A stretch of DNA of 64,000 nt. Source: a virus. This document shows, in pieces, positions 1 through 64,000 of the stretch. Each line of letters starts with the position of its first letter. Positions within the stretch are counted from its first letter, which is position 1. The DNA is taken from the UHGV virus genome UHGV-0468246; one strand, written 5' to 3'. The notes under the pieces were generated by a model. It was not told the DNA's origin and searched no databases. It was given only the letters and a program-made list of their open reading frames with translations. Position numbers and translations under genes: made by a program.

Positions 1-2592
1 CGAGAGGGTCGTGGTTGACTTGACGACGATGGTTGCGGCATCGCCGTCAGCGCCCTTCGCGCCGGTAGCGCCCCTGTCGCCCTGCTCGCCCTTGTCGCCC
101 TTCGCGCCGGTCTGTCCGACGGGGATGCCGAAGTCGAACACCGCGTTCGACGACGTTCCCGCGTTCGTCACCGTGGGCGTGCTGCCCGGTGCGAGCTGCT
201 TCACCGTGCCGACGGCGACGGTCGCCGCCAAGCCCGTGTCGCCCTTCGCGCCTGTGTCGCCCTTGTCTCCCTTCGCGCCCGTAGCGCCCTGCGGTATCCC
301 GAAGTTGAACTGCGCGGCAGATGCCGTGCCTGCGTTCGTGACGGTGGCGCTGCTCCCCGGAGGCAGGGTGGTGACCGTGCCGACGGCGACGGTCGCGGCG
401 GTTCCCGGTATGCCTTGGTCGCCCTTTGCTCCCGTGTCGCCCTTCGGCCCCTTCTCGCCGGTGTCGCCCTTGTCTCCCTTCGCGCCAGTGCCCCCCTTCG
501 GGATGCCGAAGTCGAAGCGCGCTGCGGTCGCCGTGCCGACGTTGGACACCGTGGGCTGCGAGCCTGCGGGGAGGCTCGTCACGGTGCCGACCGTTATGGT
601 CGCGGCGGTGCCGGGAACGCCCTGCGCGCCCTGCGGTATGGCGAAGTCGAGGATTGCCGCGTTCTCGGTGCCCTTGTTCACGACGGATGCGGGAGACCCG
701 GCAGCGCCGGTCGTGACCGTGCCCACGTCTATCGTGGCCGCTTGGCCCTGCGCGCCCTGCGGGCCGCGCTCTCCCTGCGGGCCGGGGTCGCCCTTCTCGC
801 CTTGCACGCCCTGCCCCCCTTGCGGGCCGCGCTCTCCCTGCTTGCCCTCGACCAAGCCGAAGTCGAGCACCGCCGCGCTCGCCGTGCCCTTGTTCTCGAC
901 AGTCGGCGAGCTTCCCGGAGGCAGCGATGTGACCTTGCCCACCGACACCGTTGCAGCGTCTCCCTTGTCGCCCTTCGCCCCCGTGTCGCCCTTGGCACCG
1001 GTGTCGCCCTTGTCGCCCTTGGGGATGGTGAAGTCGAGCACGGCGGAAGAGGACGTTCCGGAGTTGACGATCTGGGCCTCGCTCCCGGCAGCGCCGGTGG
1101 TGACCGTGCCGACCGACACCGTTGCAGCCTGTCCAGGTATTCCTTGGTCGCCCTGCGGGCCTTGGTCGCCCTGCGGGCCTTGGATTGGGCCGACGTTCCG
1201 CCAGTCGTTCGTGCTCCCGGCGACCCACACCCACAAGTCGCCCTTGATCGTGTAAGCGTCGCCGACCTCGCCCGTGGGATGGGCCGCCTTCAGCTCCTCG
1301 TAGGAGCCGTACATTCCTTTGATGACGACGCTCGTGCCGTCGGCACCCTTGTCGCCGGGGTCTCCCTTGTCGCCCTTGGGGCCTTGGGGTATGCCGAAGT
1401 TCAGCAGCGCCGCGTTCTGCGTGCCCGCGTTGTCAACGGTCGCTTGGCTTCCGGCAGGGAGCGTCGTCGTGGTTCCAACGGTGATCGTGGCCGCTTGACC
1501 CTGCTGCCCTTGCGGCCCCGTGTCGCCCTTCGCGCCCGTGTCGCCCTTCTCGCCCTGAACCAAGCCGAAGTCGAGCACGGCGGAAAGCGACGAGCCGGAG
1601 TTCGTCACAGTGGGCGAGCTTCCCGGAGGCAGCGACGTGACCTTGCCGACCGTTACGGTCGCGGCCTGTCCGGGCGCGCCCGTGTCTCCCTTGTCGCCCT
1701 TCGCGCCGTCTTGGCCCGCAAGGCCCTGCAGCCCTCTCTCGCCCTGTATGCCCTGTATGCCCTGCGGGCCTTGGGGTATCGTGAAGTTGAACACCGCGTT
1801 CGTGGTGTCGCCGGAGTTCGTGACCTGCGCTGCCGTGCCGGGGTCTCCGGTCGTGACGGTGCCCACCGCGATGGTGGCGGCTATGCCGGGGTCGCCCTTG
1901 TCGCCTTGCACGCCCTGCAACCCCTGCGGGCCGCGCTCGCCGGTGTCGCCCTTGGGGCCTTGCTCGCCCCTCTCGCCTTGGTCGCCCTTCGGGCCTTGCT
2001 CTCCCTGCGGCCCCCTCTCGCCCTGTATGCCCTGCGGCCCCTGCTCGCCCTGCTCGCCCTTGTCGCCCTTCGCGCCCTTGGGCAGGAAGAAGTTCAGAAC
2101 GGGGTTCTGCACCGTGCCGGTGATCGTCACCTGCGGGGTGTCCGACGTTGCGACGGTTCCGATGGTGAAGTGCGGTATCAGCTCGCCGCTGTCGAGGCGG
2201 TCGTTTATCTCCTTGATCTGCGCGTATATCTGGGCGAGAATCTTGTTGAACTCGTCCTGCGTCTGGTTCACCTCGTAAAGGTGGGCGCGCATGATGCGGC
2301 GGGCGAACGCGATGTAGGCCACGCGGTAGAACTTCGTGTTGTAGTCGTAGGCGAGGAAGTCGCCCATGATGTCGGTTATGGTCTCGTCGGCTGGGTTGAC
2401 CACGTAGTGGTCGCTGATCTCGTTCGCCTTGATGTCAACCTGCTGCTTCTGGTCTGGGTCGAAAATCTCGTCGATCTTCGCGCACAGCGCCGCGAGGTCG
2501 GTCACTTCCAAGACCTCGTACAAAGCGCCCGTGAGGGTGTTCGTAATCCAGTCGCCGAGATTGACGGCTGTTCCGTTCTTGTCTACCAGCAT
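1..2592 (-). CDS. Tail fibre protein with collagen-like Gly-X-Y repeats and repeated ~40-aa beta modules. C-terminus lies outside the window.
   Basis: Minus-strand frame with ATG at 2592 preceded by AAGGAG. My translation starts [15 protein letters not shown] and continues into [22 protein letters not shown]... Gly-X-Y runs alternating with AATVxVGTVTxLPxGS modules. The ORF track lists no stop in this frame, so it runs off the window start. ORFs 11..1255(+), 47..1234(-) and 415..2631(+) are shadow frames of the repeat. Confidence 0.8.
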
Positions 2593-2667
2593 CTCGCGCT
2601 CCTTCAATCCGATGTTGCCTCCATTGTATGAAAAAGGCGGGGTTCGCGCTATGGAGCTGGCGCGCCC

Positions 2668-2699
2668 TTGACATACGTTGCCCCCCCCCCAGTTACGAT
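2668..2699 (+). promoter_or_regulatory. Promoter of paralog unit 1: TTGACA (2668-2673), C10 tract (2681-2690), TACGAT (2694-2699)
   Basis: A consensus -35 hexamer, then a 20-nt spacer containing a 10-C homopolymer, then a TANNNT -10-like hexamer. It sits 35 nt upstream of a GGAGG ribosome-binding site and the ATG at 2735. The same layout recurs upstream of all four paralogs. Confidence 0.55.
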
Positions 2700-2734
2700 A
2701 GTCCCGAAACGGAGGCTGATGCGGAGGAGCGGCA

Positions 2735-3175
2735 ATGGCGGTGTTGAAGTATCGAGGTTCGGGCGGAACTATCCAGACCCTCTTGGACGTGACCGGCACG
2801 CTGGCGCGCATCGGCGCGTTGGAGACGAAGACGAACAACCTCCAAACGACCGTCAACACCCTCAACGCCTCCTCCGGCTGGAAAAGGCTGTCGAAGAACT
2901 GCTGGTACAAGAAGGTCGGCCTGTGGTGCATAGTCCAATGCGACTACATAAGCCTGTCGGCGAGCACGTGGAAGACCCTCGGAACCCTCCCTGCCGGTTA
3001 CAGGCCGGTGATCACGGGGCTGACCGACGAGTTCAAAGTCGTGTCGGGCGCGGCGTTCCATCGCGGCGAGAACAACATAGGCCTAATCGAGATTAACGGC
3101 TCCGGCGTGGTGAGCATGTACGCGACCGTCGCGAGCGATTATTGGTCTGCGAACATCGTGTTCCCCTGCGCTTGA
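2735..3175 (+). CDS. Paralog 1 of a tandem small-protein family (146 aa). Conserved N-terminus MAxLKYRGxGG, variable C-terminal domain.
   Basis: ORF preceded by a GGAGG ribosome-binding site. The first ~35 aa resemble those of the ORFs at 3230, 3783 and 4288; the C-terminal ~110 aa are divergent. Confidence 0.65.
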   Translation: MAVLKYRGSGGTIQTLLDVTGTLARIGALETKTNNLQTTVNTLNASSGWKRLSKNCWYKKVGLWCIVQCDYISLSASTWKTLGTLPAGYRPVITGLTDEFKVVSGAAFHRGENNIGLIEINGSGVVSMYATVASDYWSANIVFPCA

Positions 3176-3202
3176 CATTCTTTGCCCCCCCCCAGTTACC
3201 AT
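3172..3202 (+). promoter_or_regulatory. Promoter of paralog unit 2: TTGACA (3172-3177), C9 tract (3185-3193), TACCAT (3197-3202)
   Basis: Same layout as unit 1 with a 19-nt spacer containing a 9-C tract. GGAGGG ribosome-binding site, then ATG at 3230. Confidence 0.55.
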
Positions 3203-3229
3203 TGTCTGGTAAACGGACGGAGGGCTGCA

Positions 3230-3730
3230 ATGGCGAAGTTGAAGTACCGCAAAGGCTCTGAAATATTCGAGATTTTCGACACGGACGACATCAAGGCGCT
3301 CCAAACGAAGGTGGACGAGGTGCCAAGGCTCCCGACGTTCGGCTCGACCTCCGGCAACTGGCCCTTCGGAGTGGTCTACTGGAACGTCAGCGCCGACAAG
3401 AAGCGCCTGTCGCTCCATGGGAACATCTACTTCGACAGCTGCGGCGACGCGTGGAGCGCCATGAAGGCGATACCGGGCGGAGCGTCGAACGAGTGGGGCT
3501 TGCAGGTCGCAACTCCGCTCGGAGCGCAATCCAAAGCCCTCTGGATACCTGCCGTCGGCTTCTCCACCACGAACTCCACCATATCGGCCCAGAACTTCGG
3601 TCGCCTTACCATGAAGATAGGCACCGACGGCTACTGCTACGTATTCCCGACGACGACAAAGCCGGAGGGCGACGGCCCGTTCTCGTGCTTCATAGATTGC
3701 TGGTACATGAGCATAGCGGACTACGCTTGA
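3230..3730 (+). CDS. Paralog 2 (166 aa). Starts MAKLKYRKG, with a Trp/Tyr/Cys-rich C-terminal domain.
   Basis: The track ORF 3182..3730 begins at a TTG inside the poly-C tract. The ATG at 3230, preceded by a GGAGGG ribosome-binding site, is the likely start. The N-terminus matches the paralog family. Confidence 0.65.
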   Translation: MAKLKYRKGSEIFEIFDTDDIKALQTKVDEVPRLPTFGSTSGNWPFGVVYWNVSADKKRLSLHGNIYFDSCGDAWSAMKAIPGGASNEWGLQVATPLGAQSKALWIPAVGFSTTNSTISAQNFGRLTMKIGTDGYCYVFPTTTKPEGDGPFSCFIDCWYMSIADYA

Positions 3731-3757
3731 CATTTTCTGCCCCCCCCCTGTTACGAT
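3727..3757 (+). promoter_or_regulatory. Promoter of paralog unit 3: TTGACA (3727-3732), C9 tract (3740-3748), TACGAT (3752-3757)
   Basis: Same layout, 19-nt spacer. Ribosome-binding site AAGGAAGGG, then ATG at 3783. Confidence 0.55.
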
Positions 3758-3782
3758 CTTCGCCGATGAAAGGAAGGGTCGA

Positions 3783-4226
3783 ATGGCTATCATCAAGTAC
3801 AGGGGCAGCGACGGCGTTGTCGAACTGCTCGACGTGGGTGCGCTGCTGGGGCGGGTGAGCGGCTTGGAGGCCAAGACGGCATCGTTCGAGCGGGCGACAT
3901 CGGGGATATGGAAATACGAGAAGCGCTCCGACGGCACCTGCGTCTGCGAGGGCCAGCAGACGCGCACGGTCAACATAGAGAACATATATTCGGGGAACAT
4001 CTACTACGGCGACTTCGCCGCCGTCTCGTTCCCCAGCGGGCTGTTCACCGCAGTGCCGGACGTTCGCGCGACGATTCAATCGGCACCAGTGACCGTGTGG
4101 GTCGCGACGGTCTCGAACTCGAAGCCGTCAACGTCGTCAACGCAGGCGGTGCGCCTGCTGTCGGGCGGCCCGGAGACGAGCATATCCGTCACGGTCTCCT
4201 ACCGCGCGGTCGGTCGCTGGAAGTAG
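3783..4226 (+). CDS. Paralog 3 (147 aa). Starts MAIIKYRGSDGVVELLDV.
   Basis: ORF with a ribosome-binding site. Conserved N-terminus and a distinct C-terminal domain. Confidence 0.65.
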   Translation: MAIIKYRGSDGVVELLDVGALLGRVSGLEAKTASFERATSGIWKYEKRSDGTCVCEGQQTRTVNIENIYSGNIYYGDFAAVSFPSGLFTAVPDVRATIQSAPVTVWVATVSNSKPSTSSTQAVRLLSGGPETSISVTVSYRAVGRWK

Positions 4227-4228
4227 CC

Positions 4229-4259
4229 TTGACTTTCCGTGCCCCCCCCCTGTTACGCT
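4229..4259 (+). promoter_or_regulatory. Promoter of paralog unit 4: TTGACT (4229-4234), C9 tract (4242-4250), TACGCT (4254-4259)
   Basis: Same layout. Ribosome-binding site GGAAGGGAGAGGG, then ATG at 4288. Confidence 0.5.
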
Positions 4260-4287
4260 TTCCCGAAACACTCGGAAGGGAGAGGGA

Positions 4288-4761
4288 ATGGCGAAGCTGA
4301 AGTACAGGGGCACGGGCGGCGTGGTCGAGCTTCTTGACATCTCGAACGTTCTCAACCGCCTGTCGTCGCTCGAAGCCAAGATGACGGCGGTCGAGACAAA
4401 GCTGACGGTCAAGTCCGACGGTTTATGGCGTTATCTCGTCCTCGGCTCCTTCGTCATCGGATGGCGCACCGACCGTTTCGTCGTGCCGCAATGGAACTCG
4501 TGGGGCAATCTCTGGGAAAGCTCCGCAAAGCTCTCTTCGGTCATCTATCCGGGCGGCTATCAGGGGAAGTTCTCGCAAGTCGCCCTGTTCTGCAACGCCA
4601 AGAACGTCGGAGAGGTCACATCGTGCGGCGTGGAGTTCGAGGACAGCTCGACCCCGGACGTTCTCAACAAGTTTCCCAGCGTGTACCTGCTGCGCCCGAA
4701 CAACGCGGGCACGAACGTGACGTACGACGTGTACCGCATGTTCATAGGTCAGCTCAAATGA
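4288..4761 (+). CDS. Paralog 4 (157 aa). Starts MAKLKYRGTGGVVELLDISNVLNRLSSLEAK.
   Basis: ORF with a ribosome-binding site. Its N-terminus is closest to paralogs 1 and 3. Confidence 0.65.
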   Translation: MAKLKYRGTGGVVELLDISNVLNRLSSLEAKMTAVETKLTVKSDGLWRYLVLGSFVIGWRTDRFVVPQWNSWGNLWESSAKLSSVIYPGGYQGKFSQVALFCNAKNVGEVTSCGVEFEDSSTPDVLNKFPSVYLLRPNNAGTNVTYDVYRMFIGQLK

Positions 4762-4845
4762 CGGCTTGACAACCTCCGCCCCAGCTGAACAGAACGTCGT
4801 ACGCGACCGAAGTGCCCGTCAACTTGATTGGCGGCGTAAAAAAAA

Positions 4846-4867
4846 GAACCCCTCTCGCGAGGGGTTC
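4846..4867 (-). terminator. Rho-independent terminator after the endolysin gene
   Basis: Hairpin GAACCCCTC-tcgc-GAGGGGTTC, followed on the minus strand by a T8 run (complement of the A8 at 4838-4845). Confidence 0.75.
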
Positions 4868-4883
4868 TTCATTCGCTGCGGCT

Positions 4884-6053
4884 TTACAGGTAGATGACCT
4901 GACCGGGGTAGATCACGTTCGGGTCGGAGATGCCGTTCTTCGCGGCGAGGCCCATGTAGTTGGAACCCCAGCCGTTGCTCGCGGCGATTGCGGAAAGGTT
5001 GTCGCCCTCCCGAACCGTGTAGGTTCCGCCTCCGCCGACCTCCGCCGCCGCGCCGCCGTTGGTCAGGGCGATGTTGCCGATGTCGATGGCTGCGGTCACC
5101 TGACCGTCTCGACCGATCACCGCGCGGCGACCGTCCAGCTCCATCACGACGTAGGTGCCGTGGACGGCGAGCGGGGTGCCGTTCTCGTCAACGGGCGTGA
5201 CGACCTTGACCAGCGAGCCGACCGAGATTGTCGGGGAGCCGCCGGAGCCGCCGCCGACCTTCGCGAGGTTGGAAGCGTCGATGGCCGCCGTGACCTGACC
5301 GCCGCGACCGATCACGATGCGGTTGCCGGACACCTCCATCACCTCGTAGGTGCCGGAGGTCGCGAGCGACGTGCCGTTCACATCGACGGGGTTGGTCACG
5401 GTCACGATGTCGCCGACGCTGAAGGAGGCCGACGGCGCTGGCTCCGGGGAAGGCTCCGGCGGCACGTAGCTGCCGCCGTGAATCTCCTGCGGGAAGTCCC
5501 TGTAGCACTCGTTCGCGTCCAGAGGGCCGATGCCGCCGATGTAGGCGGTCGAGGTGTACTGCCAGATGTCCGCCGTGCCGTTGTAGGACAGGTCGGCACC
5601 GTACTCGGCGACCCAAGCGGTGTAGGGCAGGATGCGCATGTCCTGCGCGTTCGCGTTGTAGCGCCCGGTGTACCAGCCGAACCAGTACCCGGCGGCCTCG
5701 ATCTGCGGGCCGACGACCTCGCACGCGCGACGGTAGAACCATTCCAGACCCGCCTCCTCAACGTCGAGGTAGGCGGGGAAGCCCATCTCGGACGGGTCGG
5801 GGAGCAGGCGCAGCATGTGGGCCGCCTCGCTGTTCGCCATGGAATCGTTCGACGCGTAAGAGTACAGGTACACGCCGAAGGGGATGCCGAGGCGCTTGCA
5901 CTCGGACATGTTGCGATGGTACTGCCGGTCGTCTTGGTTCGCGTAGTCGCTGCCGTAGCCGCAGGACAGGATTGCCCCGTCGATTCGGCCCACGAGGGCA
6001 TCCCAGTTGATGGTGCCCTGATGGTGCGATACGTCGATGAGCGTCATTGTCAT
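4884..6053 (-). CDS. Endolysin: GH25 muramidase, two ~50-aa internal repeats, C-terminal LysM
   Basis: N-terminus IDVSHHQG...GVYLYSYA matches the GH25 lysozyme signature. Two repeats of the form G(D/S)IVTVTNPVD..GT...GTY.VME. The C-terminus YTVREGDNLSAIAA...YPGQVIYL is a LysM domain. Confidence 0.85.
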   Translation of the reverse strand: MTMTLIDVSHHQGTINWDALVGRIDGAILSCGYGSDYANQDDRQYHRNMSECKRLGIPFGVYLYSYASNDSMANSEAAHMLRLLPDPSEMGFPAYLDVEEAGLEWFYRRACEVVGPQIEAAGYWFGWYTGRYNANAQDMRILPYTAWVAEYGADLSYNGTADIWQYTSTAYIGGIGPLDANECYRDFPQEIHGGSYVPPEPSPEPAPSASFSVGDIVTVTNPVDVNGTSLATSGTYEVMEVSGNRIVIGRGGQVTAAIDASNLAKVGGGSGGSPTISVGSLVKVVTPVDENGTPLAVHGTYVVMELDGRRAVIGRDGQVTAAIDIGNIALTNGGAAAEVGGGGTYTVREGDNLSAIAASNGWGSNYMGLAAKNGISDPNVIYPGQVIYL

Positions 6054-6117
6054 GGTGTTTCTCTCCTTTCGCTCGATGGGGACATTCTACCACCGAGAAG
6101 GGAGGAGGGACACGCGG

Positions 6118-6345
6118 TCACGAAACGGGCAGGTAGTCCTTCAGGACTTCCTTCGTGTTCGCGTCGCGCCTGACGATGACGGGCTGCGGGATGCCGTTGA
6201 CGATCTTCACGCCGAAGACGACCTCCTGCACGGGGTGCGCGATGTCGGCGGTCTTGTATCCGCTCGAAGCAACAACGTCGATGGGGTCTGCGGTCGCCAT
6301 CGCCCTACCAAACGTCGGCGTGGACTTCGACAGCCATGCCGTCAA
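6118..6345 (-). CDS. Hypothetical protein (75 aa), lysis-cassette neighbour
   Basis: ORF directly upstream of the endolysin in the direction of transcription. No recognisable motif. Confidence 0.4.
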   Translation of the reverse strand: MTAWLSKSTPTFGRAMATADPIDVVASSGYKTADIAHPVQEVVFGVKIVNGIPQPVIVRRDANTKEVLKDYLPVS

Positions 6346-6799
6346 CCGTCTTGATTCTAAGGCCGTCCACGGCCTCCCAGCCGCCCGAAGGAACCGTTAT
6401 GGGGGCGCAGGCCGCCTTGCGGTAAACCATGGCCTTGGAGACGTTCAGGGAGGCTCTGGCGTATATGCGCGTGCCCGCGTACTCGCCAAGGTAGCTCTCC
6501 TCGTCGTCGAGAGCGTCCACCGCCTCGGACATCGCCCTCTCGACATCGGTCTCCCCGAGCGGGTTGTCGCCAACCCCCTCCAAGCCGAGCATCTGGTACA
6601 TCTGCTCGCGCTCGATCACTTGGATGCGGTCGTCGTACTCGTCGCGACCGTGGTAGAGGACGCGGAAGTCGTCGTCTCCCTCTTCGAGGACTTCGAGCGA
6701 CCGGTACTTGCCTCCGGGAAGGTAGTAGGGGTTTGCGAAGTCGGAAGGCTCGAACACGGCCCCCGGCTTGATCTCGTCGTACGACACAGGGGTTGCCAT
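6305..6799 (-). CDS. Hypothetical acidic protein (164 aa)
   Basis: ORF with codon usage consistent with its neighbours. Confidence 0.45.
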   Translation of the reverse strand: MATPVSYDEIKPGAVFEPSDFANPYYLPGGKYRSLEVLEEGDDDFRVLYHGRDEYDDRIQVIEREQMYQMLGLEGVGDNPLGETDVERAMSEAVDALDDEESYLGEYAGTRIYARASLNVSKAMVYRKAACAPITVPSGGWEAVDGLRIKTVDGMAVEVHADVW

Positions 6800-7002
6800 C
6801 AGCGCTTCTCCCCTATCAGGAACACGATCACGACGAGGCAGGTGATCAGGAGCGTAAGGTAGGCCTCCATGATTCCCTGCGAGGCCACGGCCACCGCGAT
6901 CACGGCGAGCGCTATGTAGGACGGCAACCGCAGGTCTTTCGTCCGCTTGCCCTCGTTCCCGCGCATAAGCTCGTAACGCTCCTTGGTGGTCATCTCAAAC
7001 AC
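6799..7002 (-). CDS. Holin-like small membrane protein (67 aa)
   Basis: Charged N-terminus, then a hydrophobic stretch ALAVIAVAVASQGIMEAYLTLLITCLVVIVFLIG. Located upstream of the endolysin. Confidence 0.5.
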   Translation of the reverse strand: MFEMTTKERYELMRGNEGKRTKDLRLPSYIALAVIAVAVASQGIMEAYLTLLITCLVVIVFLIGEKR

Positions 7003-7060
7003 CCGCCTTTCTTGTCCCTTTCGCTAAGGATAGCAGGAAGTCGGCTCGCCGCGCAACGGG

Positions 7061-7384
7061 TTAGCCGCACAAGCGGTCGATGATGAGGGCCTTGTCAATC
7101 GCCACCATCTCCGAATCGACGACGTACGCCTTGAACTTGTCGAGCATCACGCGGGTGTTGCGGAAGTACAGGCTGAACGGCATGTCCTCCAAGCGCAGCG
7201 TGGCGCGCACGAAGCCGTTCTTCATGAACTCGACCGTCGCCGGGAACTCCATCCCGCTCTCGATCAGGGCCGCCTCGCCCTGCCCGACGGAGAAGAACGT
7301 GTCAACGCCCCGCCACATCAGCGTAAGCCCGTACTCGCCGTCGCCCACCGCGTACCTGCCGTTCGCCCCGGTGACATGCACCAT
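7061..7384 (-). CDS. Hypothetical protein (107 aa)
   Basis: ORF; no motif recognised. Confidence 0.4.
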   Translation of the reverse strand: MVHVTGANGRYAVGDGEYGLTLMWRGVDTFFSVGQGEAALIESGMEFPATVEFMKNGFVRATLRLEDMPFSLYFRNTRVMLDKFKAYVVDSEMVAIDKALIIDRLCG

Positions 7385-7396
7385 TGTCGGCCTCCT

Positions 7397-7594
7397 TTAG
7401 TCTCGAATCTCCAAGTTGGAGCTGATGCGCGCCGTCAGGTTGCGCTCGCTGAAGCAATGCTCCTGAACGGTGGCGACGTGGCGCTTGCCGAACTTGTCCC
7501 TGTAGCGGACGCGCCTGCCCTTCCGCGACACGACCGTTATCAGGTCGCCGTCGAGCGTCTTGTAGCTCTTGCCCGCCTCGAACTTGGTGCACAT
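7397..7594 (-). CDS. Hypothetical basic protein (65 aa)
   Basis: ORF; Lys/Arg-rich. Confidence 0.35.
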   Translation of the reverse strand: MCTKFEAGKSYKTLDGDLITVVSRKGRRVRYRDKFGKRHVATVQEHCFSERNLTARISSNLEIRD

Positions 7595-7618
7595 GCCGCC
7601 GTCCTTCCTCTCTGGCTC

Positions 7619-8125
7619 CTACTTCCTGCCATTCTCCTTGTCGGCGGCCTTCTCCGCAAGCCGCTTCTCCGCCTCGGCGCGGCGCGCTTCGTATGCCGCA
7701 GCCATCTCGTCGCGGAAGAGGGACAGCACATCCACGACGCTCAAATTCTCGGGCAGCATGCAGCCGTCAATCGCATCGCGGCACCACCTGTCGAACGGCT
7801 CGACCGCATCGACGCGCCCGCCGTGATCGAACTCCGTCATGGTCGCCGGTCTGCCGAAGTTCACGGCCCGGCGCGCCGTCTCGATGCCCAAGGCGCGCAG
7901 CTTGTCGGACAGGATGTCGGGCCGCTCCGCGCGGCCTCCCTCCATGGCCGCCGTCAAGCGGTCGGACAGACGGGCGTTCTCCGCCGTCAGCGCGTCGATG
8001 GTGCGGTACGCCCGCATGATCTCCGACACCACCGCCTCCCCGCTCATCGGCGCTGCCGCCTCGTGCGCCCGCGTCTTCTTGATGCTGCCGCCCAGCGTCG
8101 GCACGCTCTTGTGCTCCACAGCCAT
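7619..8125 (-). CDS. Hypothetical protein (168 aa)
   Basis: ATG at 8125 preceded by a GAAGGAG ribosome-binding site and the palindrome at 8140-8155. Confidence 0.5.
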   Translation of the reverse strand: MAVEHKSVPTLGGSIKKTRAHEAAAPMSGEAVVSEIMRAYRTIDALTAENARLSDRLTAAMEGGRAERPDILSDKLRALGIETARRAVNFGRPATMTEFDHGGRVDAVEPFDRWCRDAIDGCMLPENLSVVDVLSLFRDEMAAAYEARRAEAEKRLAEKAADKENGRK

Positions 8126-8139
8126 GTCTTTGCTCCTTC

Positions 8140-8155
8140 TCGATTATTTTATCGA
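8140..8155 (-). promoter_or_regulatory. 16-bp palindrome TCGATAAAATAATCGA immediately 5' of the ribosome-binding site (copy 1)
   Basis: Inverted repeat TCGATTA/TAATCGA. Read on the minus strand it is followed by GAAGGAGCAAAGAC and then ATG. Nearly identical to copy 7 at 31331. Confidence 0.6.
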
Positions 8156-8175
8156 GCGCGCCAAGGCGCTCGCCC

Positions 8176-8514
8176 TTACTGGTATCCGTCGTACGTCTTG
8201 CCCTTCGGCTCGTTGAGCGAAAGGCGGAGCGCGAGGCCGCTGCCGACGCATCCGTCGCGGTCGAACTCCGTTTCCGGCGAGTTGAAGAAGCCGTCCGCGT
8301 CGAAGCCGAAGCGGTAGTCGGTGCCGGTCACCTTGAACCCTCTCGACATCAGGTCGGCGGCGCGCTCGTTGAACCTTTGCAGCGCCTCCCCGAACTGGTG
8401 AAGCTCCTCCATCGTCTCCTCCTCGATGAACGAAGTCTCGACGAAGCAGCCGCCCTCGGCAGGCTCCCACGCGCTGCCGTAGTGCTCGACGTACAGATAG
8501 ATCGTGTTCAGCAT
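8176..8514 (-). CDS. Hypothetical protein (112 aa)
   Basis: ORF. Confidence 0.4.
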   Translation of the reverse strand: MLNTIYLYVEHYGSAWEPAEGGCFVETSFIEEETMEELHQFGEALQRFNERAADLMSRGFKVTGTDYRFGFDADGFFNSPETEFDRDGCVGSGLALRLSLNEPKGKTYDGYQ

Positions 8515-8527
8515 GGCCCTCTCCTCC

Positions 8528-8740
8528 CTACAGCTCCGGTGCCAGATAGCACTTGCCGCCCAGCGCCTTGTACGCGCCGTATCGCTCGTCGGACATGCCG
8601 ACGTAGGAGAAGCTGCAACCTTCCAGCTCCGAACGGAGGTACTGGCGCATCTCCTCCTCGGTGCCGTACACGGCCATGACGCTCTCGAAGCCGTTGGTCA
8701 TGAGCCTCACGAGCCAGTTCCCACGATAGCCGTCCAGCAT
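8528..8740 (-). CDS. Hypothetical protein (70 aa)
   Basis: ORF. Confidence 0.35.
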   Translation of the reverse strand: MLDGYRGNWLVRLMTNGFESVMAVYGTEEEMRQYLRSELEGCSFSYVGMSDERYGAYKALGGKCYLAPEL

Positions 8741-8797
8741 GGTGCTCCTCCTAAACGAAACGGGCGGTGCCTTTTGACATCGCCCATTCTACAGGAT

Positions 8798-8840
8798 GTA
8801 AAACAAGAAGTAAAGAGAAAAGTTAAGAAAAGAAATTAAG
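8798..8840 (+). repeat. AT-rich intergenic motif copy, plus orientation (GTAAAACAAGAAGTAAAGAGAAAAGTTAAGAAAAGAAATTAAG)
   Basis: Member of a ~14-copy AT-rich motif family standing out in a 65% GC background. Confidence 0.6.
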
Positions 8841-8842
8841 GC

Positions 8843-9076
8843 TTAACTTGCCAGATTGACGGTTGCATAGAAATGCTCGTCATAATATTCGAGGGTAAAA
8901 TGAAACCCATTCGGCTTGTCGTCGAAAATGAACTCGCAGGTGCCGACGATGTTCGGCTTTGGCTCTGCGAACGCACTAAGAAGCGCCTCGTCCGGGGTCT
9001 CCCCGGTCACGCTGAAGCGATCTAGCGTTTCTCTATTCTCCGTCTTGGTCTTTACTTCGACATTGTAAACGTTCAT
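8843..9076 (-). CDS. Low-GC moron-like small protein (77 aa)
   Basis: Gene and flanks are about 48% GC against ~65% around it. It has its own upstream TTGACC..., an AAGGGAGA ribosome-binding site and an ATG. Confidence 0.5.
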   Translation of the reverse strand: MNVYNVEVKTKTENRETLDRFSVTGETPDEALLSAFAEPKPNIVGTCEFIFDDKPNGFHFTLEYYDEHFYATVNLAS

Positions 9077-9137
9077 CGTTCCATCTCCCTTTGTCGTTGC
9101 TTGCCTAAAATCGGCCTTTCAAAAGGTCAATAGAAAT

Positions 9138-9791
9138 TTACAAATAGCCCTCGATAACGTCCTGTCCGAGCGCGTCGAACAACGCGTCCCAAGCGTCGGC
9201 CCATTCGCCGACCCACGCCGAAGGCTCGCCGCCGATCTTGGCGCAGCGCTCGCACGTCTGGCGCTCGCACTTGATGTCGCGGGCGATGACGTACCTCGCC
9301 CGGTCGTCGAGTGATTCCACGTGCCTCTCGATGAAGCGCGCGCAATCGACCGACACGTGGTTGCCGCGTCCGATGGCGTAGCGCTCGGCGTTGATGCACA
9401 TGTCGGAGAACTCGTTCGCTTTCAGCTCGACGGTCTTTGGGTCGTCCGCGCGCGCGGCCTGCGCCTCCTTCGTGTCAATCCAGACCAAGCACGGCTCGCC
9501 GCCGTCGTCGCTCTTCGGAGAATGGAACGCGCCCGTCATGTCGCAGTGCCCGAAGAAGCCCCAATCGGACACGACGTGCTCCGCATGGGAGCGGTACGCG
9601 TCCTTGACGCGCATGGGCTTCCCGTCGATCTTCACCCTGCGCTTGTCGTCGTCCGTGAGCGCCAGCAGCGCGCCCACCGTGATCTCGCATTCTCCGTCCC
9701 ATAGGTGCTGGTCTTTGATCTTCATGCCCATGCCCTGAACCTTGCCCTTTCCTCGCGCCGATACGCCAGCAGCTCCCTGTGCTGCCAGCAT
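9138..9791 (-). CDS. Hypothetical protein (217 aa or shorter; alternative start MGMKIKDQ at ~9731)
   Basis: ORF. The N-terminal ~20 aa of the track ORF are Gly/Ala-rich and may not be translated. Confidence 0.45.
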   Translation of the reverse strand: MLAAQGAAGVSARGKGKVQGMGMKIKDQHLWDGECEITVGALLALTDDDKRRVKIDGKPMRVKDAYRSHAEHVVSDWGFFGHCDMTGAFHSPKSDDGGEPCLVWIDTKEAQAARADDPKTVELKANEFSDMCINAERYAIGRGNHVSVDCARFIERHVESLDDRARYVIARDIKCERQTCERCAKIGGEPSAWVGEWADAWDALFDALGQDVIEGYL

Positions 9792-9928
9792 TCCTGATAC
9801 TCGACCCGCCTCCCGTAGGAGCGCAGAAGCCGCTCGTGCTCCTTCAGGTCGTCCGGACAGATGTGTCGCCGCTGCGGCCCTCCGGAATCATGACCTTGCA
9901 ATGGCCCTCGTACGCCATTTCCCCCTCC

Positions 9929-10129
9929 TTACGCCGACAGCAGCACGGCCATGACGAACCCGCCGAGCAGGAACGCGACGGCGCACGGCACGACGAACGG
10001 CTCGACCTCCCGCTGCCACGCCTCGCGCCACTCCTGCTCGGTCATGCGCCCCCTGCCGTCCCCGAACTTCCTTGGAACGCGCCTCTGGCGGCTTCTGACG
10101 GCCCTGTGGGCCGAGTTGTCGGTATACAT
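9929..10129 (-). CDS. Small membrane protein (66 aa)
   Basis: C-terminal hydrophobic stretch VVPCAVAFLLGGFVMAVLLSA. Confidence 0.4.
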   Translation of the reverse strand: MYTDNSAHRAVRSRQRRVPRKFGDGRGRMTEQEWREAWQREVEPFVVPCAVAFLLGGFVMAVLLSA

Positions 10130-10196
10130 GGTGTCTTCCTTCCTACGCCCGTCTATAGGGCGTTACGCGAAGCCCTGCGGCTTCATTCTACACGAT

Positions 10197-10240
10197 GTAA
10201 GATAAGAAGTAAAGAGAATAAATTAAGAAAAGAAATTAAG
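10197..10240 (+). repeat. AT-rich intergenic motif copy, plus orientation
   Basis: GTAAGATAAGAAGTAAAGAGAATAAATTAAGAAAAGAAATTAAG. Confidence 0.6.
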
Positions 10241-10357
10241 ATGGGCGCGGGCATGCTGCGTGTCCGAGGAGGGAAAGGCCAATGGATGCCCGTAGGCTGG
10301 GTTCGCCCGCGCCCGCACCGATTGTCTCACGTCCGGGCTGCGGGCGAAAGCCCCGTT

Positions 10358-11116
10358 TCACCGCTCGGACAAATCGAGGCGGGGAAGAATGTCGGCTGTC
10401 AGCTGGAACCCCTTCATGCATCCGAACCTGTCGGCTCCGAGCCGGTACGAGCCGAACGCGCACCCGGCGCACCCCTCGTCGCCCATGCCCCATTTGCGGA
10501 CGCATTCGCCGATGCTCGCGCATCCGCGCGCCATCCTGCACGCCGACACCACCTGCTCCGGGCTTATCGGCCTGTAGTCCCAGAGCATGCACCCGACGTT
10601 GACGATCTGCATGGCCGGTTTCTGGAAGATAGCCAAGTTGCGTATCATGTCGTGCTCCGGTGTCGCATGGACGTGGCCGTGCAGCATGAAGATCGTCTCG
10701 TTCTCGCGGTTCTTCGTGTGATGCCTGCCGTTGTAGCAGGGCATGGGGTAGTGGCTCATGAGGAACTTCATATGGTCGTGCCGCACCTCGCGGTAGTCCC
10801 GCGCGTCCTCGAACTTCACAGCGGCCTTGGCCGTGAGCCTTCCGTTGCGCATGGCGCGCCGAAGCCCGGAATCGTGGTTGCCGAACACGAGCCTGATCTT
10901 CCCGTTCAGGCGCTCGGCGATGGACGAAAGGTACTCCGGCTTGCCGCTCATGGCGAAGTCGCCGAGATGGTACACGATGTCGCCCTTGCGCACGGTTTCG
11001 TTCCACCGCCGCACAAGCTCCTCGTCCATCTCCTCGGCGGAGCCGAACGGCCTGCCGTCCATGGCGATCACGTTCTCGTGGCCGAAATGTGTGTCCGCTG
11101 TGAAGTGTATCGCCAT
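10358..11116 (-). CDS. Calcineurin-like metallophosphoesterase (Ser/Thr phosphatase family) with a Cys-rich C-terminus
   Basis: Probable start MAIHFTADTHFGHE (ATG at ~11116). Motifs DTHFGH, GDFAMSG and GNHD...GHVH match the metallophosphoesterase fold. The track ORF 10358..11245 carries an extra N-terminal extension. Confidence 0.7.
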   Translation of the reverse strand: MAIHFTADTHFGHENVIAMDGRPFGSAEEMDEELVRRWNETVRKGDIVYHLGDFAMSGKPEYLSSIAERLNGKIRLVFGNHDSGLRRAMRNGRLTAKAAVKFEDARDYREVRHDHMKFLMSHYPMPCYNGRHHTKNRENETIFMLHGHVHATPEHDMIRNLAIFQKPAMQIVNVGCMLWDYRPISPEQVVSACRMARGCASIGECVRKWGMGDEGCAGCAFGSYRLGADRFGCMKGFQLTADILPRLDLSER

Positions 11117-11149
11117 TGCCGCGTCCTCCGTCCGTCGTTCAAAAAAAAC

Positions 11150-11182
11150 GGGCGGCGGCAACCATCCATCAATCCGCCGCCC
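11150..11182 (-). terminator. Hairpin plus T8 terminator upstream of the phosphoesterase gene
   Basis: GGGCGGCGG...CCGCCGCCC stem, followed on the minus strand by TTTTTTTT (plus A8 at 11141-11148). Confidence 0.5.
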
Positions 11183-11774
11183 TTGGGAGCCGCATTGAGC
11201 GCGCGCTGGCTCCCTTCCACTTCCGGCAAAGGCTTCTAAGGTCAAGCAGCCCTACTCCCGTTCGGGAACCCAGCCGGTCGCGGCATCCGCGCTCATGATC
11301 GCCTCCGCCGCGTGCTTTGCGCCCAGCCGCACCTCGATTCAGTGGCGTAGGACTGTGCCTGTCCACCATGCACGAATAGTGCCGCCCGCCCCTATGCCGG
11401 GTCTTTCGCATAGGGTTCGATGGGCGCTCCGCCCCTCCGAACAGAGCGCGCATCGAACCTCATGCCGAAGGGAAGAGCGCGGGACGGCGGAGGAATCGAA
11501 CCGCCTGATCGCCGACCACCTCAATCAAGGCGAACCCGCCCGACGACGCTTCCCGCCCTCAACGTATCGCCCTGCCGTCGCAAGGGGTATCCAGTGGGCA
11601 TCCAACGCCGCATGCGAGCCGTCCCGCTCCCCGCAGGACGCGTTTTCGGGCTTAGGTGACTCACCCTACTTGCATCCCGCTGACAGTGCCGTTCCGGCTA
11701 TTCACAGCCTTGCAGTGAGTGGTCGGCCTGTATGCCGCATCTCAACCGACTTGACCGCAAGGCGACTGCTCGTC

Positions 11775-11849
11775 TGGCACCCCCGGTAGGAATCGAACCT
11801 ACGACCTGATTCTTAGGAGGAATCTGCCCTTCCGCTGGGCTACGGGGGT
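11775..11849 (-). tRNA. tRNA-Arg (anticodon CCT)
   Basis: Cloverleaf: acceptor ACCCCCG/CGGGGGT, U8 A9, D arm GCCC-AGCGGAAG-GGGC, anticodon arm GATTC-CTCCTAA-GAATC, T arm GTAGG-TTCGATT-CCTAC, discriminator G and an encoded CCA. Confidence 0.85.
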
Positions 11850-12086
11850 GCGTTTTCAATGTTTCGTCCGGGAGGGTGTACGGCCCTCCCGGCTCCGGGC
11901 ATCCCCGTCGCGCTTGCCCGCTCTCCTCCCTCCACGGGAGGCGCGTACATGGGCGCTCCGAACGCCGTTGGGCGGGCATTGCCCCGCCGCCGCAACGGTA
12001 CGCGTACCTCGCTCCGGCGCGTTCGTCCTTCGTGCGCGCCGCCGAGCGTCTTATCTCGCCGGTGCGTCGCCCATGTTACCACACTT

Positions 12087-12129
12087 CTTAACTCTTGTCT
12101 TAACTTTTTCTTTCTTTTTTTTATCTTAC
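12087..12129 (-). repeat. AT-rich intergenic motif copy, minus orientation, with a TGTGGTAACAT extended -10-like box at 12073-12083
   Basis: Minus-strand reading GTAAGATAAAAAAAAGAAAGAAAAAGTTAAGACAAGAGTTAAGAAGTGTGGTAACATGG. Same architecture as the copies at 19928, 25001 and 29121. Confidence 0.55.
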
Positions 12130-12138
12130 AAAAGAAAG

Positions 12139-12156
12139 GCCCGCGATTGCGGGCCG
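12139..12156 (-). terminator. Hairpin GGCCCGC-gatt-GCGGGCC with a T-rich tail, next to an AT-rich motif copy
   Basis: Stem-loop followed on the minus strand by TTTCTTTTGT. Confidence 0.5.
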
Positions 12157-12167
12157 TGGCTTCAGTC

Positions 12168-12245
12168 CGGGAGGGCGGGAATCGAACCCGCACATGCTGT
12201 ACCTGTTATGGCGCGCCCAGTGCTCTGCCGTTGAGCTACCTCCCG
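12168..12245 (-). ncRNA. tRNA-like element with acceptor stem, D arm and T arm but no canonical anticodon stem
   Basis: CGGGAGG/CCTCCCG acceptor pairing, TA at positions 8-9, D arm GCTC-AACGGCA-GAGC, T arm GCGGG-TTCGATT-CCCGC. The ~30 nt in between (containing the GGCGCGCC palindrome) cannot form a 5-7-5 anticodon arm by my reading. CCA is not encoded. Confidence 0.4.
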
Positions 12246-12426
12246 ATGCATGGGAAGCGCCGGAGGAAGGTGCAATGCGCACCGTTCGGGCGCTTCCCAA
12301 GTTCGCTGCGGGTGCCCTCGCCGTCCGCAGTCAGGATGCCCACCGATGATGACTTTCGGCATCCTCCCTCGCCCCTCTGCGCGGCCCGTTCGCAGCGGCC
12401 CGTGCTCGGAACCCGCGTTCGGGAAA

Positions 12427-12649
12427 CTACCGGATAACGGCGTCCTCCCACCGCGTACCCCGCTCGCCTCCCCTGCGAAAGTCGGCCACGGGGGTGCCTT
12501 CGTGGATGCGCGCGAGCGTCACGTCCGATTCGTCCATAGCCCTAGCCATCGAAGGCCTAGCGCCACATCCCAAGGCATCAGCTTCGTCGCTGACGGAAAG
12601 TCGAGGGCGGGGAGCTGCGGGCCGACGATGCGACGGCGCGCCCCTCATC
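12427..12649 (-). CDS. Possible small Arg-rich protein (74 aa), or part of a structured non-coding region
   Basis: AAAGGA ribosome-binding site plus ATG at 12649, immediately after palindrome copy 2. Low confidence: the surrounding 12250-12700 is GC-rich and may be non-coding RNA. Confidence 0.2.
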
Positions 12650-12672
12650 CTTTCGGGCAGAACGGCGCAACC

Positions 12673-12688
12673 TCGATTAAATAATCGA
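12673..12688 (-). promoter_or_regulatory. 16-bp palindrome TCGATTAAATAATCGA (copy 2) inside the tRNA / non-coding region
   Basis: Perfect inverted repeat, followed on the minus strand by GGTTGCGCC...AAAGGATG. Confidence 0.5.
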
Positions 12689-12756
12689 CATGTCGCATCA
12701 ACCGCCCTCGGCCTTCCGTCAGCGGGCACCTTTCGATGCCGCGCTGTTTGTCCGTA

Positions 12757-12831
12757 TGGTACGGGGTGCAGGTGTCGAACCTGCGGCCAAGGAATTATGA
12801 GTTCCCTGCTCTACCGTTGAGCTAACCCCGC
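12757..12831 (-). tRNA. tRNA-Met (anticodon CAT; initiator, elongator or Ile2 cannot be told apart by eye)
   Basis: Acceptor GCGGGGT/ACCCCGT with a G1-U72 wobble, U8 A9, D arm GCTC-AACGGTA-GAGC, anticodon arm GGGAA-CTCATAA-TTCCT, T arm GCAGG-TTCGACA-CCTGC, discriminator A, CCA encoded. Confidence 0.85.
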
Positions 12832-12995
12832 ATGGATGTCAAAGAGCGTTCAAACGACGCTTCGATGCGTTCTTCGTTGCCTTACCGCACCTATTGTGTC
12901 CAAGCATACGCCATATCGTTTGGAAAGCGCCGTATACGGTTCGGCACTTTCCCTTATATGCCGCACATCGTCGTTTGTCAGCTTGCGTCTTCCGC

Positions 12996-13409
12996 TCAAC
13001 TTTCTGCCAAGCACATCGCGAGCGTGCAAGATGTTCTCTCTCGACCGGTGCACCATTCAAGGTTCTCGACAGCGTTGTTGGCCTTGTCGCCGTCGATGTG
13101 GTTCACTTGCGGCTTGCCATCGTCGTTCGGTATGAACGCCTCTGCGACAAGCCTGTGGATGCACTTTGTTTCCGTTGCGCCCATGTTGCTCAACAGAACA
13201 AGATGGTATCCGTATGTGTTCACTCGGTCGGCAAGAATCTTTTCCGATTGCATGCGATGGAGGCTTCCATCCGCCCTGTAAATAGGGCGTTCGAGACTTT
13301 TGACGCGACCGCAACTGGATATTTGATAGCACCCTTCGCAGCCTGCTATGCCGCGCCATTCCTCCATCGCATGCACCTTCTCCACCTTGCGTTGCCTCGC
13401 AACGGGCAT
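12996..13409 (-). CDS. HNH homing endonuclease (NUMOD4 plus HNH_3 type)
   Basis: EWRGIAGCEGCYQISSCGRVKSL matches a NUMOD4 motif and VNHIDGDKANNAVENLEW matches an HNH motif. Gene GC is ~52%, below the genome, and it lies next to the tRNA genes. Confidence 0.8.
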   Translation of the reverse strand: MPVARQRKVEKVHAMEEWRGIAGCEGCYQISSCGRVKSLERPIYRADGSLHRMQSEKILADRVNTYGYHLVLLSNMGATETKCIHRLVAEAFIPNDDGKPQVNHIDGDKANNAVENLEWCTGRERTSCTLAMCLAES

Positions 13410-13420
13410 CCTATCACGTG

Positions 13421-13510
13421 TTAAGAAAAGAAGTCAAGTGAAAAGTGGGAAATATGAAGGGTATATGTAAAACAAGAATGTAAGAGAATAATTTAAGAAA
13501 AGAAGTTGAG
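13421..13510 (+). repeat. Cluster of AT-rich motif copies in the divergent intergenic region between the HNH gene and the plus-strand island
   Basis: GTTAAGAAAAGAAGTCAAGTG...GTAAAACAAGAATGTAAGAGAATAATTTAAGAAAAGAAGTTGAG, followed by a TGTAACATGG -10-like box near 13527. Confidence 0.55.
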
Positions 13511-13638
13511 ATTAAAACCGATAGCGTGTAACATGGACGGCATCGGAGCGAACGAAGCGAAGGAGCGACCATGAAGACGAACGAGACCGAGGCGCGCGAG
13601 ATGGCCGACGAGGGGATGCCGGTCGAGACGCGAAGATC

Positions 13639-13851
13639 GTGTCGAGCGACCTGCTGCCCGGCTGCTGGGACGTGGTGCTGAACGGCGAGAGGAAGGGCAC
13701 CATCGGCATCGACCGCCAAGGCGAGTTCAACGTGTCCATGAAGGACGGCATCGAAACCTACGGCGAGGGATACCGCCTCGATTCTCTGCGCAAGGCGAGC
13801 GAATGGGCGATAACCCATCTCGCGCACGAGGAGATAGGGAAGGGGTGGTAG
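13639..13851 (+). CDS. Hypothetical protein (70 aa, GTG start)
   Basis: First gene of a three-gene plus-strand island, downstream of the AT-rich promoter region. Confidence 0.35.
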   Translation: MSSDLLPGCWDVVLNGERKGTIGIDRQGEFNVSMKDGIETYGEGYRLDSLRKASEWAITHLAHEEIGKGW

Positions 13852-13853
13852 CC

Positions 13854-14315
13854 ATGGAGTGGTACGGAAGCGTCGAGAACCGCATGGACGAGGGCAAGCA
13901 GGTCGGCGCGCTGCGCGTGGGCATGGGCGCGACGGAGATGATGTACTCCGACCGCGAGCCGTACACGGTGCAGAAGGTCGTCAGCCCCTCCCGCGTGATC
14001 GTGACCAAGGACAAGTGGACGCGCGTCGATTCCAACGGGCGAAGCGAGTGCCAAGAGTACGCTTGCGAGAGCGTTCCGCTGACCGTCGGCGAGAAGAAGC
14101 GGCGCTGCACGCACATGCTCTTCATGCAGATCGGAACCGACAGATGCGACGACAGGGGCGAGACGGACGGCTGCGGCGGCTGCAAGTGGCTCAGGGAGAC
14201 CGCGCCAACCAACGGCGTGACGCTCGTCAAGACCAAGCGGGGGTGGAAGGCGCTCGGGCAAGACCGACGGTTCGCGCTGGGCATCCGCGAGAAGTGCGAA
14301 GACCCGACGTTCTAG
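13854..14315 (+). CDS. Hypothetical Cys-rich protein (153 aa, MEWYGSVENRMDEGK...)
   Basis: ATG at 13854. The track ORF 13803..14315 starts earlier in the same frame. Contains CQEYAC...C..C..C motifs. Confidence 0.45.
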   Translation: MEWYGSVENRMDEGKQVGALRVGMGATEMMYSDREPYTVQKVVSPSRVIVTKDKWTRVDSNGRSECQEYACESVPLTVGEKKRRCTHMLFMQIGTDRCDDRGETDGCGGCKWLRETAPTNGVTLVKTKRGWKALGQDRRFALGIREKCEDPTF

Positions 14316-14329
14316 GAAGGAGCAGGGAG

Positions 14330-14623
14330 ATGATCTACCAGTTGGAGGCCATGCACGACGCGAAGAAGTCGTTCTACGGGAAGGCGCTCGTGGAATCGGG
14401 GGGGGGCACCCTGACGCTGTACAGCTACGGCGCTAAGGTGGCCGAGACGCAGGGGCAGGGCCGCATCGCGCTCTACCCGGACGCGGACTACAGCCCGACC
14501 ACGCGCAGGCACGTGAAGGAGTTCGTCAAGCAGCAGGCCGGGAAGTCCATATCGACCGAGGAGCTGCGCGCCGTCGTCGATGGGCGCATGCGCTTCGAGG
14601 ACGCGGGCCAGCCGCTCGCGTAG
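14330..14623 (+). CDS. Hypothetical protein (97 aa) with an internal G9 tract
   Basis: AGGAGG ribosome-binding site plus ATG at 14330. The G9 at 14398-14406 encodes ESGGGT. In frame with the spurious long ORF 13859..14623. Confidence 0.5.
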   Translation: MIYQLEAMHDAKKSFYGKALVESGGGTLTLYSYGAKVAETQGQGRIALYPDADYSPTTRRHVKEFVKQQAGKSISTEELRAVVDGRMRFEDAGQPLA

Positions 14624-14624
14624 C

Positions 14625-14650
14625 GGGGGGGGGGCTTTCGGCCCTCCCCT
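14625..14650. terminator. Convergent terminator hairpin built from a G10 run (14625-14634) and CCCTCCCC
   Basis: GGGGGGGGGGCTTTCGGCCCTCCCC between the end of the plus-strand gene (14623) and the end of the minus-strand gene (14650). Confidence 0.45.
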
Positions 14651-15402
14651 TACGCGTCGAGGATGCCGTTCAGCTCCTCCTCGTCCGTCATAACGCCAGC
14701 GGCCACAAGCTCCTCGCGCGTCCGGGCGCGACCGAGCCTGTCGTAGTCGTCGGCGATAACGTCGTAGTCTATCTCCGTCACGGACTGCGCGGCCTGAACG
14801 GGGATGGCCGTGAAGTCCATCTTCATGCCGATGGCCTGCGAGCGGGCGATGATCGAGGCGAGCTGTTCGGGCGTTACCACGCTCTTGACCGCCTCGCCGA
14901 TTGCCGCCAAGGCCATGTAGAAGCCCTGACGGTCGCCGTCGGCCATGAAGTCCCTCTCCTCCTGCGCCTTCTGCAAGCGCTCCATCGCCTCCATGATCTG
15001 CAACATCTCGCCGACGTTGCGCGGCCTTATCTTGCCCTCCGCAACGTCGCGCGCGCCCTGTATGAACATCGTCTGAAGCATGGACTGCGCCGTGATTCGC
15101 GGGGTCTCGCCGTCCTCGTTCACGATGCCCTTCATGATGATGCCCGCCTCCAAGGCGGTCTCTTCGAGATGGTGGTTCGCCATGTGGTTCTGAAGCGTGC
15201 GGGCGCGGAAGTCGGTGCCGTACGCCTTGTTGACGACGGACGCAAGCTCCGTCCACGACAGCGCCGCGCCGGTGACGCACGTCATCTCGATTGCCGCGCG
15301 GTCTGGGTGCGAGCACACCTTGCACTTCGCGGGCCTTCCCTTGCGTATGTTCTTCTGTGCGGTCATGTCGGCAATTCTACGACAAACCACCCATGAAAGC
15401 AA
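14650..15402 (-). CDS. Hypothetical DNA-binding protein (250 aa). Possible terminase small subunit; weak.
   Basis: Basic N-terminus KGRPAKCKVCSH followed by a helical acidic C-terminus. No terminase large subunit is in the window to support the assignment. Confidence 0.3.
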   Translation of the reverse strand: MLSWVVCRRIADMTAQKNIRKGRPAKCKVCSHPDRAAIEMTCVTGAALSWTELASVVNKAYGTDFRARTLQNHMANHHLEETALEAGIIMKGIVNEDGETPRITAQSMLQTMFIQGARDVAEGKIRPRNVGEMLQIMEAMERLQKAQEERDFMADGDRQGFYMALAAIGEAVKSVVTPEQLASIIARSQAIGMKMDFTAIPVQAAQSVTEIDYDVIADDYDRLGRARTREELVAAGVMTDEEELNGILDA

Positions 15403-15448
15403 AAGACCCCGCCTTACGCGGGGTCTCCGTGGCTCCTATGGGCGTTCG

Positions 15449-15922
15449 CTAGGGTTGCAGCCTGCTCGCCATGACCGTCTCCACGAGGGAGCGCGCCGCG
15501 ATCTCGCAGTTGCCCTTGACGACCGACAGCGGGTCTTCCCCGTCGAGCGCGCCAGCGTCGAACGTGACGGAGGTCGTCAGCTCGAAGAGCTGGCCCCCGA
15601 ACGAGAGGCCGACGAGGATGCCCGACGCGAGGCGGTCGCCGTCGATTCCCTCGTTGGCCGGTACGGTGTACACGAGGTTTCCGTGCAGGTTGCGCGCGAC
15701 CAGAGCGCCGCTGACGGCCAGCGCCAGCTCGCGGCGCACTGCGCCCGTCCAGCGCTTGCAGCCGCTTCCAACGCCCTCGCCCGACGCGGCGGGCAGCTTG
15801 GCGACGGCGTTGCCGTTGTAGGCGCACACGATCTCGCGCCCGTCCACGCGCGCGGCGTACGGGCTTCCATCGCCGCCAAGAACGGCCTCCGTGACCTTCT
15901 CGGCCTTACCCTTGCTCGCCAT
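15449..15922 (-). CDS. Hypothetical protein (157 aa)
   Basis: ORF. Confidence 0.45.
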   Translation of the reverse strand: MASKGKAEKVTEAVLGGDGSPYAARVDGREIVCAYNGNAVAKLPAASGEGVGSGCKRWTGAVRRELALAVSGALVARNLHGNLVYTVPANEGIDGDRLASGILVGLSFGGQLFELTTSVTFDAGALDGEDPLSVVKGNCEIAARSLVETVMASRLQP

Positions 15923-16703
15923 CTCGCACCGCCCTCTCGCATACCTTGCGGTAGCCTTCCAGCTTCCACAGCTCGTCCTCTATGCGCTTCTTGCAAATCT
16001 CAACGCCAAGATCGTGGTCGTAGTTGTCCGGGTCGATGCACGCGCTCTGCTCGGTGATCGTCCAGCCGTTGGGCAGCTTGGCCGTGACCACCGTGGTGTT
16101 GCCGTACCTCTTCTCGTCGAAGAACTCGGCGGATGCCATGAGCGCGGCGATCTCCTCCGGCAGCACGCGGTTGGCAGGATGCTCGTCGGGCGCGGGCGCT
16201 CTGTCGCTTCCGACATAGCCCTTGTCGCCCTTCGGGCCGCACGGCACGCGCATCTCCTCGATGATGTCGCGGTTCTCCTCGTTCTCGCGCATCGCGTCGA
16301 GGAGGATGTTCGCGTCGCCCTCGAACCCGTAGTAGACCTTCGACAGGTAGAACTCGGCGCAGTCCTTGGCGATGCGGCGCGCCATCCACCGCACCTGCTT
16401 CCTTCCGGGCCAGCCTTCGAGCTGCATGCCCGTTTCCAGCTCGAACGTGCGGGAGTTCTGATGCGGCTCCCCGTCGGCCTCCTCCAAACGGCGCGCCAGC
16501 TCGACCGTCTTGGGGCCGAACACGTCGATGACGAACGAGTACACGACCTCGCCGCCGTCGAGGCCCTTGATGCGGAGGTCGCAGTCGGTGACCATCGCGC
16601 CGTCGCGCTCGATGTCGAGCTGCGGCATCTTCAGAATCTTCCGTCGGATGCGCTCCGAAAGCTCTCTCGGCAGCAGCTCGAACGGCAGCTTCGCTTTCTC
16701 CAT
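15906..16703 (-). CDS. Hypothetical protein (265 aa)
   Basis: ORF; contains GPKGDKGYVG. Confidence 0.45.
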   Translation of the reverse strand: MEKAKLPFELLPRELSERIRRKILKMPQLDIERDGAMVTDCDLRIKGLDGGEVVYSFVIDVFGPKTVELARRLEEADGEPHQNSRTFELETGMQLEGWPGRKQVRWMARRIAKDCAEFYLSKVYYGFEGDANILLDAMRENEENRDIIEEMRVPCGPKGDKGYVGSDRAPAPDEHPANRVLPEEIAALMASAEFFDEKRYGNTTVVTAKLPNGWTITEQSACIDPDNYDHDLGVEICKKRIEDELWKLEGYRKVCERAVRDGEQG

Positions 16704-16734
16704 GGCTCTTCCTTTCTCCTTTTATCGGCAACGG

Positions 16735-17442
16735 CTATTCTACCGTATGCTCCTTCAACATGCGCACGATTCTCGCCAACGACGGCACCGCGACGGCGCG
16801 CGCGTTCCATTTCGCAAGGGCGCGGTCGAGCATGTGCGCTCGCGCAACGCCCTCGCCTGCCTCGAACAGCTCGAACGGCATCCGCTCGCACACCTCGAAG
16901 CCGCATCCGCACCGCACCGACAAGAGCGCGAGCCTTCCTCCGACGGCAAGACCGGTCGTGCTCCGTTCGACGGTCGGCACCGAACCGCACAGCGGGCACC
17001 TCGCCGGAAGCCCGCGCAGCCTCAACTCGTCGGCGGCTGCGGAGTTGCCCATCATGGCGAGTTCAGACAGCTCGGCATCTCCGACGCACGATGCAGGACG
17101 GCGGAACGGGCACTCCTCGTCGGCCATCGCGCCCGCTACGACAAGCGGAGCGAGCCTTATGCCAGCGCGACCGCGCAGGAACGGGCAGAGCACGAGCGCC
17201 GACGGCGCACGTCCATACTGGCGCACGGCGCTCCACATGTTGACGCACTCGGCGCACCGTGCGAGCTGATAGCAGTCGCGCTCGAACAATGGCGCATCGA
17301 CATCGACCGTCGATGCGAAGAAGTCGGAGCCTCCGCATCTGGCGCACCTGCGCTCCCCATCAGCCGTCGGCACCGCCACGATGACCGCGCCGCATCGTGC
17401 GCATACATCGCATCCGACCGTCTCGCTCCTATTCCCGCCCAT
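16735..17442 (-). CDS. Tandem Lar-family (restriction alleviation) zinc-ribbon protein (235 aa)
   Basis: Two CxxCG...C.CG zinc-ribbon units. The second, CPLCGS...VRCGCGFEV...AKWNARA, matches the Lar pattern C.CGG...V.C..CG...A..WN.R. Confidence 0.5.
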   Translation of the reverse strand: MGGNRSETVGCDVCARCGAVIVAVPTADGERRCARCGGSDFFASTVDVDAPLFERDCYQLARCAECVNMWSAVRQYGRAPSALVLCPFLRGRAGIRLAPLVVAGAMADEECPFRRPASCVGDAELSELAMMGNSAAADELRLRGLPARCPLCGSVPTVERSTTGLAVGGRLALLSVRCGCGFEVCERMPFELFEAGEGVARAHMLDRALAKWNARAVAVPSLARIVRMLKEHTVE

Positions 17443-17454
17443 GCCCGTCTCCTC

Positions 17455-17823
17455 TCACAGAAGCGGCGGCTGTTCCCAAGAGAACGTCTCGCCGTTTCTA
17501 AGCCTCACAGATTCAATCCTAGTTGCAGGGGGGGGGTCGTCCGCCTTCCCCGCCTCCTGCGGCATCTGGGGCACCTTTGCGGGCGCTTTCCAGTCGTCTT
17601 TGGTGTGGTACTCCGACGGGTGCCGCTCGAACTTCTGCAAGTAGTCGAGAATCTTCCCGCACGAATCGTGCCCGTAGCGGTAGAGCTTGCGCACCACCAC
17701 GCACGTCAGAACCGGGTCTACCTCGTTCTCCAAGAAGCAGTCGAGGAGCGGCTTCGGGTCGTCCGGGCCGCACCTCTCCAACGCTTCGAGGAGTTCGCGG
17801 TAGCCCTTCCTCTCACCGGGCAC
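17455..17823 (-). CDS. Hypothetical protein (122 aa) with a C9 coding tract near its 3' end
   Basis: The minus-strand poly-C (plus G9 at 17528-17536) encodes DDPPPAT. Confidence 0.45.
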   Translation of the reverse strand: MPGERKGYRELLEALERCGPDDPKPLLDCFLENEVDPVLTCVVVRKLYRYGHDSCGKILDYLQKFERHPSEYHTKDDWKAPAKVPQMPQEAGKADDPPPATRIESVRLRNGETFSWEQPPLL

Positions 17824-17939
17824 CTTCGGCCTCCCGTTCGAGCGCGCGGGCCAGCGCCTCCTCCGCGCGCCTCCCTATGTCCTCGCGCCTGCCCTTCGGC
17901 ACGTTGCCCGCGCGCTCCTCGCACGCGTCGGGGCGGCGA

Positions 17940-18620
17940 TCAGACATCCTCTACCTCCTCGAAGCCGTGGTCGGAAAGCCCGCGAAGCCACACGTCGCGC
18001 CGTTCGCCGTTCTCGTCCGACAGAACCGCGCACGGGCCTCCCTCCGGGTTCACGACGGCCTCGACCCGGTACCGCTTCCCATCCTTCGCCAGCACTGCTC
18101 CGGGCACGAAGCCTAGGTGCCCGGCCATGTCCTGCGCCGCAGCCGCCTCCTCCGCGCGCGCCCTCTCGTCAACCGCGCCGAGCGGGCGGGCGGCCTCCTT
18201 GCCCTCCATCGCCTGCGCTTCGTAGGCGGCGCTTTCGCGTTCGAGCCGTTCGATCTCGGCCCGCCATGCGCCGTCGGCCCTCTCCTCGCGGTGCGCCCGA
18301 AGGAACTCCCAATGCCCGGCTCCTTCCAGCGCCTCGTGCCGCTCGATGCTCACCAGCCTTTCCGGGTTTGCCAGCATAAGGGTGTCGGCGGGATGCAGCC
18401 CGACCTTGTTGAACTGCTCGATCACGGCCACCGGCGCGGCTTGCGCCACGGCCCAGCCGACGACGGAGAACGGCACGTCCTGATCTTCCTCGAACGCGAC
18501 CTTGCTGCCGTAGAATATGGGCTTGCCGTCGGCACCTTGCGCCGAGAACAGGCCGAGCGCCCTTGCGTTCAGCGCCGCTTGGCTCCTTCCGAGCGCCCAT
18601 GACGATTCGCTTCCCACCAT
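17940..18620 (-). CDS. Hypothetical protein (226 aa)
   Basis: ORF. Confidence 0.4.
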   Translation of the reverse strand: MVGSESSWALGRSQAALNARALGLFSAQGADGKPIFYGSKVAFEEDQDVPFSVVGWAVAQAAPVAVIEQFNKVGLHPADTLMLANPERLVSIERHEALEGAGHWEFLRAHREERADGAWRAEIERLERESAAYEAQAMEGKEAARPLGAVDERARAEEAAAAQDMAGHLGFVPGAVLAKDGKRYRVEAVVNPEGGPCAVLSDENGERRDVWLRGLSDHGFEEVEDV

Positions 18621-19393
18621 CTGTAATTCTCCCTTCTCGGGTATCCTTCCCGTGAGTTAATCCAATCGCATGCGGTCTGGCAGTCCCGCTTGTCGCAGAA
18701 CAGGGTGTCGGAGTACAACGGGTAACAGTCGTCCTCGCCCTCGTGCTGCGTTTTGAACAGCGACGGCATGCCGCCTTCTTCCGGAAGCTCCGCGACGACG
18801 TTTTCGAGGTCGAACCGGCTTGCGCCGTCGATGTCGTCGTCCCCGCTGGGCGCGTAGTAAAGATCGCACGGCTCCGTCCCGTCTGCGCCGCTCTCGTATC
18901 TGAACCGCTTCCGCACGCTCGCCAGCACGTACTCTACCGGCTGGTACTCGACGATGCGAACGCCGCATGTCTGGCACGTCTCGGTGTACACGTTCCCCTG
19001 CGGCGAGGTGAACGCGATCTTGCGGTCTTCGTTGCAGTCGGGGCACTTCTCCGGCCAGTCGGTGCGAACCAAGCTGGGACGGTACGCGACGACGCGCTCC
19101 GCGAGCGCCGCAATCGCCTCTCCGAGCCATGCGTCGCGCAGCGGCTTGTCGATGCGCATGCGCGCGGAACTCAACTCGCTTTCGAGCGCCTTGCACCTTT
19201 CGCGCGTCTCATCGAGCATCCTGCGCTCCTCGTCGAGCTGGCGCTGCGTCTCTTGCAGCAGGGCCATCTCCTTCGGGTACAGCGCGCCGGTCACGAGGCG
19301 GCACACCTCCTCCGGCGTTATGTCGCGGGGAATCCCTTGCGCCTCGTCAGTCATCCTGCCCCTCCTTGCTCCAATCCTCGTAGCTGTCGGCAA
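18569..19393 (-). CDS. Hypothetical zinc-ribbon-containing protein (274 aa)
   Basis: CPDCNEDRK...CQTCG motif. Confidence 0.4.
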   Translation of the reverse strand: MPTATRIGARRGRMTDEAQGIPRDITPEEVCRLVTGALYPKEMALLQETQRQLDEERRMLDETRERCKALESELSSARMRIDKPLRDAWLGEAIAALAERVVAYRPSLVRTDWPEKCPDCNEDRKIAFTSPQGNVYTETCQTCGVRIVEYQPVEYVLASVRKRFRYESGADGTEPCDLYYAPSGDDDIDGASRFDLENVVAELPEEGGMPSLFKTQHEGEDDCYPLYSDTLFCDKRDCQTACDWINSREGYPRRENYRWWEANRHGRSEGAKRR

Positions 19394-19664
19394 GCGACCA
19401 CAGCTTGGGGCACCCCAGCTGCTCCATGCGGTCTGCGAGCGCGCGCACGGCGTATGCGTTCTCGACCTTCATGAGGTTTTCGAGGCGCGTGTGCGCGCAC
19501 GTGTCGCCCGTGCTGTACGCGACGAACGCCGTCATCCTCCCCTCGTCCACGCTCTTCACAACGCCGATCTCGCATTTGAACACGTTGCCGTCCTCGTTCA
19601 TCGGCGCGTACACCACGAGGTCGCCCTTCTTGAAGAACCCGCTCACGTACCTTTTCTCCGGCAT
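19347..19664 (-). CDS. Hypothetical protein (105 aa)
   Basis: ATG at 19664. Upstream lie a GAAAGGAG ribosome-binding site and a degenerate palindrome copy at 19679-19694. Confidence 0.5.
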   Translation of the reverse strand: MPEKRYVSGFFKKGDLVVYAPMNEDGNVFKCEIGVVKSVDEGRMTAFVAYSTGDTCAHTRLENLMKVENAYAVRALADRMEQLGCPKLWSLADSYEDWSKEGQDD

Positions 19665-19691
19665 GTCCGTCTCCTTTCTCGATTATTTAAT

Positions 19692-19883
19692 TCAGGCGAG
19701 CCGACGTATCTTGCCGGTTTCCCGGAAAATATGCCACGAGCTTACCGGCACCTTCGCCCCGCACCCTCCGCACACCAGAACGTGGTCGAACTCGAAGCGC
19801 TCGTCCCCGTCGCAGCGCAGATCGTGCTCGACAGTCCATTCCGTCGGCTTCTCGCAGCGCGGGCAGTAAAGCCAATCGTCCAC
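19692..19883 (-). CDS. Small zinc-ribbon protein (~63 aa, GTG start)
   Basis: AAAGGAGG ribosome-binding site plus GTG at 19883. My translation: VDDWLYCPRCEKPTEWTVEHDLRCDGDERFEFDHVLVCGGCGAKV... The upstream part of the track ORF 19692..20555 is a translation of the AT-rich promoter motif and an Arg-rich shadow frame. Confidence 0.5.
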   Translation of the reverse strand: MDDWLYCPRCEKPTEWTVEHDLRCDGDERFEFDHVLVCGGCGAKVPVSSWHIFRETGKIRRLA

Positions 19884-19927
19884 AACGGCCTCCTTTCGTC
19901 CTCGTGCGATCTTACCACATTCCTTCA

Positions 19928-19975
19928 CTGTTGTCTTAACTTTTTCTCTTAATTCTTTTTTTACTTTCGTCTTTC
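19928..19975 (-). repeat. AT-rich motif copy, minus orientation, with a TGTGGTAAGAT extended -10-like box (19909-19919) and a terminator hairpin (20008-20029)
   Basis: Minus-strand reading: hairpin GGGGCGGCC-atcg-GGCCGCCCC, then TTTGCTTTTCC, then GTAAAAAAAGAATTAAGAGAAAAAGTTAAGACAACAGTGAAGGAATGTGGTAAGAT. Confidence 0.55.
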
Positions 19976-20555
19976 CGCATCCTGTTGAAGAGCGGTGGAA
20001 AAGCAAAGGGGCGGCCCGATGGCCGCCCCTCTCAATCGCCCTGAAGCCCCCCCCCGGCGCTGCTCTTCCAGCGCCTCGTCCACGCGCCTCTCGATGCGGC
20101 CTTCCACGAGCCAGCACACGACCTCCGGCACCGTGAACGGATTGGAGGCGTGCCCTCCCGTAACCTCGTCGTAGACCTTGGGCACGATGTCGAGCAGCAC
20201 GCTGTAGTCGTGCAGCTCCGCAAGCACCTTCTCCTTCGAGAGCGCGCCGTCCTCGTCGGTCACGAGCCGCAGCCAGAACTCCTCGTCGAGCTCGCGCCTT
20301 TCGCCCCGCTTCTTCTCCGCGACCGCGCGCCCGGTCGTGTGCTCCGTTCCGGGGAACGGCTCGAACGTCACCGTCCCGTCGCCCGACCCGTGCAGCACCG
20401 TCGCGCCCTCGTAGCAGCCGTTGCACACGTCCATGTGCGCGCCGAGCGCGTACGGCTCCGTCTTCTGGCCCCATCCGTTGCGGTCGAGCCATACGGGCAC
20501 CACAACGCCGACGCGGATGTCTCCGTGGCCGAACTCGCCTCCGCACACCTCGCAC
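19961..20555 (-). CDS. Hypothetical protein (C-terminal part of track ORF 19961..20950; start uncertain) with a G9 coding tract
   Basis: CEVCGGEFGHGD...EVVCWLVEGRIERRVDEALEEQRRGGASG. The poly-G (plus C9 at 20047-20055) encodes RRGGAS near the 3' end. Confidence 0.4.
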
Positions 20556-20556
20556 C

Positions 20557-20979
20557 TCACGGCCTTCCTCCCTTCTTCTCGGCGAGCAGCATCTTGGCGC
20601 GCATCTCCGCGTAGCCGATCTTGTTGCCGCCGCCGTCGGTCACGCTCACGCACTTGCCGAGGTGCTGGGCGCACTCGACGGCGATTGACAGGTCGCCCTC
20701 CGCCCATTCGAGCAGCCTCTTCGCGCGCATGACACCGCAACGGCACGCCCCGTGCACGCGCAGCACCTTCTCCGTTGTAACGTCGCTCGTCTTGGGCGCA
20801 GCGTTTGGGCACACGTCGGACGGCTCGGCGCGGCTGCTCATGACGCGCTTGCGCGTCTCTATAGGAGCGCCGGGGTACTTCGCGCAGCGGCAACGGGCAA
20901 GCGACACGTCGCCCGCGTTCCACTCGCATCCGTCGCATAGGTACCAGCACGTCGTTCTCTCGTTATCCATCTTCTTCAA
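20557..20979 (-). CDS. Hypothetical Cys-rich protein (140 aa)
   Basis: ORF starting MKKMDNERTTCWYLCDGCEW. Confidence 0.45.
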   Translation of the reverse strand: MKKMDNERTTCWYLCDGCEWNAGDVSLARCRCAKYPGAPIETRKRVMSSRAEPSDVCPNAAPKTSDVTTEKVLRVHGACRCGVMRAKRLLEWAEGDLSIAVECAQHLGKCVSVTDGGGNKIGYAEMRAKMLLAEKKGGRP

Positions 20980-21206
20980 GCCTTTCTCCGCACCACGGGC
21001 AGAACGCCATGCCCTGCCCTTTGAGAACGTTCACCGAATCTAAGCACTCGCAATCATAGTCGAAGTCGATGTCCCGGAGGCCGAGTACCCATTGCCCGTC
21101 GGGAAAGGACGAACGCCCCTCATCGGGCCGGTATCTCCGGAGCGAGAAGCCCTTCGGCATCTTCCGGCACCGGTGCGTCTCGAAACCTGCATGTCGCGGG
21201 TCTCCG

Positions 21207-21415
21207 TCAGTCATAGCTCCACTCCCCCAACTCCACTTCCTCTCCGCAATGCGGGCACTCCACGCTCCCCCAGTCGTCCTGCCAGCATTCCGGCTCGTCA
21301 ACGTCCTCGAACGGCACGCCGGTCTGCCATCTGCAATGCGGGCACGTGAACGTGATGTCCACCGGCGCGCTGTTGATCGTGAAGTCGGCCTTCTCCTCGC
21401 GGCTCGTCATATCCT
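21207..21415 (-). CDS. Small zinc-ribbon protein (~69 aa, MTSREEKADF...)
   Basis: CPHCRW...CPHCGEE motif. C-terminal part of the track ORF 21207..21860. Confidence 0.4.
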
Positions 21416-21853
21416 TCCACCGTTCCTCTCCCTCGCGGCCTTTGCGCGAATCTCGGCGTACATGCGCTCCTCGTCCTCGCGCAGTATGCGGTAGGCGAGC
21501 CGCAGCTGTTCGAGGTCGAAGTAGCCGAAATGGCACTCCTCGACGGGTATGCCCATCCTGCCCGCCAGCCATTCGTACTGGCGCGTACGCTCCTTGCGCT
21601 TGTTCGGAGCGCCCAGCCACCGCCTGTCGAACAGCCGGTGGCAGAACTGCTTGCCGAGCCTCATGCGGTCGTCGGCCAGAAGCCCGAACGCCTCCTTCGG
21701 CCTCGGCACGTGCGTCCCGACGTACGCGCCGCACTCCGTGCAGCGGTAGCACCACCCGCTGCCGCGCTTGATGCCGTACACCTTCCTGTTGGGCACGTAC
21801 TCGACGCGCCCGCCGCACAGGTTGCACACGGTCGGCCTCTTCGGCGGAATCAT
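21407..21853 (-). CDS. Hypothetical zinc-finger protein (148 aa)
   Basis: CNLCGG...CYRCTECGAY motif. Confidence 0.45.
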   Translation of the reverse strand: MIPPKRPTVCNLCGGRVEYVPNRKVYGIKRGSGWCYRCTECGAYVGTHVPRPKEAFGLLADDRMRLGKQFCHRLFDRRWLGAPNKRKERTRQYEWLAGRMGIPVEECHFGYFDLEQLRLAYRILREDEERMYAEIRAKAARERNGGRI

Positions 21854-22650
21854 GCGCCAAGCTCCTTCCTGAACGCGCGGGATACCGCCTCGAACAGTAT
21901 GCCGTCGAGGAGCGCGTCCACGCTCTCGTCCGTTCTAAGGCCCCGTTCCTCGCAGAACGCGTCCGCCTTCGAGGAGATGCGCCTGCACGCCTCCTGCGCC
22001 GTCTCCGTGGCCTCTGCGGCGGTCATGCCGTCCCCGTCCCTCTTCACGCGAAGCAGCTCCGGGTGTCCCGACATGTCCAAGCACTCGCCGTAGGGCGCTC
22101 CCGCGACGTATCGGTCGATCATGATGTCGAGGCGCAGGATGTGGGAGAGCTGCTTCGGGTCGTAGCCGTAGCGCTCTATCCAAGGCATGCGGCTCGGGTA
22201 CTCGTGCGTGAGCGCGTTCAGCTTCTCGTGCGCCATGCCCTTCATGCACTTGACCGCCCGACCGGGGCAGTAGCGCGCGATCTCCTCGCGGCGGCGCAGC
22301 AGCTCCATCCACAGGTCGGCGTAGTCGTGGTTGAACAGGTGCCACTCCGTGAACAGAATCTCAACGAAGTTCACGTTCTGCTTGCGGAACGTCTTGAAGT
22401 ACTCGCGGATGTCCTTCACGTCGCAGTGCTCGCCGTTGCCCATCACGTGGGTGCGGCTCACCGCCTGACGGTTCAGCACGACATCCTCGAAGCATGGCAG
22501 CACCAGCAGCTTGCTGTCGATGTCGCTGCCCTCGTCGGAAAGCCCGTAGTTCTGCGAGCCTTGCAGGCAGATGGCGAACCAGTCGCCGCGCGCGTTTTTT
22601 TTAGATTCCTCCAAGTGCTCCGCGAGCCTCGCCGTCGGCAGGTCTTCCAT
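21850..22650 (-). CDS. Nucleotidyltransferase-fold protein (266 aa)
   Basis: GSQNYGLSDEGSDIDSKLLV fits the GS...D.D motif of DNA polymerase beta-type nucleotidyltransferases. Confidence 0.5.
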   Translation of the reverse strand: MEDLPTARLAEHLEESKKNARGDWFAICLQGSQNYGLSDEGSDIDSKLLVLPCFEDVVLNRQAVSRTHVMGNGEHCDVKDIREYFKTFRKQNVNFVEILFTEWHLFNHDYADLWMELLRRREEIARYCPGRAVKCMKGMAHEKLNALTHEYPSRMPWIERYGYDPKQLSHILRLDIMIDRYVAGAPYGECLDMSGHPELLRVKRDGDGMTAAEATETAQEACRRISSKADAFCEERGLRTDESVDALLDGILFEAVSRAFRKELGA

Positions 22651-22828
22651 ACTCTCTCCTCCTATCGTTCCAGAAGCGGACGGCGCGCTCGGGGTCGTTC
22701 AGGAAGCCCGTCTGGTTGCCGCACGCCTTGCAGCGCACGAACCACCTTGGCGGCTCCGTCCGGCCCGTCGCGTAGAGCGCCGCGCCGCCGCCGCATCCGC
22801 ATCGCTCTATTCTACTGGTAGATGTCAT
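22601..22828 (-). CDS. Lar-family restriction alleviation protein (75 aa)
   Basis: RCGCGGGAALY...WFVRCKACGNQTGF...AVRFWNDRR matches the Lar zinc-ribbon pattern. Confidence 0.6.
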   Translation of the reverse strand: MTSTSRIERCGCGGGAALYATGRTEPPRWFVRCKACGNQTGFLNDPERAVRFWNDRRREYGRPADGEARGALGGI

Positions 22829-23741
22829 AGTTCTCGCAGATTTCGCTCCAATTTTGGATAAGCCCCTGATAGCCGTCGCGCAGGTCGCGCAGCGTGCCCT
22901 TCTCCTCGTTCTCGCGCATCAGCACGTCGCGGTACAGCTCCTCGTCCCGGTACATCCGGACGTTCTCGTCTATGAGGCGGCTGATGACGCTGGGGTCGAG
23001 CGCGTCAAGCTCCCAGCATTCGTAGCCGAACCGCTCGATGTAGCCCTGCGCGCGGCTGTCCGACAGCTTCGTCGGGTTCGGCGGAGGCCCGAACTCCTCG
23101 ATCTGGTCGAGGTTCAGCGCGAGGCGGCGGAACTCAACGTCGTCGGCACTGAACAGCTCCAAGCGCGCCACGATGTCGCGGCTCATGTCCTTGCCGCTGG
23201 GGTCGTGGTCGCCGAGGTGCAGCAGCACCGCGTGCTGCCCAGCGTCGCAGCGCCGCTTCAGGCGCATGGCCGCTCCCCACAGCTCGCTCTGGCTGGTGTA
23301 GCCACGGCACGAGAAGCACGCAACGTCCAGCTTGTCGCTGATCTGCTCCACGATGCCTATGAGCGCGTCCTTCTCCACCCACACCTCGACGTAGTTCTCC
23401 TGCCCCTCCCAGTAGTCGATGTGGTACTGGCGGGCTATCGCGTCGATGATCTCCTGCGGCTCCTCCCAGTGCGGGCGGCGGCGCAGGTTGCGCGTGCGGT
23501 CTTCGATGGCGTGCCAATCGACGAGGCCCGCCAAGCGCGCGTCGTTGATGAGGTTGCCGAGGTTCTTGTAGCTGCGGATGTTGTTCGGGATGATGTCGCG
23601 CGACACCATCTGGTAGTAGAGCTGGCGCAGCGTCAGGCCGTACCCCTGCGCCTCGTACTCGGCCACTATGCCGTTGGCTATGCCGATGAGTTCCAGCTTG
23701 TCGTCGCGGAACGTCTTCTCGATGTACGCTATCTTAGGCAT
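22812..23741 (-). CDS. Spo11 / topoisomerase VI subunit A-like protein (mini-A, 309 aa): CAP tyrosine motif plus Toprim
   Basis: LRQLYYQMVS matches the R(D/Q)(I/L)YY catalytic-tyrosine motif. VEVWVEKDALIGIV carries the Toprim glutamate (vvEKd). HLGDHDPSG matches the Toprim DxDPxG motif. It overlaps the stop of the upstream GHKL gene by 8 nt. Confidence 0.6.
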   Translation of the reverse strand: MPKIAYIEKTFRDDKLELIGIANGIVAEYEAQGYGLTLRQLYYQMVSRDIIPNNIRSYKNLGNLINDARLAGLVDWHAIEDRTRNLRRRPHWEEPQEIIDAIARQYHIDYWEGQENYVEVWVEKDALIGIVEQISDKLDVACFSCRGYTSQSELWGAAMRLKRRCDAGQHAVLLHLGDHDPSGKDMSRDIVARLELFSADDVEFRRLALNLDQIEEFGPPPNPTKLSDSRAQGYIERFGYECWELDALDPSVISRLIDENVRMYRDEELYRDVLMRENEEKGTLRDLRDGYQGLIQNWSEICENYDIYQ

Positions 23742-24948
23742 CCTCGCCCTCCTTCTCCAAAAGCCCGTCTATCTCGTCGCGTATGAGGTGCATGCCGAAG
23801 AACCGCAGGTCGTCCGAGTTGTCGATGATCTCGCGAAGCTCGGCGCGCGCACGCTTCGACAGGCGCGGCTGCCCTTTGAGCCAGACGAGAATCTTCTTGT
23901 AGTCGCTCTTGCCGAAGGCGTTGACTGCGGCCTCCCTGCTGGCGTTCGACGACACCTTCGCCTCCAAGTCCTCGAACTCGTCGAGCGCGTCGTCGGCGAT
24001 GGCGATTATCTTGGAGACGATCTTGCTCTCCTCGTGGAACGCGCTCGCCTCGGCGCTGCCGCCGAGAACCTGCCACATGCCCTTCGTCCCGACGAACGTG
24101 CCCTCGTCAAGCCCGTTCTTCTCGAAGTAGTAGCGCTTGAAGCCCTCGCACTGGTCTTCGTCTATCTCGTCGAGGACGGCGCTTGCGTCGGACACGTCCA
24201 GATGCTTCTCGCCGAGCGAGTTGACGAGCAGGCTCACGTCCCCGCACGACGTGAGGGCGCGGGCCGTAAGCTCCTTCAGCTCGTAGTGGTTGATCGCCTT
24301 GCGGTCTCGGTCGAGGCTCACGTGCTCCGGCAGGAAGTCGTAGCCGTACGCGAAGCCGGTGTCCTCCTGCACGAACAGGCCGCCGACGTAGAACTTGCCC
24401 TTGTAGCGGCTCTCCAACATGATCGTCCCGTACTCGCTCTCGCGCTTCGCGCCGATGTCGCGGCCCATGAAGCGTTCGAGGGCTATGAACCTGTCCCCGA
24501 AGGAGCGCATCATGGCGGGCGAGATGCCGCCGATGCGGAACTCCGTGAACTCGCCGCCCGGAACGCCGGTCTCCTCCACGTCGATCTGCAACGATTCCTC
24601 GCCGAACGTCTCGGACAGGCGGAACTCCGGTGTCCAAGTCTCCGCGTCGGTGACGACCTTCACCGGCTTGCGCTCGCGCGTCAGCACCAGAAGCGCCAGC
24701 TTGTATCCCTCGCCGTACTTCCCGATGTAGCGCTCGTCGTCCTTGCCCGATTCGCCGAGCAGGAGCGTCGATGTCTTCAGTCGCGCGCCGTCGGTGAGGA
24801 TGGACAGCGTTTCGCGGTCGTACGACACGGACACCTCCGCCCCGTCCGCCTTCTGGTCGATGGCGTTCTGCAAAATCTCGCGGACTGCCTCCTCCACGCC
24901 CCAGCCGCTCACGTACTTGGGCGACAGGCTCAACTCGATGGTCTTCAT
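23734..24948 (-). CDS. GHKL (Bergerat-fold) ATPase, topoisomerase VI subunit B-like (404 aa)
   Basis: N-box EILQNAIDQ and G2 box IGKYGEGYKLAL. Lies immediately upstream of, and translationally overlapping, the Top6A-like gene. Preceded by ribosome-binding site, palindrome, -10-like box, AT-motif and terminator. Confidence 0.55.
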   Translation of the reverse strand: MKTIELSLSPKYVSGWGVEEAVREILQNAIDQKADGAEVSVSYDRETLSILTDGARLKTSTLLLGESGKDDERYIGKYGEGYKLALLVLTRERKPVKVVTDAETWTPEFRLSETFGEESLQIDVEETGVPGGEFTEFRIGGISPAMMRSFGDRFIALERFMGRDIGAKRESEYGTIMLESRYKGKFYVGGLFVQEDTGFAYGYDFLPEHVSLDRDRKAINHYELKELTARALTSCGDVSLLVNSLGEKHLDVSDASAVLDEIDEDQCEGFKRYYFEKNGLDEGTFVGTKGMWQVLGGSAEASAFHEESKIVSKIIAIADDALDEFEDLEAKVSSNASREAAVNAFGKSDYKKILVWLKGQPRLSKRARAELREIIDNSDDLRFFGMHLIRDEIDGLLEKEGEDA

Positions 24949-24962
24949 GGCCCTCCTTGCTC

Positions 24963-24978
24963 TCGATTAAATAATCGG
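24963..24978 (-). promoter_or_regulatory. 16-bp palindrome copy 4 (TCGATTAAATAATCGG) between the TGnTAAGAT -10-like box (24988-24998) and the ribosome-binding site of the GHKL gene
   Basis: Read on the minus strand: CCGATTATTTAATCGAGAGCAAGGAGGGCCATG. Confidence 0.6.
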
Positions 24979-25000
24979 CCTTGACCCATCTTACCACAAG

Positions 25001-25050
25001 CCTTAACTCTTGTCTTAACTTTTTCTTTCTTTTTTTATCTTACAAAAGAA
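25001..25050 (-). repeat. AT-rich motif copy, minus orientation, beside the terminator hairpin at 25053-25075
   Basis: Near-identical to the copy at 12087 (CTTAACTCTTGTCTTAACTTTTTCTTTCTTTTTTTATCTTACAAAAGAAA). Confidence 0.6.
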
Positions 25051-25052
25051 AA

Positions 25053-25075
25053 GGGGAGGGCTTGTGGCCCTCCCC
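25053..25075 (-). terminator. Hairpin GGGGAGGGC-ttgt-GGCCCTCCCC with a T-rich tail on the minus strand
   Basis: Stem-loop followed on the minus strand by TTTTCTTTTGT. Confidence 0.55.
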
Positions 25076-25076
25076 G

Positions 25077-25407
25077 TCACCACGCCGTCTGCCTGCGGAA
25101 CGGGCATCTCGTCCGAGAGCACGACTTCCTCGCCACCTCGACGGCGCAGCACGTGTTCGCCTGATCTCCGCACATAGGGGACGCCACGTGCCAGCCGGGG
25201 CCTAGAACCGTTTCGGCCAGCCGGTCGAGGGCGGCCTGCGCGTCGGTCGGCTGCGGCATGATGCCGTAGTCCCCGCCGTTGCCGGTCGCCCCGCTTTCGT
25301 CAACGAACGAGAGCGTGATCTGATACCCTCTGTTTATGTTGTCCATCTGCTGGTCGAAGTCCTTCTTCTCCATCTTGGTCGGGAACTTCGCCTCCATGCT
25401 CCCGCAT
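25077..25407 (-). CDS. Hypothetical protein (~110 aa, MEAKFPTKMEKK...)
   Basis: C-terminal part of the track ORF 25077..25616 from its first plausible ATG. Confidence 0.4.
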
Positions 25408-25414
25408 GCCGCCG

Positions 25415-26118
25415 TCACCCTTCGCATGCCCCTCCTATCTCCTCCAACGTCCTGCGCTTCATGTTGCCAAGCACCTCCTCCATGGCGACGAGCCGCCGCC
25501 AGCAGTCTGGCAGGTTCTCCTTGATCGCGCGCAGTTCCTTCTGGTTCTTGTTCTTGCAGCACCAGCACGACACCCTGTCCAAGATGTCGTACAGGCGCAC
25601 GCCGTCCTGCTCCCACTCATGGCCGTGGGCGTAGCACGCGGCGAGGCAGTCGGCCTCGCGCATGCCCCAGTCAGCGAGCGGGAAGCGCTTGTAGGGCTTG
25701 CGCTCCTTTTCGAGGCGCGCCGTCTCGTCTGCGGCTATGCCGACGTACACGGTCGCCCCCCCCAGCTCCCTCTCCGCATGGCGGTCTATCGCCCGCAGCT
25801 TCTCGGTCGTGCCCCAGCGGCACGGGCCGCCGCACCAGCCGTAGCCGTGCTTGTGGACTTCGCCGGTCTTCCGGCTTTTGACCGGGCGGCAGAACATGCT
25901 CCACCAGAACGGGTCTTTGGGGCGCAGCTCGACGTAGCGGATGCCGTTCTCGCGCAGCAGCGGCAGCATGCGGTCGCGCTCGGCGTAGATCGCGTCGAAC
26001 TCCATGCCCGTGTCGTAGAAGACAACCTCGTCGAGCGGCATGCCGCGCTCGATCAGGCCGTGCAGCATGGCGAGGCTGTCCTTGCCCCAGCTGACGCTTG
26101 CGATGCAGCGCTTCATGG
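25415..26118 (-). CDS. PAPS reductase / PP-loop ATP pyrophosphatase family protein (~234 aa)
   Basis: Probable start MKRCIASVSWGKDSLAM. The SWGKDS motif matches the PP-loop SGGKDS, followed by a CWCC cysteine cluster. An internal G8 tract (plus C8 at 25756-25763) encodes LGGAT. Confidence 0.65.
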
Positions 26119-26279
26119 CTACCCTTCCCTCTCGTCGGCGCGCCTGCGCCTCGCGGCCCTCTTGTCCTGCTCGGCCTTGCACTCCGGGCCGCAGTATTTC
26201 TGGTTGCGGGAGTTCTTCGCGAACGTCCTCCCGCACACCGGGCACGTCCCCGTGCCGCGCGCCTTCCAACCGGTCATCC
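26119..26279 (-). CDS. Small zinc-ribbon protein (~53 aa, MTGWKARGTGTCPVCGR...)
   Basis: C-terminal part of the track ORF 26119..26559. Confidence 0.35.
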
Positions 26280-26657
26280 CTCGCTCCTCTCCCTCGGCAT
26301 CCCTCCACGGTAAAGCCCCGCCTCCTTCAGTCGGCGCAGGGCGAGCCGCTGCCTCGCGTTGCACCGCCCTAGGGCGCAGTCGTTCCACACGGCCACGCAC
26401 CGGGTCATCTCGCACAGAGCGTCCATGCACCCGCAGGCGGGCAGCACGTCCCACGCCTGACCCTGCTCGACGAAGCCGCGCAGGCGCATCAGCTTGCGGA
26501 CGAGCCATTCCTGATGCGACGGGACGGCGTAGTGCGGCGTTCCTCCCTCGTCGATGCACACCTCCAAGTAGTTCACGAAGGTCGCCTTGTGCGTCTCGAT
26601 GTCGAAGGGGGAGCGCAGCACGCGCTGCTGCTCCGACGCTCCGGGGAGGCTACTCAT
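26274..26657 (-). CDS. Hypothetical protein (127 aa)
   Basis: ORF. Confidence 0.45.
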   Translation of the reverse strand: MSSLPGASEQQRVLRSPFDIETHKATFVNYLEVCIDEGGTPHYAVPSHQEWLVRKLMRLRGFVEQGQAWDVLPACGCMDALCEMTRCVAVWNDCALGRCNARQRLALRRLKEAGLYRGGMPRERSEG

Positions 26658-27075
26658 CGTCCGTCTCCGTGGTCATCCAGTCCTCGACGCTGCCAAGCTC
26701 GTCTGCGGCGCACAGGATGCGCGCGAAGGGGTACTCCGGCACCTCCATGTCGCCAGCCGCCTCCAAGCCGATCACGTCGTTCAGGAGGTCGTTCGCCTCC
26801 GTGACGGCGGCGCGCCAGTCCTTCTGCGCATCGACGCTCCCGTAGGTCGCCTCGAAGATGTCGGGCTTCACGGGGTACAGCTCCCCCTTGATGCCCTTCA
26901 CGATGTAGTCGCCCTTGCGCGCCGTCATGCTCCCTTCGAGCGTGCGCACCTTCGCCTCGCCGTCCGGGGTCAGGCGCAGAACGCCGCTCTCGAACGCGAC
27001 GTGCCCCCACTCCGGGGTCGCCTCCTCGCCGTAGCGCCACGCCTCGATCTCCAACGGCTTCTTCCTGTACCTCAT
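26650..27075 (-). CDS. Hypothetical protein (~141 aa, MRYRKKPLEIEAWRYG...)
   Basis: ORF. Confidence 0.4.
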   Translation of the reverse strand: MRYRKKPLEIEAWRYGEEATPEWGHVAFESGVLRLTPDGEAKVRTLEGSMTARKGDYIVKGIKGELYPVKPDIFEATYGSVDAQKDWRAAVTEANDLLNDVIGLEAAGDMEVPEYPFARILCAADELGSVEDWMTTETDDE

Positions 27076-27323
27076 CGCCCCTCCTCGTTTTCGCACTCGT
27101 CGCATCTGTCGCTCGTCGGCTCGTAGTCTCTTATCCCCAAGTCGAGCCAGTCGCGCAAGATGCGCAGCTTGCGCGTGTCGGGTTCCTCGGGGATGACGGC
27201 CTCGTAGCGGCCTCTCTCGTCTTCCAGCTCAATTCTCGGCATGTCGGCGCTCCTCTCAATCAGTCTCGTACCGCTTGATGTCCTCGCGCCAGCGCAGCTC
27301 GTCTCCGAACCCAACGCCTTCAA
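27072..27323 (-). CDS. Hypothetical protein (83 aa)
   Basis: ORF. Confidence 0.35.
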   Translation of the reverse strand: MKALGSETSCAGARTSSGTRLIERSADMPRIELEDERGRYEAVIPEEPDTRKLRILRDWLDLGIRDYEPTSDRCDECENEEGR

Positions 27324-27477
27324 GCTCGCCCGTGGAGACCACGCGCCCCTCGTCGTCCAGAGGGTACAGCGCCGTGTTGCCGTCGAACAGCGACACGACG
27401 GCTATGCGGTGCTTCAGCGTGAGGGCGGTCAGGTCTTCGAGGAACGCCGCAGCGTCCCTCGCGTCAGTCGTCCCCAT
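27256..27477 (-). CDS. Hypothetical protein (73 aa)
   Basis: ORF. Confidence 0.35.
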   Translation of the reverse strand: MGTTDARDAAAFLEDLTALTLKHRIAVVSLFDGNTALYPLDDEGRVVSTGELEGVGFGDELRWREDIKRYETD

Positions 27478-27757
27478 CGCAGCCGCCCTTCGGCTCGTCG
27501 AGCGCGGCCTGCGCGTCGCGCAGAGCGTCGGCGACCATGCGCCCCATGCGCCTAGCCCAGCAGAACAGCAGGAAGGCGCACAGCACGAGGAACGAGGCGT
27601 AGCACAGGAAGCCCCATGCCGCCCCGAACATCACGCCAGCGCCTATGGAGCCTACCAGCCCCGCAGCTCCGAACAGCAGGCCTCCCAGCAGCCACGAGCA
27701 GCCGATCAGCGCGTCCCCGTCCTTGTCGCTCTTGCTCACGTCGAACTCCATCCTCAT
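27464..27757 (-). CDS. Small membrane protein (97 aa, two predicted transmembrane segments)
   Basis: Two hydrophobic stretches: LIGCSWLLGGLLFGAAGLVGSIGAGVMFGAAWGFLCYASFLVLCAFLLF. Confidence 0.45.
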   Translation of the reverse strand: MRMEFDVSKSDKDGDALIGCSWLLGGLLFGAAGLVGSIGAGVMFGAAWGFLCYASFLVLCAFLLFCWARRMGRMVADALRDAQAALDEPKGGCDGDD

Positions 27758-28221
27758 CGCTCGCCCTCCGGCTCCGTCGGAAGCTCAATCCACCTCTTGC
27801 AGTTCTCCACGTTCTGGGAGAACGACAGCAGCACGTCGTCCCAGCCCTCCCCGTCGGGCGGAGGGCCGAAGCTGCAAGACACCCCGGTCTCGTGCCTCTC
27901 CCCCGTGATCGTCATGACGTAGGACAGGCGCGGCTCCTCCGCCCCGTCGCGCTTCAGCACGTCGAAGGCGTACTCGATGCCTATGGGCGTTCCAAGCCTC
28001 GCCTCCTCGCGCACCTTGGCGCGCATGCGCTCGACGACGGCCACGAACTCGTCCGGCACCCCCGCCTCGCGCATCTCCTTCTTCCACGCCCTCGGCCCCG
28101 GCTCAACGCCGGGGACGTACCGCTGCATGCTGACCGGCCCTTCCATCACAGCCCCTTCCTGTGCTCGTCGTCGAGGCGCGCGTACTCCCTGCGCTCCTTC
28201 TGCGTCGATGCGCGCAGGCAC
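27754..28221 (-). CDS. Hypothetical protein (155 aa or shorter)
   Basis: ORF. Confidence 0.4.
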   Translation of the reverse strand: MPARIDAEGAQGVRAPRRRAQEGAVMEGPVSMQRYVPGVEPGPRAWKKEMREAGVPDEFVAVVERMRAKVREEARLGTPIGIEYAFDVLKRDGAEEPRLSYVMTITGERHETGVSCSFGPPPDGEGWDDVLLSFSQNVENCKRWIELPTEPEGER

Positions 28222-28493
28222 GCCTCGGCCTCCTCGTCCGACACGTCGAGGCCGATGCCGTCGGGCGTGCGGAGCACGATGCGGCGCAGCCCGTTCTTCA
28301 ACGTGTACTTCATGTAGACCTTGACCGGCGTTCCCTCCGGCGTGACCACGGGCGCGCCGTCCTCCCCGTAGGTGGTCAGGTCGCAGTCGAGGGCGTAGAC
28401 GCTCCCCATGCGCTTAGTCATCGGCCCCTCCGATCTCCGCGTAGCAGCCGGGCCGCCAGCGCTCGCCCTCCACGTCCTCGGGCAGCGGCGCAA
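28146..28493 (-). CDS. Hypothetical protein (115 aa or shorter; likely starts MTKRMGSVYALD)
   Basis: ORF. Confidence 0.4.
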   Translation of the reverse strand: MRRCPRTWRASAGGPAATRRSEGPMTKRMGSVYALDCDLTTYGEDGAPVVTPEGTPVKVYMKYTLKNGLRRIVLRTPDGIGLDVSDEEAEACLRASTQKERREYARLDDEHRKGL

Positions 28494-28908
28494 CGGGGCG
28501 GATGTGCCCGTGCGAGACGTGCAACATGTCGCAGCGGTTGCCCAGCGGCTTCAGCTCCTCCATGGCGCGAAGGGCGCGCCGCACGGTCTCCGGCAGCTTG
28601 CGCGCGTCGTCGCGCACGCCGACCGAGATGCGCAGGGAGCGACCGTCGAACGGCACGCTTTCGTACGGGCAGACGGCCCTGCCGCATGACAGCTGCGCGC
28701 AGAACTCGACCGTCGTGCGCATCTCCTCGCCCTCGATCTCCCCGGACGTGTTGCCGTAAAGAAGGTAGCCGCCGATCTTGCCGTTGCCCTTCGCCTCGCG
28801 CAGCATGTTCGAGCAGCGGCGCACGGCATCGACGCTCTCGTCGTCGTCGATGCCGAACGCCTCCAAGAAGCGCTTGGCCTCCTTCAGCTCCTTGCCGTTG
28901 CCTCTCAC
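28414..28908 (-). CDS. Hypothetical protein (~164 aa, GTG start)
   Basis: AAAGGAG ribosome-binding site plus GTG at 28908, directly downstream of palindrome copy 5 (28924-28939). Confidence 0.45.
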   Translation of the reverse strand: MRGNGKELKEAKRFLEAFGIDDDESVDAVRRCSNMLREAKGNGKIGGYLLYGNTSGEIEGEEMRTTVEFCAQLSCGRAVCPYESVPFDGRSLRISVGVRDDARKLPETVRRALRAMEELKPLGNRCDMLHVSHGHIRPVAPLPEDVEGERWRPGCYAEIGGADD

Positions 28909-28923
28909 TCGCCGTCTCCTTTC

Positions 28924-28939
28924 TCGATTAAATAATCGG
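28924..28939 (-). promoter_or_regulatory. 16-bp palindrome copy 5 (TCGATTAAATAATCGG)
   Basis: Read on the minus strand: CCGATTATTTAATCGAGAAAGGAGACGGCGAGTG. Confidence 0.55.
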
Positions 28940-29120
28940 GCCGTCGTGCTCGCCTTCGTCGGCCACAAGGCACTTGTCGTCCCCCGTCGGCGACGTAGAC
29001 GAGGAACATGGCGCTCGCGCGCAATACCTCCTTCTCGTCCCCGTCGCCCATGCCCGTGATGCTGATCTCCAAAACGGTCTCCTTCCGCTCGGTTTCGCGA
29101 TACGGTCATCTTACCACAAG

Positions 29121-29155
29121 TCTTACACTTTTGTCTTAACTTTTTCTTTTACAAA
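29121..29155 (-). repeat. AT-rich motif copy, minus orientation, with a TGTGGTAAGAT -10-like box at 29108-29118
   Basis: Minus-strand reading GTAAAAGAAAAAGTTAAGACAAAAGTGTAAGACTTGTGGTAAGATGACCG. Confidence 0.55.
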
Positions 29156-29335
29156 CAGCGGAGGGCGCTCCCGTCCGACGGCTGAAGGGCTTCCGGCCTT
29201 TACGCGAGTTCGCCATCTGCGCTCCGATGTCGAGCGAGCCGTCACCGGCAAGGTAGCCATCGCTTTCCAGCGCCGCGTCTTGACCGCATGGGGATACGGG
29301 CGCGTGCGCGTCGCAGCCGTCGGAGAGGAGCGCCC

Positions 29336-29351
29336 TCGATTATTTAATCGG
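29336..29351 (-). promoter_or_regulatory. 16-bp palindrome copy 6 (TCGATTATTTAATCGG)
   Basis: Located downstream of the 29344..29751 gene's stop, so it overlaps that gene's 3' end. Confidence 0.45.
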
Positions 29352-29751
29352 CGTTCGGGCGCTTCGCCACGGCAAGCGACAGAGCGTCCTCCAACAGCCC
29401 CAGCGGCGACCTCCCCGGCCAGCGCTCCGCAACCTTGTCGAGGTTGACAAGGGCCTCCATCACGATGCCGTCGGTCGTGACTATCGCCTGCTGCTGCACG
29501 ACGGGCTGGCCGTCCTCGCCGACCTCGCCCGTCGGGTTCGCCCGCTGGATGCTCTGCACCGTCATGCGGTCGCCTCTGCCCGACAGCGCGCGCCACGCCC
29601 CGTCGAACGCCTCGGCGGGCGCGGTGAGCGACAGCCCGCAACCGACGCACGCGATGCGCGCGAGCGCGTCTCCCCGCACGGAGCGCCCCCAGTCCGTCGC
29701 GTCCGTCATGTCCAGCTTCCCGCCGCACAGCGGGCACCTGCTCTCCTCCAT
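29344..29751 (-). CDS. Lar-family-like zinc-ribbon protein (135 aa)
   Basis: MEESRCPLCGGKLD...IACVGCGLSL...AFDGAWRAL resembles the Lar pattern. Confidence 0.45.
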   Translation of the reverse strand: MEESRCPLCGGKLDMTDATDWGRSVRGDALARIACVGCGLSLTAPAEAFDGAWRALSGRGDRMTVQSIQRANPTGEVGEDGQPVVQQQAIVTTDGIVMEALVNLDKVAERWPGRSPLGLLEDALSLAVAKRPNAD

Positions 29752-29766
29752 CGTCGGTCTCCTCTC

Positions 29767-30165
29767 CTAGTAGTCGTCCCTTACCGCCGCGCAGGCCTTG
29801 CCGACCTTCAGCGCGACCTCCACGGCGCTTCCGCCCGCCTCCTTCTCCGCAGCCTCCGCGCGCATCGAGCGCGCCCACGCCAGCATGTCGGCGCAGAACT
29901 CCGCGCACCGCGCGTCGTCGAACGGCAGCGGCAGCTCGCGGCTGAAGCTGTGGCGGCGCGGCACCGGGTTGGGCAGCCTCACCGACGCTTCCTTCTCCGA
30001 CACCTCGACGAAGCCCTTGCGCAGGCCCGTCTCCCTCGCCGCCTCGCACGCCTTCATCGCCACGTGCGCCAGAGACGGGCTTCCCGCCTCCATCGCGGCC
30101 TCGTACGCGTCGAACGGCTTGTCCTTCGGCTCGAACTCCATCCTTATGGCCCGCGTCACCTTCAT
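29767..30165 (-). CDS. Hypothetical protein (132 aa)
   Basis: ORF. Confidence 0.45.
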   Translation of the reverse strand: MKVTRAIRMEFEPKDKPFDAYEAAMEAGSPSLAHVAMKACEAARETGLRKGFVEVSEKEASVRLPNPVPRRHSFSRELPLPFDDARCAEFCADMLAWARSMRAEAAEKEAGGSAVEVALKVGKACAAVRDDY

Positions 30166-30261
30166 GGCAGCGCCTCCCTTCCACCGGCCCCTGCCGGTAA
30201 GACTGTCTCCGAAACCCCGTTTTCAGGTCTCGACTGCTAATGTGTTTGCCTTAGCGTCCGA

Positions 30262-30660
30262 TCATGCTCCCGTTTCTGCCGATCTATCGACAGGACAGGG
30301 CACGTCGCGGTCGTCCGCGCGGCAGGGTGTCCAGTGCCCTGCGGCGCGCCTCCACTCGCAGTCGGCAAGCTCCTTCGGAACGTCGTCCCACTGCCGCCAG
30401 TCGTCCGGGTCGTGGCGCGCCCAGAACTCCGACAGGTCGTAGTCCGCGCCCTCCGGGAGGTAGGGGAGCATGGGCGCTGGCCCTAAGTACTCCCCTACCA
30501 GCCTCACGGCGCGCTGGCACATGTCCGCCGCTCCCTTGGCGTAGGCCGCCCGCACCTCGTCGCGCGTCTCGTGGTACTGCTCCCGCTGGCGCATGAGGTG
30601 GTACTGAACCGTCATCGCGTCGCGCACCGTCGCCGCCGTCTGCCTCTGCTTCTTTCCCAT
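30262..30660 (-). CDS. Hypothetical protein (132 aa)
   Basis: ORF. Confidence 0.45.
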   Translation of the reverse strand: MGKKQRQTAATVRDAMTVQYHLMRQREQYHETRDEVRAAYAKGAADMCQRAVRLVGEYLGPAPMLPYLPEGADYDLSEFWARHDPDDWRQWDDVPKELADCEWRRAAGHWTPCRADDRDVPCPVDRSAETGA

Positions 30661-30672
30661 CGTCGTTTCCCT

Positions 30673-31116
30673 TCACCATCGTATTCCGTGCGCCGCGCGG
30701 CGCTTCAGCTCGCCCTCGAACACCGCTTTCAACGCTTCATGCCATGTGCCGAACGACGCGTACCATCCTCCGATGTGCTCCGACGGCGGCTCCTTCGGCA
30801 GCTCCATGATCTCGCCCAGCAGCCAATCGGAGGACGGGAGCCTTTTGAGCAGGTCGAGTATCGTCGAGCGGCCCATCATGGTCACGGGCTGGTAGCCGCC
30901 CTTCCATACCTCCCATTCCGACACCCCTCCGTCGCGCCTGAAGAACCGGTCGAAGCGCTCCTTCGTTCCGGGGCTTCCGCGCCGTCGGCGGGCATGCGGC
31001 AGTCCGTGCGCCGGTCGATTGCCGGAGTTGGTGCGAACGCCGAGCGACGCTATGCGGTCGAGCACGCGTTCGTCGCGGTCGATCATGTCGTCGATGAAGT
31101 CGTCTGCCATGCTCAT
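30673..31116 (-). CDS. Hypothetical protein (147 aa) with a G9 Shine-Dalgarno-like tract directly upstream
   Basis: ATG at 31116. The G9 (plus C9 at 31122-31130) lies between the stop of the upstream gene (31130) and this ATG. Confidence 0.5.
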   Translation of the reverse strand: MSMADDFIDDMIDRDERVLDRIASLGVRTNSGNRPAHGLPHARRRRGSPGTKERFDRFFRRDGGVSEWEVWKGGYQPVTMMGRSTILDLLKRLPSSDWLLGEIMELPKEPPSEHIGGWYASFGTWHEALKAVFEGELKRRAAHGIRW

Positions 31117-31129
31117 GTCTGCCCCCCCC

Positions 31130-31315
31130 CTACTCGAACGCAGCGTCGCGGGCAGCGTCCACCATGTCGTCGTAGTACATGGCCTCGCGCTCCTCGAACC
31201 GCTCCCAGTACGCGCTCGCCTCGGCCTCGTACTCCTCGTAGGTGTCGAAGTCCTCCGGGTCTGGCTGGTTCTCCTCGGCCCTCATGCGGGCGTAGGCTGC
31301 TGTGAGGTTCGCCAT
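31130..31315 (-). CDS. Hypothetical acidic protein (61 aa)
   Basis: ATG at 31315, preceded by GAAGGAGCAAAGACC and palindrome copy 7. Confidence 0.45.
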   Translation of the reverse strand: MANLTAAYARMRAEENQPDPEDFDTYEEYEAEASAYWERFEEREAMYYDDMVDAARDAAFE

Positions 31316-31330
31316 GGTCTTTGCTCCTTC

Positions 31331-31346
31331 TCGATTATTTTATCGA
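31331..31346 (-). promoter_or_regulatory. 16-bp palindrome copy 7 (TCGATAAAATAATCGA on minus). The 35-nt cassette is near-identical to copy 1.
   Basis: Read on the minus strand: TTGTGATAGTCTGTTCCCAGTCGATAAAATAATCGAGAAGGAGCAAAGACCATG. Confidence 0.6.
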
Positions 31347-31375
31347 CTGGGAACAGACTATCACAAATATGCGAT

Positions 31376-31410
31376 TGTTAAAAGAAGAATTAAGAAAAAA
31401 ACTAAGGTTT
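31376..31410 (+). repeat. AT-rich motif copy, plus orientation
   Basis: GTTAAAAGAAGAATTAAGAAAAAAACTAAGG. Confidence 0.5.
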
Positions 31411-31771
31411 ATAGATTCTGCACGGCTTCGTGCATGGCCTGCTCCATGTCGGAATGCCCCCATACGACGAGCTGCCCCGCGCTGTCTAGGAACAAGATCG
31501 CCTCTTGGCAGCGGTCGGGAAGATGCTCCATGAGGCGCTGCACTGCCTGCCATCCTCCGCGTGCGAGCGCGTCGCGCACGGCCATGTCTATGTCTCGCTG
31601 CTCTAGCACGCCGTCTATCAGGTGGTCTAGCCCTTCGTGCTTCAGCGCCTCCCACATGCCGAACGCGTCGCCCTCCTCCTCGGCGATTCTCTCGACGGCG
31701 CGCACCGCCGCTCGGCGCTCCTCTGCGGCGAGCATGTTGTTCCTCTGCACGTGCGTCAGCCCCGCAGCCAT
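31409..31771 (-). CDS. Hypothetical protein (120 aa)
   Basis: ORF. Confidence 0.45.
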   Translation of the reverse strand: MAAGLTHVQRNNMLAAEERRAAVRAVERIAEEEGDAFGMWEALKHEGLDHLIDGVLEQRDIDMAVRDALARGGWQAVQRLMEHLPDRCQEAILFLDSAGQLVVWGHSDMEQAMHEAVQNL

Positions 31772-31814
31772 GCCGCGCCTCCTCGTTCGGAAGCGCCCAT
31801 GGCGCGGGGCTGCT

Positions 31815-31845
31815 TGTAAGACAAGAGTAAAGAAATGAAGTGCGT
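31815..31845 (+). repeat. AT-rich motif copy, plus orientation
   Basis: GTAAGACAAGAGTAAAGAAATGAAG. Confidence 0.45.
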
Positions 31846-31858
31846 CATTGTAAGAGCC

Positions 31859-32080
31859 TTACTTGTCGGGGTATCCCATGCCGTCGGGGTAGAACACCTT
31901 GCACATGTTGCCGGTGCCGGTCACCTCGACCGGGTGGTTCCTCTCCTCGACGATCTCGCGTGCGCGCTCGAAGGCCGCATCCCAGTCGTCGAACTCCCCT
32001 CCGTCGCCGAAAGGCGGAAAGCCGATCTCCTGCGCGATCTGGATGAAGCCCTTGGGGTAGTGGAACGATGCGAACACCAT
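31859..32080 (-). CDS. Hypothetical protein (73 aa)
   Basis: ORF. Confidence 0.4.
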   Translation of the reverse strand: MVFASFHYPKGFIQIAQEIGFPPFGDGGEFDDWDAAFERAREIVEERNHPVEVTGTGNMCKVFYPDGMGYPDK

Positions 32081-32093
32081 TGTCCGTTCGCGG

Positions 32094-32426
32094 CTAGGCC
32101 GTTGCCTTCGCCGCTTCCCCCTTCCCGGCCTTCGGAAGCGTCACCAGAGCCAGCGCCTCGTCCTGCCGGATGCTCACCTTCACGTCGATGCCCAGAGCCT
32201 CGGCGGCGGCGTTCAGGCGGTACCGGAAGGTGTGCCAGTTCTCGCGCTCCTTGTCGTCGGCCATGGGAATCTTCACGGCCTCCGCGCCCTGCTTCATCGC
32301 GATCTGGTAGGCCTCTATGATCTTCAGCACGCGCTCGCTGCGCTTCTTGCCGCGACCGTCCCCCTTGTTGACGCACTCCTCCTTGTCGAAGACAAGCTCA
32401 AAGTCAGCAGTCATCTTTTCCTCCAT
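32094..32426 (-). CDS. Hypothetical Lys-rich protein (110 aa)
   Basis: ORF. Confidence 0.4.
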   Translation of the reverse strand: MEEKMTADFELVFDKEECVNKGDGRGKKRSERVLKIIEAYQIAMKQGAEAVKIPMADDKERENWHTFRYRLNAAAEALGIDVKVSIRQDEALALVTLPKAGKGEAAKATA

Positions 32427-32494
32427 CGTTTTTCATAGTCCGTCGTTCTCGCAAGGTGGATTGCCTTTGACAGCATACCACTTCCCCGTGCTTT

Positions 32495-32527
32495 TGTAAA
32501 ATAAGAAATTAAGAGAACAGTTAAGAC
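32495..32527 (+). repeat. AT-rich motif copy, plus orientation
   Basis: GTAAAATAAGAAATTAAGAGAACAGTTAAGAC. Confidence 0.45.
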
Positions 32528-33169
32528 TTCCGTTCCGCCATCCGTTCCAGCTCGGCCATGCGCATGCGCCGGTCGTAGATGCGCTCGACGCGCCGCACCA
32601 TAGCGTCCATCCTGTCCACCAAGTCCTTGGCCTTCTTCCAGTAGTGCGAGCAGAACTGCGCGCGCCAGCGCTCACGCTGCGCCATGAGCGTGGCCGTGGC
32701 GGCCCTTGCGTCCACCGTGCCGGAAAGCGGCTCGTTGTACGCCTTGCTGTACACCTCGTTGTAGAACATGGTGGCGTAGGCGGCCTCGGCCTGCGCGTTG
32801 ATCGACTGCTGGCTGTCGAACACGATGTACTGCGTCGCCGCAAGCACGAACTCCTCCATGTCCTTCAGCGTGAGCTGCGTCCAGTCCTCGACGTAGCTGC
32901 CGTTCGCGTTGCGCGCGTACCCTCCGCCAGCCGCGACGGGGAGGCGCTGGCGCACCTTGGAGATGAACTGCGCCTCGATCTCGAACAGCTGGGCGTACTC
33001 GCTCGCCAGCCTCTCGTCAGCCGCCTTCAGCAGCATGTCCATCATGCGCCTGTCCTCCGGCTCGAACTTCAAGACGGAATCGAGCGGCATTGATGCCATC
33101 CCCGTCTCGTCGAGCCTCGGCTTCTCGTCCACTATCTCGTCGATGGGCGGCGCTTCCCTCTCCGTCATA
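32521..33169 (-). CDS. Hypothetical protein (~216 aa, MTEREAPPIDEIVD...)
   Basis: Track ORF 32521..33312 trimmed to the first plausible start. Confidence 0.4.
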
Positions 33170-33674
33170 GCATTGCCTCCTTCAGCCCGTCGGTGTCGTA
33201 CATCTGTCCTTTGATTCGCGGGCACTTTATCACGCTCGGCTCGTCGTCGAACGCCGCGTAGGGTATCGACTTGCGACCGAGCGCCGCCATGGTCTCCTCG
33301 AAGCGAACCCACGTCCCTATGGGGACGAGGAACGCCGTGTTGAAGCTGCGCTTGTCGTCCTTGTCGTAGAAGTTGACGGCGACGAAGCCGTGAGCGTCCT
33401 CGTGGAAGCCGTCGAAGTCCACCAGAGCGGCCCTCTGATGCTCCTGTAGGCGGTCTAAGGGCAAAGACCGTGCTGACACCGCCTTTGCCTCAACCAAGGC
33501 CGCAGAAAGGCTCTCCGCCGCTCCGAACACCCAGAAGTCCGCCTCGCTCTCCGAACTCATCGGTCGGTTGCCCGACCAGAACATCTTGTCGCTTATGCGG
33601 TGCGCCCTGAAGCCGCTGCGCTTGAAGCTCGCCAGCAGCTCGCGCTCGAACACCTTACCGTTGTCCCTCGGCAT
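33165..33674 (-). CDS. Hypothetical protein (169 aa)
   Basis: ORF. Confidence 0.45.
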   Translation of the reverse strand: MPRDNGKVFERELLASFKRSGFRAHRISDKMFWSGNRPMSSESEADFWVFGAAESLSAALVEAKAVSARSLPLDRLQEHQRAALVDFDGFHEDAHGFVAVNFYDKDDKRSFNTAFLVPIGTWVRFEETMAALGRKSIPYAAFDDEPSVIKCPRIKGQMYDTDGLKEAML

Positions 33675-33987
33675 CGTCGGTCACCTCCACGTTCAGCCGG
33701 ATGTCCGGGTTCAGCCCTAGATGCCCCATCATCGCCGCCGCGCCGGAGAACTCCGCAAGCGCCAGCCGCATGTTGATGGACGCTTGCAGCAGCGCGTCGG
33801 CATCGGCGCGCTCGAACGCCTGCTGCGCCTCGCGCTGGAACATCTCGGCGTTCGCGGATGCCTCGCCCACGGCGTTGGCGTACGCCTCGTAGACCTCGAC
33901 GACGGGTATGCTCGCGCCCTCGTCCTCCTCCACGATGAACTCGCCGTCACCGTCTATGATTATCACATCGTCGTCGGCGGTTGCCAT
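33655..33987 (-). CDS. Acidic hypothetical protein (~110 aa, MATADDDVIIIDGDGEF...)
   Basis: ORF. Confidence 0.4.
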   Translation of the reverse strand: MATADDDVIIIDGDGEFIVEEDEGASIPVVEVYEAYANAVGEASANAEMFQREAQQAFERADADALLQASINMRLALAEFSGAAAMMGHLGLNPDIRLNVEVTDDAEGQR

Positions 33988-34784
33988 ATCGGTATCCCTC
34001 CTCCTCGTATCACGCCCTCGCGGCGGCAGAAGCCACGGCACGGGCAGCTCTTGAACTTCGACGTGTCGCACTCGCATTCGTAGGGAAGGAGGCTCGGGCT
34101 TCCCGCGTCAAGCGCGTCCTTGACCTGCTGCCAACGGCGCAGCGTAGGCCCCATGTCCATCTGCTCCACCACGAACTCCTTGAAGCTGTGGGGCCTGTCC
34201 TTGCTTATGTAGAGCAGGATGCCGTACGGCAGGCCGGTCAGCATGAGGTACATGCCGAGTTGGAGGCGGTGGGCAGCGTCGGGGGCGGACAGCGACTTGA
34301 ACAGGTCGGCGGTCTTGGTCTTGATCTCGATGGGCACCGGCTCCTCCACGTCGGGGAATTTCAGGATGCTGTCGATTGAACCGGCGACGCGCAGGGCCTC
34401 GTCCGTCACCTTGGCCTCGTTCTCCACGAGGTCGGGAAGCCCCTCTATGTCGGTCATGTTCTCGAACCAGTGCTGAATCATGCCGTGCAGCGCGTGCCCG
34501 ATCTTGAACGTCACCTGAAGCTCCGTGTCGATCTTCTCCACCATCTGGTCGGCGTACTTCGGGTTCTTCTCGAAGTACAGGCGGCGCATGCACATAAGGC
34601 ACTCGCTCGACGGGTGGAGGTTATCGTAGTCCTTCGGCTTGTACAGGTCGTCAACCGTGTAGCTGCCGGAGTTCGGCACGAGCGCCAAGTACCGCTCGAC
34701 GTACGGCACGAGGCGGGCGAACCCGTCGGATGCCTTCGGCGGCGCTGACAGCGCGAACAGCTTTGAGCCTTCCCTAATCCTCAT
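33963..34784 (-). CDS. PD-(D/E)xK exonuclease with a C-terminal Cys cluster (Cas4 / RecB-like; possible 4Fe-4S)
   Basis: PIEIKTKT matches an E.K nuclease motif. C-terminal CECDTSKFKSCPCRGFC is a cysteine cluster. Adjacent to RecA. Confidence 0.45.
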   Translation of the reverse strand: MRIREGSKLFALSAPPKASDGFARLVPYVERYLALVPNSGSYTVDDLYKPKDYDNLHPSSECLMCMRRLYFEKNPKYADQMVEKIDTELQVTFKIGHALHGMIQHWFENMTDIEGLPDLVENEAKVTDEALRVAGSIDSILKFPDVEEPVPIEIKTKTADLFKSLSAPDAAHRLQLGMYLMLTGLPYGILLYISKDRPHSFKEFVVEQMDMGPTLRRWQQVKDALDAGSPSLLPYECECDTSKFKSCPCRGFCRREGVIRGGGIPIWQPPTTM

Positions 34785-35256
34785 GCACGCCCACCAGCTT
34801 CAGCATTCGCCCCAGCTCCATCGCCAAGACCTCCTCGCTCCAAGCGCCGTCGGCCATCGAGGCGACGAGCGGCAGCGCGGTCTTCTCCGATATTCCCAGC
34901 GACATCCGCACGCCCTTCTCGCACACGGCGTAGCTGTCCCAGTTCGCCTCGTTCGCCTCCCACATCTCGCGGAAGTCGCGATGCCGCATGATTCCCACCT
35001 CGCGCCCGCTCGACAGCTTGACCGCGACCATGGGCACGCGCATCTCGTTCATGGCCCACTCCGAGACGCTGCGCCACATCTTCGACGAGAGCGTGTACCG
35101 CTGCGTCTCGGTGTACTTGCAGTCCACGAGGAGGCGGGAGGTCTTCACGTCGCCTTTGTACCCCGTGAGGCGGCCAGACGCTTTAACGAGGTCGCCGCCT
35201 ATGCGCCCGGCCATCTCCTCTTCCCAGAGCTGCCAGCCCGGTTTGCCGTAAGACAT
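34774..35256 (-). CDS. PD-(D/E)xK-like nuclease-fold protein (~160 aa, MSYGKPGWQ...)
   Basis: ATG at 35256, immediately after a G9 tract (plus C9 at 35260-35268) that follows the RecA stop. LLVDCKYTE matches a D...(D/E)xK-like motif. Confidence 0.4.
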   Translation of the reverse strand: MSYGKPGWQLWEEEMAGRIGGDLVKASGRLTGYKGDVKTSRLLVDCKYTETQRYTLSSKMWRSVSEWAMNEMRVPMVAVKLSSGREVGIMRHRDFREMWEANEANWDSYAVCEKGVRMSLGISEKTALPLVASMADGAWSEEVLAMELGRMLKLVGVHED

Positions 35257-35267
35257 TTGCCCCCCCC

Positions 35268-36431
35268 CTATTCCTTGAACTCGCCAGCGCCAGCGTCGGC
35301 GGTCTTCAGGTAGCTTTCCGATTCTCCGATGACGACGGCCATGGTGTCGTCGTGCACGGCCTTGGCGAACTCCGGGTTGTCGCGCAGAAGGCCAACCATC
35401 TTCGCCTTGCCCTGCGCCTTCACGAAGCCCTTCTCGCCCTCGGTGCCGTAGGACATCCACGAGCCGGACGTTTTCAGAACGCCGTAGGATACCGCCAAGT
35501 CCACGAGGCTGTCGGCGCTGTCAACGCCGAACGGATGGTCTGGCGTTTCGGTGTAGTAGAACATGTACCCGGCCTCGCGGTACGGCGTTGCCAGCTTGTT
35601 CTTCCGGTTGCGCGTGATGATGCGCGTGCCGATCTTGACGCGCTCGCCGTGGATGTCGGCCCACTTGATGTCGTCGGCCTTGCCGGATGCCCTGATCTCC
35701 GTGATGGTCTTGCACATGTGCTTCAGGCCCTCTCCGCCGGAGATGATGAGGCCTCCGTGGGGCGACTTCAGGTTGATGCGGGCTTGGCCTATGTAGATGA
35801 TGACGGGCAGCACAACGTCCGCACCGGCGCGCTTGGCGTTGCTTATGCGGGTAAGCTCCGCGTTCACGCGGTTCACCATGCGCGTGATGACCCCGGCGCT
35901 ACCGGCGACCTGCATGGCGTTAGCGTCGCCGCCGTCGCCCTTCTTGCCATCGACCTCAACGCCGCGCGCGACCGCGCCCAAGCTGTCAACCACGATCACG
36001 TCGAAGATGCCCTCGCGGATGATCGCGCAGAGGCTGTTGGCGGCGTTCTCAACGGTGTCGGGGGTCGAGACCCACACGCGGTTCTTGCGCGGGTTGTCGT
36101 AGTCGAACTCTATCCCGTCGAACTTCTCCAACCATTGCGGGGTTACGCTTCCCTCGATGTCCACGATACACGCAAGCGCCTTCGGGTCGAACGACAGGAG
36201 ACGGCCTATGGCGCAGTTGATGAGCGACGACTTGCCAGCCGAGTACTCGCCCATCACCATGTGCTGGTGCCCTCGCATCCACCCTCCGCCCAGCGCCGCA
36301 TCGAGCGTGTCCGCGCCGGTCGATATTACGCCGACCGAGTAGTCTATCTGCTGGGTCGGCACGAAGAACGAGCCGGGAGCCTCGTTCTTCAGAAGGTTGT
36401 CCAAACCTTTCTCCCTGTTCAGTCCCATCAC
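35268..36431 (-). CDS. recA: RecA-family recombinase
   Basis: ISTGADTLDAALGGG, Walker A GEYSAGKSSL and IVVDSLGA align with the RecA core. Confidence 0.85.
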   Translation of the reverse strand: MMGLNREKGLDNLLKNEAPGSFFVPTQQIDYSVGVISTGADTLDAALGGGWMRGHQHMVMGEYSAGKSSLINCAIGRLLSFDPKALACIVDIEGSVTPQWLEKFDGIEFDYDNPRKNRVWVSTPDTVENAANSLCAIIREGIFDVIVVDSLGAVARGVEVDGKKGDGGDANAMQVAGSAGVITRMVNRVNAELTRISNAKRAGADVVLPVIIYIGQARINLKSPHGGLIISGGEGLKHMCKTITEIRASGKADDIKWADIHGERVKIGTRIITRNRKNKLATPYREAGYMFYYTETPDHPFGVDSADSLVDLAVSYGVLKTSGSWMSYGTEGEKGFVKAQGKAKMVGLLRDNPEFAKAVHDDTMAVVIGESESYLKTADAGAGEFKE

Positions 36432-39400
36432 ATTGCCTCTCTTTCTCTTTGCGGGACAACCGGCATGAAGTGCTCTAGCACGTAGTTGTCCTCGTCGTTT
36501 CTAAGCTGCTTCTTCACCTGCATCAGGAAGTAGCAGTCCTGATCGCCGCGTATGTGGCGCTCGATCATCTCCCACATGTCCGTGAAGCACGTCACGTCGA
36601 TCTGCGTGCCGTCCATGTCGCATTTGAGGAACGCCATCGGCCTGCCCTTCTTGGTGACGATTCGCTTCACGTCCTCCAACAGCACGAGCACGTTTGCGCA
36701 CGCCTCGTACGCAACGTCGTCAAGCTCGTCGGCGGAGCAGATCGAGGCCGCGTAAGGCTCGACGGCCCGCAGAACGTCCTCGTACGGGTCGAAGGTCAAG
36801 GGCATGCCTATGGCGCTCTTCTCCATCTCTATGATCTCGTCCTTGGTGAAGTCCGGCTGCTCCTGCGTGAACCGCACGGTCGAAGCGTCGCCGAACAGGT
36901 TGGCGCTCATGTCGTTGTTCTCGAACCTGTGCAGCAGGTCTTTCGCGTTGGGATGCCACTCGCGGAAGAACCTGTTCTTGACGAGGATGCGGACGACACC
37001 GTTGTTCGCGCCGCTGCGCGACTTGAAGTCCTCGAAGTCGGCGTAGGGCGCTCCCGCGAAGATGCTGCGCACGGCCTTCTCCCCTATGCCCTTCAGCGAG
37101 CCGATGCCGATGGCGATGGTGCGGTCGTCGAGGATGGCCCAGTCGTCCGATATGTTCGTCACCGACGGCATCGTGATCTGGAAGCCCTTCTTGCGGGCCT
37201 CGCGCATGTACTTCGGAAGCGCCTTCGGGTCAACCGTCTGGAAGCAGGCGCAGTAGAACTCGACGGGGTACATGAACTTCATCCACGCCGTCCAGAAGGT
37301 GATCTTCGCGTAGCTGTAGCTGTGGGCCTTGTTGAAGGAGTAGAGGCCCGATGCCTTGATCTGGTTGAAGATCACGGTCGCGTCCTCCGCCGATATGCCG
37401 CTGTGCCGCACGCACCCCTCAACGAACTTCGGCTCCTCCGCCTCCATCTCGCGCAGCTTCTTCTTGCCGATGATCGAGCGCATGTGGTCTGCCTCCAAAG
37501 GCGTGTAGCCCGCCACCTGCTGGCATATCGCCATGGACTGCTCTTGGTAGACGATGACCCCGTACGTGTCCTTCAGGATAGGCTCTAGCTGCGGCACGAC
37601 GTACGACACCTGCTCCCGCCCCAGCTTGCGGTTGATGAACACCTGCAACATCCCCGCGAGGATAACGCCGGGGCGGTAAAGCGCCACGATTGTTGACAAG
37701 TCCATGACGGAGCGCGGGGCGAGCTGCTGCGCGCAGGCCGTGATGTCCTTGCCGCCCATCTGGAAGATGCCCAGCGTGTCGCCCTCGTCGAACAGCCTCC
37801 ACACCCCTTCGGGGGCCTGTGCGTCTTCGAGGGCGCGGAAGTCGATGCGCACGCCGTGGCGCTGCTCGACCATCGTCCGCGCGTTCGCGAGGGTGGACAG
37901 GTTGCGAAGCCCCAGAAGGTCGGCCTTCAGGAAGCCCAGCGCCTCGATTGCCACCTTGTCGAACTGCGCCACGATGTCGCCCGTCTTCAGGGACAGGCGC
38001 GTGGGCATCGCGCTCGAAAGCGGTATGGGGGAGACGACGTAGCCAGCCGCGTGCTGCCCCCACTGGCGCGGCACGCCGATGAGGCGCGAGACGTACTTGA
38101 AGACGTTGGGGAAGCGCTGCATCATCGTGTCCAGCTCGCGGCGCTCCTTGTCGGACAGTATGTCGAGATGGTCGAGCCATTCCTTCGGGTTCTTCAGGGC
38201 CTTGTCGAACCGTTCCAAGGTCGCCTTGCAGCGCAGGGCCTCTTGGTGCGGGAGGCGGTAGTAGCGCGCCAAGTCCTCGAAGGCGTTCTTTATGCCGAAC
38301 GTCCCGACGGTGCCCACCGCGCACACGTGGTCTTTGCCGTACTTCTCGTTCAGGTAATCGACGACGCTGTGGCGACCGGCCACGTCGAAGTCGAGGTCGA
38401 TGTCGGGAAGGCTGTCCAGCCGCCCTTCGTTGAGGAAGCGCGAGAAGATCAGGCCGCGCCCCATCGGGTCAACTTCGGTAATGCCGGTTGCCCAGCAGAG
38501 TATGGAGGCGGCGCACGACCCGCGCCCCGGCCCGACCTCCACGCCGTGCTCCTTCGCCCAGCGCGTGTAGTCCGAGACGATCAGGAAGTAGTCCGCCAGA
38601 CCGTTGTCAACGATGATCGGGAACTCGTTCTCCGCCACGTCCTTCAGGTACGGCACGAGCCGCGCCTTGTCGCCGCCCCTGTACTTGATCTTGTGGGGGT
38701 CGTCGTCGGGCAGCACCTCGCACCCACCGGCCTTCTCGAACAGCCCCTTCGCCGTGAGGTACTTCAGGTACTCCCCGCTGTCGTCCCATCCCTCCGGCAG
38801 GGGGAACTTCGGAACCTTGTGGGAGCGGTCGAGGTCGTATTCCTCGATCATCGAGAGAAGGTGGTCTACGCCGTCGAAGCAGCGCTCCAAGTCCTCGTCG
38901 CCGATGTAGGCGAGGCGCTGGCGCACCTCGGCCTCGTCCATCATGTAGTAGTCCTGCTTCATGTGCATGTGCGTCTCGTCGTAGTGCTTGCCCATGTTGC
39001 AGCCGAGCATGACGTTCTGCAAGTCGCAGTCCTGCGGGGTGACGTAATGGCTGTCGATTGCGTAGATCGTGCGGATGCCGTGCCGCTTCGCGAAGTCGAG
39101 CAGCCACATGTTGACGCTGCGCTGCTCCGGCTCGCTGTTCGTGTGAATCTCGATGAAGAACTCGTCGAAGATGGCCCGGAACCGCTCGGTGAACTCCAAC
39201 GCCATCTTCTCGTCGTCGGCCTTCGCGGCCCTCGACAGGGCACCGGCGAGGCATGCGGAGCCGCATATAACGCCCTCGCGGCGCTCTCCCAAGTCCTCCC
39301 ACAGCGCGTTGGTGTACGCGTCCTTCCCTTCCTCGTGCAGCCAAGCCTTCGACGAGATGTCCCAGAGGTTGTGAAGCCCCTCCAAGTTGCGCGCCCAAAG

Positions 39401-39661
39401 GGTCAGGTGGAAGCCCTTCTTGTTCGTGTTGTGGTACACGCCGTCCTTCAGGTACAGCTCGCTTCCGAGTATGGGCACGATGCCGTTGCGCTTCGCCGCC
39501 TCGAACATGGCGTAATGGCCCACGCAATGGCCGTGGTCGGTTATCGCCTGATAACGGCTCCCGACCTCGACCGCGCGCCTGCACATGTCCTCCGGGTCGG
39601 CGAGGCCGTCTAGGAAGCTGTAGTAGCTGTGCGCGTGAAGGTTCGCGAACTGATGAGGCAT
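36428..39661 (-). CDS. dnaE: DNA polymerase III alpha subunit-like replicative polymerase (PHP domain plus polymerase core, 1077 aa)
   Basis: PHP motif HAHSYYSFLDG...ITDHG. Size and architecture match DnaE. A G9 tract (plus C9 at 39668-39676) acts as a Shine-Dalgarno-like element 6 nt before the ATG. Confidence 0.85.
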   Translation of the reverse strand: MPHQFANLHAHSYYSFLDGLADPEDMCRRAVEVGSRYQAITDHGHCVGHYAMFEAAKRNGIVPILGSELYLKDGVYHNTNKKGFHLTLWARNLEGLHNLWDISSKAWLHEEGKDAYTNALWEDLGERREGVICGSACLAGALSRAAKADDEKMALEFTERFRAIFDEFFIEIHTNSEPEQRSVNMWLLDFAKRHGIRTIYAIDSHYVTPQDCDLQNVMLGCNMGKHYDETHMHMKQDYYMMDEAEVRQRLAYIGDEDLERCFDGVDHLLSMIEEYDLDRSHKVPKFPLPEGWDDSGEYLKYLTAKGLFEKAGGCEVLPDDDPHKIKYRGGDKARLVPYLKDVAENEFPIIVDNGLADYFLIVSDYTRWAKEHGVEVGPGRGSCAASILCWATGITEVDPMGRGLIFSRFLNEGRLDSLPDIDLDFDVAGRHSVVDYLNEKYGKDHVCAVGTVGTFGIKNAFEDLARYYRLPHQEALRCKATLERFDKALKNPKEWLDHLDILSDKERRELDTMMQRFPNVFKYVSRLIGVPRQWGQHAAGYVVSPIPLSSAMPTRLSLKTGDIVAQFDKVAIEALGFLKADLLGLRNLSTLANARTMVEQRHGVRIDFRALEDAQAPEGVWRLFDEGDTLGIFQMGGKDITACAQQLAPRSVMDLSTIVALYRPGVILAGMLQVFINRKLGREQVSYVVPQLEPILKDTYGVIVYQEQSMAICQQVAGYTPLEADHMRSIIGKKKLREMEAEEPKFVEGCVRHSGISAEDATVIFNQIKASGLYSFNKAHSYSYAKITFWTAWMKFMYPVEFYCACFQTVDPKALPKYMREARKKGFQITMPSVTNISDDWAILDDRTIAIGIGSLKGIGEKAVRSIFAGAPYADFEDFKSRSGANNGVVRILVKNRFFREWHPNAKDLLHRFENNDMSANLFGDASTVRFTQEQPDFTKDEIIEMEKSAIGMPLTFDPYEDVLRAVEPYAASICSADELDDVAYEACANVLVLLEDVKRIVTKKGRPMAFLKCDMDGTQIDVTCFTDMWEMIERHIRGDQDCYFLMQVKKQLRNDEDNYVLEHFMPVVPQREREAM

Positions 39662-39688
39662 TCCGTGCCCCCCCCCTATCCATGTCTC

Positions 39689-39704
39689 TCGATTAAATAA
39701 TCGG
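39689..39704 (-). promoter_or_regulatory. 16-bp palindrome copy 8 upstream of the G9 tract and the dnaE start
   Basis: Read on the minus strand: CCGATTATTTAATCGAGAGACATGGATAGGGGGGGGGCACGGAATG. Confidence 0.55.
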
Positions 39705-39739
39705 GAGGGACTTCGCAGCCCCTCCCTAGAACGCGTCTG

Positions 39740-41092
39740 CTAAAAAGGGATATCCTCGTCGTAGACGGAAGCGCCGACGCTACCGGCAGCGTCAGTCCAC
39801 GGCACCGTAGCAGCCGGTTGCTGCGGCGCGGCCTGCGCGGGCTGCGGCGCGGGCTGGACTGGCTGCGGCTGCATGGGCTGCGAGCCGACCGGCTGCGGCA
39901 TGTACGCGCTTTGCACGGGTGCCGCTGCGGGCTGCTGTGGAGCCGTCTGCGGGGCGTACTGCTGCTGGGAGGGCATCGGTGCGGGCTGGGACGCAACCGG
40001 AGCCGCAGGGGCGCTCTGAACGCCTTGCGGGGCCATCGGGGGCTGCATGGGCACGGAAGCCGGAGCCTGCGCGAACTGCTGCGGCGCGGCCTGCGCGGGC
40101 TGCGAGAACTGCTGCGTCGGAGCGGCGTACCCCGGCTGCACGGGCGCTCCGTAGGCGGCTGCGGGCTGGGCGGCTGCTGCGAGCGTGCTCTGGGCGGCAC
40201 CGGCGAGCGTCGAGGGCGCATAGCCCGGAACCGCACCGTCTTCCGGCGTGAAGCCGGGGACGTAGATTCCCTTGCTCGTGTAGTACTGCGGCGTGCCCTT
40301 GAAGGAAACGTGCTCCGCGAGGGTGCGCGTCATGTACGGACGGTAGCGCTCGATGTCCACCACTTCGGCGGGGCGCTGAATCTTGGTCACGACGTAGGTG
40401 CGCATGTCGCTGCGGTACACCTCGTAGTCGTAGTACGTGATCGGGTCGCAGAAGTCGTCGTCCTTGCTGGTGAGCTGCGCCCAGAAGTTGGAGTACGCCT
40501 GATCGACGATCACGACGTTCGGCACCATCGCGCCGTTGCGCTCCACCATCTCGTCCTCGATGCTCACGATCTGCTCGACCGGCATGCCGCGCCCGTCGGT
40601 TCCGCGCTCGCGGTTCACCTTGCGGATGACGGCGTAGGCGCACATGCGGTCTTGCGGGACGTTGGCCCCCATGTACTTCGTGCCGTCGCGCTTCGTCTTC
40701 TCGACCTGCGTCTGGCACAGGGGGCACGCGTAGGGCTGGTTGTTGTCGATGTCGTCGAGGCACAGGACGTAGCCCCCGTTCGGGATGTAATGGAAGCCGC
40801 CGCCGCGCACGCCCTCCTTCACCGTGATAACGTCGGTGTCCGCGAAGGGGCGCTGGCAGATGGGGCACACGGGGTTCTGCCCCGTCTGCTCCTTCGTGCG
40901 GTTCCACATGTCCTGCGGAATCTCGATGTTGCACGAGCATCCGACCGACGCGTGGTTGACCACCACGTTGTCCACCATCGGGGACAGGAAGCGCAGCACC
41001 GCGCTCGAACCTATGTCCAGCTTGAAATAGCCGTAGCCCGAAGAACCCTTGTTCTCCGCGTTCTGCGCAAGGCGCTCTACCAATGAACTCAT
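39740..41092 (-). CDS. Atypical single-stranded DNA-binding protein: Cys-rich zinc-ribbon N-domain, long Pro/Gln/Ala-rich linker, C-terminal DEDIPF tail
   Basis: The C-terminal ...SVYDEDIPF matches the SSB acidic tip (DDDIPF). The ~170-aa low-complexity PQA-rich linker is SSB-like. The N-domain carries CPICQ and CPLCQ motifs rather than an obvious canonical OB signature. Confidence 0.55.
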   Translation of the reverse strand: MSSLVERLAQNAENKGSSGYGYFKLDIGSSAVLRFLSPMVDNVVVNHASVGCSCNIEIPQDMWNRTKEQTGQNPVCPICQRPFADTDVITVKEGVRGGGFHYIPNGGYVLCLDDIDNNQPYACPLCQTQVEKTKRDGTKYMGANVPQDRMCAYAVIRKVNRERGTDGRGMPVEQIVSIEDEMVERNGAMVPNVVIVDQAYSNFWAQLTSKDDDFCDPITYYDYEVYRSDMRTYVVTKIQRPAEVVDIERYRPYMTRTLAEHVSFKGTPQYYTSKGIYVPGFTPEDGAVPGYAPSTLAGAAQSTLAAAAQPAAAYGAPVQPGYAAPTQQFSQPAQAAPQQFAQAPASVPMQPPMAPQGVQSAPAAPVASQPAPMPSQQQYAPQTAPQQPAAAPVQSAYMPQPVGSQPMQPQPVQPAPQPAQAAPQQPAATVPWTDAAGSVGASVYDEDIPF

Positions 41093-41808
41093 ATCGTTCC
41101 TCTTTCTCGTTGTTGTTTCTCGAACAATGCCATCAGGACGTGCGCCATGTACTTTTGGGCTTTTCGACCACTTTCGATCATGAAGATTCTTTCGGTCTCT
41201 ATCGCATATTGACGTTCGACGCGCTTCCTGATGCCCACCTCTACCTGCATTCGTATCCTGCGCACCTGCGCAGCTTCAAGAACGTACTGTGCCCAAGCAT
41301 CGACCTCCGTCTCGTCCTCGTCGGACATCACCATGTCCGGCTCCTTGTAATATGCCGTCCTCGCGCCGCGAGGCGGCGCGACAGGCCCTATCTCGACCCG
41401 CTCCGGCACCAGCGCCACTTCCACGCTGAACGCCGTCGCAGGCGGTCTCGCATCGTACTCCGCCCTAGCCGACGGGTCGGTGAGCGTCCGGTAGGCCCTG
41501 TACACCTCCACGAACTCGTCTTCCGAGCCTCCGTGGTCGGGGTGGGCCTCCATGAGGCGCTTCTTCGCCGCCTCCTTCAGCTCGGCATCGTCGGCATCGG
41601 GCGGCACGCCTATGAGGCGGTAGTAGCCCTCCGAATCGTGGCGCGCCCTCGGCACGTGCACCATCTCGGTGCCCGACCAGAAGAACGCGTCGCCGCCCGT
41701 CGCCGAGAGAACCAGCCCCCTAGGGACGGTCTTCGCCCTCTGGGGCTGCTTCGGGCGCGGCGCTTTCGTCAAGATCGACGACCTGTTCGGAACCCTCACC
41801 CTCACCAT
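41089..41808 (-). CDS. J-domain (DnaJ-like) protein
   Basis: YYRLIGVPPDADDAELKEAAKKRLMEAHPDHGG...YRAYRTLTDPSARAEYD, with an HPD motif. Confidence 0.75.
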   Translation of the reverse strand: MVRVRVPNRSSILTKAPRPKQPQRAKTVPRGLVLSATGGDAFFWSGTEMVHVPRARHDSEGYYRLIGVPPDADDAELKEAAKKRLMEAHPDHGGSEDEFVEVYRAYRTLTDPSARAEYDARPPATAFSVEVALVPERVEIGPVAPPRGARTAYYKEPDMVMSDEDETEVDAWAQYVLEAAQVRRIRMQVEVGIRKRVERQYAIETERIFMIESGRKAQKYMAHVLMALFEKQQRERGTI

Positions 41809-41911
41809 CGGCTCCCGCCTTCCGCTCCTCCTCGGCGACCTTCACCGCCGACGGCTTCTCCGCACTGTACTTCCTGAACGCCATTTCCGTCTCCTTTCGT
41901 CGGGGCGGCAA
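41720..41911 (-). CDS. Small acidic protein (63 aa). Overlaps the J-domain gene in another frame; doubtful.
   Basis: ORF with an upstream AGGAGA. Overlaps 41089..41808. Confidence 0.2.
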   Translation of the reverse strand: MPPRRKETEMAFRKYSAEKPSAVKVAEEERKAGADGEGEGSEQVVDLDESAAPEAAPEGEDRP

Positions 41912-41923
41912 TCATACCATGGC

Positions 41924-41957
41924 TGTAAGCCAAAAGTTAAAACAAAAAGTTAAGAAT
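41924..41957 (+). repeat. AT-rich motif copy, plus orientation
   Basis: GTAAGCCAAAAGTTAAAACAAAAAGTTAAGAATACG. Confidence 0.45.
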
Positions 41958-42858
41958 ACGCCCATGACGGCACGACTTCCCTTCCGTACACCGCCTCCCA
42001 GCATTCGCGCTTCGTCATCGCCGCCGGGTCGTCCCGCGTCGGAAGGACGGAGAAGACCTTGCAGAACGGCTCCAACATGCGCATGGCACGCAGCGTACCG
42101 GCGTGGCCCGCCTCGTCCGGGTCGTAGAAGACCAGCACGCTGTCGAACTTCTGGCGTATCAGGCGGGCCTGACCGTCGGACAGCTGGCACCCGAACGATG
42201 CCACCGGGTTGGGGAAACCGTACTGATCGAGCATGATTGCCGAAAGCGGTGCCTCCACCAAGATGCAGCTGTCGCCCTGCGAAGCGTTGTCGTATCCGAA
42301 CAGGATGATCTCGCGAGCCATGTCCTTGCTGTGGAGCCACTTCGGGAACACGTCGTTCGTGAGGGCGCGGGCCGTCCACGCGACCAGCTTGCCGCCGAAG
42401 AAGACGGGCACGACGGCCCTGTTCATCGAAGGGTCGTAGCCGAGCCTCCACTTCGCCACCGTCTGGTCGTTGAAGCCGCGCTCGCGCCAGTACGGGCAAT
42501 CGTGCCTAGTCCACTCCTCAACGTCGCGCTCCAACGGCGTGAGCGTCACGGACTTGTATGAGCTTCCCGCCATGAGCTGCTGAATCTCCGAGAACGACAG
42601 GTCGCCGTACAGGAGCCGGAGCGCCTGCGAGCGCGAGCATGAACGCTGCCTCATCACCAAGCCCGCAGCGTCCCCGCTGAAGCCGCAGCTGAAGCAGTGG
42701 TGGCGCAGCGTGTTCAGGTTGATCGACCACGACGGCTTCTTGTCGCCGTGCCGATGGTTCTCCGGGCACGGGCACGATGCCCACAGCTCGTCCCCGCTGA
42801 TATATGAGTTCTTCAGCTCCAAAAGGTCTATCAGCTTAGACGAATGAACCGGTCGCAC
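41950..42858 (-). CDS. dnaG: DNA primase (DnaG-like: CHC2 zinc finger plus Toprim)
   Basis: CPCPENHRHGDKKPSWS...HCFSCGFSGD is a CHC2 zinc finger. LVEAPLSAIML...VLVFYDPDEAGH is a Toprim domain. Likely GTG start at 42858 behind AAGAGGAGG; the track ORF starts at the ATG at 42882. Confidence 0.8.
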   Translation of the reverse strand: MRPVHSSKLIDLLELKNSYISGDELWASCPCPENHRHGDKKPSWSINLNTLRHHCFSCGFSGDAAGLVMRQRSCSRSQALRLLYGDLSFSEIQQLMAGSSYKSVTLTPLERDVEEWTRHDCPYWRERGFNDQTVAKWRLGYDPSMNRAVVPVFFGGKLVAWTARALTNDVFPKWLHSKDMAREIILFGYDNASQGDSCILVEAPLSAIMLDQYGFPNPVASFGCQLSDGQARLIRQKFDSVLVFYDPDEAGHAGTLRAMRMLEPFCKVFSVLPTRDDPAAMTKRECWEAVYGREVVPSWAYS

Positions 42859-42884
42859 ATCGCACCTCCTCTTATGCCGCATCG

Positions 42885-42900
42885 TCGATTATTTTATCGG
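42885..42900 (-). promoter_or_regulatory. 16-bp palindrome copy 9 (TCGATTATTTTATCGG) upstream of the primase
   Basis: Read on the minus strand: CCGATAAAATAATCGACGATGCGGCATAAGAGGAGG. Confidence 0.55.
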
Positions 42901-42902
42901 AT

Positions 42903-42945
42903 GTTAAAGAAAAAGTAAAGCAAGAATTAAGACAATAATGAAGAT
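42903..42945 (+). repeat. AT-rich motif copy, plus orientation
   Basis: GTTAAAGAAAAAGTAAAGCAAGAATTAAGACAATAATGAAG. Confidence 0.5.
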
Positions 42946-45296
42946 TATCGGATGGTGCGCGGGTTGCCGTTGTCGTCCCTCATGAGGTCGATGAGGGCTT
43001 GGTACTTCAGCTCCCATCGCAGCTTGTAGCCCATCCTCCCGTAACGTCGGGTCTTCAGCGTGACGAGCTTCATCACGCTTATGTTCTCCTCCTCCTCGGT
43101 GCACCCCAGCGCCCAGATAACGTCCGCAAGCTGCTCGACAACCGACGAGTGCGCGATGTCCTGCGCGGTGCCTATGCCGTCCTTCGCGTTCTTAACGCCC
43201 TCTCGCGTCATCTGGTGGAGCAGCAGCACCGGCATCTTCTGGTTGTCCGAAGGCGACGCTATGAGGTTCTTCAGCGTGTAGATGCAGTCAGCCGTCTGCT
43301 CGTAAAGCGACTGAATCTTCGGGTTCTTCTTCACGAACTGAAGCTGGTCGATCACGACGAAGTTGCATCCGCACATCTTGGCGTTCTGGATGAGGGCGCT
43401 CGGCGTGCGCTCCGGCATGGGAGGCTGGTCGATGACGAGCTTTCCGGGCAGGCCGCCTATCTCGTCGCGCGCCCTGTCGAGGGCCTGAACGTAGCGCGGC
43501 ATCTCGATGCCCTTCAGGAACTTATCGACGGGAACCACGATCTGATCGCGGTTGACGTGCAGAAGCTCCGTGCGCCGCCCGATGTCGTAGGGGTCTAGCT
43601 CCAAGCTGGCGAAGTAGACGTTCCACCCTTGCCGCGCCGCCTCCAAGGCGGTCTTGGCGGCGAACCACGTGTTGTGCGTCACGATGTAATCGTCCGTCAG
43701 GTAAAGATGCTCCGGGTCGTCAACCATGATGCATTGCATCTCCGTGTCGAAGCCCAAGTCCTCGACATCGACTATCGAGACGTAGCGGTGAAGGAACTTG
43801 CGATTCGCAACGGCATCGTGCGCGCGCTCGCGACATTCGTGCTTGCCGGATGACGTGATGCTTTCGGCGGTCATCACCGACACAACCCATTCGTCCGACT
43901 TACCGGCACGGCGTTTCATTCGCGCCCGCGCGCACATTCCCAGCGAGCGGCACAACGACACGACATCATCAGCAAGCCTCTTTGAAGCCGTCGAGTAGGT
44001 CTTGCCTCCGTTGCCCATCATGCACCCGTCCGTGTCCATAAGGCCGCGAAGCAGGTCAAAACGCTGCTCTGCCGATGCTCCAAGGTAGTCGGCTGGAATG
44101 AACTTCTCATAAGATTTCACGTTCAGCCCAAGATCGACGACCGCGCTTGAAAGCGGGTTCATGTTCCACTTCGGCAGGTACGATATTCCATAAGAGCAGT
44201 TATCGGCGTTGACCTTCTTGACAGCGTAGTCTTCGCCCAGTCTCTCGCAAAGACTGTTCACCACATCGTCCTCGACGCTCGAAAACGCAAGCGAGCCTCC
44301 GGGAACCTGTGATAGGCATCCGTCGCCGATGAGCACGCCGAGCACGTAGGGGTCGATTGGAAGCTCCTTGCGCGACATCTCAACGGCATCATTGACCGGC
44401 ACCCTCCAACGATACGCCTTGCCGCTCATCAGGCCACGCGCGATCATCTCGCCGAGCGTCATGGTGCGCTCCGAAACGCAAGGAATGCCGTTCGCCTTCG
44501 TCTTGTACGCCGTCGTCCACAAATGGTCGATGCAGCAATCGGCATGTCGCCCGTCGGCAAGATGCACCCGGTACGCACGCTTTTTGCCCTGCGGGTACAC
44601 TCCTATAACCCGTGCAAGCGTGCCTCGGCGCGTTCGCACCTTGTCGCCTACGCGAATCTCGCCCATCGGCTTGAACCCATGCTCCGTGAGAACCTTCGAG
44701 TAAAGCGGCTGGGCCTTGCCCTTGCCCGTCGGGGCGACGAGAACCGCAAGCTCGCCGGGCTTGATGCCGCCCGTCTCCACGTTCAGCTCCTCGAAGGGGT
44801 ACGGCGCGCCGACCTCGGCCAGCTTCGCGTTCGCCATCTTCTTGTACAGCTCCATGCTCTCGCCGTCGCCGTACACGATCTTCTGCTGCCTCGGCGTTAC
44901 GTTGTCAACGATCACGGACAGGGTGTCGCGCAGCATCTTCACCTTCTGCTCCGCGTCAAGCCCCATGTTCTCAACGCCCATGCGCAGCGCGTCGGTAAGC
45001 TGGAACTCGCAGTACTGGTCTTTGAGCTTCTTCGACAGGTACGACGGCGCGGCACCTGCCGCCCCCTGCGTCAGCGCGTCGTAGTCGGGGAACCGCTCGC
45101 GCAGCACGTCGAGCGTGGGCGCTCCCCTCATGGCCGCGAAGTTCAGGAAGTAGTCGCTGGCGAAGCTGTACATCTCCGCCATCTTCGGGTCGGCGAACTG
45201 CGACGCGTCGATGCCCGACTGGTAGTAGACCATGAGGGCGTTCGGGTCGGTCAAGGTCGCGGCGATCTCCGTCTCTACGTCGAGGGCCATTACCAT
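42945..45296 (-). CDS. dnaB: DnaB-family replicative helicase interrupted by an intein
   Basis: Start MVMALDVE (ATG at 45296). The first ~210 aa of the track ORF 42945..45926 are an Arg-rich shadow of the upstream gene. Joining VLVAPTGKGK to TWFAAKTALE restores a Walker A GKGKT. Confidence 0.8.
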   Translation of the reverse strand: MVMALDVETEIAATLTDPNALMVYYQSGIDASQFADPKMAEMYSFASDYFLNFAAMRGAPTLDVLRERFPDYDALTQGAAGAAPSYLSKKLKDQYCEFQLTDALRMGVENMGLDAEQKVKMLRDTLSVIVDNVTPRQQKIVYGDGESMELYKKMANAKLAEVGAPYPFEELNVETGGIKPGELAVLVAPTGKGKAQPLYSKVLTEHGFKPMGEIRVGDKVRTRRGTLARVIGVYPQGKKRAYRVHLADGRHADCCIDHLWTTAYKTKANGIPCVSERTMTLGEMIARGLMSGKAYRWRVPVNDAVEMSRKELPIDPYVLGVLIGDGCLSQVPGGSLAFSSVEDDVVNSLCERLGEDYAVKKVNADNCSYGISYLPKWNMNPLSSAVVDLGLNVKSYEKFIPADYLGASAEQRFDLLRGLMDTDGCMMGNGGKTYSTASKRLADDVVSLCRSLGMCARARMKRRAGKSDEWVVSVMTAESITSSGKHECRERAHDAVANRKFLHRYVSIVDVEDLGFDTEMQCIMVDDPEHLYLTDDYIVTHNTWFAAKTALEAARQGWNVYFASLELDPYDIGRRTELLHVNRDQIVVPVDKFLKGIEMPRYVQALDRARDEIGGLPGKLVIDQPPMPERTPSALIQNAKMCGCNFVVIDQLQFVKKNPKIQSLYEQTADCIYTLKNLIASPSDNQKMPVLLLHQMTREGVKNAKDGIGTAQDIAHSSVVEQLADVIWALGCTEEEENISVMKLVTLKTRRYGRMGYKLRWELKYQALIDLMRDDNGNPRTIR
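43659..44714 (-). mobile_element. Intein (~352 aa) in the DnaB P-loop with a LAGLIDADG homing-endonuclease domain
   Basis: Begins with Ala (AQPLYSKVLTEHG...) right after GKGK. Contains LGVLIGDGC and LLRGLMDTDGC LAGLIDADG-like motifs. Ends ...YIVTHN followed by Thr. Confidence 0.7.
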
Positions 45297-46231
45297 ATCC
45301 TCCCGCCGCGTCGGCGCTCGCGCGCTTTCTCGCGCATGTCCTCGCCGTCCACGCGCACGAGGTCGAAGCTCTCCGTGAACAACGATAGGACGTACTTGTT
45401 GTAGGCGGTCTCCAACCCCGAAGGGCACGACAGGTTCGTCGTGACGATGGTGGGCCGCGACTGCTGCGTGCGCACGCGCAGAAGGTTCTCGATCTGCCCT
45501 ATGGCGTAGTCGGTGCCCTTCGCGCCGAAGCCTCCCTCTATCTCCTTGCCGAGGTCGTCTAGGACGAGGACGCGGGCAGCGTCTATCTTGCGCTTGTACC
45601 ACTTCGCGTACTTCGCGTTGTTCCACCCCCGCTTCGTGTTCTCGATGTAGTCCTTGGCCGTGGTCATGTAGCACTCGATGCCGCGCCGCACGGCCTCCTT
45701 CAGGGCGAAGGAGGCGAGCATCGTCTTCCCCGTGCCAGCCTTGCCGAACATGACGAACCCGCGCCCTTCGAGCATGTTCACGTCGAGCGCGTCGATGTAT
45801 CCCTTCACGAACGCCTGCGCGTTCCGGTCTCCGAAATAGTCGTTCCAGTTCAAGCGCTGGTAGGTGAGGCCGATGCCCGCGTTCAGGTAGTGCTTGTAAC
45901 GCTGTAGCTGGTCGGCGCAGTTGCACCGCATCAGCGCGCCGTCAACGACCACCGTGCCGTCCACCCCCTCGCCGCAGTTCTTCATGCAGGTGGGGCAGAA
46001 GTACAGGTGGCTCGCTCCGAGGTCGGGGTAAACCTCGTACAGCTCGTCAGCGTCGTCCTGCGACAGCGCCATGTCCACGAGGGCCGAATCTTCGAGCCTC
46101 CCCGTCACATCCATAGGTTCTCCTTGCCCTCGTCCGCCTTCAGCTCCGTCAGCGCAAGATCGGTGAGCCACCGGAATCGCTTCGAGAACATTTCCTTGCC
46201 AACGGGGTTCCCGCGGTTGCGCCCCTTCCAC
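45290..46231 (-). CDS. DnaC / IstB-like AAA+ helicase loader
   Basis: Walker A FGKAGTGKT, Walker B VLVLDDLG, TTNL motif. Its stop overlaps the dnaB start within ATGGTAATGG. Confidence 0.7.
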   Translation of the reverse strand: MEGAQPREPRWQGNVLEAIPVAHRSCADGAEGGRGQGEPMDVTGRLEDSALVDMALSQDDADELYEVYPDLGASHLYFCPTCMKNCGEGVDGTVVVDGALMRCNCADQLQRYKHYLNAGIGLTYQRLNWNDYFGDRNAQAFVKGYIDALDVNMLEGRGFVMFGKAGTGKTMLASFALKEAVRRGIECYMTTAKDYIENTKRGWNNAKYAKWYKRKIDAARVLVLDDLGKEIEGGFGAKGTDYAIGQIENLLRVRTQQSRPTIVTTNLSCPSGLETAYNKYVLSLFTESFDLVRVDGEDMREKARERRRGGRIW

Positions 46232-46467
46232 TTCGAGAAGACGAACCGAGTTATCCTCGCCGCGTCCTCCGCGCCGTAGTCGCGGACGAACTGCTGCACG
46301 CTGCGCATCACCGGCGCGGTGAACATGGTGCGCTGCTGCATGGGGTCTACGTTGAAGAACTCGATGTAGCCCTTGCGGAAGATGTCGAACACCTTCCTCG
46401 CGTCGTCGTCCGTCGCGTATATGTTATGCGGTGTACCCGCTATCGCCGCCAAGTCCACTGGCATCAC
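46105..46467 (-). CDS. Hypothetical protein (120 aa)
   Basis: ORF. Confidence 0.4.
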   Translation of the reverse strand: MMPVDLAAIAGTPHNIYATDDDARKVFDIFRKGYIEFFNVDPMQQRTMFTAPVMRSVQQFVRDYGAEDAARITRFVFSKWKGRNRGNPVGKEMFSKRFRWLTDLALTELKADEGKENLWM

Positions 46468-46915
46468 ACACCTTGCCTATAACGTCTGCGGCCTCCTCCG
46501 GCCCCAGCTCCAACACAACCCCTCCGAAAGGCCCCCACAGGCTCTCTCCGACCTTGAAAACGAAGTCCAGAGGGAAGGCACCGTAAACCGCCTCATGCTC
46601 CTCTAGCAGCGTCCTGTACGGCTCGCCGCCGTCCGTGAGGTCTGCAACGTCGAACGGCGTGTCCCGGTGCACGACCAGCTGCAACGGGCGGTACAGATGG
46701 GCGAGGCCGCGCACGGCCTCGTTGACCATCATCGCGTCGCATAGGAGCTGGTTCACCGAGAAGGCCGCTGCGGCCACGTCGCCCATGGCGAACGGGGTCT
46801 TCCTGCGGTACACCTCGAACACGCTGTTCGCATGCCTCACGCAGGGGACGAACCGGCGGGCGAACGCCGCGCGCTCCAACGCGTCCCCTCCCGTCACGGC
46901 CACGTTGAGAATCAT
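46424..46915 (-). CDS. Hypothetical protein (163 aa)
   Basis: ORF. Confidence 0.4.
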   Translation of the reverse strand: MILNVAVTGGDALERAAFARRFVPCVRHANSVFEVYRRKTPFAMGDVAAAAFSVNQLLCDAMMVNEAVRGLAHLYRPLQLVVHRDTPFDVADLTDGGEPYRTLLEEHEAVYGAFPLDFVFKVGESLWGPFGGVVLELGPEEAADVIGKVCDASGLGGDSGYTA

Positions 46916-47223
46916 CGCCGCGCCGCCGCCTGCTGCTGCGCGAGCATCGCCTTGTTGGCGATCTTCTGCGCGATGCTGTCTATCTCCTCCTCGCAGATGG
47001 CCTCGCAGTCATGGTTCATCTGGTGCATGACGGCGGCGAGGTATTCCGTTGGCGGGTAGCCGGGGCCGATCTTGGCCGTCAGGGCCGCGCCCTTCTTTAT
47101 CCAGTCGCCGTTGGGGGACTGGATGGAGAAGTTCACGCTTATCTCCGCCTCGACATGGTACACGCCGAGCTGCGCCGTGGTCTGCGGCTGGCCCTGCTGC
47201 GGCGCGGTCTGCTGCCCCTCCAT
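46912..47223 (-). CDS. Hypothetical protein (103 aa)
   Basis: ORF. Confidence 0.4.
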   Translation of the reverse strand: MEGQQTAPQQGQPQTTAQLGVYHVEAEISVNFSIQSPNGDWIKKGAALTAKIGPGYPPTEYLAAVMHQMNHDCEAICEEEIDSIAQKIANKAMLAQQQAAARR

Positions 47224-47224
47224 G

Positions 47225-47845
47225 CTACTTCACCACCAGAGACGATGCGATCTTGCCTTGCGCGGCGGCCTTCTCGTCGGCCTTGGAGAACTGGCGCAGC
47301 ATGGTCTTGAAGGTGGCGGGGACGCTCACGGAGACCTCCGGGTCGTCGAACAGCTCCTTCGGCACCTTCAGGTTCTGGCCGAGCATCGCCTGCTCCAACT
47401 TCGCCTCGTCGATCTCGCGGGGCATCGAGACGGGGCGCGTGACCGACTTGAAAGCGTCCCAAGCCCTGCCGCTGCGGTCGTTGATGTCCTCTTCGTAGAG
47501 GCGGCACAGACCGGCGAGAAGCCCCTGCTCGGTGATGTCAACGGCCTCCTTGCGCGCGAACTCGCGGCACACCTTCTTCTGCTCCTCCATGCCGTACACG
47601 GACACGGGGGTTCCGTTGTCGGTGTACTCCTCCGTGAGGCGCGCCGCCTCTTCCTTCATGGCCTCGTATTCGAGTTCGGCGATCTCCGCCGCCTTCTTCT
47701 TCTCGGCGTACAGCTTCACGAAGGCGTTTGCCTTCGCCGGGTCTGACAGGTCTTTGGGCTGGTAGTCTTGGATTGCGAGGACTTCCTTGCCGACCTTGAT
47801 GATCTCTGCCATCGTTCCATCTCCTTTTGTTGGTTGCAATGACAA
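47225..47845 (-). CDS. Hypothetical protein (206 aa)
   Basis: ORF behind AAGGAGATGG. Confidence 0.45.
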   Translation of the reverse strand: MSLQPTKGDGTMAEIIKVGKEVLAIQDYQPKDLSDPAKANAFVKLYAEKKKAAEIAELEYEAMKEEAARLTEEYTDNGTPVSVYGMEEQKKVCREFARKEAVDITEQGLLAGLCRLYEEDINDRSGRAWDAFKSVTRPVSMPREIDEAKLEQAMLGQNLKVPKELFDDPEVSVSVPATFKTMLRQFSKADEKAAAQGKIASSLVVK

Positions 47846-47873
47846 GTCATATGTTAAACGGTCTCGCGACCGT

Positions 47874-47909
47874 TGTAAAGATAAAAGTTAAGAATAAAAG
47901 TTAAGACTT
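47874..47909 (+). repeat. AT-rich motif copy, plus orientation
   Basis: GTAAAGATAAAAGTTAAGAATAAAAGTTAAGAC. Confidence 0.5.
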
Positions 47910-48249
47910 ACTGCACGACATCCCATGTCTCGCCGCCGTCTGCGGACTGCGTGATGAAGGTGCTCGGCGGGAAGTTCGCGACGGCGTAGTCAACCATCGC
48001 CTTCAGCTTGGACGGGTCTCGGTCGAATATCTCGAAGCCGATCTGCGGGGCGCTCCCCGACTGCGCCATCACGGCCAGAAGCTCCAAGCCGGTGCAGGTG
48101 ATGCAGTCCCACGAGAAGGCCAGCCAGCCGATGCCGTGGTTAAGCTCTACGGCGCGGGGGTCGTCCGTCCACACGTAGTTCGTCCTCATGTTCTCCGGCG
48201 TGCGCGCCAGCCACACGTTGATGCGCGCCGCTACGAATCTGCGTCCCAT
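47908..48249 (-). CDS. Hypothetical protein (113 aa)
   Basis: ORF. Confidence 0.4.
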   Translation of the reverse strand: MGRRFVAARINVWLARTPENMRTNYVWTDDPRAVELNHGIGWLAFSWDCITCTGLELLAVMAQSGSAPQIGFEIFDRDPSKLKAMVDYAVANFPPSTFITQSADGGETWDVVQ

Positions 48250-48258
48250 TCCCGCTCC

Positions 48259-50019
48259 TTAAAAGCCGAGTAAGTATTCCATGTCGTTCATCATATCATT
48301 CTCGCCAGCCGCTTCATACTCGCCTATGCCCATCTCCTGCGCCAGCGCCTTGCGGCCCGCCATGGTCTCCTCTATGCGCTCCTCGATTGTGTCGCGCGTC
48401 ACGAAGCGGTATATGGTCACGCAGTCGTGCTTGGAGCTGATGCGGTGGATGCGGTCGCTGCGCTGCTGGTAGCGCGAATGCAGCGGCGGCGTGTCGTAGT
48501 GGAGCAGGTAGCGCCCCTCCGGAAGGTCTATGCCCTCGCGCCCAGCGTCGGACATGAGCATGAGGTTGTAGGTGCTCCCCTCTCGGAAAGACCGCTCGAT
48601 CACGCCGCGCTGCGCGTCCGTCTGCCCTCCCATGTACATGAGCGGGCGGTAGCGCTCCAAGTGCTTCGACAGCGGTATGAGGCAGTTGTGCGTGTGCTGG
48701 GCGAACACCACCATCTTCTCGCCGCCTCCCATGATCTGGTCTACCAGCTCCTCGGTCGCCTTCAGCTTCTCGCTGTTCTTAGACCCCGCAAGCTCCGGCG
48801 CGTGGCGCTGCACTATCCGGCGAATCTCGCGCAGCTGCTCGTCCCAGAACGGGTTGTCGCCTTCGTAGCGCCACACGTCCTCCATCAGAAGAACCTCCGG
48901 CATCCTGCACACGCGCTGAAGCATGAGCATGAACAGCGAGCGCTGCTTCTCGTCCCGGTCTACGCTGCCGCCGTACGCGGCGATCTCGTCGTACAGGGCG
49001 CGCTCCGGCGGCGACAGCTCCAAGTCAAGCACGATCTCCTGACGCTTGGGGAACTCCGCCGCTATCTCCGGGTTGGTCTTCTCCGCCATGAACACGCGGG
49101 GAGCCGAAAGCAGCCCCATAACGTCGAGGTTCTGGAAGCCGAGGTAGCGGTTCCACATGTCGCGCTCGCCGTTGCCGTACGTGAAGTAGTGCTCGAAGTC
49201 CTTCACGGTGCCGTAGATCGAGGCATCGAGGATGCGCCATTCGTTGTAGTAGTCCTCCGGGCTTTTCTCCAACGGCGTGGCGGTCAGGCCGCACTTGAAC
49301 CTGATGTCGAGCGTCTTTTCCAGCTTCTTGAACTTCTGGTGGCGGGGCCGCGCTCGGCTCTTCAACCGCTGAACCTCGTCGTACACGAAGAAAAGGTGCT
49401 TCCCGCGCAGGGCGCGCTCTATGAAGTTCCAGTCCTTCGTGTTGGTTCGGTCGTAGTTGACGACCCATATGTCGGAATCGTCGGTGTTGTACCACGCTTG
49501 GCGCTTCGCGGGCTTCGCGTTGCGGTTGACCGTGCCGACCGTCAGGCTCGTCGCCTTCTCCAACCACGGCACCCACTGCTTGACGAGCGGGGCCGGGCAG
49601 AACACCACGATCTTATCGACGGTGCCACGGTCGAACTCGCGCACGGCGAGCATCGTCCCCATGGCCGTCTTCCCCGTCCCGCACGAGCATATGAGCATGG
49701 TGTTGGGAACTCCGTCGAGCGCGTGGCCGCATCTGTTCTGAAACCTCTTCAGCTCGAACGGGAGCGTGAGGGACGGAGATTCGATGGGCGATTCGTCGCG
49801 CACCTGCCGCAAGCGCTCCGCCGCCCGCTCCGTGAACATGACCTCCATCGTCCTCGCCATGGTCTGGCACAGCTCGACGATGCGGTCGGAGTTCTTCAGC
49901 AGATGGTCGCGGGCGAGTATCCCGCTGTGGACGAACGGCATCAGCGCCGCCTCGTCGCCGTTGATCTTGAACTGCCCTCGGAACTCCTCGGACAGGTCAA
50001 CGCAGACCGTCTCTTTCAA
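48259..50019 (-). CDS. SNF2 / DEAD-like superfamily 2 helicase
   Basis: Walker A CSCGTGKT, DEAH-like YDEVQ, motif III LTATP, and C-terminal helicase motifs (...RIHRI...). Confidence 0.75.
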   Translation of the reverse strand: MKETVCVDLSEEFRGQFKINGDEAALMPFVHSGILARDHLLKNSDRIVELCQTMARTMEVMFTERAAERLRQVRDESPIESPSLTLPFELKRFQNRCGHALDGVPNTMLICSCGTGKTAMGTMLAVREFDRGTVDKIVVFCPAPLVKQWVPWLEKATSLTVGTVNRNAKPAKRQAWYNTDDSDIWVVNYDRTNTKDWNFIERALRGKHLFFVYDEVQRLKSRARPRHQKFKKLEKTLDIRFKCGLTATPLEKSPEDYYNEWRILDASIYGTVKDFEHYFTYGNGERDMWNRYLGFQNLDVMGLLSAPRVFMAEKTNPEIAAEFPKRQEIVLDLELSPPERALYDEIAAYGGSVDRDEKQRSLFMLMLQRVCRMPEVLLMEDVWRYEGDNPFWDEQLREIRRIVQRHAPELAGSKNSEKLKATEELVDQIMGGGEKMVVFAQHTHNCLIPLSKHLERYRPLMYMGGQTDAQRGVIERSFREGSTYNLMLMSDAGREGIDLPEGRYLLHYDTPPLHSRYQQRSDRIHRISSKHDCVTIYRFVTRDTIEERIEETMAGRKALAQEMGIGEYEAAGENDMMNDMEYLLGF

Positions 50020-50050
50020 CGCGCCTCCATCTCCCTTGGTTTTCCTCTAG

Positions 50051-50086
50051 TGTAAGACAAGAAGTTAAGAAAATCAAGTAAAAGAA
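50051..50086 (+). repeat. AT-rich motif copy beside the terminator hairpin at 50087-50115
   Basis: GTAAGACAAGAAGTTAAGAAAATCAAGTAAAAGAA, then GAACCCCCTCGG-attg-CCGTAGGGGGTTC. Confidence 0.55.
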
Positions 50087-50115
50087 GAACCCCCTCGGAT
50101 TGCCGTAGGGGGTTC
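50087..50115 (-). terminator. Rho-independent terminator after the tail gene
   Basis: 11-bp stem hairpin, followed on the minus strand by the T-rich TTCTTTTACTTGATTTTC. Confidence 0.6.
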
Positions 50116-50168
50116 TCGGCGCTCATTCAAGCAAGGAGATGGAATCACGCCTCGCTCATTATACCTCA

Positions 50169-52030
50169 TCAGAAGAAGGAATACATGTAGTTTATCGTGT
50201 GCGTCGTGCTTCCCCCGACCGCGCTCTTGTACGTCACGACTATCTCGCCGTGCGAAAGGTCGATGGATGCCGGGAATGTCAGCGCTATGTCCTTCCCGAC
50301 CGTGGCCGTTATGCCCGTCTGGGCCGTCTCGGAGCCGGGGTAGAAGCCGTTCACCTTGACCGACGATATGAAGGCCGTCGGCAGGACGGAGGGGTCGTAG
50401 CTCGCCTCCCCTTCGTATATGACGTACGCGCTGACGTGTATGGTGCGCGCCTGCACGCCGATCATGTTGAGCTGGTCGGTGACGCGCAGCCCGTCGGGGC
50501 CGACGTAGTACACGTCCGCGTAGCTGGCGATGGCGTTGAACCTCGCGGTCTTCGCCGCCACTCCGGGGAAGGTGATTCCGAGCGTGTTGTTCGAGGTCGT
50601 CGCCGTCCCCTTCCAATGCACGAGGTAGTCGTTCCCCGCCACCGTCTCGAAGTCGGTGAGCGTCTTGGAGAACGTCGGCTTGTAGGCGCTCATGTACTTG
50701 TCGTGGACGCTCTTCACGTCCCCCGTTGACAGGCTCAAATGCGGGTTCAGCAGCACGTAGGAAGACGTGCTCCATATCGCCGCGCCGAAGCTGGCGCTCG
50801 GAAGGTAGAACTCGGCTCCGTCCATACTGCCCTGCGCGTCAGAATAGTAGAAGTAGCCGGGGTCGAACGCCGTGATGGCGGCCAGAGAGCTTGTTATGGC
50901 GAGCGTCGCCGTGCTCTGGTTCACCTTGACCGTGAGCGTCGCCGTGCCAGCGGCCACGTAATCGACGGAGCAGGTCTTGCCGACGGTCATGCGGAACGCC
51001 GTCGTGTTGCTTATCGTCCACGTCGCCGCCGACGAGCCGTTGCGCGTGTCGTACCGGATGTCGCCGATGACGTAGGTCGCGTAGAACTCGTTCGTATAGC
51101 TCACGTAGTCCGTCGCGCCGAGACGGTTGATCTTCAGCTCCTTTATGTGGGGGTCGAGCGCAACGCCGGAGCTGTCGATGGCGGAGACCGTGTACGTCTT
51201 GGAAGGGTCGTAGTTCTCCAACTGGTAGGAGGTGAGGCGCGTCTTGCCCACCAGCTCGTCGTCCGCGTAGATGTAGTAGACGAACACGCCGTTGCCGCCC
51301 TTCGCCTCCGTCCACGTCGCATAGCCGACAATCGACACGGCGAAGTCGCTCTCGCCGTCTGCGGTGTTCCACGTGAGCGCGTCAGGCGTTCCGAGCTGGT
51401 AGTCGGGCTGCGGTATGAGGGCGAACGCCTGAAGCCATTCCTCCGGGTTGTTGCTCATGACGCGCGCCTTCAGCGTGTTCGTCGGGCGCGGGAGCGTCAT
51501 CCGGGAGTAGGCCTTGTTCGGAAGGTCGTACCACTGGTACCACTTGTTGCCGCCGTCCGGGCTGAACTCCCACAGGAGGTTCGAGTAGAGGAACATCGAG
51601 TTGTCGAACCACGCGGTTCCCGCGCCGGTCGTGTACAGATCGAACGAGAGGCCCACGCTCTCCGTGGTGTCGTCGTTCTTGCCCCAGCTGCGCCCCTTCT
51701 CCATCTCCTGCGGGTAGTAGCCGAACGTCTGGCGCGTATGGTACTCCGGGCCTTCGCCCTGCGGGCCGATCTCGTCGAGGACGGCGAACATGTTAGCGCC
51801 CGTCGTCGCGCGCGGGTCGGTGGGCGGCTCGAACGTGGGTGTCCACGCCGACTTGGTGCGGGCGAAGAAGCGGGCGGCCTCGTCCACCGTCTTGCGCTCG
51901 CCGATGCCGGTCTCCACCGACGGGTCGAACACGTTGTAGGAGTATTCGCCGAGCCGCCTCTGCCCGTAGCGCACCATGCGCACGAAGCCCTTGGCGGGCT
52001 TCCCGTCCTCGAAGCAGTTTCCTATCCTCA
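50169..52030 (-). CDS. Tail fibre / receptor-binding-like structural protein (~620 aa)
   Basis: Likely start MRIGNCFEDG just after the stop of the upstream gene (52040). The N-terminal 100 aa of the track ORF 50169..52352 are an overlap shadow. Ser/Thr/Gly/Tyr-rich, beta-rich composition. Confidence 0.45.
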
Positions 52031-52039
52031 TCGTAGGGT

Positions 52040-53422
52040 TCACAGCGTCCTCCATTTGCCGCGAGCGAAGACGTAGACCGCCTCCGATTCTCTCCACTTG
52101 CCGTTGACGTACACGCTCGCGAGGCCCTGATGCCATCTCGCGCCGTTCGGAACGTCGTAGCGCCATATCAGGCCGCCGTAGTAATCGACGACCGCCTGAA
52201 CGTCCGCGCCGTTGCGCATATGAACCGCGCGCCCCTTCGCGTCGTAGGAGCGCAGCGTGAACGTCTGGGAGGTGCGCGGCCTCTGCCGCTTCAAAGCCAC
52301 CTCGACCGACTTGATTCCGGCCTGCTCGCTTCGGGCATCGGATGCCTTCCACGAGCGCACGAGGCCGTCAACGCTCCCCACAAGCTCGTAGCGCGCCACG
52401 GGGTAGGAGCCGTCTTCCCAGCCGGAGTAGTAGAACCTCACGGTCTCCCCGGCGCACAGAACCTCGTTCCGCGTTCCCCTGCGACCGATGCACCAGAGCT
52501 GCGTCGGGCCGTAGCTGGGTATCTCGAAGTAGGACACCGCGTCAGACCAAGCGACCTGCTTGCTCCACGCCTGACCGTCGTAGGTGCGGATGCCGAAGAA
52601 CAGCTTGTCGCCCGTCTTGATGTCGAAGAACGACGACGGCTGCACGCTGGCCGACGTGCTGCCGATGCCCTCGACCGCCCGCACGAACTTCGCGTGCTGC
52701 GCAACGGTGTCGGGGTTGCGAGCGCCCGACGGCACCGAATCGCCACGGTAGACGAACAGGTCGTACCCCTTCGCGCCGTTGCAGCGGTTCCACGACACCG
52801 CCACGGGCTGCGTGGCGGCTTGGATTATCTCGATCTTCGGAGGCTCGGCCTTGACCTGCGACGGGGTTGCGGGGCGCGGGTACGCGCCCTCGTGCCACGT
52901 GACGGTGTACATGCCGTCCTTGTTGTTCATGAACGCGCCGTCCTGCGGGCACGGCCTGCTGGCGTAGTAGCCTTGGCCGTAGCGCCCTTCCCAGTTCGTG
53001 ATCTCGTTGTCCTCGAAGCTGCCCGTCCACGGGCGCACGATCATGGGGCATATCGTCAGGTTCTCGTCGTCGGTTCCTATGGGAACGTCCGCGTCGAAGA
53101 CGGTGTAGGGGCCGTGCCACATGGTGCCGTCCCGGTCTCCGGCCCACGAGCCGTTAAGCCCCCAGTCGGCGTACTGCCCCCAGAACTTCCGCCCGCTCTT
53201 GATGGTCGCGCTCTGGTACACGCCGTTCACCGTGCACTGGTGACCGATGGCGTAGCTGAAGAACGAGTTGTAGTACCTCATGCGAACCCAGCACTTTATG
53301 CGCACATGGGTGGAGCGCGCGGTGCGGCCCCACGTCTCCACGGTGTAGCTGTACATGGTGTTGGGCTGTCCGTTGCTCTGCGTCCAGCCCTCTAGCGGCA
53401 TACCTCCTGCGAACCATCCCAT
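52040..53422 (-). CDS. Tail structural protein (460 aa)
   Basis: Trp/Gly/Tyr-rich composition. Confidence 0.45.
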   Translation of the reverse strand: MGWFAGGMPLEGWTQSNGQPNTMYSYTVETWGRTARSTHVRIKCWVRMRYYNSFFSYAIGHQCTVNGVYQSATIKSGRKFWGQYADWGLNGSWAGDRDGTMWHGPYTVFDADVPIGTDDENLTICPMIVRPWTGSFEDNEITNWEGRYGQGYYASRPCPQDGAFMNNKDGMYTVTWHEGAYPRPATPSQVKAEPPKIEIIQAATQPVAVSWNRCNGAKGYDLFVYRGDSVPSGARNPDTVAQHAKFVRAVEGIGSTSASVQPSSFFDIKTGDKLFFGIRTYDGQAWSKQVAWSDAVSYFEIPSYGPTQLWCIGRRGTRNEVLCAGETVRFYYSGWEDGSYPVARYELVGSVDGLVRSWKASDARSEQAGIKSVEVALKRQRPRTSQTFTLRSYDAKGRAVHMRNGADVQAVVDYYGGLIWRYDVPNGARWHQGLASVYVNGKWRESEAVYVFARGKWRTL

Positions 53423-53431
53423 GGCGCTCTC

Positions 53432-54028
53432 CTAGTCGATGTACTTGACGTACAAGTCGCCGTCGCGCAGGTCTTTCGGCAGCGATGCCCTGTCCGGGTC
53501 TGCGGTGCCGTAGAAGATGCGGTAGAGGTCGGTGATCTGGCTCATGGTGTGGGTGTGAACCTTGGCGGCGGCGGGAAGCGTAACGTCTTCAGCGCCGTCG
53601 ATGAACGTGTCGGCAGCGCCGTCTATCTTGATCGTGAAGCCGGGGTCGAGCTTCCCCGACGCGCTGGCGCTGTCGGCGTTGGGGACGTACTCCGGCGTTG
53701 GATGGTAGTGCTGGGTCGTGACCCATCGCGTCATGCCTCCGGGCTTGCCGTCGTCCGCGCGCTTCTGAAGGTAGGCATCGACCATGAAGGTGCCGTCGGC
53801 GGGAACGGTCGCCACCACGATGGGGTCGCCGTTCTCGTCCTTGCCGACGGTTATGTTCGCGCTGCCCCCGTTCGAGACGAGCTTGGCCTTCTCGATCTTG
53901 TCGAAGATCGCGCCGCCCACCTGTTTGCGGAACAGCGCCACGTCCTGCGCGGTGTCGGCCTCCCCCTGCTGCGGGGCCGGGAAGTCCCAATCTCGGTCGG
54001 CTGCGTCGATTTCGAGGGTGTAGGCCAT
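53432..54028 (-). CDS. Tail-associated protein (~199 aa, MAYTLEIDAAD...)
   Basis: Track ORF 53432..54091 trimmed to the first plausible ATG. Confidence 0.4.
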   Translation of the reverse strand: MAYTLEIDAADRDWDFPAPQQGEADTAQDVALFRKQVGGAIFDKIEKAKLVSNGGSANITVGKDENGDPIVVATVPADGTFMVDAYLQKRADDGKPGGMTRWVTTQHYHPTPEYVPNADSASASGKLDPGFTIKIDGAADTFIDGAEDVTLPAAAKVHTHTMSQITDLYRIFYGTADPDRASLPKDLRDGDLYVKYID

Positions 54029-54039
54029 CTTACCTCTCC

Positions 54040-57000
54040 TTAGTACACGCCGTTGTCGTAGACGGCTTCGTTGTACACGTTGTTTATGCACTCGCGCTGC
54101 ACGCCGTCAATCCACACGTCCATGCTGCGCCTGTTCTTGTCGTTCGGGTCGATGCGCCCCGGCGCGGAATGCACCGGCTCGCTGCCCTGCTCGCCCCATT
54201 GTATCAGCACGTAGGACTTCACGCCCGCCTTGAACGGCGCGGGGCTTTTGTCCGCGAAGGTGTTCACGAAGCCGTCAGGCTCGACTATGCGCACCATGAG
54301 CTGCTGTTCGTAGGTGTAGACGCTGAAGCGCCTGCTCTCGTCCATGTAGTCGATGATGTAGCGCTCCTCGGCGGTGCCGCGCTGCCCCGACGGCACGCGG
54401 GCCAATGCCTCGTCCGGGATGTACTCGAACGTCAGGAAGCCCGCGCCAGCGTCGATGCGGAACGCCTCCTCGATCTGAAGCGACGCTTCCGCGTCGTCGA
54501 TGTGAGCGCCCTTCTTCGCCTCGTAGGATATGGTTCCCCTCGGGTCGTTCACGGCCATCTCGTAGCACGGCTGCTCCAAGGGCTTGAACACCTTGTGGTA
54601 GTCCCTCATCGGCGCGCGCGTCTCGTTCGGGTTCCCGAAGTACACGTAGTACGCCCCCACGAACTGGTTGAGGTCGTAGTCGTAGTAGCCCTCCGCTTTT
54701 GTGCCTGCGGGAATCTCGTCCTGCACCCTGAACCACAGCTCCATGTTGTCCGTGATGTCGCAGTCGATCTCTTGGCACTCCACGCCGTTGTAGTAGATCA
54801 CGCGGAAGTCCTTCAGGTCTTGGCGCACCATGGGCGTTGTCTGCGCCCGCAGGATGGAGAAGTCGATGTTCGGCACGAACACCGTGGTTCCGGTCGGCAC
54901 GAAGCCCGACAGCGGTATGCGCAGGCGGTAGTCGTACGCGTTGCTCCACCACATGCCGCCGGTCTGGGGCGTGAACACCGTGCCGATGGTCGTCCACTTG
55001 CCGCCCTCGACTTCGTAGCGCATGTTGAACACTTCCTCGTCGGAGAGGTCTTTGCAGCGCAGGTTCCACGTCCGCGCCTCGACGCTGAACACGTCAACCT
55101 GAACCGACGCTATGGCCTGCGAGCGGACGAGCTTGCTCTGCGACTGTATGCCGATCTCGTCGCCGTCGTCGGGTGCCGGGGTGTACGGTGTCGCCTTGCT
55201 CCCCGATTCCAGCTTCAGGGTGCCCTTCCTCACCTCGACCCATTTGGTAGCGTCGTACGAAGCGAGCGAGTAGAACAGCAAGGCTTGGTAGTTCGTCCTG
55301 ACGTTCGCGTTCGCCATGCTGAACGTCCATTCGTACCTGTTCCACTCGGTCTCCGACATGGCGGACGGGTTCTTCGACGCTATCGACACGTTCGGTGCCG
55401 TCTTCTGCAAGAAGTAGAACAAGCCGAACGAATCTATGTTCCCACGGTACTCGAAGGACAGCGTTACCGTCTCGCCGTCCTGCACGCAGCCGGGGAACGC
55501 GAGCGGCACCGACATGCTCACGTTCGAGTTTCCGCCGAACGTCAGGCGCAGGGCCTCCCCCACGTCGGTCAGCTTGCCAACACTTGCGTTGTACAGGCTT
55601 ATCCCGTCCTGCCCGTTCGCCGTCGCCGTTATGGGCATCTCCTTGGTGAACTTCAGCAGGTTCGCCCCCGGCCCGCTGGCGGGAGCGTCCATCTTCAGCA
55701 CGGTTCCGGAAACGCCGAACTCGGTGCTCTCGACCTCGGCGTTCAGGCCGCTCCACTCCTCGATCATGTCGGAAGGGTGGTCGAACACCTCGCGCGGCGG
55801 GTTCTGGTTCACGGCGAAGTCGAAGCTCTTGAACGCCACCGCGCTGTTCACGTTGACGAACTCCAAGCTGTTCATCTCCTCGGTGGAGGGAACCATGCGC
55901 TCGTCGCGCGTCAGCTCGAAGCCCACGTTCTTGTCGATCACCGAAGCGTCGTTGGCGAACGCTAGGAACTCGCTGTCAGGCTCGACCGCCGCGCGGAGGC
56001 CCGACAGGCCGAACGACACCTCGCGTATGGCCGCGACGAACGCAAGCTCGTCGGAGCGCTCGCGGCGCACGGTCTTGTAGGCGTGCCGCCCGTCTTCGTA
56101 GAAGCGCATCTTCACCGTCTTGCCCTCGACCGGCTCGCGCGGCGACTGCGGAAGCTGCCGCTCGTAGCGCATGTTCTCCGCGAGGACGGAGCTGATCGCC
56201 CCGTTGTCCGTGAAGCGCCAGCTCGCCGGTGTCACCAGCGAGGGGAGGTACAGGGGATTGTAGCTCTGCGATATGATGTCCTCGATGCCGCGCTGGCGCT
56301 CGGCCTCTTGGTAGATGTTCGACGTTCCGATGGCATCGTACACCCCGAGCCGGTCTTCGTAGATCGGGCTGTCCTGCGTGGTGAGGAGCTGGCGGTACAG
56401 CTCGGTCGCGTAGGTGCTGGCGGGCTGCTGCTCGAAGTAGTGCTTCACCTCGTAGGGGTATTCCAGCTCCTCGACCTCGATGCCGTCCGACACAACCGTG
56501 TAGGGGATGGCCGACAGGCCGGTGAACTCCAACTTGACGAACGTGCACTTGCGCAGCGGCAGCGAGTAGTCGGCGCTCTGCAAGGAGTACACGGCGGGGT
56601 ACGGCTTCCACGATGCCGTCTCCCAGTCGCCGTCCTCCGTCGAGTAGACGTTCATCTGGCACCCGCCGTACACCGCGTCGATTCTCATGGAGTTCACGCG
56701 CGAGGCGTTGCCGCTCGCGTCCCTCAAATCGAACACGAGCCATTCTAAGGCGCTCTGCGTGACGTTCGGCTTGCTGCACCAGAACGTGGACGGCATGCCG
56801 TCGTGCAGCCTCTCCGGGCCGCTCACGGCCATCTCCGTCTCCACCTTGTTGCCGAACGGGTCGGAGAACACGGCGGGCGCGAAGTCCTCTGCGTCCATCA
56901 CGTCGTAATGGAGCGACAGACCGGCCATGTCTATGGAGAACGGGAAGTCGTCGGCCTTCAGAGCGCCGTCCGGCAGCGTCTTGTAGTAGGGCGCTTCGAG

Positions 57001-58434
57001 GCGCGTGAAGACGAGGCGGAAGCCGTAGGCCGTCGCGAGGTTGAAGCGGAACGTAACCGTCGCCATGTCGCCCGTCACCGAAGCGCCGCCCCACGAGCGC
57101 GAGGTGTAGGACAGCGGCGTGCCAAGCTCGTTGGTGAGCTGAAGCCACGTTCCGGCCTCCTCGTCCACGAGGACGTACGGGACGATCTCCACGGGCTTCT
57201 TCGACACCTCGAACTCCAAGCGGTTCACCGGCACGCCCTTCTGAAGGCGAACCTCGAACCACTCGTGCGGCCTGTCCGCCGGATAGGCCTCGTCGCTCGA
57301 CCAGATGCGCGAGCTGCGCGCGTCCTCGCTGAACTGGCACTGCACGACGGGGATGTACTCGACGGGGTACGACCAGTCCACCATGCCGTCGGAGCCGTAG
57401 TACGAAGCGCTGTAAAGGCGGCTCGCAACGTCGGACACGGCGTTCGCCGCCTTCTGCAAGTCCGTCCGCTCCGACGTGCCGAGCGACCTGAACGCCGCCG
57501 CATGGCGCACGTCGTACGCCCCTATGTGCTCCGTCGATGCCGTCGCGTCCTCGATGGTGTAGGTGAAGTCGAACGTCTCCTCCTGATGGTTCACGAGGGC
57601 CTGCGTGGGGGCCTCGCGCCGCTCGTTGGGGGAGACCCACAGGTTCAGGTCGTCGTCAACGTCGTACTCCCAGTCGGGCCGCCCCGTGACGTAGCGCTTG
57701 ATCTGCCACAGGGAGCTTGACGCGAAGACATCTGCCACGGGCACGTCGGAATCGGGCCTCGTCTCCAAGATGAGGCTGTTGAAGAACTCGTCGCGCTGCA
57801 CGACGGTTATGACCGCATCCTGCGGCCTTATCCTCTTCGTTACCTTGTTGATGTTGTAGCGCTCCGCCTCGGTCACCTCGTCGGCATCGACGACCACAAC
57901 GTACTCGTTGTAGTCGGCCTGCGGGTACACGCCGGGCCGAAGGCTCGCCTGATCGCCGTCGTCCACGTTGACGCTCTCGTAGAACTTCCACGCTTCGAGA
58001 ACCTTGCACGGCTTTCCGCACGCCGCCTCCGATGCGAGGCGTATGCCGAAGGCGGTGCCGCCGTACTGGAAGGCCGTCACGTACTTGTGGATGCGCGCGC
58101 GGTACTTGGCATCCTTCGCGTCGGCCTCGTCCTCCTGCTCCTTCGTGACGAGGCGCGTGCGCGGGTCGAACGCGTACGATTCGCTTTCGAGCCGCCTGAA
58201 GCCGAGCACGCGACCGTAGAACTCGTCGAGGTCGTTGTAGTGCGTCTCGTCGAGGCTCGTCTGCAAGCGCTTCAGCATGAGGTGGTTGCGCGCGGCCTCG
58301 ACACCAGCGCCGCCGCAGAGAGCGTCGAGCAGGCGCACCATGTGCGACGAGCGCTTCTTGCTGTAGACCTCCTCCGGGAGGCCGGAAAGGTACTCCGCCC
58401 TGTTCGTCGGGCGCAGCTTGTTCACGCCGCCCAT
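54040..58434 (-). CDS. Giant tail / baseplate structural protein (1464 aa)
   Basis: Uninterrupted 4.4-kb ORF in the structural module. No enzymatic motif recognised. Confidence 0.5.
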   Translation of the reverse strand: MGGVNKLRPTNRAEYLSGLPEEVYSKKRSSHMVRLLDALCGGAGVEAARNHLMLKRLQTSLDETHYNDLDEFYGRVLGFRRLESESYAFDPRTRLVTKEQEDEADAKDAKYRARIHKYVTAFQYGGTAFGIRLASEAACGKPCKVLEAWKFYESVNVDDGDQASLRPGVYPQADYNEYVVVVDADEVTEAERYNINKVTKRIRPQDAVITVVQRDEFFNSLILETRPDSDVPVADVFASSSLWQIKRYVTGRPDWEYDVDDDLNLWVSPNERREAPTQALVNHQEETFDFTYTIEDATASTEHIGAYDVRHAAAFRSLGTSERTDLQKAANAVSDVASRLYSASYYGSDGMVDWSYPVEYIPVVQCQFSEDARSSRIWSSDEAYPADRPHEWFEVRLQKGVPVNRLEFEVSKKPVEIVPYVLVDEEAGTWLQLTNELGTPLSYTSRSWGGASVTGDMATVTFRFNLATAYGFRLVFTRLEAPYYKTLPDGALKADDFPFSIDMAGLSLHYDVMDAEDFAPAVFSDPFGNKVETEMAVSGPERLHDGMPSTFWCSKPNVTQSALEWLVFDLRDASGNASRVNSMRIDAVYGGCQMNVYSTEDGDWETASWKPYPAVYSLQSADYSLPLRKCTFVKLEFTGLSAIPYTVVSDGIEVEELEYPYEVKHYFEQQPASTYATELYRQLLTTQDSPIYEDRLGVYDAIGTSNIYQEAERQRGIEDIISQSYNPLYLPSLVTPASWRFTDNGAISSVLAENMRYERQLPQSPREPVEGKTVKMRFYEDGRHAYKTVRRERSDELAFVAAIREVSFGLSGLRAAVEPDSEFLAFANDASVIDKNVGFELTRDERMVPSTEEMNSLEFVNVNSAVAFKSFDFAVNQNPPREVFDHPSDMIEEWSGLNAEVESTEFGVSGTVLKMDAPASGPGANLLKFTKEMPITATANGQDGISLYNASVGKLTDVGEALRLTFGGNSNVSMSVPLAFPGCVQDGETVTLSFEYRGNIDSFGLFYFLQKTAPNVSIASKNPSAMSETEWNRYEWTFSMANANVRTNYQALLFYSLASYDATKWVEVRKGTLKLESGSKATPYTPAPDDGDEIGIQSQSKLVRSQAIASVQVDVFSVEARTWNLRCKDLSDEEVFNMRYEVEGGKWTTIGTVFTPQTGGMWWSNAYDYRLRIPLSGFVPTGTTVFVPNIDFSILRAQTTPMVRQDLKDFRVIYYNGVECQEIDCDITDNMELWFRVQDEIPAGTKAEGYYDYDLNQFVGAYYVYFGNPNETRAPMRDYHKVFKPLEQPCYEMAVNDPRGTISYEAKKGAHIDDAEASLQIEEAFRIDAGAGFLTFEYIPDEALARVPSGQRGTAEERYIIDYMDESRRFSVYTYEQQLMVRIVEPDGFVNTFADKSPAPFKAGVKSYVLIQWGEQGSEPVHSAPGRIDPNDKNRRSMDVWIDGVQRECINNVYNEAVYDNGVY

Positions 58435-58435
58435 G

Positions 58436-60430
58436 CTACATCCACCCCTGCTGCGTGCGGCTGTAGAAATGGACGTACTGGACGTAGAAGCATTCGTTGC
58501 CCTTCTGCCTGAAGTCGGTCGTGTACTGCGCCTTCTGCGTCTTCCCGTCGCGCTCGTACTCCACGATGCCGTACGCGCCGAAGGTGCCGGAGCCGTCGGC
58601 CACCTTACCGGCAGCGTCGGCCTGCGTCGAAACCCTCACGTTATCGACACCGGCGACGTTGGCCGCCACCGTCTCGATGTCGGAGAACTGGATTGTCTGG
58701 CCGAACGGGAGCGAGTTGGCCCAGTCTATCACGGCCTTCTCCACCGCCGCCTTTATCGCGTCCCGCGTGTACACGCTGAACATGAGCGTGAGGTGAACGC
58801 CGTACCTGCGTCGGCGCACCTCGTGAACCAGCGTGTTGGCCGTGACCACGCTCTGCTTCCCCACGAGCTTCTGCACCTCGGAGGGCACCGTGTTGTAGAC
58901 GAACGGGATGTTCAGCGGTGTCTCGTTGGTCAAGCTGATGTTCGTGCCAGCCGGAACGAAACTGTTCTTATCGCCGCTGTAGGTGCCCATAAGCTCCACA
59001 GCGTCCATGGCGCGCGAGCTGCCGTCTCGGTTCGCGTAGCCGGAATCGTACAGCATGCGGAACTGCTTGCCTTCTTGCAGGATGATGTCCGCGCCGACGT
59101 TTATCATGCCGTTGTAAGAGCGCATGACGGGCTGGTAGGACAGGGGTATGTACAGGTTGTTCTCGGTCGGCATCGTCCCGTCGTCGTGCCGCCAGTTCCC
59201 ACGGTTCTGCGCCGTGACGAGCTTGTTGAAGTCGATGAACTGAAGGTCGGCGACCGTCTGCCCGCTCTCGCCGTCCACGAACACCTCGACCGTCTTGATG
59301 CCGCCACGGTTCAGGTTGGACAGGTAGTCGTACTCGATGGTGATGAAGTCGCCGATGCTCGCCGCCTTGTAGACGTAGGACACCAGAACGGTCTGGCCCA
59401 CGTAGTCGGCGGGGAACGAGGACGTTATCGTGATCTGGTTCCCGGACACCGTGAAGCCCGTCGTGATCGGCGTAACGCCGTCGTTCGACGTGATGCCGGA
59501 CACGCGCAGGACGTTGGGCTGCGAAAGCGAGTAGGAGTTGCCCCGCATGACGGGGCCGATAAGCTCGGTCGTCGCCACGTCGTGGAAGGTTATCACGGCG
59601 TTCTCCGCGTCAACGTCGTACTCGCCGCGAGAGTACAGCTTGTCGGTGTCCGCGTTGCGCACCCAGAAGCGGTTCTGCACGTCGAGCATTTCGGCAACCT
59701 CGTCGATTGAGTACGTCGCCGTGTAGTTGCTCTGGACTGCCACCGTCTCCGTCCACGTGCTCTCCTGCCCGATGACCGATGCGCGGCTGTCGGCGGCATG
59801 CGCGAGCGCGAGGCCCAAGTACTGGTCTACGGTGCCGAACTCGCCACGGAATATCGTGTTCACGATTCGGGTGCGGAACTCCGCGTCCGTCTCCAAGTCG
59901 CGCCCGCCGGTCATGGGGAGGTCGTTCGTCACGCCGAAGTAGCCGGTGTAGCTCACGGAGTACGTGACGGTGTTGGCCGCGACGTTCGCCGCGCTGCCAG
60001 CGACGGTGGCGACCACCGGTATCTCCGCCTTGGTGACACCCTTCGCCATCTCCTGATAGCTCGTCGTCTGGAAGTACACGGCGGCCTGCGTCGCGGTCGC
60101 GGGCTTGTAGAACTGCGCGCCGTAGGCTATCGCCTGCACGCTGTCGGCGTTGTCGCGCGTGATGGAGATTGTGCCGCTCGCCGCCTGCGCCTGCTGGCGC
60201 GCGAAGCCGAACATCGCGCCGAAAGCGTCAAGCTCGGAGCCGCTGTAGGAATCGACCGACCACAGGGTGGTCGTTGTGTTCTCGTCAACCACGAGGCTCG
60301 CGAGCTGCGATGCCACGGCGGTGATGATCTTGCGCGTCGGGGTGCCGAGCGTCGTGCTCAACGTGGGGTCTACCGTCGCGAGCTGGTTTATGATGCTGGC
60401 CTCGAATTGCGCCTGCGTTTGTGCTGCCAT
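58436..60430 (-). CDS. Baseplate J-like protein (664 aa)
   Basis: Position in the cluster, size and composition are consistent with a baseplate J/gp6-type wedge protein. Assignment by context only. Confidence 0.35.
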   Translation of the reverse strand: MAAQTQAQFEASIINQLATVDPTLSTTLGTPTRKIITAVASQLASLVVDENTTTTLWSVDSYSGSELDAFGAMFGFARQQAQAASGTISITRDNADSVQAIAYGAQFYKPATATQAAVYFQTTSYQEMAKGVTKAEIPVVATVAGSAANVAANTVTYSVSYTGYFGVTNDLPMTGGRDLETDAEFRTRIVNTIFRGEFGTVDQYLGLALAHAADSRASVIGQESTWTETVAVQSNYTATYSIDEVAEMLDVQNRFWVRNADTDKLYSRGEYDVDAENAVITFHDVATTELIGPVMRGNSYSLSQPNVLRVSGITSNDGVTPITTGFTVSGNQITITSSFPADYVGQTVLVSYVYKAASIGDFITIEYDYLSNLNRGGIKTVEVFVDGESGQTVADLQFIDFNKLVTAQNRGNWRHDDGTMPTENNLYIPLSYQPVMRSYNGMINVGADIILQEGKQFRMLYDSGYANRDGSSRAMDAVELMGTYSGDKNSFVPAGTNISLTNETPLNIPFVYNTVPSEVQKLVGKQSVVTANTLVHEVRRRRYGVHLTLMFSVYTRDAIKAAVEKAVIDWANSLPFGQTIQFSDIETVAANVAGVDNVRVSTQADAAGKVADGSGTFGAYGIVEYERDGKTQKAQYTTDFRQKGNECFYVQYVHFYSRTQQGWM

Positions 60431-60439
60431 GCCTTCTCC

Positions 60440-60877
60440 TTAGAGCGTCTGCGCGACGGAGACCTGCGTGGCCGCCGCCGTGCTCACGATGACGAGGACG
60501 TTCACGTTCGTGCCGGTCGCGCTGACCGTTATGCTGTTGAGGGTGGAAACTATGTCGTCGTCCGTCCAGACCTGTAGGAACTCGTTGTCCGAGAGGCGCT
60601 GCTTGTCCCTTGCGATCTGCTCGTTCTGGGCCGCTATGTAGTTCGTCACGACGCGGTTGACCTCCGAGCGGATGGCCGTCAGGTTGTCGTCGAACGCGGG
60701 TGCCCCTATGTAGTTCCAGAGGTCGGAGCCGAACTTGGGGTAGACGGCATCCGTGCCGATAGGTTCGAGCAGCCAAAGCGCCATCTCCTGCTGGATGCGC
60801 GCGGCCCCCTCGACCATCACGGGCTTGCCGTCCCCTCCTATGACTATATCGCCATCCGCGACCTTGATGCACTTCAT
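60440..60877 (-). CDS. Baseplate wedge gp25/W-like protein (145 aa)
   Basis: Small protein immediately upstream of the J-like gene. Size is typical of gp25-like proteins. Confidence 0.3.
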   Translation of the reverse strand: MKCIKVADGDIVIGGDGKPVMVEGAARIQQEMALWLLEPIGTDAVYPKFGSDLWNYIGAPAFDDNLTAIRSEVNRVVTNYIAAQNEQIARDKQRLSDNEFLQVWTDDDIVSTLNSITVSATGTNVNVLVIVSTAAATQVSVAQTL

Positions 60878-60945
60878 GCGGTCGTCTCCTTACCCTAGTC
60901 GTCTTACGGACATTCTAGCAGCAAGGGCGGTCGGCGGCGACGGCC

Positions 60946-62829
60946 TTACGCGTCGCGGGAAACGGAGAACACGAACAGCTCGCTCGCAAGCTCGGTGAGC
61001 ATGCTTTCCGCGAGAACGTCTATCCCCATGTACACGTGCCTGTCGCGGACGAGGACGGGTGCGTTCACGACCACATTGACGATGTTTTCAGCGCTCTGCA
61101 CCTGATCGTAGCCCGTCGCCCTCCCCTTTCCCATGACGGTGAGCAGCCCGGTTGCCCCAAGCCCTATGTAGAACGAGCGGTCGTAGTCCGAAACCAAGCC
61201 GCCGTCGAGCGTGACCGAGTAGATGTACTCGCGGATGTTCGCTGCGCTCTCGCCGAACAGGCCGACGAACGGGTACGGTCGCATCTCCACGGTGTCGTCC
61301 ACGTAGTATCCGCACCGACCGACGAGGCAGACGTACTTCCCGCCGCTCTCGATTATTTTATCGACAACCGCAATCGCGTCGGCCTCCATGTTCGACACCA
61401 TGAACAGGCATGTGGCGGCGTTCCGGCTGTACTTGTCCTCATGCTTCAGATCGTCATCGAAGAGAACCCTCATGCGGTTGCTCGTCTTGTCGATCATGAG
61501 CGATGCCATGGAGTACCACGCCTCCATGTACGACACGTTGGCCTCGGTCTGCCAGTTCGCCGCCTGAAGCGAGCGCATGGACAGCGCCATGCCGTTGTAA
61601 TCGGAGGCGTTGCGCTCCGATATGCGGTACTTGTCCATCGCGGCCCACAGCTCGATCACCTTCTCGTCCGATAGAAGGCGGTAGTCGGAGTAGTCGCCCA
61701 CGACGACCTGCGAGGCGTTGTACTTCGCGAGCACGGAGAACATTCCGTCGGGCTGCGTTATGTCGGGCACGTCGAGCACGAATACCGGCTTGCACGCCTC
61801 CCCGATGCGGCAGCACACGGCGGTCAACGCCTCGAAGCTGCGAAGCTCGCTCTGCTCGTCGGTGCTCTTCTGGTACTTCATGGGCATGCCCGCATAGGCC
61901 CAGCCGTACGTGCCGAAGTCGGACGCTATGCCGCTCCTCGCATACCCGGCACCGTCGGAATCGACTAGGCAGTAGGCGTAGTCGGGAACTATTGCCGTGA
62001 GGGCCGTCTGCCCTATCTTGGACTTGATCGAGACGCACAGCGCGCGCTGCTCCTCCGCGAGGAACGAGCGCCACAGCAGGTAGTCGTCGTCCACCCCGTT
62101 GATGACGTAGCGGTCGCTGGGCATGACGCGGTTCCGCTCGTAGAAGTTCCTGTCAGCCGTCGCGTTGCGGTCGTATCGCAGACCGGCAAGCCCGATGCCG
62201 TCGAGGCAGTACCCGTACACGTCGGTTCCGTGCATCGTGCGCAGCTCGTCGATGAGGGCGGTGAGCGCGTCCTTCGCCCCGGACGGCGAAAACATGCGCG
62301 AGTACTCGCCCGTGCTCGACCTCTGCTGGTACGGATGGAAGTCGGGGTTCGTCGTGTCGCTCCACAACTCTGACGACACGGCGCACGTCACGGCCACGTT
62401 GCGGTGCCTGAAACGGTCGAGCAGCTGCTTCAGAACCGGGTTCTTGCCCAGCCCGTAATCGGCGGCGACCTCGCTGTCCCAGTAAACCATGCCGTCCTTT
62501 GCGACGGTCAGAAGCACCTCGTCGAAGCCTGCGGACGCTATGTCCTCGACCACGACCCGCTCCTTGCCCACGCAGTCCGCCGCGTTCAGGCGGATGGCGT
62601 ACCGCATCACGTTCGTCTCGCCGTTGGTGACGCGGTTCCACAGCTTCCACTTGTTCGAGGCGATGCGCTGGATGAGCCACACTTCGTTGACCTTCGGCGG
62701 CTGGTCGAAGCCCGACAGGTCGAACGATATGGTGAGCTTGCCGGTCTGCGTCATGCATGTTATTCCGTCGCTGCCAACGTTGGTTATCATCGCGGGCAGC
62801 ATCTCGTTCTTGTTCATGTTCCTCTGCAT
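60946..62829 (-). CDS. Hypothetical structural protein (627 aa). Contains an in-frame copy of the 16-bp palindrome at 61349-61364.
   Basis: The embedded TCGATAAAATAATCGA encodes VVDKIIESG. Confidence 0.45.
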   Translation of the reverse strand: MQRNMNKNEMLPAMITNVGSDGITCMTQTGKLTISFDLSGFDQPPKVNEVWLIQRIASNKWKLWNRVTNGETNVMRYAIRLNAADCVGKERVVVEDIASAGFDEVLLTVAKDGMVYWDSEVAADYGLGKNPVLKQLLDRFRHRNVAVTCAVSSELWSDTTNPDFHPYQQRSSTGEYSRMFSPSGAKDALTALIDELRTMHGTDVYGYCLDGIGLAGLRYDRNATADRNFYERNRVMPSDRYVINGVDDDYLLWRSFLAEEQRALCVSIKSKIGQTALTAIVPDYAYCLVDSDGAGYARSGIASDFGTYGWAYAGMPMKYQKSTDEQSELRSFEALTAVCCRIGEACKPVFVLDVPDITQPDGMFSVLAKYNASQVVVGDYSDYRLLSDEKVIELWAAMDKYRISERNASDYNGMALSMRSLQAANWQTEANVSYMEAWYSMASLMIDKTSNRMRVLFDDDLKHEDKYSRNAATCLFMVSNMEADAIAVVDKIIESGGKYVCLVGRCGYYVDDTVEMRPYPFVGLFGESAANIREYIYSVTLDGGLVSDYDRSFYIGLGATGLLTVMGKGRATGYDQVQSAENIVNVVVNAPVLVRDRHVYMGIDVLAESMLTELASELFVFSVSRDA

Positions 62830-62830
62830 G

Positions 62831-64000
62831 TCACTTCTCCCACGAGACCATGCCGGGGAACCGAGTGTCGCCCTTCTCGCACTGCGGGCACACGAGCGTC
62901 ACGCTCGTGCTGTACTGGCCCGCGTTCGGGCCTCCGCTGTGCTGCACGTTGGTGACGTACCCGGAAAGCCCCAAGCTCTTCACCTTCACGCGCATGCCGG
63001 GCCAGATGTTCGGCATCCACGTTATCTGCAAGCTCATCTGGTACTGGTTGGCCCAGTTTCGCATGAACTCGTACAGCGCGTAAAGGAACGGGAGGATGTA
63101 CTGCGGGTTCGCGTCCGTCCCTCCGCTCGTCCCGCTGTCGTTCGGCTTCTCGATGACGTGCTGAAGCTGCTTCTTGGCGGGCCTCGCCCCGTAGCGGCGG
63201 TACAGCTCGCGCGGCGTGAACCGCCACTCCTCGCCCTCCGGTATGTTGATGAGCTTCTTCAGCAGCTCGCTCGGCTCGTTCGATATGGCGTTCTCCCCGA
63301 CATCGTTCAAAACGCCCGACGACAAGGCGGCTGTGTTGCTCTCGATGGACACCACGCCCTGCGTGAGCGCCCATTGCATGTCGGAGGTCTGGCCGCTGCT
63401 TGTGAGGTACTGCCCGCCGGTGTTCACGCCTGCGCAGAACTGATGGCTCACGAACGTGTCGTCGGACTGGGTTATCTTCAGGTCGATCAGCTCGATGTCG
63501 TCGAGCAGAAGGCACGGCGTGTTGCCAGAAACGCCCCAGTAGTCGGGATACCACGCCATGAAGGTACCGTCCGGCCCGGCCATCACCGTGCGCATGGACG
63601 AGTTGAATATGTCCTTGACCGTGTTCCACACCGGCTCGTCGTTCGCCAGCGCGCGCTCGCCGACGAGCAGCTGGGATGCCGCCGCGTTCATCGTGTCGCC
63701 GAAGCTCGATGCGAAGAACCACGCCGTCGAGGCGAGGGAGCCTGACGAGGAGTTCGCCCCTCCGCCCTGCGCCTCGGCCTCCTCGGTGCTGTCAGCATCG
63801 CCGCCGTACTCGCTCGCCGTTATTCCGTCCTTGCTCTGAACGTACCTCGGCGTAACAAACAAGAAGCCGCCGCTGTCGTACACGTTCACCGACAAGTTGT
63901 ACTTCAGGGCATAGGACGATATTGCGTTGACGGCGTTCAACTTGGTTCGCTCGCCAACGTCGATAAGGGAGAACTCCCATGCAAGCCCGTAGCCGAAATA
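62831..64000 (-). CDS. Hypothetical structural protein. N-terminus may lie beyond the window end.
   Basis: Track ORF 62831..63940. The frame is open up to the window edge. Confidence 0.4.
   Translation of the reverse strand, partial: YFGYGLAWEFSLIDVGERTKLNAVNAISSYALKYNLSVNVYDSGGFLFVTPRYVQSKDGITASEYGGDADSTEEAEAQGGGANSSSGSLASTAWFFASSFGDTMNAAASQLLVGERALANDEPVWNTVKDIFNSSMRTVMAGPDGTFMAWYPDYWGVSGNTPCLLLDDIELIDLKITQSDDTFVSHQFCAGVNTGGQYLTSSGQTSDMQWALTQGVVSIESNTAALSSGVLNDVGENAISNEPSELLKKLINIPEGEEWRFTPRELYRRYGARPAKKQLQHVIEKPNDSGTSGGTDANPQYILPFLYALYEFMRNWANQYQMSLQITWMPNIWPGMRVKVKSLGLSGYVTNVQHSGGPNAGQYSTSVTLVCPQCEKGDTRFPGMVSWEK

Follow-up and report, generated by a model that had tools for sequence, protein, structure and literature searches.

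Candidate promoters with poly-C tracts precede a tandem array of receptor-binding-type protein cassettes in a phage close to Eggerthella phage LE2-3

Introduction

Can a phage adjust the proteins with which it recognizes its host through the length of a homopolymer in front of their genes? This question is raised by a 64-kb stretch of viral DNA (UHGV-0468246; hereafter the window, meaning all 64,000 nt), which is ~98–99.6% identical to Eggerthella phage LE2-3, a lytic phage whose host, Eggerthella lenta DSM 2243, belongs to a medically relevant species of gut bacterium. To our knowledge, homopolymer switching in phages has so far been described inside ORFs. A preliminary description of the window pointed to four small genes in tandem, each behind a putative promoter carrying a run of cytosines, and proposed that slippage in these runs switches alternative host-recognition proteins. 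The locus is analyzed here in terms of its layout, its proteins and its counterparts in related phages.

Results

Layout of the Array

Four units of ~500 bp start at positions 2668, 3172, 3727 and 4229, all on the + strand, and exhibit the same order of elements: TTGAC(A/T), 7 nt, a C9–10 tract, 3 nt, a TAnnnT hexamer, a GGAGG-type ribosome-binding site and an ORF of 146–166 aa. The motif TTGACNNNNNNNNCCCCCCCCC has exactly four matches in the 64-kb window, located at these four positions and all on the + strand, whereas shuffled sequences contain 0.57 on average and 2 at most. A repeat search grouped the four promoters as a single family of 37-nt direct repeats, spaced 504, 555 and 502 apart, and the four ORFs agree with the gene calls of LE2-3. 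The four promoter-plus-gene units of the preliminary description are thus borne out by exact motif matches, repeat structure and ORF calls alike.

On its left, the array is flanked by the 5′ part of a collagen-like tail fibre gene (1..2592, − strand), which has its start codon at 2592, continues beyond the window and is divergent from the array. It corresponds to LE23_40 of LE2-3 (“putative tail fiber protein 1,” 1256 aa), and its full-length relatives carry Pfam Collagen; ORF, LE2-3 counterpart and domain therefore all confirm the divergent collagen-like neighbour that had been described. To the right, in the window as in all relatives, the cassette site is bounded by a convergent GH25-LysM endolysin gene (4884..6053, − strand; Pfam Glyco_hydro_25, 5e-15, and LysM, 7e-11; phrog_291 endolysin, 3e-52). 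The array and the lysin gene are separated by a bidirectional intrinsic terminator (4843..4870), the sole terminator-like site returned by a search of the + strand of the array, which found none between the cassettes. No other transcription source for the array is seen: the neighbouring gene upstream points away from the array, and a terminator is present only at the array end.

Candidate Promoters and a Relic Fifth Copy

The candidate promoter tracts, located 45–55 nt 5′ of the ATG, were placed between TTGAC(N) and TAnnnT by motif. Unit 1 (2668..2699) consists of TTGACA (2668–2673), tacgttg, C10 (2681–2690), agt and TACGAT (2694–2699) and has a spacer of 20 nt, and a spacer of 19 nt is found in unit 2 (3172..3202; TTGACA, ttctttg, C9 at 3185–3193, agt, TACCAT), unit 3 (3727..3757; TTGACA, ttttctg, C9 at 3740–3748, tgt, TACGAT) and unit 4 (4229..4259; TTGACT, ttccgtg, C9 at 4242–4250, tgt, TACGCT). 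Because of this spacing of 19–20 nt, a standard sigma-70 scan, which allows for spacers of 16–18 nt, reports none of the four sites. The poly-C placed earlier in a putative −35/−10 spacer hence recurs in all four motifs, at hexamer distances of 20, 19, 19 and 19 nt in place of the canonical 17 nt. All four tracts (C10, C9, C9 and C9) are uninterrupted and exceed the length of about 7–8 nt that was taken as the threshold for slippage.

A relic fifth promoter lies behind the last gene (4766..4790, + strand) and reads TTGACA, acctccg, CCCC, agc; its tract has decayed, the −10 hexamer is lost and no gene follows on the 3′ side. In the relatives L038 and L040, its bases align one by one with those of a live TTGACG-gca-C9/12-agc-TATGAT promoter preceding a 160-aa cassette, while a counterpart is absent from L013 and L037. 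This alignment supports the earlier interpretation of the degenerate copy at 4766–4790 as the remnant of a lost unit.

Cassette Proteins

The four proteins, here termed W1 to W4, are encoded on the + strand at 2735..3175 (W1, 146 aa), 3230..3730 (W2, 166 aa), 3783..4226 (W3, 147 aa) and 4288..4761 (W4, 157 aa). The stop codon of W1 falls within the TTGACA of unit 2, and the start of W2 was set at the ATG behind GGAGGG, although the ORF list begins earlier, at a TTG. Homology among the four is limited to the first ~38–46 residues, where hhalign probabilities amount to 98, 98 and 86%, in agreement with the common N-terminus (~35 residues) and divergent remainder noted previously. A Pfam search with the four proteins gave zero matches, which extends to the sequence families of lactococcal receptor-binding proteins and, for W3, to the H-type lectin profile PF09458.

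W1, recorded in LE2-3 as “structural protein” (LE23_39), found only a weak match in the PHROG search, to a PHROG of unknown function. Its structure model (pLDDT 84) exhibits an N-terminal beta-hairpin and a long helix followed by a head of the lactococcal-phage type. Foldseek ranks 1–15 are all receptor-binding proteins of the lactococcal phages TP901-1 or bIL170 (probability 1.00, E 1.4e-3 to 1.2e-2, rmsd 3.3–3.5 over 105–118 columns), with TP901-1 ORF49 matched at a probability of 1.00 and an E-value of 1.4e-3, and TM-scores to these heads are 0.45 when normalized by query length and as high as 0.62 by target length. Since the E-values are modest, this is regarded as a resemblance in fold, homology being unproven.

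W3 combines the N-terminal module with a lectin-like beta-sandwich of the kind found at tail-fibre tips. It matches the C-terminal residues 566–699 (of 700) of the tail fiber family phrog_2712 (E 1e-12), and a profile search connected it to 427 families, many of them at the C-terminus of proteins of 500–970 aa. Accordingly, the C-terminal ~110 aa of W3 are the domain which ends long Gram-positive phage tail proteins, and the long proteins ending in it carry Prophage_tail, DUF859 or Gp58 domains. Foldseek matches of its AF2 model include the R1/R2 pyocin fibre and H-type lectins; Helix pomatia agglutinin, SLL-2 and discoidin are matched at a marginal level (E 0.03–0.7, TM about 0.4–0.59, at a model pLDDT of 69). 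W2 and W4 join the common N-terminal module to C-terminal domains restricted to this phage group, with no relatives of the W2 domain detected outside it. W4, the last cassette here, is the sole cassette of the divergent relative L037.

In relatives, cassettes match the PHROGs tail fiber, receptor binding tail protein and lectin, and a 97-aa cassette of L025 has a weak Pfam H_lectin match as well as a lectin PHROG match. Taken together, the W1 model, the W3 domain and these PHROG matches support the view, put forward in the preliminary description along with the structure predictions since carried out (a TP901-1/p2-type head in W1, lectin and pyocin-fibre folds in W3), that the products of the cassettes are alternative proteins of receptor-binding type which share an N-terminal module. 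This module of ~40 aa, a beta-hairpin and a helix joined in each cassette to one of many unrelated heads of ~100 aa, may serve as an adaptor for trimerization and docking to the tail.

Cassette Turnover and Tract Variation in Relatives

The comparison set comprised 41 related loci with 136 promoter units, counts which are not independent, since many loci are near-identical strains and some stem from the same samples. A locus contains 1, 2, 4, 5 or 6 cassettes, drawn from at least 12 families and always situated between the collagen-like fibre gene and the lysin. The locus is best explained as an accessory host-recognition locus of an LE2-3-like lytic E. lenta phage, namely a recombination-prone array of small receptor-binding-protein cassettes.

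The C tract lies 2–5 nt 5′ of the −10 hexamer in all 136 units, which were collected with a pattern requiring such a tract, so that its universality is not independent of the collection. Tract lengths, taken from short-read assemblies in which a homopolymer is possibly off by 1, range from C6 to C13 with C9 in 99 units (73%), and the tract is pure C in 132 of the 136. The non-tract spacer bases next to it occur in more than 20 variants, and the distance from TTGAC to the −10 hexamer covers 12–21 nt, with 19 nt in 87 units and 17 nt in none.

Near-identical phages differ in tract length. From unit 1 to unit 4, the tracts measure 10, 9, 9 and 9 in the window, 9, 9, 8 and 9 in LE2-3 and 8, 9, 10 and 9 in L008. 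Unit 1 carries C9 in 18 of 24 loci, C8 in two, C10 in two and an interrupted tract in two; in unit 3, the C8 of LE2-3 and the C10 of L008 are accompanied by C6-A-CC in L014 and L015. By comparison, the tract is C9 in 17/17 loci at unit 2, where a variable flank leads to spacers of 15, 19 or 21 nt, and in 18/18 loci at unit 4. Lengths other than C9 thus occur in 10/35 loci for units 1 and 3 and in 0/35 for units 2 and 4 (Fisher p 9e-4), and this unequal variability of tracts of equal length indicates selection on length. Larger differences between orthologous tracts are seen in the L010/L038 lineage (C7 vs. C12; C9 vs. C12; C9, C10 and C11), and for run ERR1995245 one assembly has C8 and the other C9 at the same position. 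Seven of the 45 indels between the window and LE2-3 are located in G/C tracts, which represent about 0.2% of aligned bases (p about 9e-12), and orthologous tract-length polymorphism among close relatives exceeds other indels. The tracts, previously suspected of being prone to slippage, therefore behave as indel hotspots.

G/C Tracts Outside the Array

G/C runs in the window are bimodal in length, with 58 runs of 5 nt, two of 6, none of 7, one of 8, nine of 9 and two of 10; 4 of the 11 tracts of at least 9 nt fall in the 2-kb array. G9 tracts also occupy the Shine-Dalgarno position of three unrelated genes, including that of DNA polymerase III alpha, and tracts throughout the genome differ between the window and LE2-3. 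As tracts of G/C9–10 are found in unrelated contexts, their formation may in part be a mutational property of the genome. Inside ORFs, G tracts are present in tail-collar paralogues of this phage type, and LE23_97 of LE2-3, which lies outside the window, has a G8 tract at a frameshift point.

Discussion

Proposed Hypermutable Promoter Control

The best reading of these findings is a hypermutable promoter control of alternative receptor-binding proteins, to which we would give an even chance; switching itself is unproven. Each cassette would possess its own sigma-A-type promoter with the C tract 3′ of TTGAC and 2–5 nt 5′ of the −10 hexamer. Being a slipped-strand hotspot, the tract would gain or lose cytosines and thereby change the distance between TTGAC and the −10 hexamer and, in turn, promoter strength. 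Phage populations would then hold heritable, reversible variants with different amounts or sets of receptor-binding proteins, which, once incorporated into virions, could alter the host range. Transcripts of each gene would start at its own promoter as well as at every promoter further upstream. Due to the lack of terminators within the array, the expressed set would always be a downstream-anchored run of genes and a fully independent switching of genes would be impossible. Of the switch of alternative proteins proposed earlier, the hotspot tracts are upheld, and control of the individual genes would be independent only in part.

The active state probably corresponds to a spacer of about 18–19 nt, because this is the modal length, interrupted (“locked”) tracts sit there and C12–C13 tracts with short flanks reach it; spacers of 12–16 nt are probably weak or off. 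The spacer in front of the W2 cassette measures 15, 19 or 21 nt while C9 stays the same, which implies that either TTGAC is not a classical −35 element or many copies are off. A wider version of the same reading, which appears possible but falls somewhat short of probable, is a modular recombining array of 1–6 receptor-binding cassettes, each switched or tuned by its own poly-C promoter, in which one stock would keep yielding virions that differ in their receptor-binding sets and which, together with the in-ORF G tracts, would form a genome-wide homopolymer strategy of recognizing hosts.

The predominance of C9, and its invariance at units 2 and 4 (35/35 loci), is unlike the ON/OFF scatter among isolates of classical contingency loci and points to a length constraint as much as to free switching. 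The same figures, together with the 19-nt spacer of 87/136 units, favour the notion that a tract of ~9 nt is a required structural or recognition part of a specialized promoter class, for example as a part of the spacer that is rigid and A-like, or as a site bound by a factor of the phage or the host. The cassettes would then all be co-expressed late, so that a single virion carries several receptor-binding proteins, and length differences would be rare neutral or slightly deleterious slips or assembly errors. This is in line with the retention of C9 in lineages that share only ~50% identity in their cassette proteins, with the total length of 18–19 held by interrupted tracts and with a distance from the tract which is fixed towards the −10 hexamer (2–5 nt) but not towards TTGAC. 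Conversely, C6–C13 occur in live promoters of intact genes, orthologous tracts are up to 5 nt apart between samples and no candidate binding factor emerged; moreover, the modal length of 9 also found at non-promoter tracts suggests a mutational equilibrium over a specific binding site. On balance, a fixed element is a rather doubtful account, albeit the strongest of the alternatives.

Such an equilibrium could by itself account for the tracts if all G/C runs of at least 6 nt in this phage and its host simply expand to about 9–10 nt and those in the promoters are neutral passengers, as the bimodal run lengths, the G9 tracts at three unrelated Shine-Dalgarno sites and the genome-wide differences from LE2-3 would allow. 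It is improbable, however, given that the tract keeps its place relative to the −10 hexamer in 136/136 collected units from divergent lineages while the neighbouring bases diverge, that it decays after gene loss, as in the relic, that tracts of equal length differ in variability and that more than a third of the long tracts in the window (4/11) are concentrated in the array. At the RNA level, the C tract of a read-through transcript might instead pair with the G-rich ribosome-binding site ahead of the following cassette and thereby block its translation, so that each gene would be translated only from transcripts of its own promoter. MFE or centroid folds of the junctions at units 2 and 3 do pair four tract Cs with GGAGGG or GGAAGGG; yet the junctions fold no more stably than dinucleotide-shuffled sequences (z −0.45 to +1.19) and the pairing is inconsistent over the four units, which renders this insulator highly improbable.

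Implications

If hypermutable promoter control is confirmed, the array would represent a transcription-level contingency system in a virus, and promoter-level control of a bank of genes would constitute a further route of host-range bet-hedging beside invertible segments, diversity-generating retroelements and in-ORF tracts. The capsule of E. lenta phase-varies under phage pressure (PMC13131767), and phage switching would then be matched to a host with a phase-varying capsule. Since LE2-3 can be cultivated on E. lenta DSM 2243 and genetic tools exist, the idea lends itself to direct testing. Where phages are used to edit the microbiome, single-base slips hidden in consensus assemblies could cause host range to drift. 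In addition, the array provides a natural collection of small binding domains that share one adaptor.

Comparison With Known Systems

The principle of a promoter tract has precedent in the Bordetella fim promoters, as does that of the hypermutable tract in the in-ORF polyG tracts of phages. In Bordetella fim2, fim3, fimX and fimN, poly-C overlaps the promoter just 5′ of the −10 element, and its strain-polymorphic length alters transcript level (PMC1891110). Both systems comprise paralogous genes, those for adhesin subunits in Bordetella, each with a poly-C tract in the promoter, a candidate promoter in the case of the array; in contrast to the tandem array of a lytic phage with a TTGAC −35-like element, the fim genes are bacterial, chromosomal and dispersed, carry longer tracts (C7–C19) and need a conserved “fim box.” Their promoters also require the activator BvgA. 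The vlp genes of Mycoplasma hyorhinis form a tandem family with poly-A between −35 and −10, a coding region conserved at its N-terminal end and a remainder that diverges and is exposed at the surface; their expression is combinatorial, with a defined ON length of 17 nt of poly-A, and the genes are believed to be transcriptionally independent. The array resembles them in its conserved 5′ module, consisting of candidate homopolymer promoter and N-terminal coding region, joined to a divergent remainder, and differs in that vlp tracts are poly-A and vlp products are lipoproteins of a cellular organism.

Among phages, polyG tracts occur within receptor-binding genes of Campylobacter Fletchervirus (Sorensen et al., 2021; cited in PMC12633550) and contingency loci in T2 and T4; in both cases, hypermutable homopolymers of the phage give rise to subpopulations differing in host recognition or gene content (PMC12633550, which makes no mention of promoters). 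These tracts lie inside ORFs and act by frameshift, whereas all four tracts of the array are situated 45–55 nt 5′ of start codons; an in-ORF polyG contingency locus of the Fletchervirus type was therefore rejected for the array. In protein architecture, the cassettes resemble the receptor-binding proteins in the baseplates of TP901-1 (ORF49/BppL), p2 and bIL170, which measure about 150–170 aa and combine an N-terminal stem with a C-terminal beta-barrel head, the part matched by the W1 model. That such proteins naturally exchange heads while retaining a conserved N-terminus is known, as the chimera entries 3d8m and 3da0 indicate by their titles. The lactococcal phages have one such gene within a late operon, as opposed to an array with individual promoters.

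An invertible segment or shufflon was rejected as well, as all cassettes lie on the + strand and no inverted repeats flank them; the only inverted matches found are short, show 72–88% complementarity and never flank a cassette. What the array would share with Mu G, P1 C, shufflons and diversity-generating retroelements is a provision of alternative receptor-binding ends within one phage population, and it departs from the retroelements in that its C-terminal domains have folds unrelated to one another instead of varying a single template.

Organization of the Cassette Array

Four promoter-plus-gene units lie head to tail on the plus strand between positions 2593 and 4880, bounded on the left by a divergent collagen-like fibre gene starting at 2592 and on the right by a bidirectional terminator (4843–4870), beyond which a GH25-LysM endolysin gene is convergent with the array. 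In each unit, TTGAC(A/T) is followed by 7 nt, a tract of C10 or C9, (a/t)GT, the hexamer TAC(G/C)(A/C)T, a leader of 25–35 nt with a GGAGG-type site, and an ATG. The motif TTGAC-N8-C9 occurs at four sites in 64 kb (2668, 3172, 3727, and 4229), whereas shuffled sequences contain 0.57 on average and two at most, and a repeat search returned the same four sites as one 37-nt family with spacings of 504, 555, and 502 nt. The ORFs of 146, 166, 147, and 157 aa (products W1–W4) are consistent with the gene calls of Eggerthella phage LE2-3, the closest public genome. Motif scan, shuffles, repeat search, and ORFs thus bear out the four units with C9–C10 tracts of the preliminary description. Its placement of the tract between −35- and −10-like hexamers holds at the level of the motif, but the hexamers of units 1–4 are 20, 19, 19, and 19 nt apart instead of the canonical 17. 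Because of this distance, a standard sigma-70 scan (16–18 nt spacer) is blind to the array and reported none of its four sites; a custom scan recovers the 19–20 nt geometry, and TTGAC-type promoters elsewhere in the window are rare. A terminator scan found no terminator-like sites between cassettes.

An antisense ORF of 305 aa (3083–4000, minus strand) spans two cassettes, and TTGACAT read as its reverse complement yields G9-N6-ATG in three units, mimicking a ribosome-binding site and start codon. Both the ORF and this ATG as a genuine start were dismissed as artefacts of high GC content, since homologues and fold models exist for the plus-strand proteins, and divergence among these paralogues is of the synonymous type.

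Phage LE2-3 (MW679026.1; 111,961 bp, circular; host E. lenta DSM 2243; source activated sludge in Cork) is 98.4–99.6% identical to the window over the alignable length. A segment of ~7.5 kb (window 21007–28574) is missing from LE2-3, the flanking alignment blocks being 98–99.6% identical. The orthologues of the array genes, LE23_39 to LE23_36, are annotated as “structural protein,” “hypothetical,” “tail fiber protein,” and “hypothetical.” A literature search on LE2-3 found no paper; a 2026 preprint on an E. lenta phage deals with another phage, a 44-kb siphovirus.

Array Proteins as Predicted Binding Heads

BLAST and profile-profile comparison confine the homology among W1–W4 to their first ~38–46 residues, where the hhalign probabilities are 98, 98, and 86%, in agreement with the earlier claim that the proteins are alike at the N-terminus alone. 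In the structural models, this module forms a β-hairpin (about residues 3–17) followed by a helix. The proposal that the C-terminal domains are binding tips gains from the W1 and W3 models. W1 is modeled confidently (pLDDT 84), and its Foldseek ranks 1–15 are occupied entirely by the lactococcal phage TP901-1 receptor-binding protein and the bIL170 head, with receptor-binding proteins of phage p2 and Listeria phage PSA lower in the list. For W3, a model of moderate quality (pLDDT 69) resembles R-pyocin fibre feet and H-type lectins, and the sequence aligns with the C-terminal end of the tail-fibre family phrog_2712 (E 1e-12). A W3 profile search against 1.8 billion representatives yielded 427 families, in many of which the domain forms the last ~110 aa of a 500–970-aa protein, and the long proteins tested carry Prophage_tail, DUF859, or Gp58 domains.

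A Pfam search with W1–W4 gave no match, and a PDB sequence search with W2 and W4 nothing meaningful; the W4 homologue search matched this phage group alone, and no relatives of W2 or W4 were found outside it. Cassettes of related phages match the C-termini of PHROGs annotated as “tail fiber,” “receptor binding tail protein,” “minor tail protein,” and “lectin,” and one has a weak Pfam H_lectin match. No homology was found between the fibre C-terminus and the cassettes. Taken together, homology and fold predictions support well the view of the proteins as interchangeable binding heads on a common adaptor. The N-terminal motif also opens LE23_99, a protein of the LE2-3 baseplate and tail module, which points tentatively to tail docking by the adaptor.

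Related Loci and Cassette Turnover

Combining protein searches with look-ups of the encoding contigs and with two collection scans gave 41 loci with 136 promoter units, including two more divergent phages of ~120 kb; the loci share ancestry and some come from the same samples. In a pattern scan of viral contigs, L008 alone proved to be a true relative; L005, L006, L007, and L009 are unrelated and matched by chance. The site between fibre gene and lysin holds one, two, four, five, or six cassettes drawn from at least 12 families, with number and family varying across L016–L018, L025–L027, L028–L030, L019–L024, L037, L038–L040, and L045–L046. Some relatives encode chimeric or extended products, namely P0004 (194 aa), P0187 (247 aa), and P0194 (227 aa). 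The varied cassette sets and these products suggest that recombination takes place in the conserved promoter and N-terminal module. The left end of the locus varies too: in L017, an opposite-strand 147-aa gene (582–1025, minus strand) separates the fibre-side gene from the first cassette.

All 136 units share the order TTGAC(N), variable flank, C tract, 2–5 nt, and TAnnnT, the search pattern itself requiring the tract. Long-flank promoters (7 nt before the tract, 3 after) give a spacer of 19 nt at C9, and short-flank promoters (2–4 nt before, 2–3 after) one of 14–15 nt. Spacers range from 12 to 21 nt, with 19 nt in 87 units, 18 nt in 16, and 17 nt in none; the W2 cassette stands behind differing flanks, with spacers of 15, 19, and 21 nt at C9 in each case.

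Variation and Maintenance of the C Tract

Tract length in the 136 units, read from assemblies that give the majority length and whose homopolymer calls may be off by one, ranges from C6 to C13, with C9 in 99, C8 in 14, and C10 in 12. Across units 1–4, the tracts measure 10, 9, 9, and 9 in the window, 9, 9, 8, and 9 in LE2-3, and 8, 9, 10, and 9 in L008. Orthologous tracts in the L010/L038 lineage differ as C7 versus C12, C9 versus C12, and C9, C10, and C11 across samples, and one tract from a single sequencing run came out as C8 with one assembly pipeline and as C9 with another. Of the 45 indel events that separate the window from LE2-3, 7 are located in G/C tracts, which make up about 0.2% of the alignment.

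The tract is pure C in 132 of 136 units, the other four carrying a one-A interruption, as against more than 20 variants of the adjacent spacer bases. The fifth, degenerate promoter copy reported earlier is real: at 4766–4790, with its gene lost, the tract is down to an interrupted C4 and the −10 hexamer is gone. Tracts other than pure C9 occur in 10 of 35 loci at units 1 and 3 and in 0 of 35 at units 2 and 4 (p = 9e-4, for loci that are not phylogenetically independent). Taken as a whole, the length differences, purity beside divergent flanks, decay in the relic, and unequal variability of tracts of equal length indicate a mutable tract whose presence and purity are kept by selection, with its length under selection at some units.

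Long G/C runs are not confined to the array. Run lengths in the window are bimodal, with 58 runs of 5 nt, two, none, and one of 6, 7, and 8 nt, nine of 9 nt, and two of 10 nt. The long runs outside the array lie at 14398–14406, 14625–14634, 17528–17536, 20047–20055, 25756–25763, 31122–31130, 35260–35268, and 39668–39676, and several tracts across the window differ in length from LE2-3 (e.g., C9 versus C5 at 20047). Just past the window end, LE2-3 (record positions 71291–74373) carries six paralogous small tail-collar-like genes, LE23_96–98 and LE23_100–102, together with LE23_99, whose MxLKYR N-terminus is that of the array proteins; G8–G9 tracts occur at several gene junctions of this cluster. 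A separate AT-rich repeat, TTGTCTTAACTTTTTCT, with additional CTTA(A/C) motifs on its flanks, is present in nine copies in this 64% GC genome (0.01 expected; 10215, 12095, 13485, 19931, 25010, 29131, 41942, 42919, and 50057) and probably represents the phage's own promoter or regulator-binding class.

A Proposed Spacer-Length Switch and Its Alternatives

With a divergent gene upstream, the array can receive transcription only from its own promoters. Slippage of the tract would shift the distance between TTGAC and the −10 hexamer in one-base steps, and the active geometry is best read as a spacer of 18–19 nt, because this length is modal, is kept by interrupted tracts (19 nt in L014 and L015, 18 nt in L028 and L029), and is restored in short-flank promoters by unusually long C12 and C13 tracts (18, 18, and 19 nt). 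One speculative reason for 18–19 rather than 17 nt is that the A-like geometry of a poly(dG)·poly(dC) segment might make the spacer effectively shorter. Under this reading, units 2–4 of the window would be on and unit 1 one step too long, and L025, L038, L010, and L045 would hold mixtures of on and off cassettes. As the array lacks internal terminators, an active promoter would be expected to transcribe all downstream cassettes too, and the expressed set would be a contiguous block of genes extending to the last cassette, W4 in the window.

Alternatively, the tract may be a required but fixed promoter element whose slips are incidental. C9 predominates and the tract keeps a fixed distance to the −10 hexamer, in line with this explanation, which is rather unlikely but carries some weight; the C6–C13 range and the same modal length of non-promoter tracts speak against it. 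That modal length could instead reflect a genome-wide tendency of G/C runs to grow to about 9 nt, the promoter tracts being a neutral by-product. The window holds 11 runs of at least 9 nt against 0.47 expected and almost none of 6–8 nt, and three G9 tracts (31122–31130, 35260–35268, and 39668–39676) occupy the Shine-Dalgarno position, 3–6 nt upstream of ATG, of unrelated minus-strand genes encoding proteins of 147 aa, 160 aa, and the 1077-aa DNA polymerase III alpha. Neutral growth is nevertheless improbable given a tract that is present and pure at the collected cassette promoters and decays in the relic. Masking of the next ribosome-binding site by the C tract at the RNA level is very unlikely, as the junctions fold no better than shuffled sequences.

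Comparison With Known Systems

If spacer length does set cassette expression, the array has bacterial counterparts. In the vlp cluster of Mycoplasma hyorhinis, promoter homopolymers tune a gene family whose layout, a conserved 5′ module with a divergent remainder, is shared with the array. The C-stretch promoters of Bordetella fim genes follow the same principle, a promoter homopolymer tuning a family of paralogous adhesin genes (PMC1891110). Among phages, hypermutable homopolymers are described inside ORFs of T2 and T4 (PMC12633550) and, in work cited there, of Fletchervirus receptor-binding genes; the paper makes no mention of promoters. Whereas the tracts of these phages lie within ORFs, those of the array lie at predicted promoters. 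The same phage type offers an in-ORF case: in the tail-collar paralogue LE23_97, the reading frame breaks exactly at a G8 tract (L004:2068–2075, within the LE2-3 tail-collar stretch), where G7 or G10 would bring back the family's conserved ...HNNMPPY..W(E/K)RT C-terminus. An invertible segment was rejected by the repeat search, and a diversity-generating retroelement would not yield unrelated heads such as those of W1–W4. Capsule phase variation in the host E. lenta (PMC13131767) provides a plausible selective setting for the array. What is new here is the combination of promoter location, a lytic phage as carrier, and a recombining bank of predicted receptor-binding cassettes as the target.

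Follow-up and report, generated by a model that had tools for sequence, protein, structure and literature searches.

The palindrome and its surroundings in the window

The window, the whole 64-kb stretch of gut phage DNA analysed here, is a ~99% relative of Eggerthella phage LE2-3 and has a GC content of ~63%, not the 65% given in a preliminary description of the sequence. It contains ten copies of a 16-bp palindrome with 0 to 2 mismatches to TCGATTAWWTAATCGA (Table 1), each at the position listed in that description. The number is far from chance, as had been claimed, with 0 copies expected by shuffling (0 matches in 100 dinucleotide-preserving shuffles of the window). Scored with a position weight matrix (PWM) trained on 17 sites, the ten copies reach 27 to 35 bits; the rest of the coding strand has no score >10 bits, and the best score in 20 shuffles was 11.2 bits. 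Scores are all-or-none, with an empty gap between noise and true copies. The consensus of the coding strand (minus) reads YCGATWAWWTAATCGA-G. The element had been described as a near-perfect 7+2+7 inverted repeat; the dyad stands, but full symmetry on the coding strand does not, as the 5′ half varies. In the GC-rich lineage the 3′ half and the following G are invariant and the 5′ half degenerates, with all asymmetric copies oriented with the coding strand. One-sided degeneracy that is always in the coding orientation is not predicted by a purely symmetric dimer, and speaks against a dimer operator.

A credible ribosome-binding site (RBS) and start codon follow within 30 nt at seven copies (8140, 19679, 24963, 28924, 31331, 39689 and 42885), one fewer than first proposed. 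Seven copies lie 14 to 27 nt 5′ of the start codon, five of these at exactly 14 to 15 nt. The RBS had been given as GAAGGAG or AAAGGAG; exceptions are dnaE, with a poly-G run, and primase, with AGAGGAGG. The copies at 8140 and 31331 do share an identical cassette, TCGATAAAATAATCGAGAAGGAGCAAAGAC(C)ATG. The former is preceded by a short GC hairpin and lies 14 nt before the ATG of the LE23_29 homologue, while the geometry of the latter is kept in relative L400, where TGaTAGTAT stands at the identical 8-nt distance from the LE23_135 palindrome. At 19679 the palindrome opens with TGA, which also serves as stop codon for the LE23_5 homologue; the LE23_6 homologue starts at an ATG 14 nt further on. 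The copy at 24963, in a 7.5-kb segment absent from LE2-3, lies between a -10-like box and an RBS as originally noted, 14 nt before the ATG, and the -10-like element is itself preceded by an AT-rich tract and an intrinsic-terminator-like hairpin (25053-25075). The position before dnaE is also occupied by a palindrome in L400 and R37. At primase, a promoter is predicted with TAAAAT (42891-42896) as its -10 hexamer, and L400 keeps both hexamers and the 17-nt spacing with a different spacer sequence. Two placements in the preliminary description also agree with ours: the copy at 12673 has tRNA genes on either side, with tRNA-Met 69 nt upstream of it, with no credible RBS or start within 30 nt and no annotated gene for ~120 nt, and the copy at 61349 lies in frame within a 627-aa gene, reading V-D-K-I-I-E with rare codons. 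At 29336 the dyad is extended by GC-rich flanks, with ~260 nt of intergenic DNA after it.

Table 1 Palindrome copies and adjoining elements in the window.
Feature	Coordinates	Strand	Context	LE2-3 position
Palindrome, class B	8140..8155	-	coding strand TCGATAAAATAATCGA-G	13430
Palindrome, perfect 16-mer	12673..12688	-	tRNA region	8894
Palindrome, degenerate	19679..19694	-	TGAATTAAATAATCGA-G	1893
Palindrome	24963..24978	-	between extended -10 and RBS of GHKL/topoisomerase-like gene (ATG at 24948)	
Extended -10-like TGgTAAGAT	24988..24996	-	9 nt upstream of 24963 palindrome	
Palindrome	28924..28939	-	15 nt before in-frame GTG (28908), RBS GAAAGGAG	111607
Palindrome	29336..29351	-	overlaps TAA stop of LE23_139 homologue	111195
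Palindrome, class B	31331..31346	-	15 nt before ATG of LE23_135 homologue	109207
Extended -10-like TGaTAGTCT	31355..31363	-	8 nt upstream of 31331 palindrome	
Palindrome	39689..39704	-	right after GC hairpin, 27 nt before dnaE ATG (39661)	100846
GC-rich hairpin GGGAGGGGCTGCGAAGTCCCTCCC	39703..39726	-	abuts dnaE palindrome; terminator-like call	
Palindrome, class B	42885..42900	-	24 nt before primase ATG	97650
Sigma-70-like promoter TTTACT-17 nt-TAAAAT	42891..42919	-	overlaps primase palindrome; predicted	
Palindrome, class B, intragenic	61349..61364	-	inside LE23_106 homologue	79192

Conservation of the palindrome in related phages

The full LE2-3 genome has 16 copies, and 5 of the 16 lie fully in coding sequence against 92.9% expected (P = 8e-10); the equal density in coding regions elsewhere that the preliminary description named as grounds against its reading is not seen. 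Five further relatives (GC 37 to 64%) have the motif at the same syntenic sites. L282, L283, L287 and L400 (GC 52 to 64%) carry the same motif, and the low-GC relatives R37 and L401 (GC 37 to 39%) carry a symmetric covarying variant, TCAAT...ATTGA. Between syntenic pairs the core differs at 2 of 136 positions, compared with 151 of 646 in the flanks. In intragenic copies the nucleotide word is preserved even where the encoded residues differ (D-Y-L-I-E vs D-K-I-I-E), and rare codons are used (TTA, 0.6%; AAA, 7.6%), which on sequence evidence places selection on the DNA. In the more distant relative L402 (DnaE 49% identical) the motif is absent and promoters are plain sigma-70.

Across 47 instances, only positions 2-5 and 12-15 are always complementary, giving 4 to 5 constant AU-rich pairs. 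The central six positions are limited to A/T without keeping complementarity, as would be expected for two half-sites joined by an indirect-readout spacer. Outside these phages, an identical 16-mer and a hybrid copy occur in an unrelated Eggerthellaceae element (rolling-circle Rep and XRE) found in Gordonibacter sp. An230 and Ca. Rubneribacter; no proteins shared between this element and the phage were detected.

Position relative to promoters

The distance from palindrome to promoter varies by locus, and both the locus-specific distance and the sigma-70-type promoters are conserved. At P50, at the head of the structural-gene block, the palindrome is centred near -55, with a spacing of 34 to 35 nt in five genomes; at P55 it is centred near +3.5, 1 nt after the -10, in four genomes, and the predicted transcription start falls inside it. 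It follows the -10 by 8 to 9 nt at two early promoters, LE23_135 (8 nt in two genomes) and GHKL, contains the -10 at primase (TTTACT-17-TAAAAT in two genomes), and lies between a hairpin and the RBS at dnaE. R37 has arrays of 2 to 4 sites upstream of early extended -10 promoters, with a fixed upstream box 4 nt from the palindrome, and in R37 and L401 class-B-type asymmetry is found in both orientations.

We read the palindrome as a DNA-level cis-regulatory site, a dispersed operator for a symmetric, probably dimeric, sequence-specific DNA-binding protein, and give this a probability of about 0.5. Of the readings considered, a dimeric regulator's operator has the most support, and it fits better than an RNA hairpin or the core of a promoter, because the dyad undergoes a symmetric half-site change in low-GC relatives, orthologous sites are conserved while their flanks diverge, and the spacing to conserved sigma-70-type promoters is variable but locus-specific. 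The same features support the dimeric operator of the preliminary description; its "phage regulator" is unproven. The number of copies, their enrichment outside coding sequence, their conservation, the covariation of the half-sites and the geometry at promoters are what the sequences show; protein binding, repression or activation by that binding, and the identity of the protein are what we infer.

The effect of the palindrome would depend on its position. Over or just after the -10 of a host-type promoter, a bound protein would keep RNA polymerase from initiating or from leaving the promoter, as at lacO; this would apply to primase (containing the -10), P55 (1 nt after) and LE23_135 and GHKL (8 to 9 nt after). 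Between genes without their own promoter (dnaE, LE23_29, LE23_6 and LE23_141), it would form a roadblock to read-through transcription, like the L5 stoperators. The P50 site near -55 could have an activating role or, through an UP-like AT tract, put its reader in competition with the RNA polymerase alpha subunit. If this is correct, one factor would control early, replication and late genes, and the palindrome most likely sets the timing of phage gene expression.

Alternatively, the palindrome could itself form the -10 and start region, the core of a promoter class that is specific to this lineage and used by host RNA polymerase, with or without a phage factor that escaped recognition; the conserved G that follows the motif would then be at or near +1. 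We consider this unlikely. Class-B copies do contain TAAAAT (TAnnnT), with a conserved purine 7 nt after the hexamer, and the primase promoter is conserved in L400, but 11 of the 17 copies, those of classes A and C, have no such hexamer in register. Copies often stand after a terminator-like hairpin and before an RBS with no other promoter (dnaE, three genomes), and at the site after the capsid gene that holds the palindrome in LE2-3 and R37, a more distant relative has a canonical TTGACT-N17-TATAAT promoter; at P50, P55, and the early and GHKL promoters, however, separate conserved extended -10s stand at differing distances. The fixed upstream box in R37 fits a promoter, and all-or-none conservation, ~17 copies per genome and coding orientation are as in T7-type promoters, but neither a phage RNA polymerase nor a sigma factor was detected with Pfam and PHROGs. 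Four copies lie deep inside genes, transcripts would start 0 to 3 nt before the Shine-Dalgarno at five genes, and dyad symmetry with its symmetric half-site change is left unexplained. The "-10 core" proposed in the preliminary description is not supported as a general rule, given the restriction of the hexamer to class B, the separate -10s and the lack of a detected polymerase or sigma factor; at primase, however, TAAAAT does appear to be the -10. Such all-or-none conservation fits phage-specific promoters better than operator families, which are typically graded, and counts against an operator.

It is quite unlikely that the palindrome acts in mRNA, as a short 5′-proximal hairpin or AU-rich tract just upstream of the Shine-Dalgarno that serves as translational operator or enhancer, binds S1, stabilises the mRNA or marks where it is processed. 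The placement of copies before start codons and the coding-strand orientation of asymmetric copies in the GC-rich lineage fit such a role, and Cluster K SAS elements are likewise proposed to act in translation (PMC3203893). At P50 (five genomes) and the R37 early promoters, however, the site is upstream of the -10 and should be outside the mRNA, the R37 sites also lie behind a terminator, the P55 start falls within the palindrome, one copy precedes tRNA genes and not an ORF, and asymmetry in R37 and L401 is not tied to one orientation. Most minimum-free-energy folds contain a 5- to 6-bp hairpin, but fold z-scores of -2.3 to +1.0 make it no more stable than shuffled sequence, and an Rfam search gave no family match. 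Pair 3:14 switches from G:C to A:U in the low-GC lineage, a compensatory change that counts as just one lineage event; among the 47 instances, 24 are mismatched at pair 6:11 and 10 at pair 1:16. The suggestion in the preliminary description of a translational regulator at the mRNA 5′ end is weakened by the upstream sites, the 4 to 5 constant pairs and the ordinary folds. The five copies at exactly 14 to 15 nt before a start codon could point to an RNA or translation role, and count against an operator.

Candidate binding proteins

Pfam and PHROGs searches over 112+ proteins gave no HTH, sigma factor, RNA polymerase or other classical regulator, in line with the earlier remark that no HTH regulator was obvious. 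The replication-initiator-like LE23_54 is the only wHTH protein adjoining conserved sites. Its PHROG hits are to "replication initiation protein" and "O-like", with HTH_36 in two relatives; its N-terminal winged helix is swapped among relatives with the same motif, which speaks against it as the reader. That the palindrome is the LE23_54 binding site is highly improbable; it would be an origin-type dyad inside the gene of the protein that binds it, as in lambda O, and the remaining copies would be secondary sites also affecting transcription. The copy in the LE23_54 coding sequence is kept in four genomes despite amino-acid changes and a second lies ~300 bp downstream, but R37 has no intragenic copy, and nothing resembling the palindrome lies near the distant homologues carried by Firmicutes integrative elements. 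Moreover, the winged helix is of three unrelated types among phages with an identical palindrome, LE2-3 and R37 share a type yet have different half-sites, and origins are not organised as dispersed single sites at gene starts. LE23_55, whose own promoter (P55) carries the palindrome, is a weak candidate reader; its structure model is poor (pLDDT 54), with no fold match.

We favour a phage protein as the reader. A host or nucleoid-protein reader is possible, because the half-site TCGAT[A/T]AA[A/T]T is a 9/10 match to the high-affinity H-NS nucleation motif tCGATAAATT, with the central T-A step and the 5′ TCG among the matching positions (PMC2094087), and the Eggerthellaceae element has the same palindrome. 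The palindrome would then be a nucleation or high-affinity site for an AT-rich-DNA-binding nucleoid protein (an H-NS/Lsr2-like silencer or comparable global host factor), host-encoded or from mobile elements, and would give the phage a landmark for promoter silencing and counter-silencing. This is unlikely. The palindrome does form an AT-rich island where the genome has 63% GC, mostly at promoters, but silencers spread along extended AT-rich tracts, and most copies here offer only a lone 10-bp AT core, in a precise inverted pair between GC-rich flanks. The strict outer CGAT/ATCG and the all-or-none scores indicate base-specific recognition, not AT preference. H-NS and its motif are proteobacterial, whereas the host belongs to the Actinomycetota, and Pfam found no Lsr2/H-NS domain among the phage proteins. 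The identical 16-mer in a protein-unrelated element hints at a reader that is not phage-encoded, as does the failure of Pfam and PHROGs to find a phage regulator, but the E. lenta representative genome has no exact 17-mer match.

Relation to known dispersed elements

The palindrome is a new element of the kind known from the dispersed operators of phiC31 and L5 and from the ESAS of Cluster K. The phiC31 sites are reportedly conserved inverted repeats, as Ingham et al. in 1994 and Smith et al. in 1999 are said to have described. As in phiC31, an actinobacterial phage has a highly conserved ~16- to 17-bp inverted repeat in ~18 dispersed copies, mostly intergenic and near gene starts or promoters. 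However, phiC31 is temperate and its reader is the product of repressor gene c, with three isoforms, whereas the Eggerthella phage looks virulent, with no annotated integrase or repressor, an unrelated site sequence, and sites also at replication and structural genes. Its virulent appearance, unlike the phiC31 and L5 precedents, speaks against an operator.

phiC31 and L5 have 18 to 30 dispersed repressor sites (PMC4557955, PMC9283540). In L5 and Cluster A, >20 near-identical sites per genome lie in promoters and short intergenic spaces, with an orientation that tracks transcription, and block both initiation and elongation (PMC9283540). The L5 stoperators are 13-bp asymmetric sites bound by the monomeric two-domain immunity repressor of a temperate phage, whereas the Eggerthella phage site is a 16-bp dyad with an orientation bias limited to degeneracy of one half.

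The palindrome differs from the lac operator in having no homology to it and in occurring also at -55, over the -10, within operons and in genes. lacO1 is centred at +11, and the P55, LE23_135 and GHKL dyads are similarly placed, downstream of the -10 and upstream of the RBS, so that a dimer bound there would impede initiation or escape. In Cluster K, ESAS is an imperfect inverted repeat with a SigA-like promoter and SAS an RBS-containing conserved word; their consensus differs by subcluster, and their reader and function are still unknown (PMC3203893, PMC11373665, PMC12699233). The likeness is a conserved cassette directly upstream of selected gene starts. SAS, however, is asymmetric and contains the RBS (GGGATAGGAGCCC), and ESAS has arms of 15 to 17 bp with a spacer and promoter hexamers within the conserved unit, whereas the Eggerthella phage conserves only a 16- to 18-bp dyad, with the RBS outside it and promoter elements that vary by locus.

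Recurrence and placement of the palindrome

A mismatch-tolerant search of the window for TCGATTAWWTAATCGA recovered exactly ten copies of the 16-bp palindrome TCGATTA-WW-TAATCGA, each with 0–2 mismatches and named here by its start position. The same ten had been listed in a preliminary description, and their number is far beyond chance, as was claimed there, with no matches in 100 dinucleotide-preserving shuffles of the window. When the window was scanned with a PWM trained on 17 instances, the ten copies scored 27–35 bits, no other coding-strand site scored above 10 bits, and the best score among 20 shuffles was 11.2 bits. These all-or-none scores therefore indicate a sharply defined element, without a penumbra of degenerate copies. 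The palindrome is real and biologically meaningful.

Window genes lie nearly all on the minus strand, on which the consensus reads YCGATWAWWTAATCGA with a G directly after it. This G and the 3′ half are invariant or almost so, with variation at position 1 (T or C) and position 6 (T or A). Class A copies contain GATTATTTAATC, class C copies contain its reverse-centre form GATTAAATAATC, and class B copies contain GATAAAATAATC, which includes TAAAAT. A mobile mini-element or simple repeat was rejected because there is no conservation past 18 bp, except for the 30-nt cassette of copies 8140 and 31331. In this cassette, 30 identical bases spanning the palindrome, ribosome-binding site, and spacer precede unrelated genes, which suggests that the whole initiation cassette may have been duplicated or converted.

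Seven copies have a credible ribosome-binding site and start codon 14–27 nt downstream, at exactly 14–15 nt in five of them; the preliminary description counted eight such copies, one too many, and was otherwise accurate. Copy 12673 is flanked by tRNA genes, and some 120 nt free of annotated genes follow; copy 29336 overlaps a stop codon. The placement of one copy in the tRNA region and of copy 61349 inside a gene was as first described. Copy 24963 sits in an extra 7.5 kb that is absent from Eggerthella phage LE2-3 (MW679026, 111,961 bp, host E. lenta DSM 2243), to which the window is about 99% identical. Extending the motif search genome-wide, as had been proposed, gave 16 near-identical copies of the dyad-symmetric site in the complete LE2-3 genome. 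The LE2-3 annotation is 94% coding, but only 5/16 copies lie fully in CDS compared with 92.9% of 16-mers (P = 8e-10), so that a similar density inside coding regions, raised earlier as a possible objection, is not seen. In LE2-3, three copies include the stop codon of the gene before them. Four others lie deep within genes, and each of these is read in the motif's sole stop-free frame, giving D-[K/Y]-[I/L]-I-E, with codons that are rare in this genome (TTA, 0.6% of Leu; AAA, 7.6% of Lys; TAT, 8.7% of Tyr; GAT, 12.6% of Asp); at these copies it is the DNA word that is maintained, not the peptide.

Coordinates of palindrome copies and other features in the window and related genomes
Feature	Genome	Position	Remark
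Palindrome	Window	8140	
Palindrome	Window	12673	
Palindrome	Window	19679	
Palindrome	Window	24963	
Palindrome	Window	28924	
Palindrome	Window	29336	
Palindrome	Window	31331	
Palindrome	Window	39689	
Palindrome	Window	42885	
Palindrome	Window	61349	
Cassette of 30 identical bases	Window	8125-8155, 31305-31346	
TGgTAAGAT	Window	24988-24996	GHKL gene
TGaTAGTCT	Window	31355-31363	early promoter
-10 hexamer TAAAAT	Window	42891-42896	primase
Extra 7.5-kb segment	Window	21010-28584	stands in place of LE2-3 positions 1-581
tRNA, four-base anticodon	Window	12165-12246 (-)	
G8-G10 run	Window	~39665-39685	dnaE leader
G8-G10 run	LE2-3	~57010-57030	
G8-G10 runs	L400	6960-6975, 10040-10050	
LE23_54	LE2-3	29824-30744	
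LE23_54 homologue	L282	6949-7755	
LE23_54 homologue	L283	5736-6500	
LE23_54 homologue	L287	6169-7005	
LE23_54 homologue	L165	~11614-12729	
Portal gene	LE2-3	40058-43279	outside window
LE23_71	LE2-3	45222-48335	outside window
TTGACT-N17-TATAAT	L281	~900-1000	after capsid-gene terminator
Tandem palindromes	L401	8464, 8500, 8524	
Cheo/LexA-like box	R37 (L119, L165, L272, L273, L274)		
Cheo/LexA-like box	L401	18251	
Identical 16-mer and hybrid copy	L372 (Gordonibacter sp. An230)	3470, 7127	Rep + XRE-type HTH element
Identical 16-mer	L364 (Ca. Rubneribacter)	2436	Rep + XRE-type HTH element

The palindrome occupies different positions relative to conserved promoters

In alignments of the related phages, host-type extended -10 promoters are themselves conserved, and the distance from promoter to palindrome differs between loci but is characteristic of each locus. 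At P50, the promoter of LE2-3 gene LE23_50, a -35-like GTGCGn, a T-rich spacer, and TGnTAnAAT are kept even in R37, a low-GC relative, and the palindrome ends 34–35 nt upstream of the -10 hexamer, placing its centre near -55. At P55, the promoter of LE23_55, TGaTACAAT is followed by 1 nt, the palindrome (centre near +3.5), and then the ribosome-binding site. The early promoter at copy 31331 has TGaTAGTCT 8 nt before the palindrome, and in the relative L400 TGaTAGTAT stands at an identical 8-nt distance. At the GHKL gene, the -10-like TGnTAAGAT box reported beside copy 24963 was found as TGgTAAGAT, 9 nt before the palindrome. The primase promoter at copy 42885 is TTTACT-17-TAAAAT with its -10 hexamer within the palindrome; in L400 the hexamers and their spacing are kept and the spacer sequence differs. 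Upstream of dnaE, a GC hairpin adjoins the palindrome, the ribosome-binding site follows, and no sigma-70-like promoter is visible. Early extended -10 promoters of R37 have groups of two to four palindromes some 30 nt upstream, and one such group comes immediately after a terminator.

Because the same sequence is found at -55, over -10, at +3, at +10, and within operons, it behaves as a protein-binding site with position-dependent effects, not as a promoter element. The same variation in position speaks against the palindrome being the core of a promoter, which we consider improbable. A phage RNA polymerase or sigma factor was rejected as the protein that reads the palindrome (the reader): Pfam and PHROGs scans, which covered 112+ proteins and every large one, detected neither of these nor an appropriator, as a T7-like or T4-late-like promoter class would call for, although novel factors might escape such scans. 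These scans also detected no classical regulator, in agreement with the earlier remark that no HTH regulator is obvious in the window.

We favour, with a probability of about one half, a model in which a dimeric DNA-binding factor uses the palindrome as a dispersed operator. A bound dimer would repress transcription from sites at or after the -10, would stop read-through transcription from sites between genes, and could activate transcription at P50. The sites cluster outside coding sequence, at promoters and gene starts. Across 47 instances only A or T occurs at the central six positions, where complementarity is not kept, as would be typical for two half-sites joined by an indirect-readout spacer.

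Runs of G8–G10 are present in or beside the ribosome-binding region of dnaE and primase, and also after the capsid gene. In the GC-rich phages these runs are often followed by CACGG, and they may serve as strong SD sequences or be prone to slippage.

The site is conserved or covaries in related phages

Syntenic relatives were recovered through protein-guided searches. The TCGAT-type motif is identical in L282 and L400, which come from one sample (GC 52%, DnaE 78% identical), in L283 (GC 59%), and in L287 (GC 64%). In R37 (IMG/VR contig 3300045988_115635; GC 37%, DnaE 67%) and L401 (GC 39%, DnaE 68%) the motif is TCAATWAWWTWATTGA, where the symmetric partners at positions 3 and 14 are both changed to give TCAAT...ATTGA. 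The more distant L402 (DnaE 49%) has neither the palindrome nor any recurrent word replacing it. Its intergenic regions contain ordinary TTGACA/TATAAT and TGnTATAAT promoters, and a replacement motif was rejected for this genome.

Syntenic sites are located upstream of dnaE in the window, L400, and R37; upstream of the primase gene and at the early promoter of the LE23_135 homologue in the window and L400; and after the capsid gene in LE2-3 and R37. Sites upstream of LE23_50 and of LE23_55 are each found in five genomes, with those inside LE23_54 in four and inside RtcB in three. For eight clearly syntenic pairs, to which the comparison was restricted by leaving out non-homologous pairs, the 17-nt core differs at 2/136 positions and the 40-nt flanks at 151/646 (Fisher 9e-12), although the pairs are phylogenetically non-independent. 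Near-identical variants show 0/136 core and 15/640 flank differences, which alone is not significant (p = 0.09).

In L281, a more distant relative with a capsid protein 43% identical, a textbook TTGACT-N17-TATAAT promoter directly after the capsid-gene terminator occupies the spot where LE2-3 and R37 have the palindrome. L401 carries three tandem palindromes, 36 and 24 bp apart, within a DnaJ-domain gene, where they encode a repeated (L)NKIIE peptide. A phosphoesterase query for the R37 early region matched only unrelated phages.

Pairing within the palindrome and a possible RNA-level function

The dyad could instead act in RNA, as might be expected from the subset of copies exactly 14–15 nt before a start codon and from the small hairpin present in most predicted folds. 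In the GC-rich lineage, moreover, the degenerate half always faces upstream, a bias that a symmetric dimer alone does not predict. It may arise in part because class B copies double as -10 hexamers and because the left half overlaps stop codons, hairpins, or promoter DNA. However, palindrome contexts are no stabler than shuffled sequence (z -2.3 to +1.0), and among 47 distinct instances from all genomes only the four pairs formed by positions 2–5 and 12–15 are always complementary, with pair 6:11 broken in 24 and pair 1:16 in 10. The change of pair 3:14 from G:C to A:U is a single lineage split and counts as one compensatory event. Sites upstream of promoters or behind terminators should also lie outside the mRNA, and an Rfam search returned tRNAs only, with no family for the palindrome. 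With four constant pairs, non-significant fold z-scores, and no Rfam match, the palindrome lacks the stable covarying stem of a regulatory RNA hairpin. Taken together, the weak pairing, ordinary folds, sites outside mRNA, and Rfam result place an RNA-level function below DNA-level binding, and we regard it as quite improbable.

A possible host reader and the word shared with an unrelated element

The palindrome might alternatively be a site for a nucleoid protein or other host factor. At 9/10 positions, each half-site agrees with tCGATAAATT, the high-affinity motif of H-NS (PMC2094087), which is a proteobacterial protein. Furthermore, an identical ~150-bp segment that includes the palindrome occurs in both Gordonibacter sp. 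An230 and Ca. Rubneribacter, as part of a rolling-circle-Rep/XRE element that has no detectable homology with the phage. Together, the shared segment and the half-site match lend a host or nucleoid-protein reader some plausibility, but most copies have GC-rich flanks, with AT-rich tracts adjoining only 24963, 31331, and 42885, and we consider such a reader unlikely. A Pfam search of the phage proteins found no Lsr2 or H-NS match. A host regulon was rejected on a scan for exact 17-mer matches in one genome per species, which gave 102 scattered single matches and none in E. lenta.

A hybrid TCAAT...ATCGA copy is found 3.6 kb away in the Gordonibacter element, within the 3′ end of the Rep gene, where it is read L-N-K-I-I-E. 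The only similarity between element and phage is a marginal one of 34 aa between small genes downstream of palindromes, which was judged unreliable because LE23_135 is highly acidic.

A LexA/Cheo (SOS) box with a GAAC-N4-GTTC core is absent from the window motif; GAACN4GTTC does occur twice in the window, but at places that have no connection with the palindrome copies. Only R37 and L401 combine the palindrome with a LexA-type box: in these phages a Cheo/LexA-like box, CGAACAnnTGTTC, lies exactly 4 nt before every palindrome, often in symmetric 52-bp palindrome-box-palindrome units; the window copies have no such boxes. A speculative extension, to which we give little credence, is that a global or nucleoid-associated factor encoded by Eggerthellaceae hosts reads the palindrome as a shared control word. 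This virulent myovirus lineage and the rolling-circle Rep/XRE element, though unrelated, would have arrived at the word by convergence or exchange, and the low-GC phages would have hard-wired it to SOS boxes, so that the silencer-like host factor and the SOS repressor would together gate the lytic programme.

Candidate readers encoded by the phage

LE23_54, which is outside the window, is replication-initiator-like (PHROG 'replication initiation protein' and 'O-like', with HTH_36 in two relatives), and its gene contains the conserved intragenic palindrome. These features would fit a binding site for an initiator-like protein. However, the N-terminal winged helix is of three different types among phages with the same palindrome, LE2-3 and R37 have the same type yet differ in their half-sites, and no similar palindrome occurs near the distant homologues carried by Firmicutes integrative elements. 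An initiator site is thus very improbable; the winged helix was rejected as reader owing to this domain swapping, and LE23_54 is a poor candidate. The C-terminal domain of LE23_54 is conserved, the three exchanged N-terminal types are unrelated, and one of them is 55–60% identical to HTH_36/DUF6017 proteins of Firmicutes integrative elements.

LE23_55 has the palindrome over its own promoter in five genomes and belongs to a lineage-restricted family, with only nine homologues among 5.8 billion proteins plus the R37 orthologue. It consists of an N-terminal domain of ~70 aa with CxxC...CxxH, a basic, disordered linker with an invariant G-P-K in a conserved SGPKP[LF]KR-like stretch, and a conserved C-terminal peptide. 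A by-eye impression of likeness to Lsr2 is unsupported: there was no Pfam match even at E <= 10, the AlphaFold model is poor (pLDDT 54), and Foldseek found no match in the PDB. LE23_55 is a weak candidate for the reader.

Relationship to known dispersed sites

By analogy, the closest precedents for the proposed operator are the dispersed repressor-binding sites of phages phiC31 and L5, which number 18–30 per genome (PMC4557955). In those phages the reader is a repressor, whereas the phage here is an apparently virulent myovirus without a recognisable repressor; L5 is temperate with an immunity repressor, and no integrase or repressor appears here in annotation or domain scans. The stoperators of L5 block elongation in an orientation-dependent manner (PMC9283540) and are asymmetric 13-bp sites for a monomer, in contrast to the 16-bp true dyad described here. 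They lie in short intergenic spaces, a placement that the palindrome shares. As for the L5 orientation rule, half-degenerate copies are all coding-oriented in the GC-rich lineage, while class B asymmetry runs both ways in R37 and L401. The SAS/ESAS of Cluster K phages, whose reader and function are still unknown, combine an inverted repeat and a SigA-like promoter just before a word containing the ribosome-binding site (PMC3203893, PMC11373665, PMC12699233). The SAS is a 13-bp asymmetric word that includes the ribosome-binding site, 3–9 bp from the start, whereas the palindrome word ends before the ribosome-binding site, which differs between copies (GAAGGAG, AAGGAGG, poly-G, AGAGGAGG). The ESAS is a ~46-bp unit with SigA-like -35/-10 and imperfect inverted repeats upstream of selected starts; here, promoters adjoin several palindromes at varying distances, outside any single conserved unit. 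The palindrome would work like a dispersed operator set and is not a member of the phiC31, L5, or SAS/ESAS sequence families.

Eggerthella lenta is a drug-metabolising gut bacterium, and its lytic phages are under consideration for microbiome editing. To our knowledge, nothing is known of gene control in these phages. The motif marks about 17 control points, among them early genes, primase, dnaE, the tRNA region, and the head of the structural block, and thereby defines a putative regulon that is directly testable with the genetic tools (shuttle vectors) now available for E. lenta (PMC9734109). Three features stand out: the clean series of relatives, the coupling to LexA-like boxes in low-GC phages, and the word shared with an unrelated Eggerthellaceae element. 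The graded series, from identical sites at 52–64% GC through a symmetric half-site switch at 37–39% GC to loss in the next clade, is a natural experiment for finding the reader and its specificity. Should the reader be a host factor common to other mobile elements, it would point to a shared handle on the mobile DNA of Coriobacteriia; a phage protein without a known DNA-binding domain would instead represent a new regulator family.

Other features of the genomes

The 7.5-kb window segment absent from LE2-3 encodes a GHKL/topoisomerase-like protein (phrog_6247, HATPase_c_3), a PAPS-reductase-domain protein, and several unknowns. In the tRNA region, ARAGORN predicts a tRNA with a four-base anticodon (cgcc) and no amino acid assigned; the LE2-3 record gives it as tRNA-Cys, and its Rfam score of 48.8 bits is below those of both neighbouring tRNAs. 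The portal and LE23_71 genes of LE2-3 both encode intein/Hint (and LAGLIDADG) domains, and the 'tRNA synthetase' annotation of LE23_71 is unsupported by Pfam.
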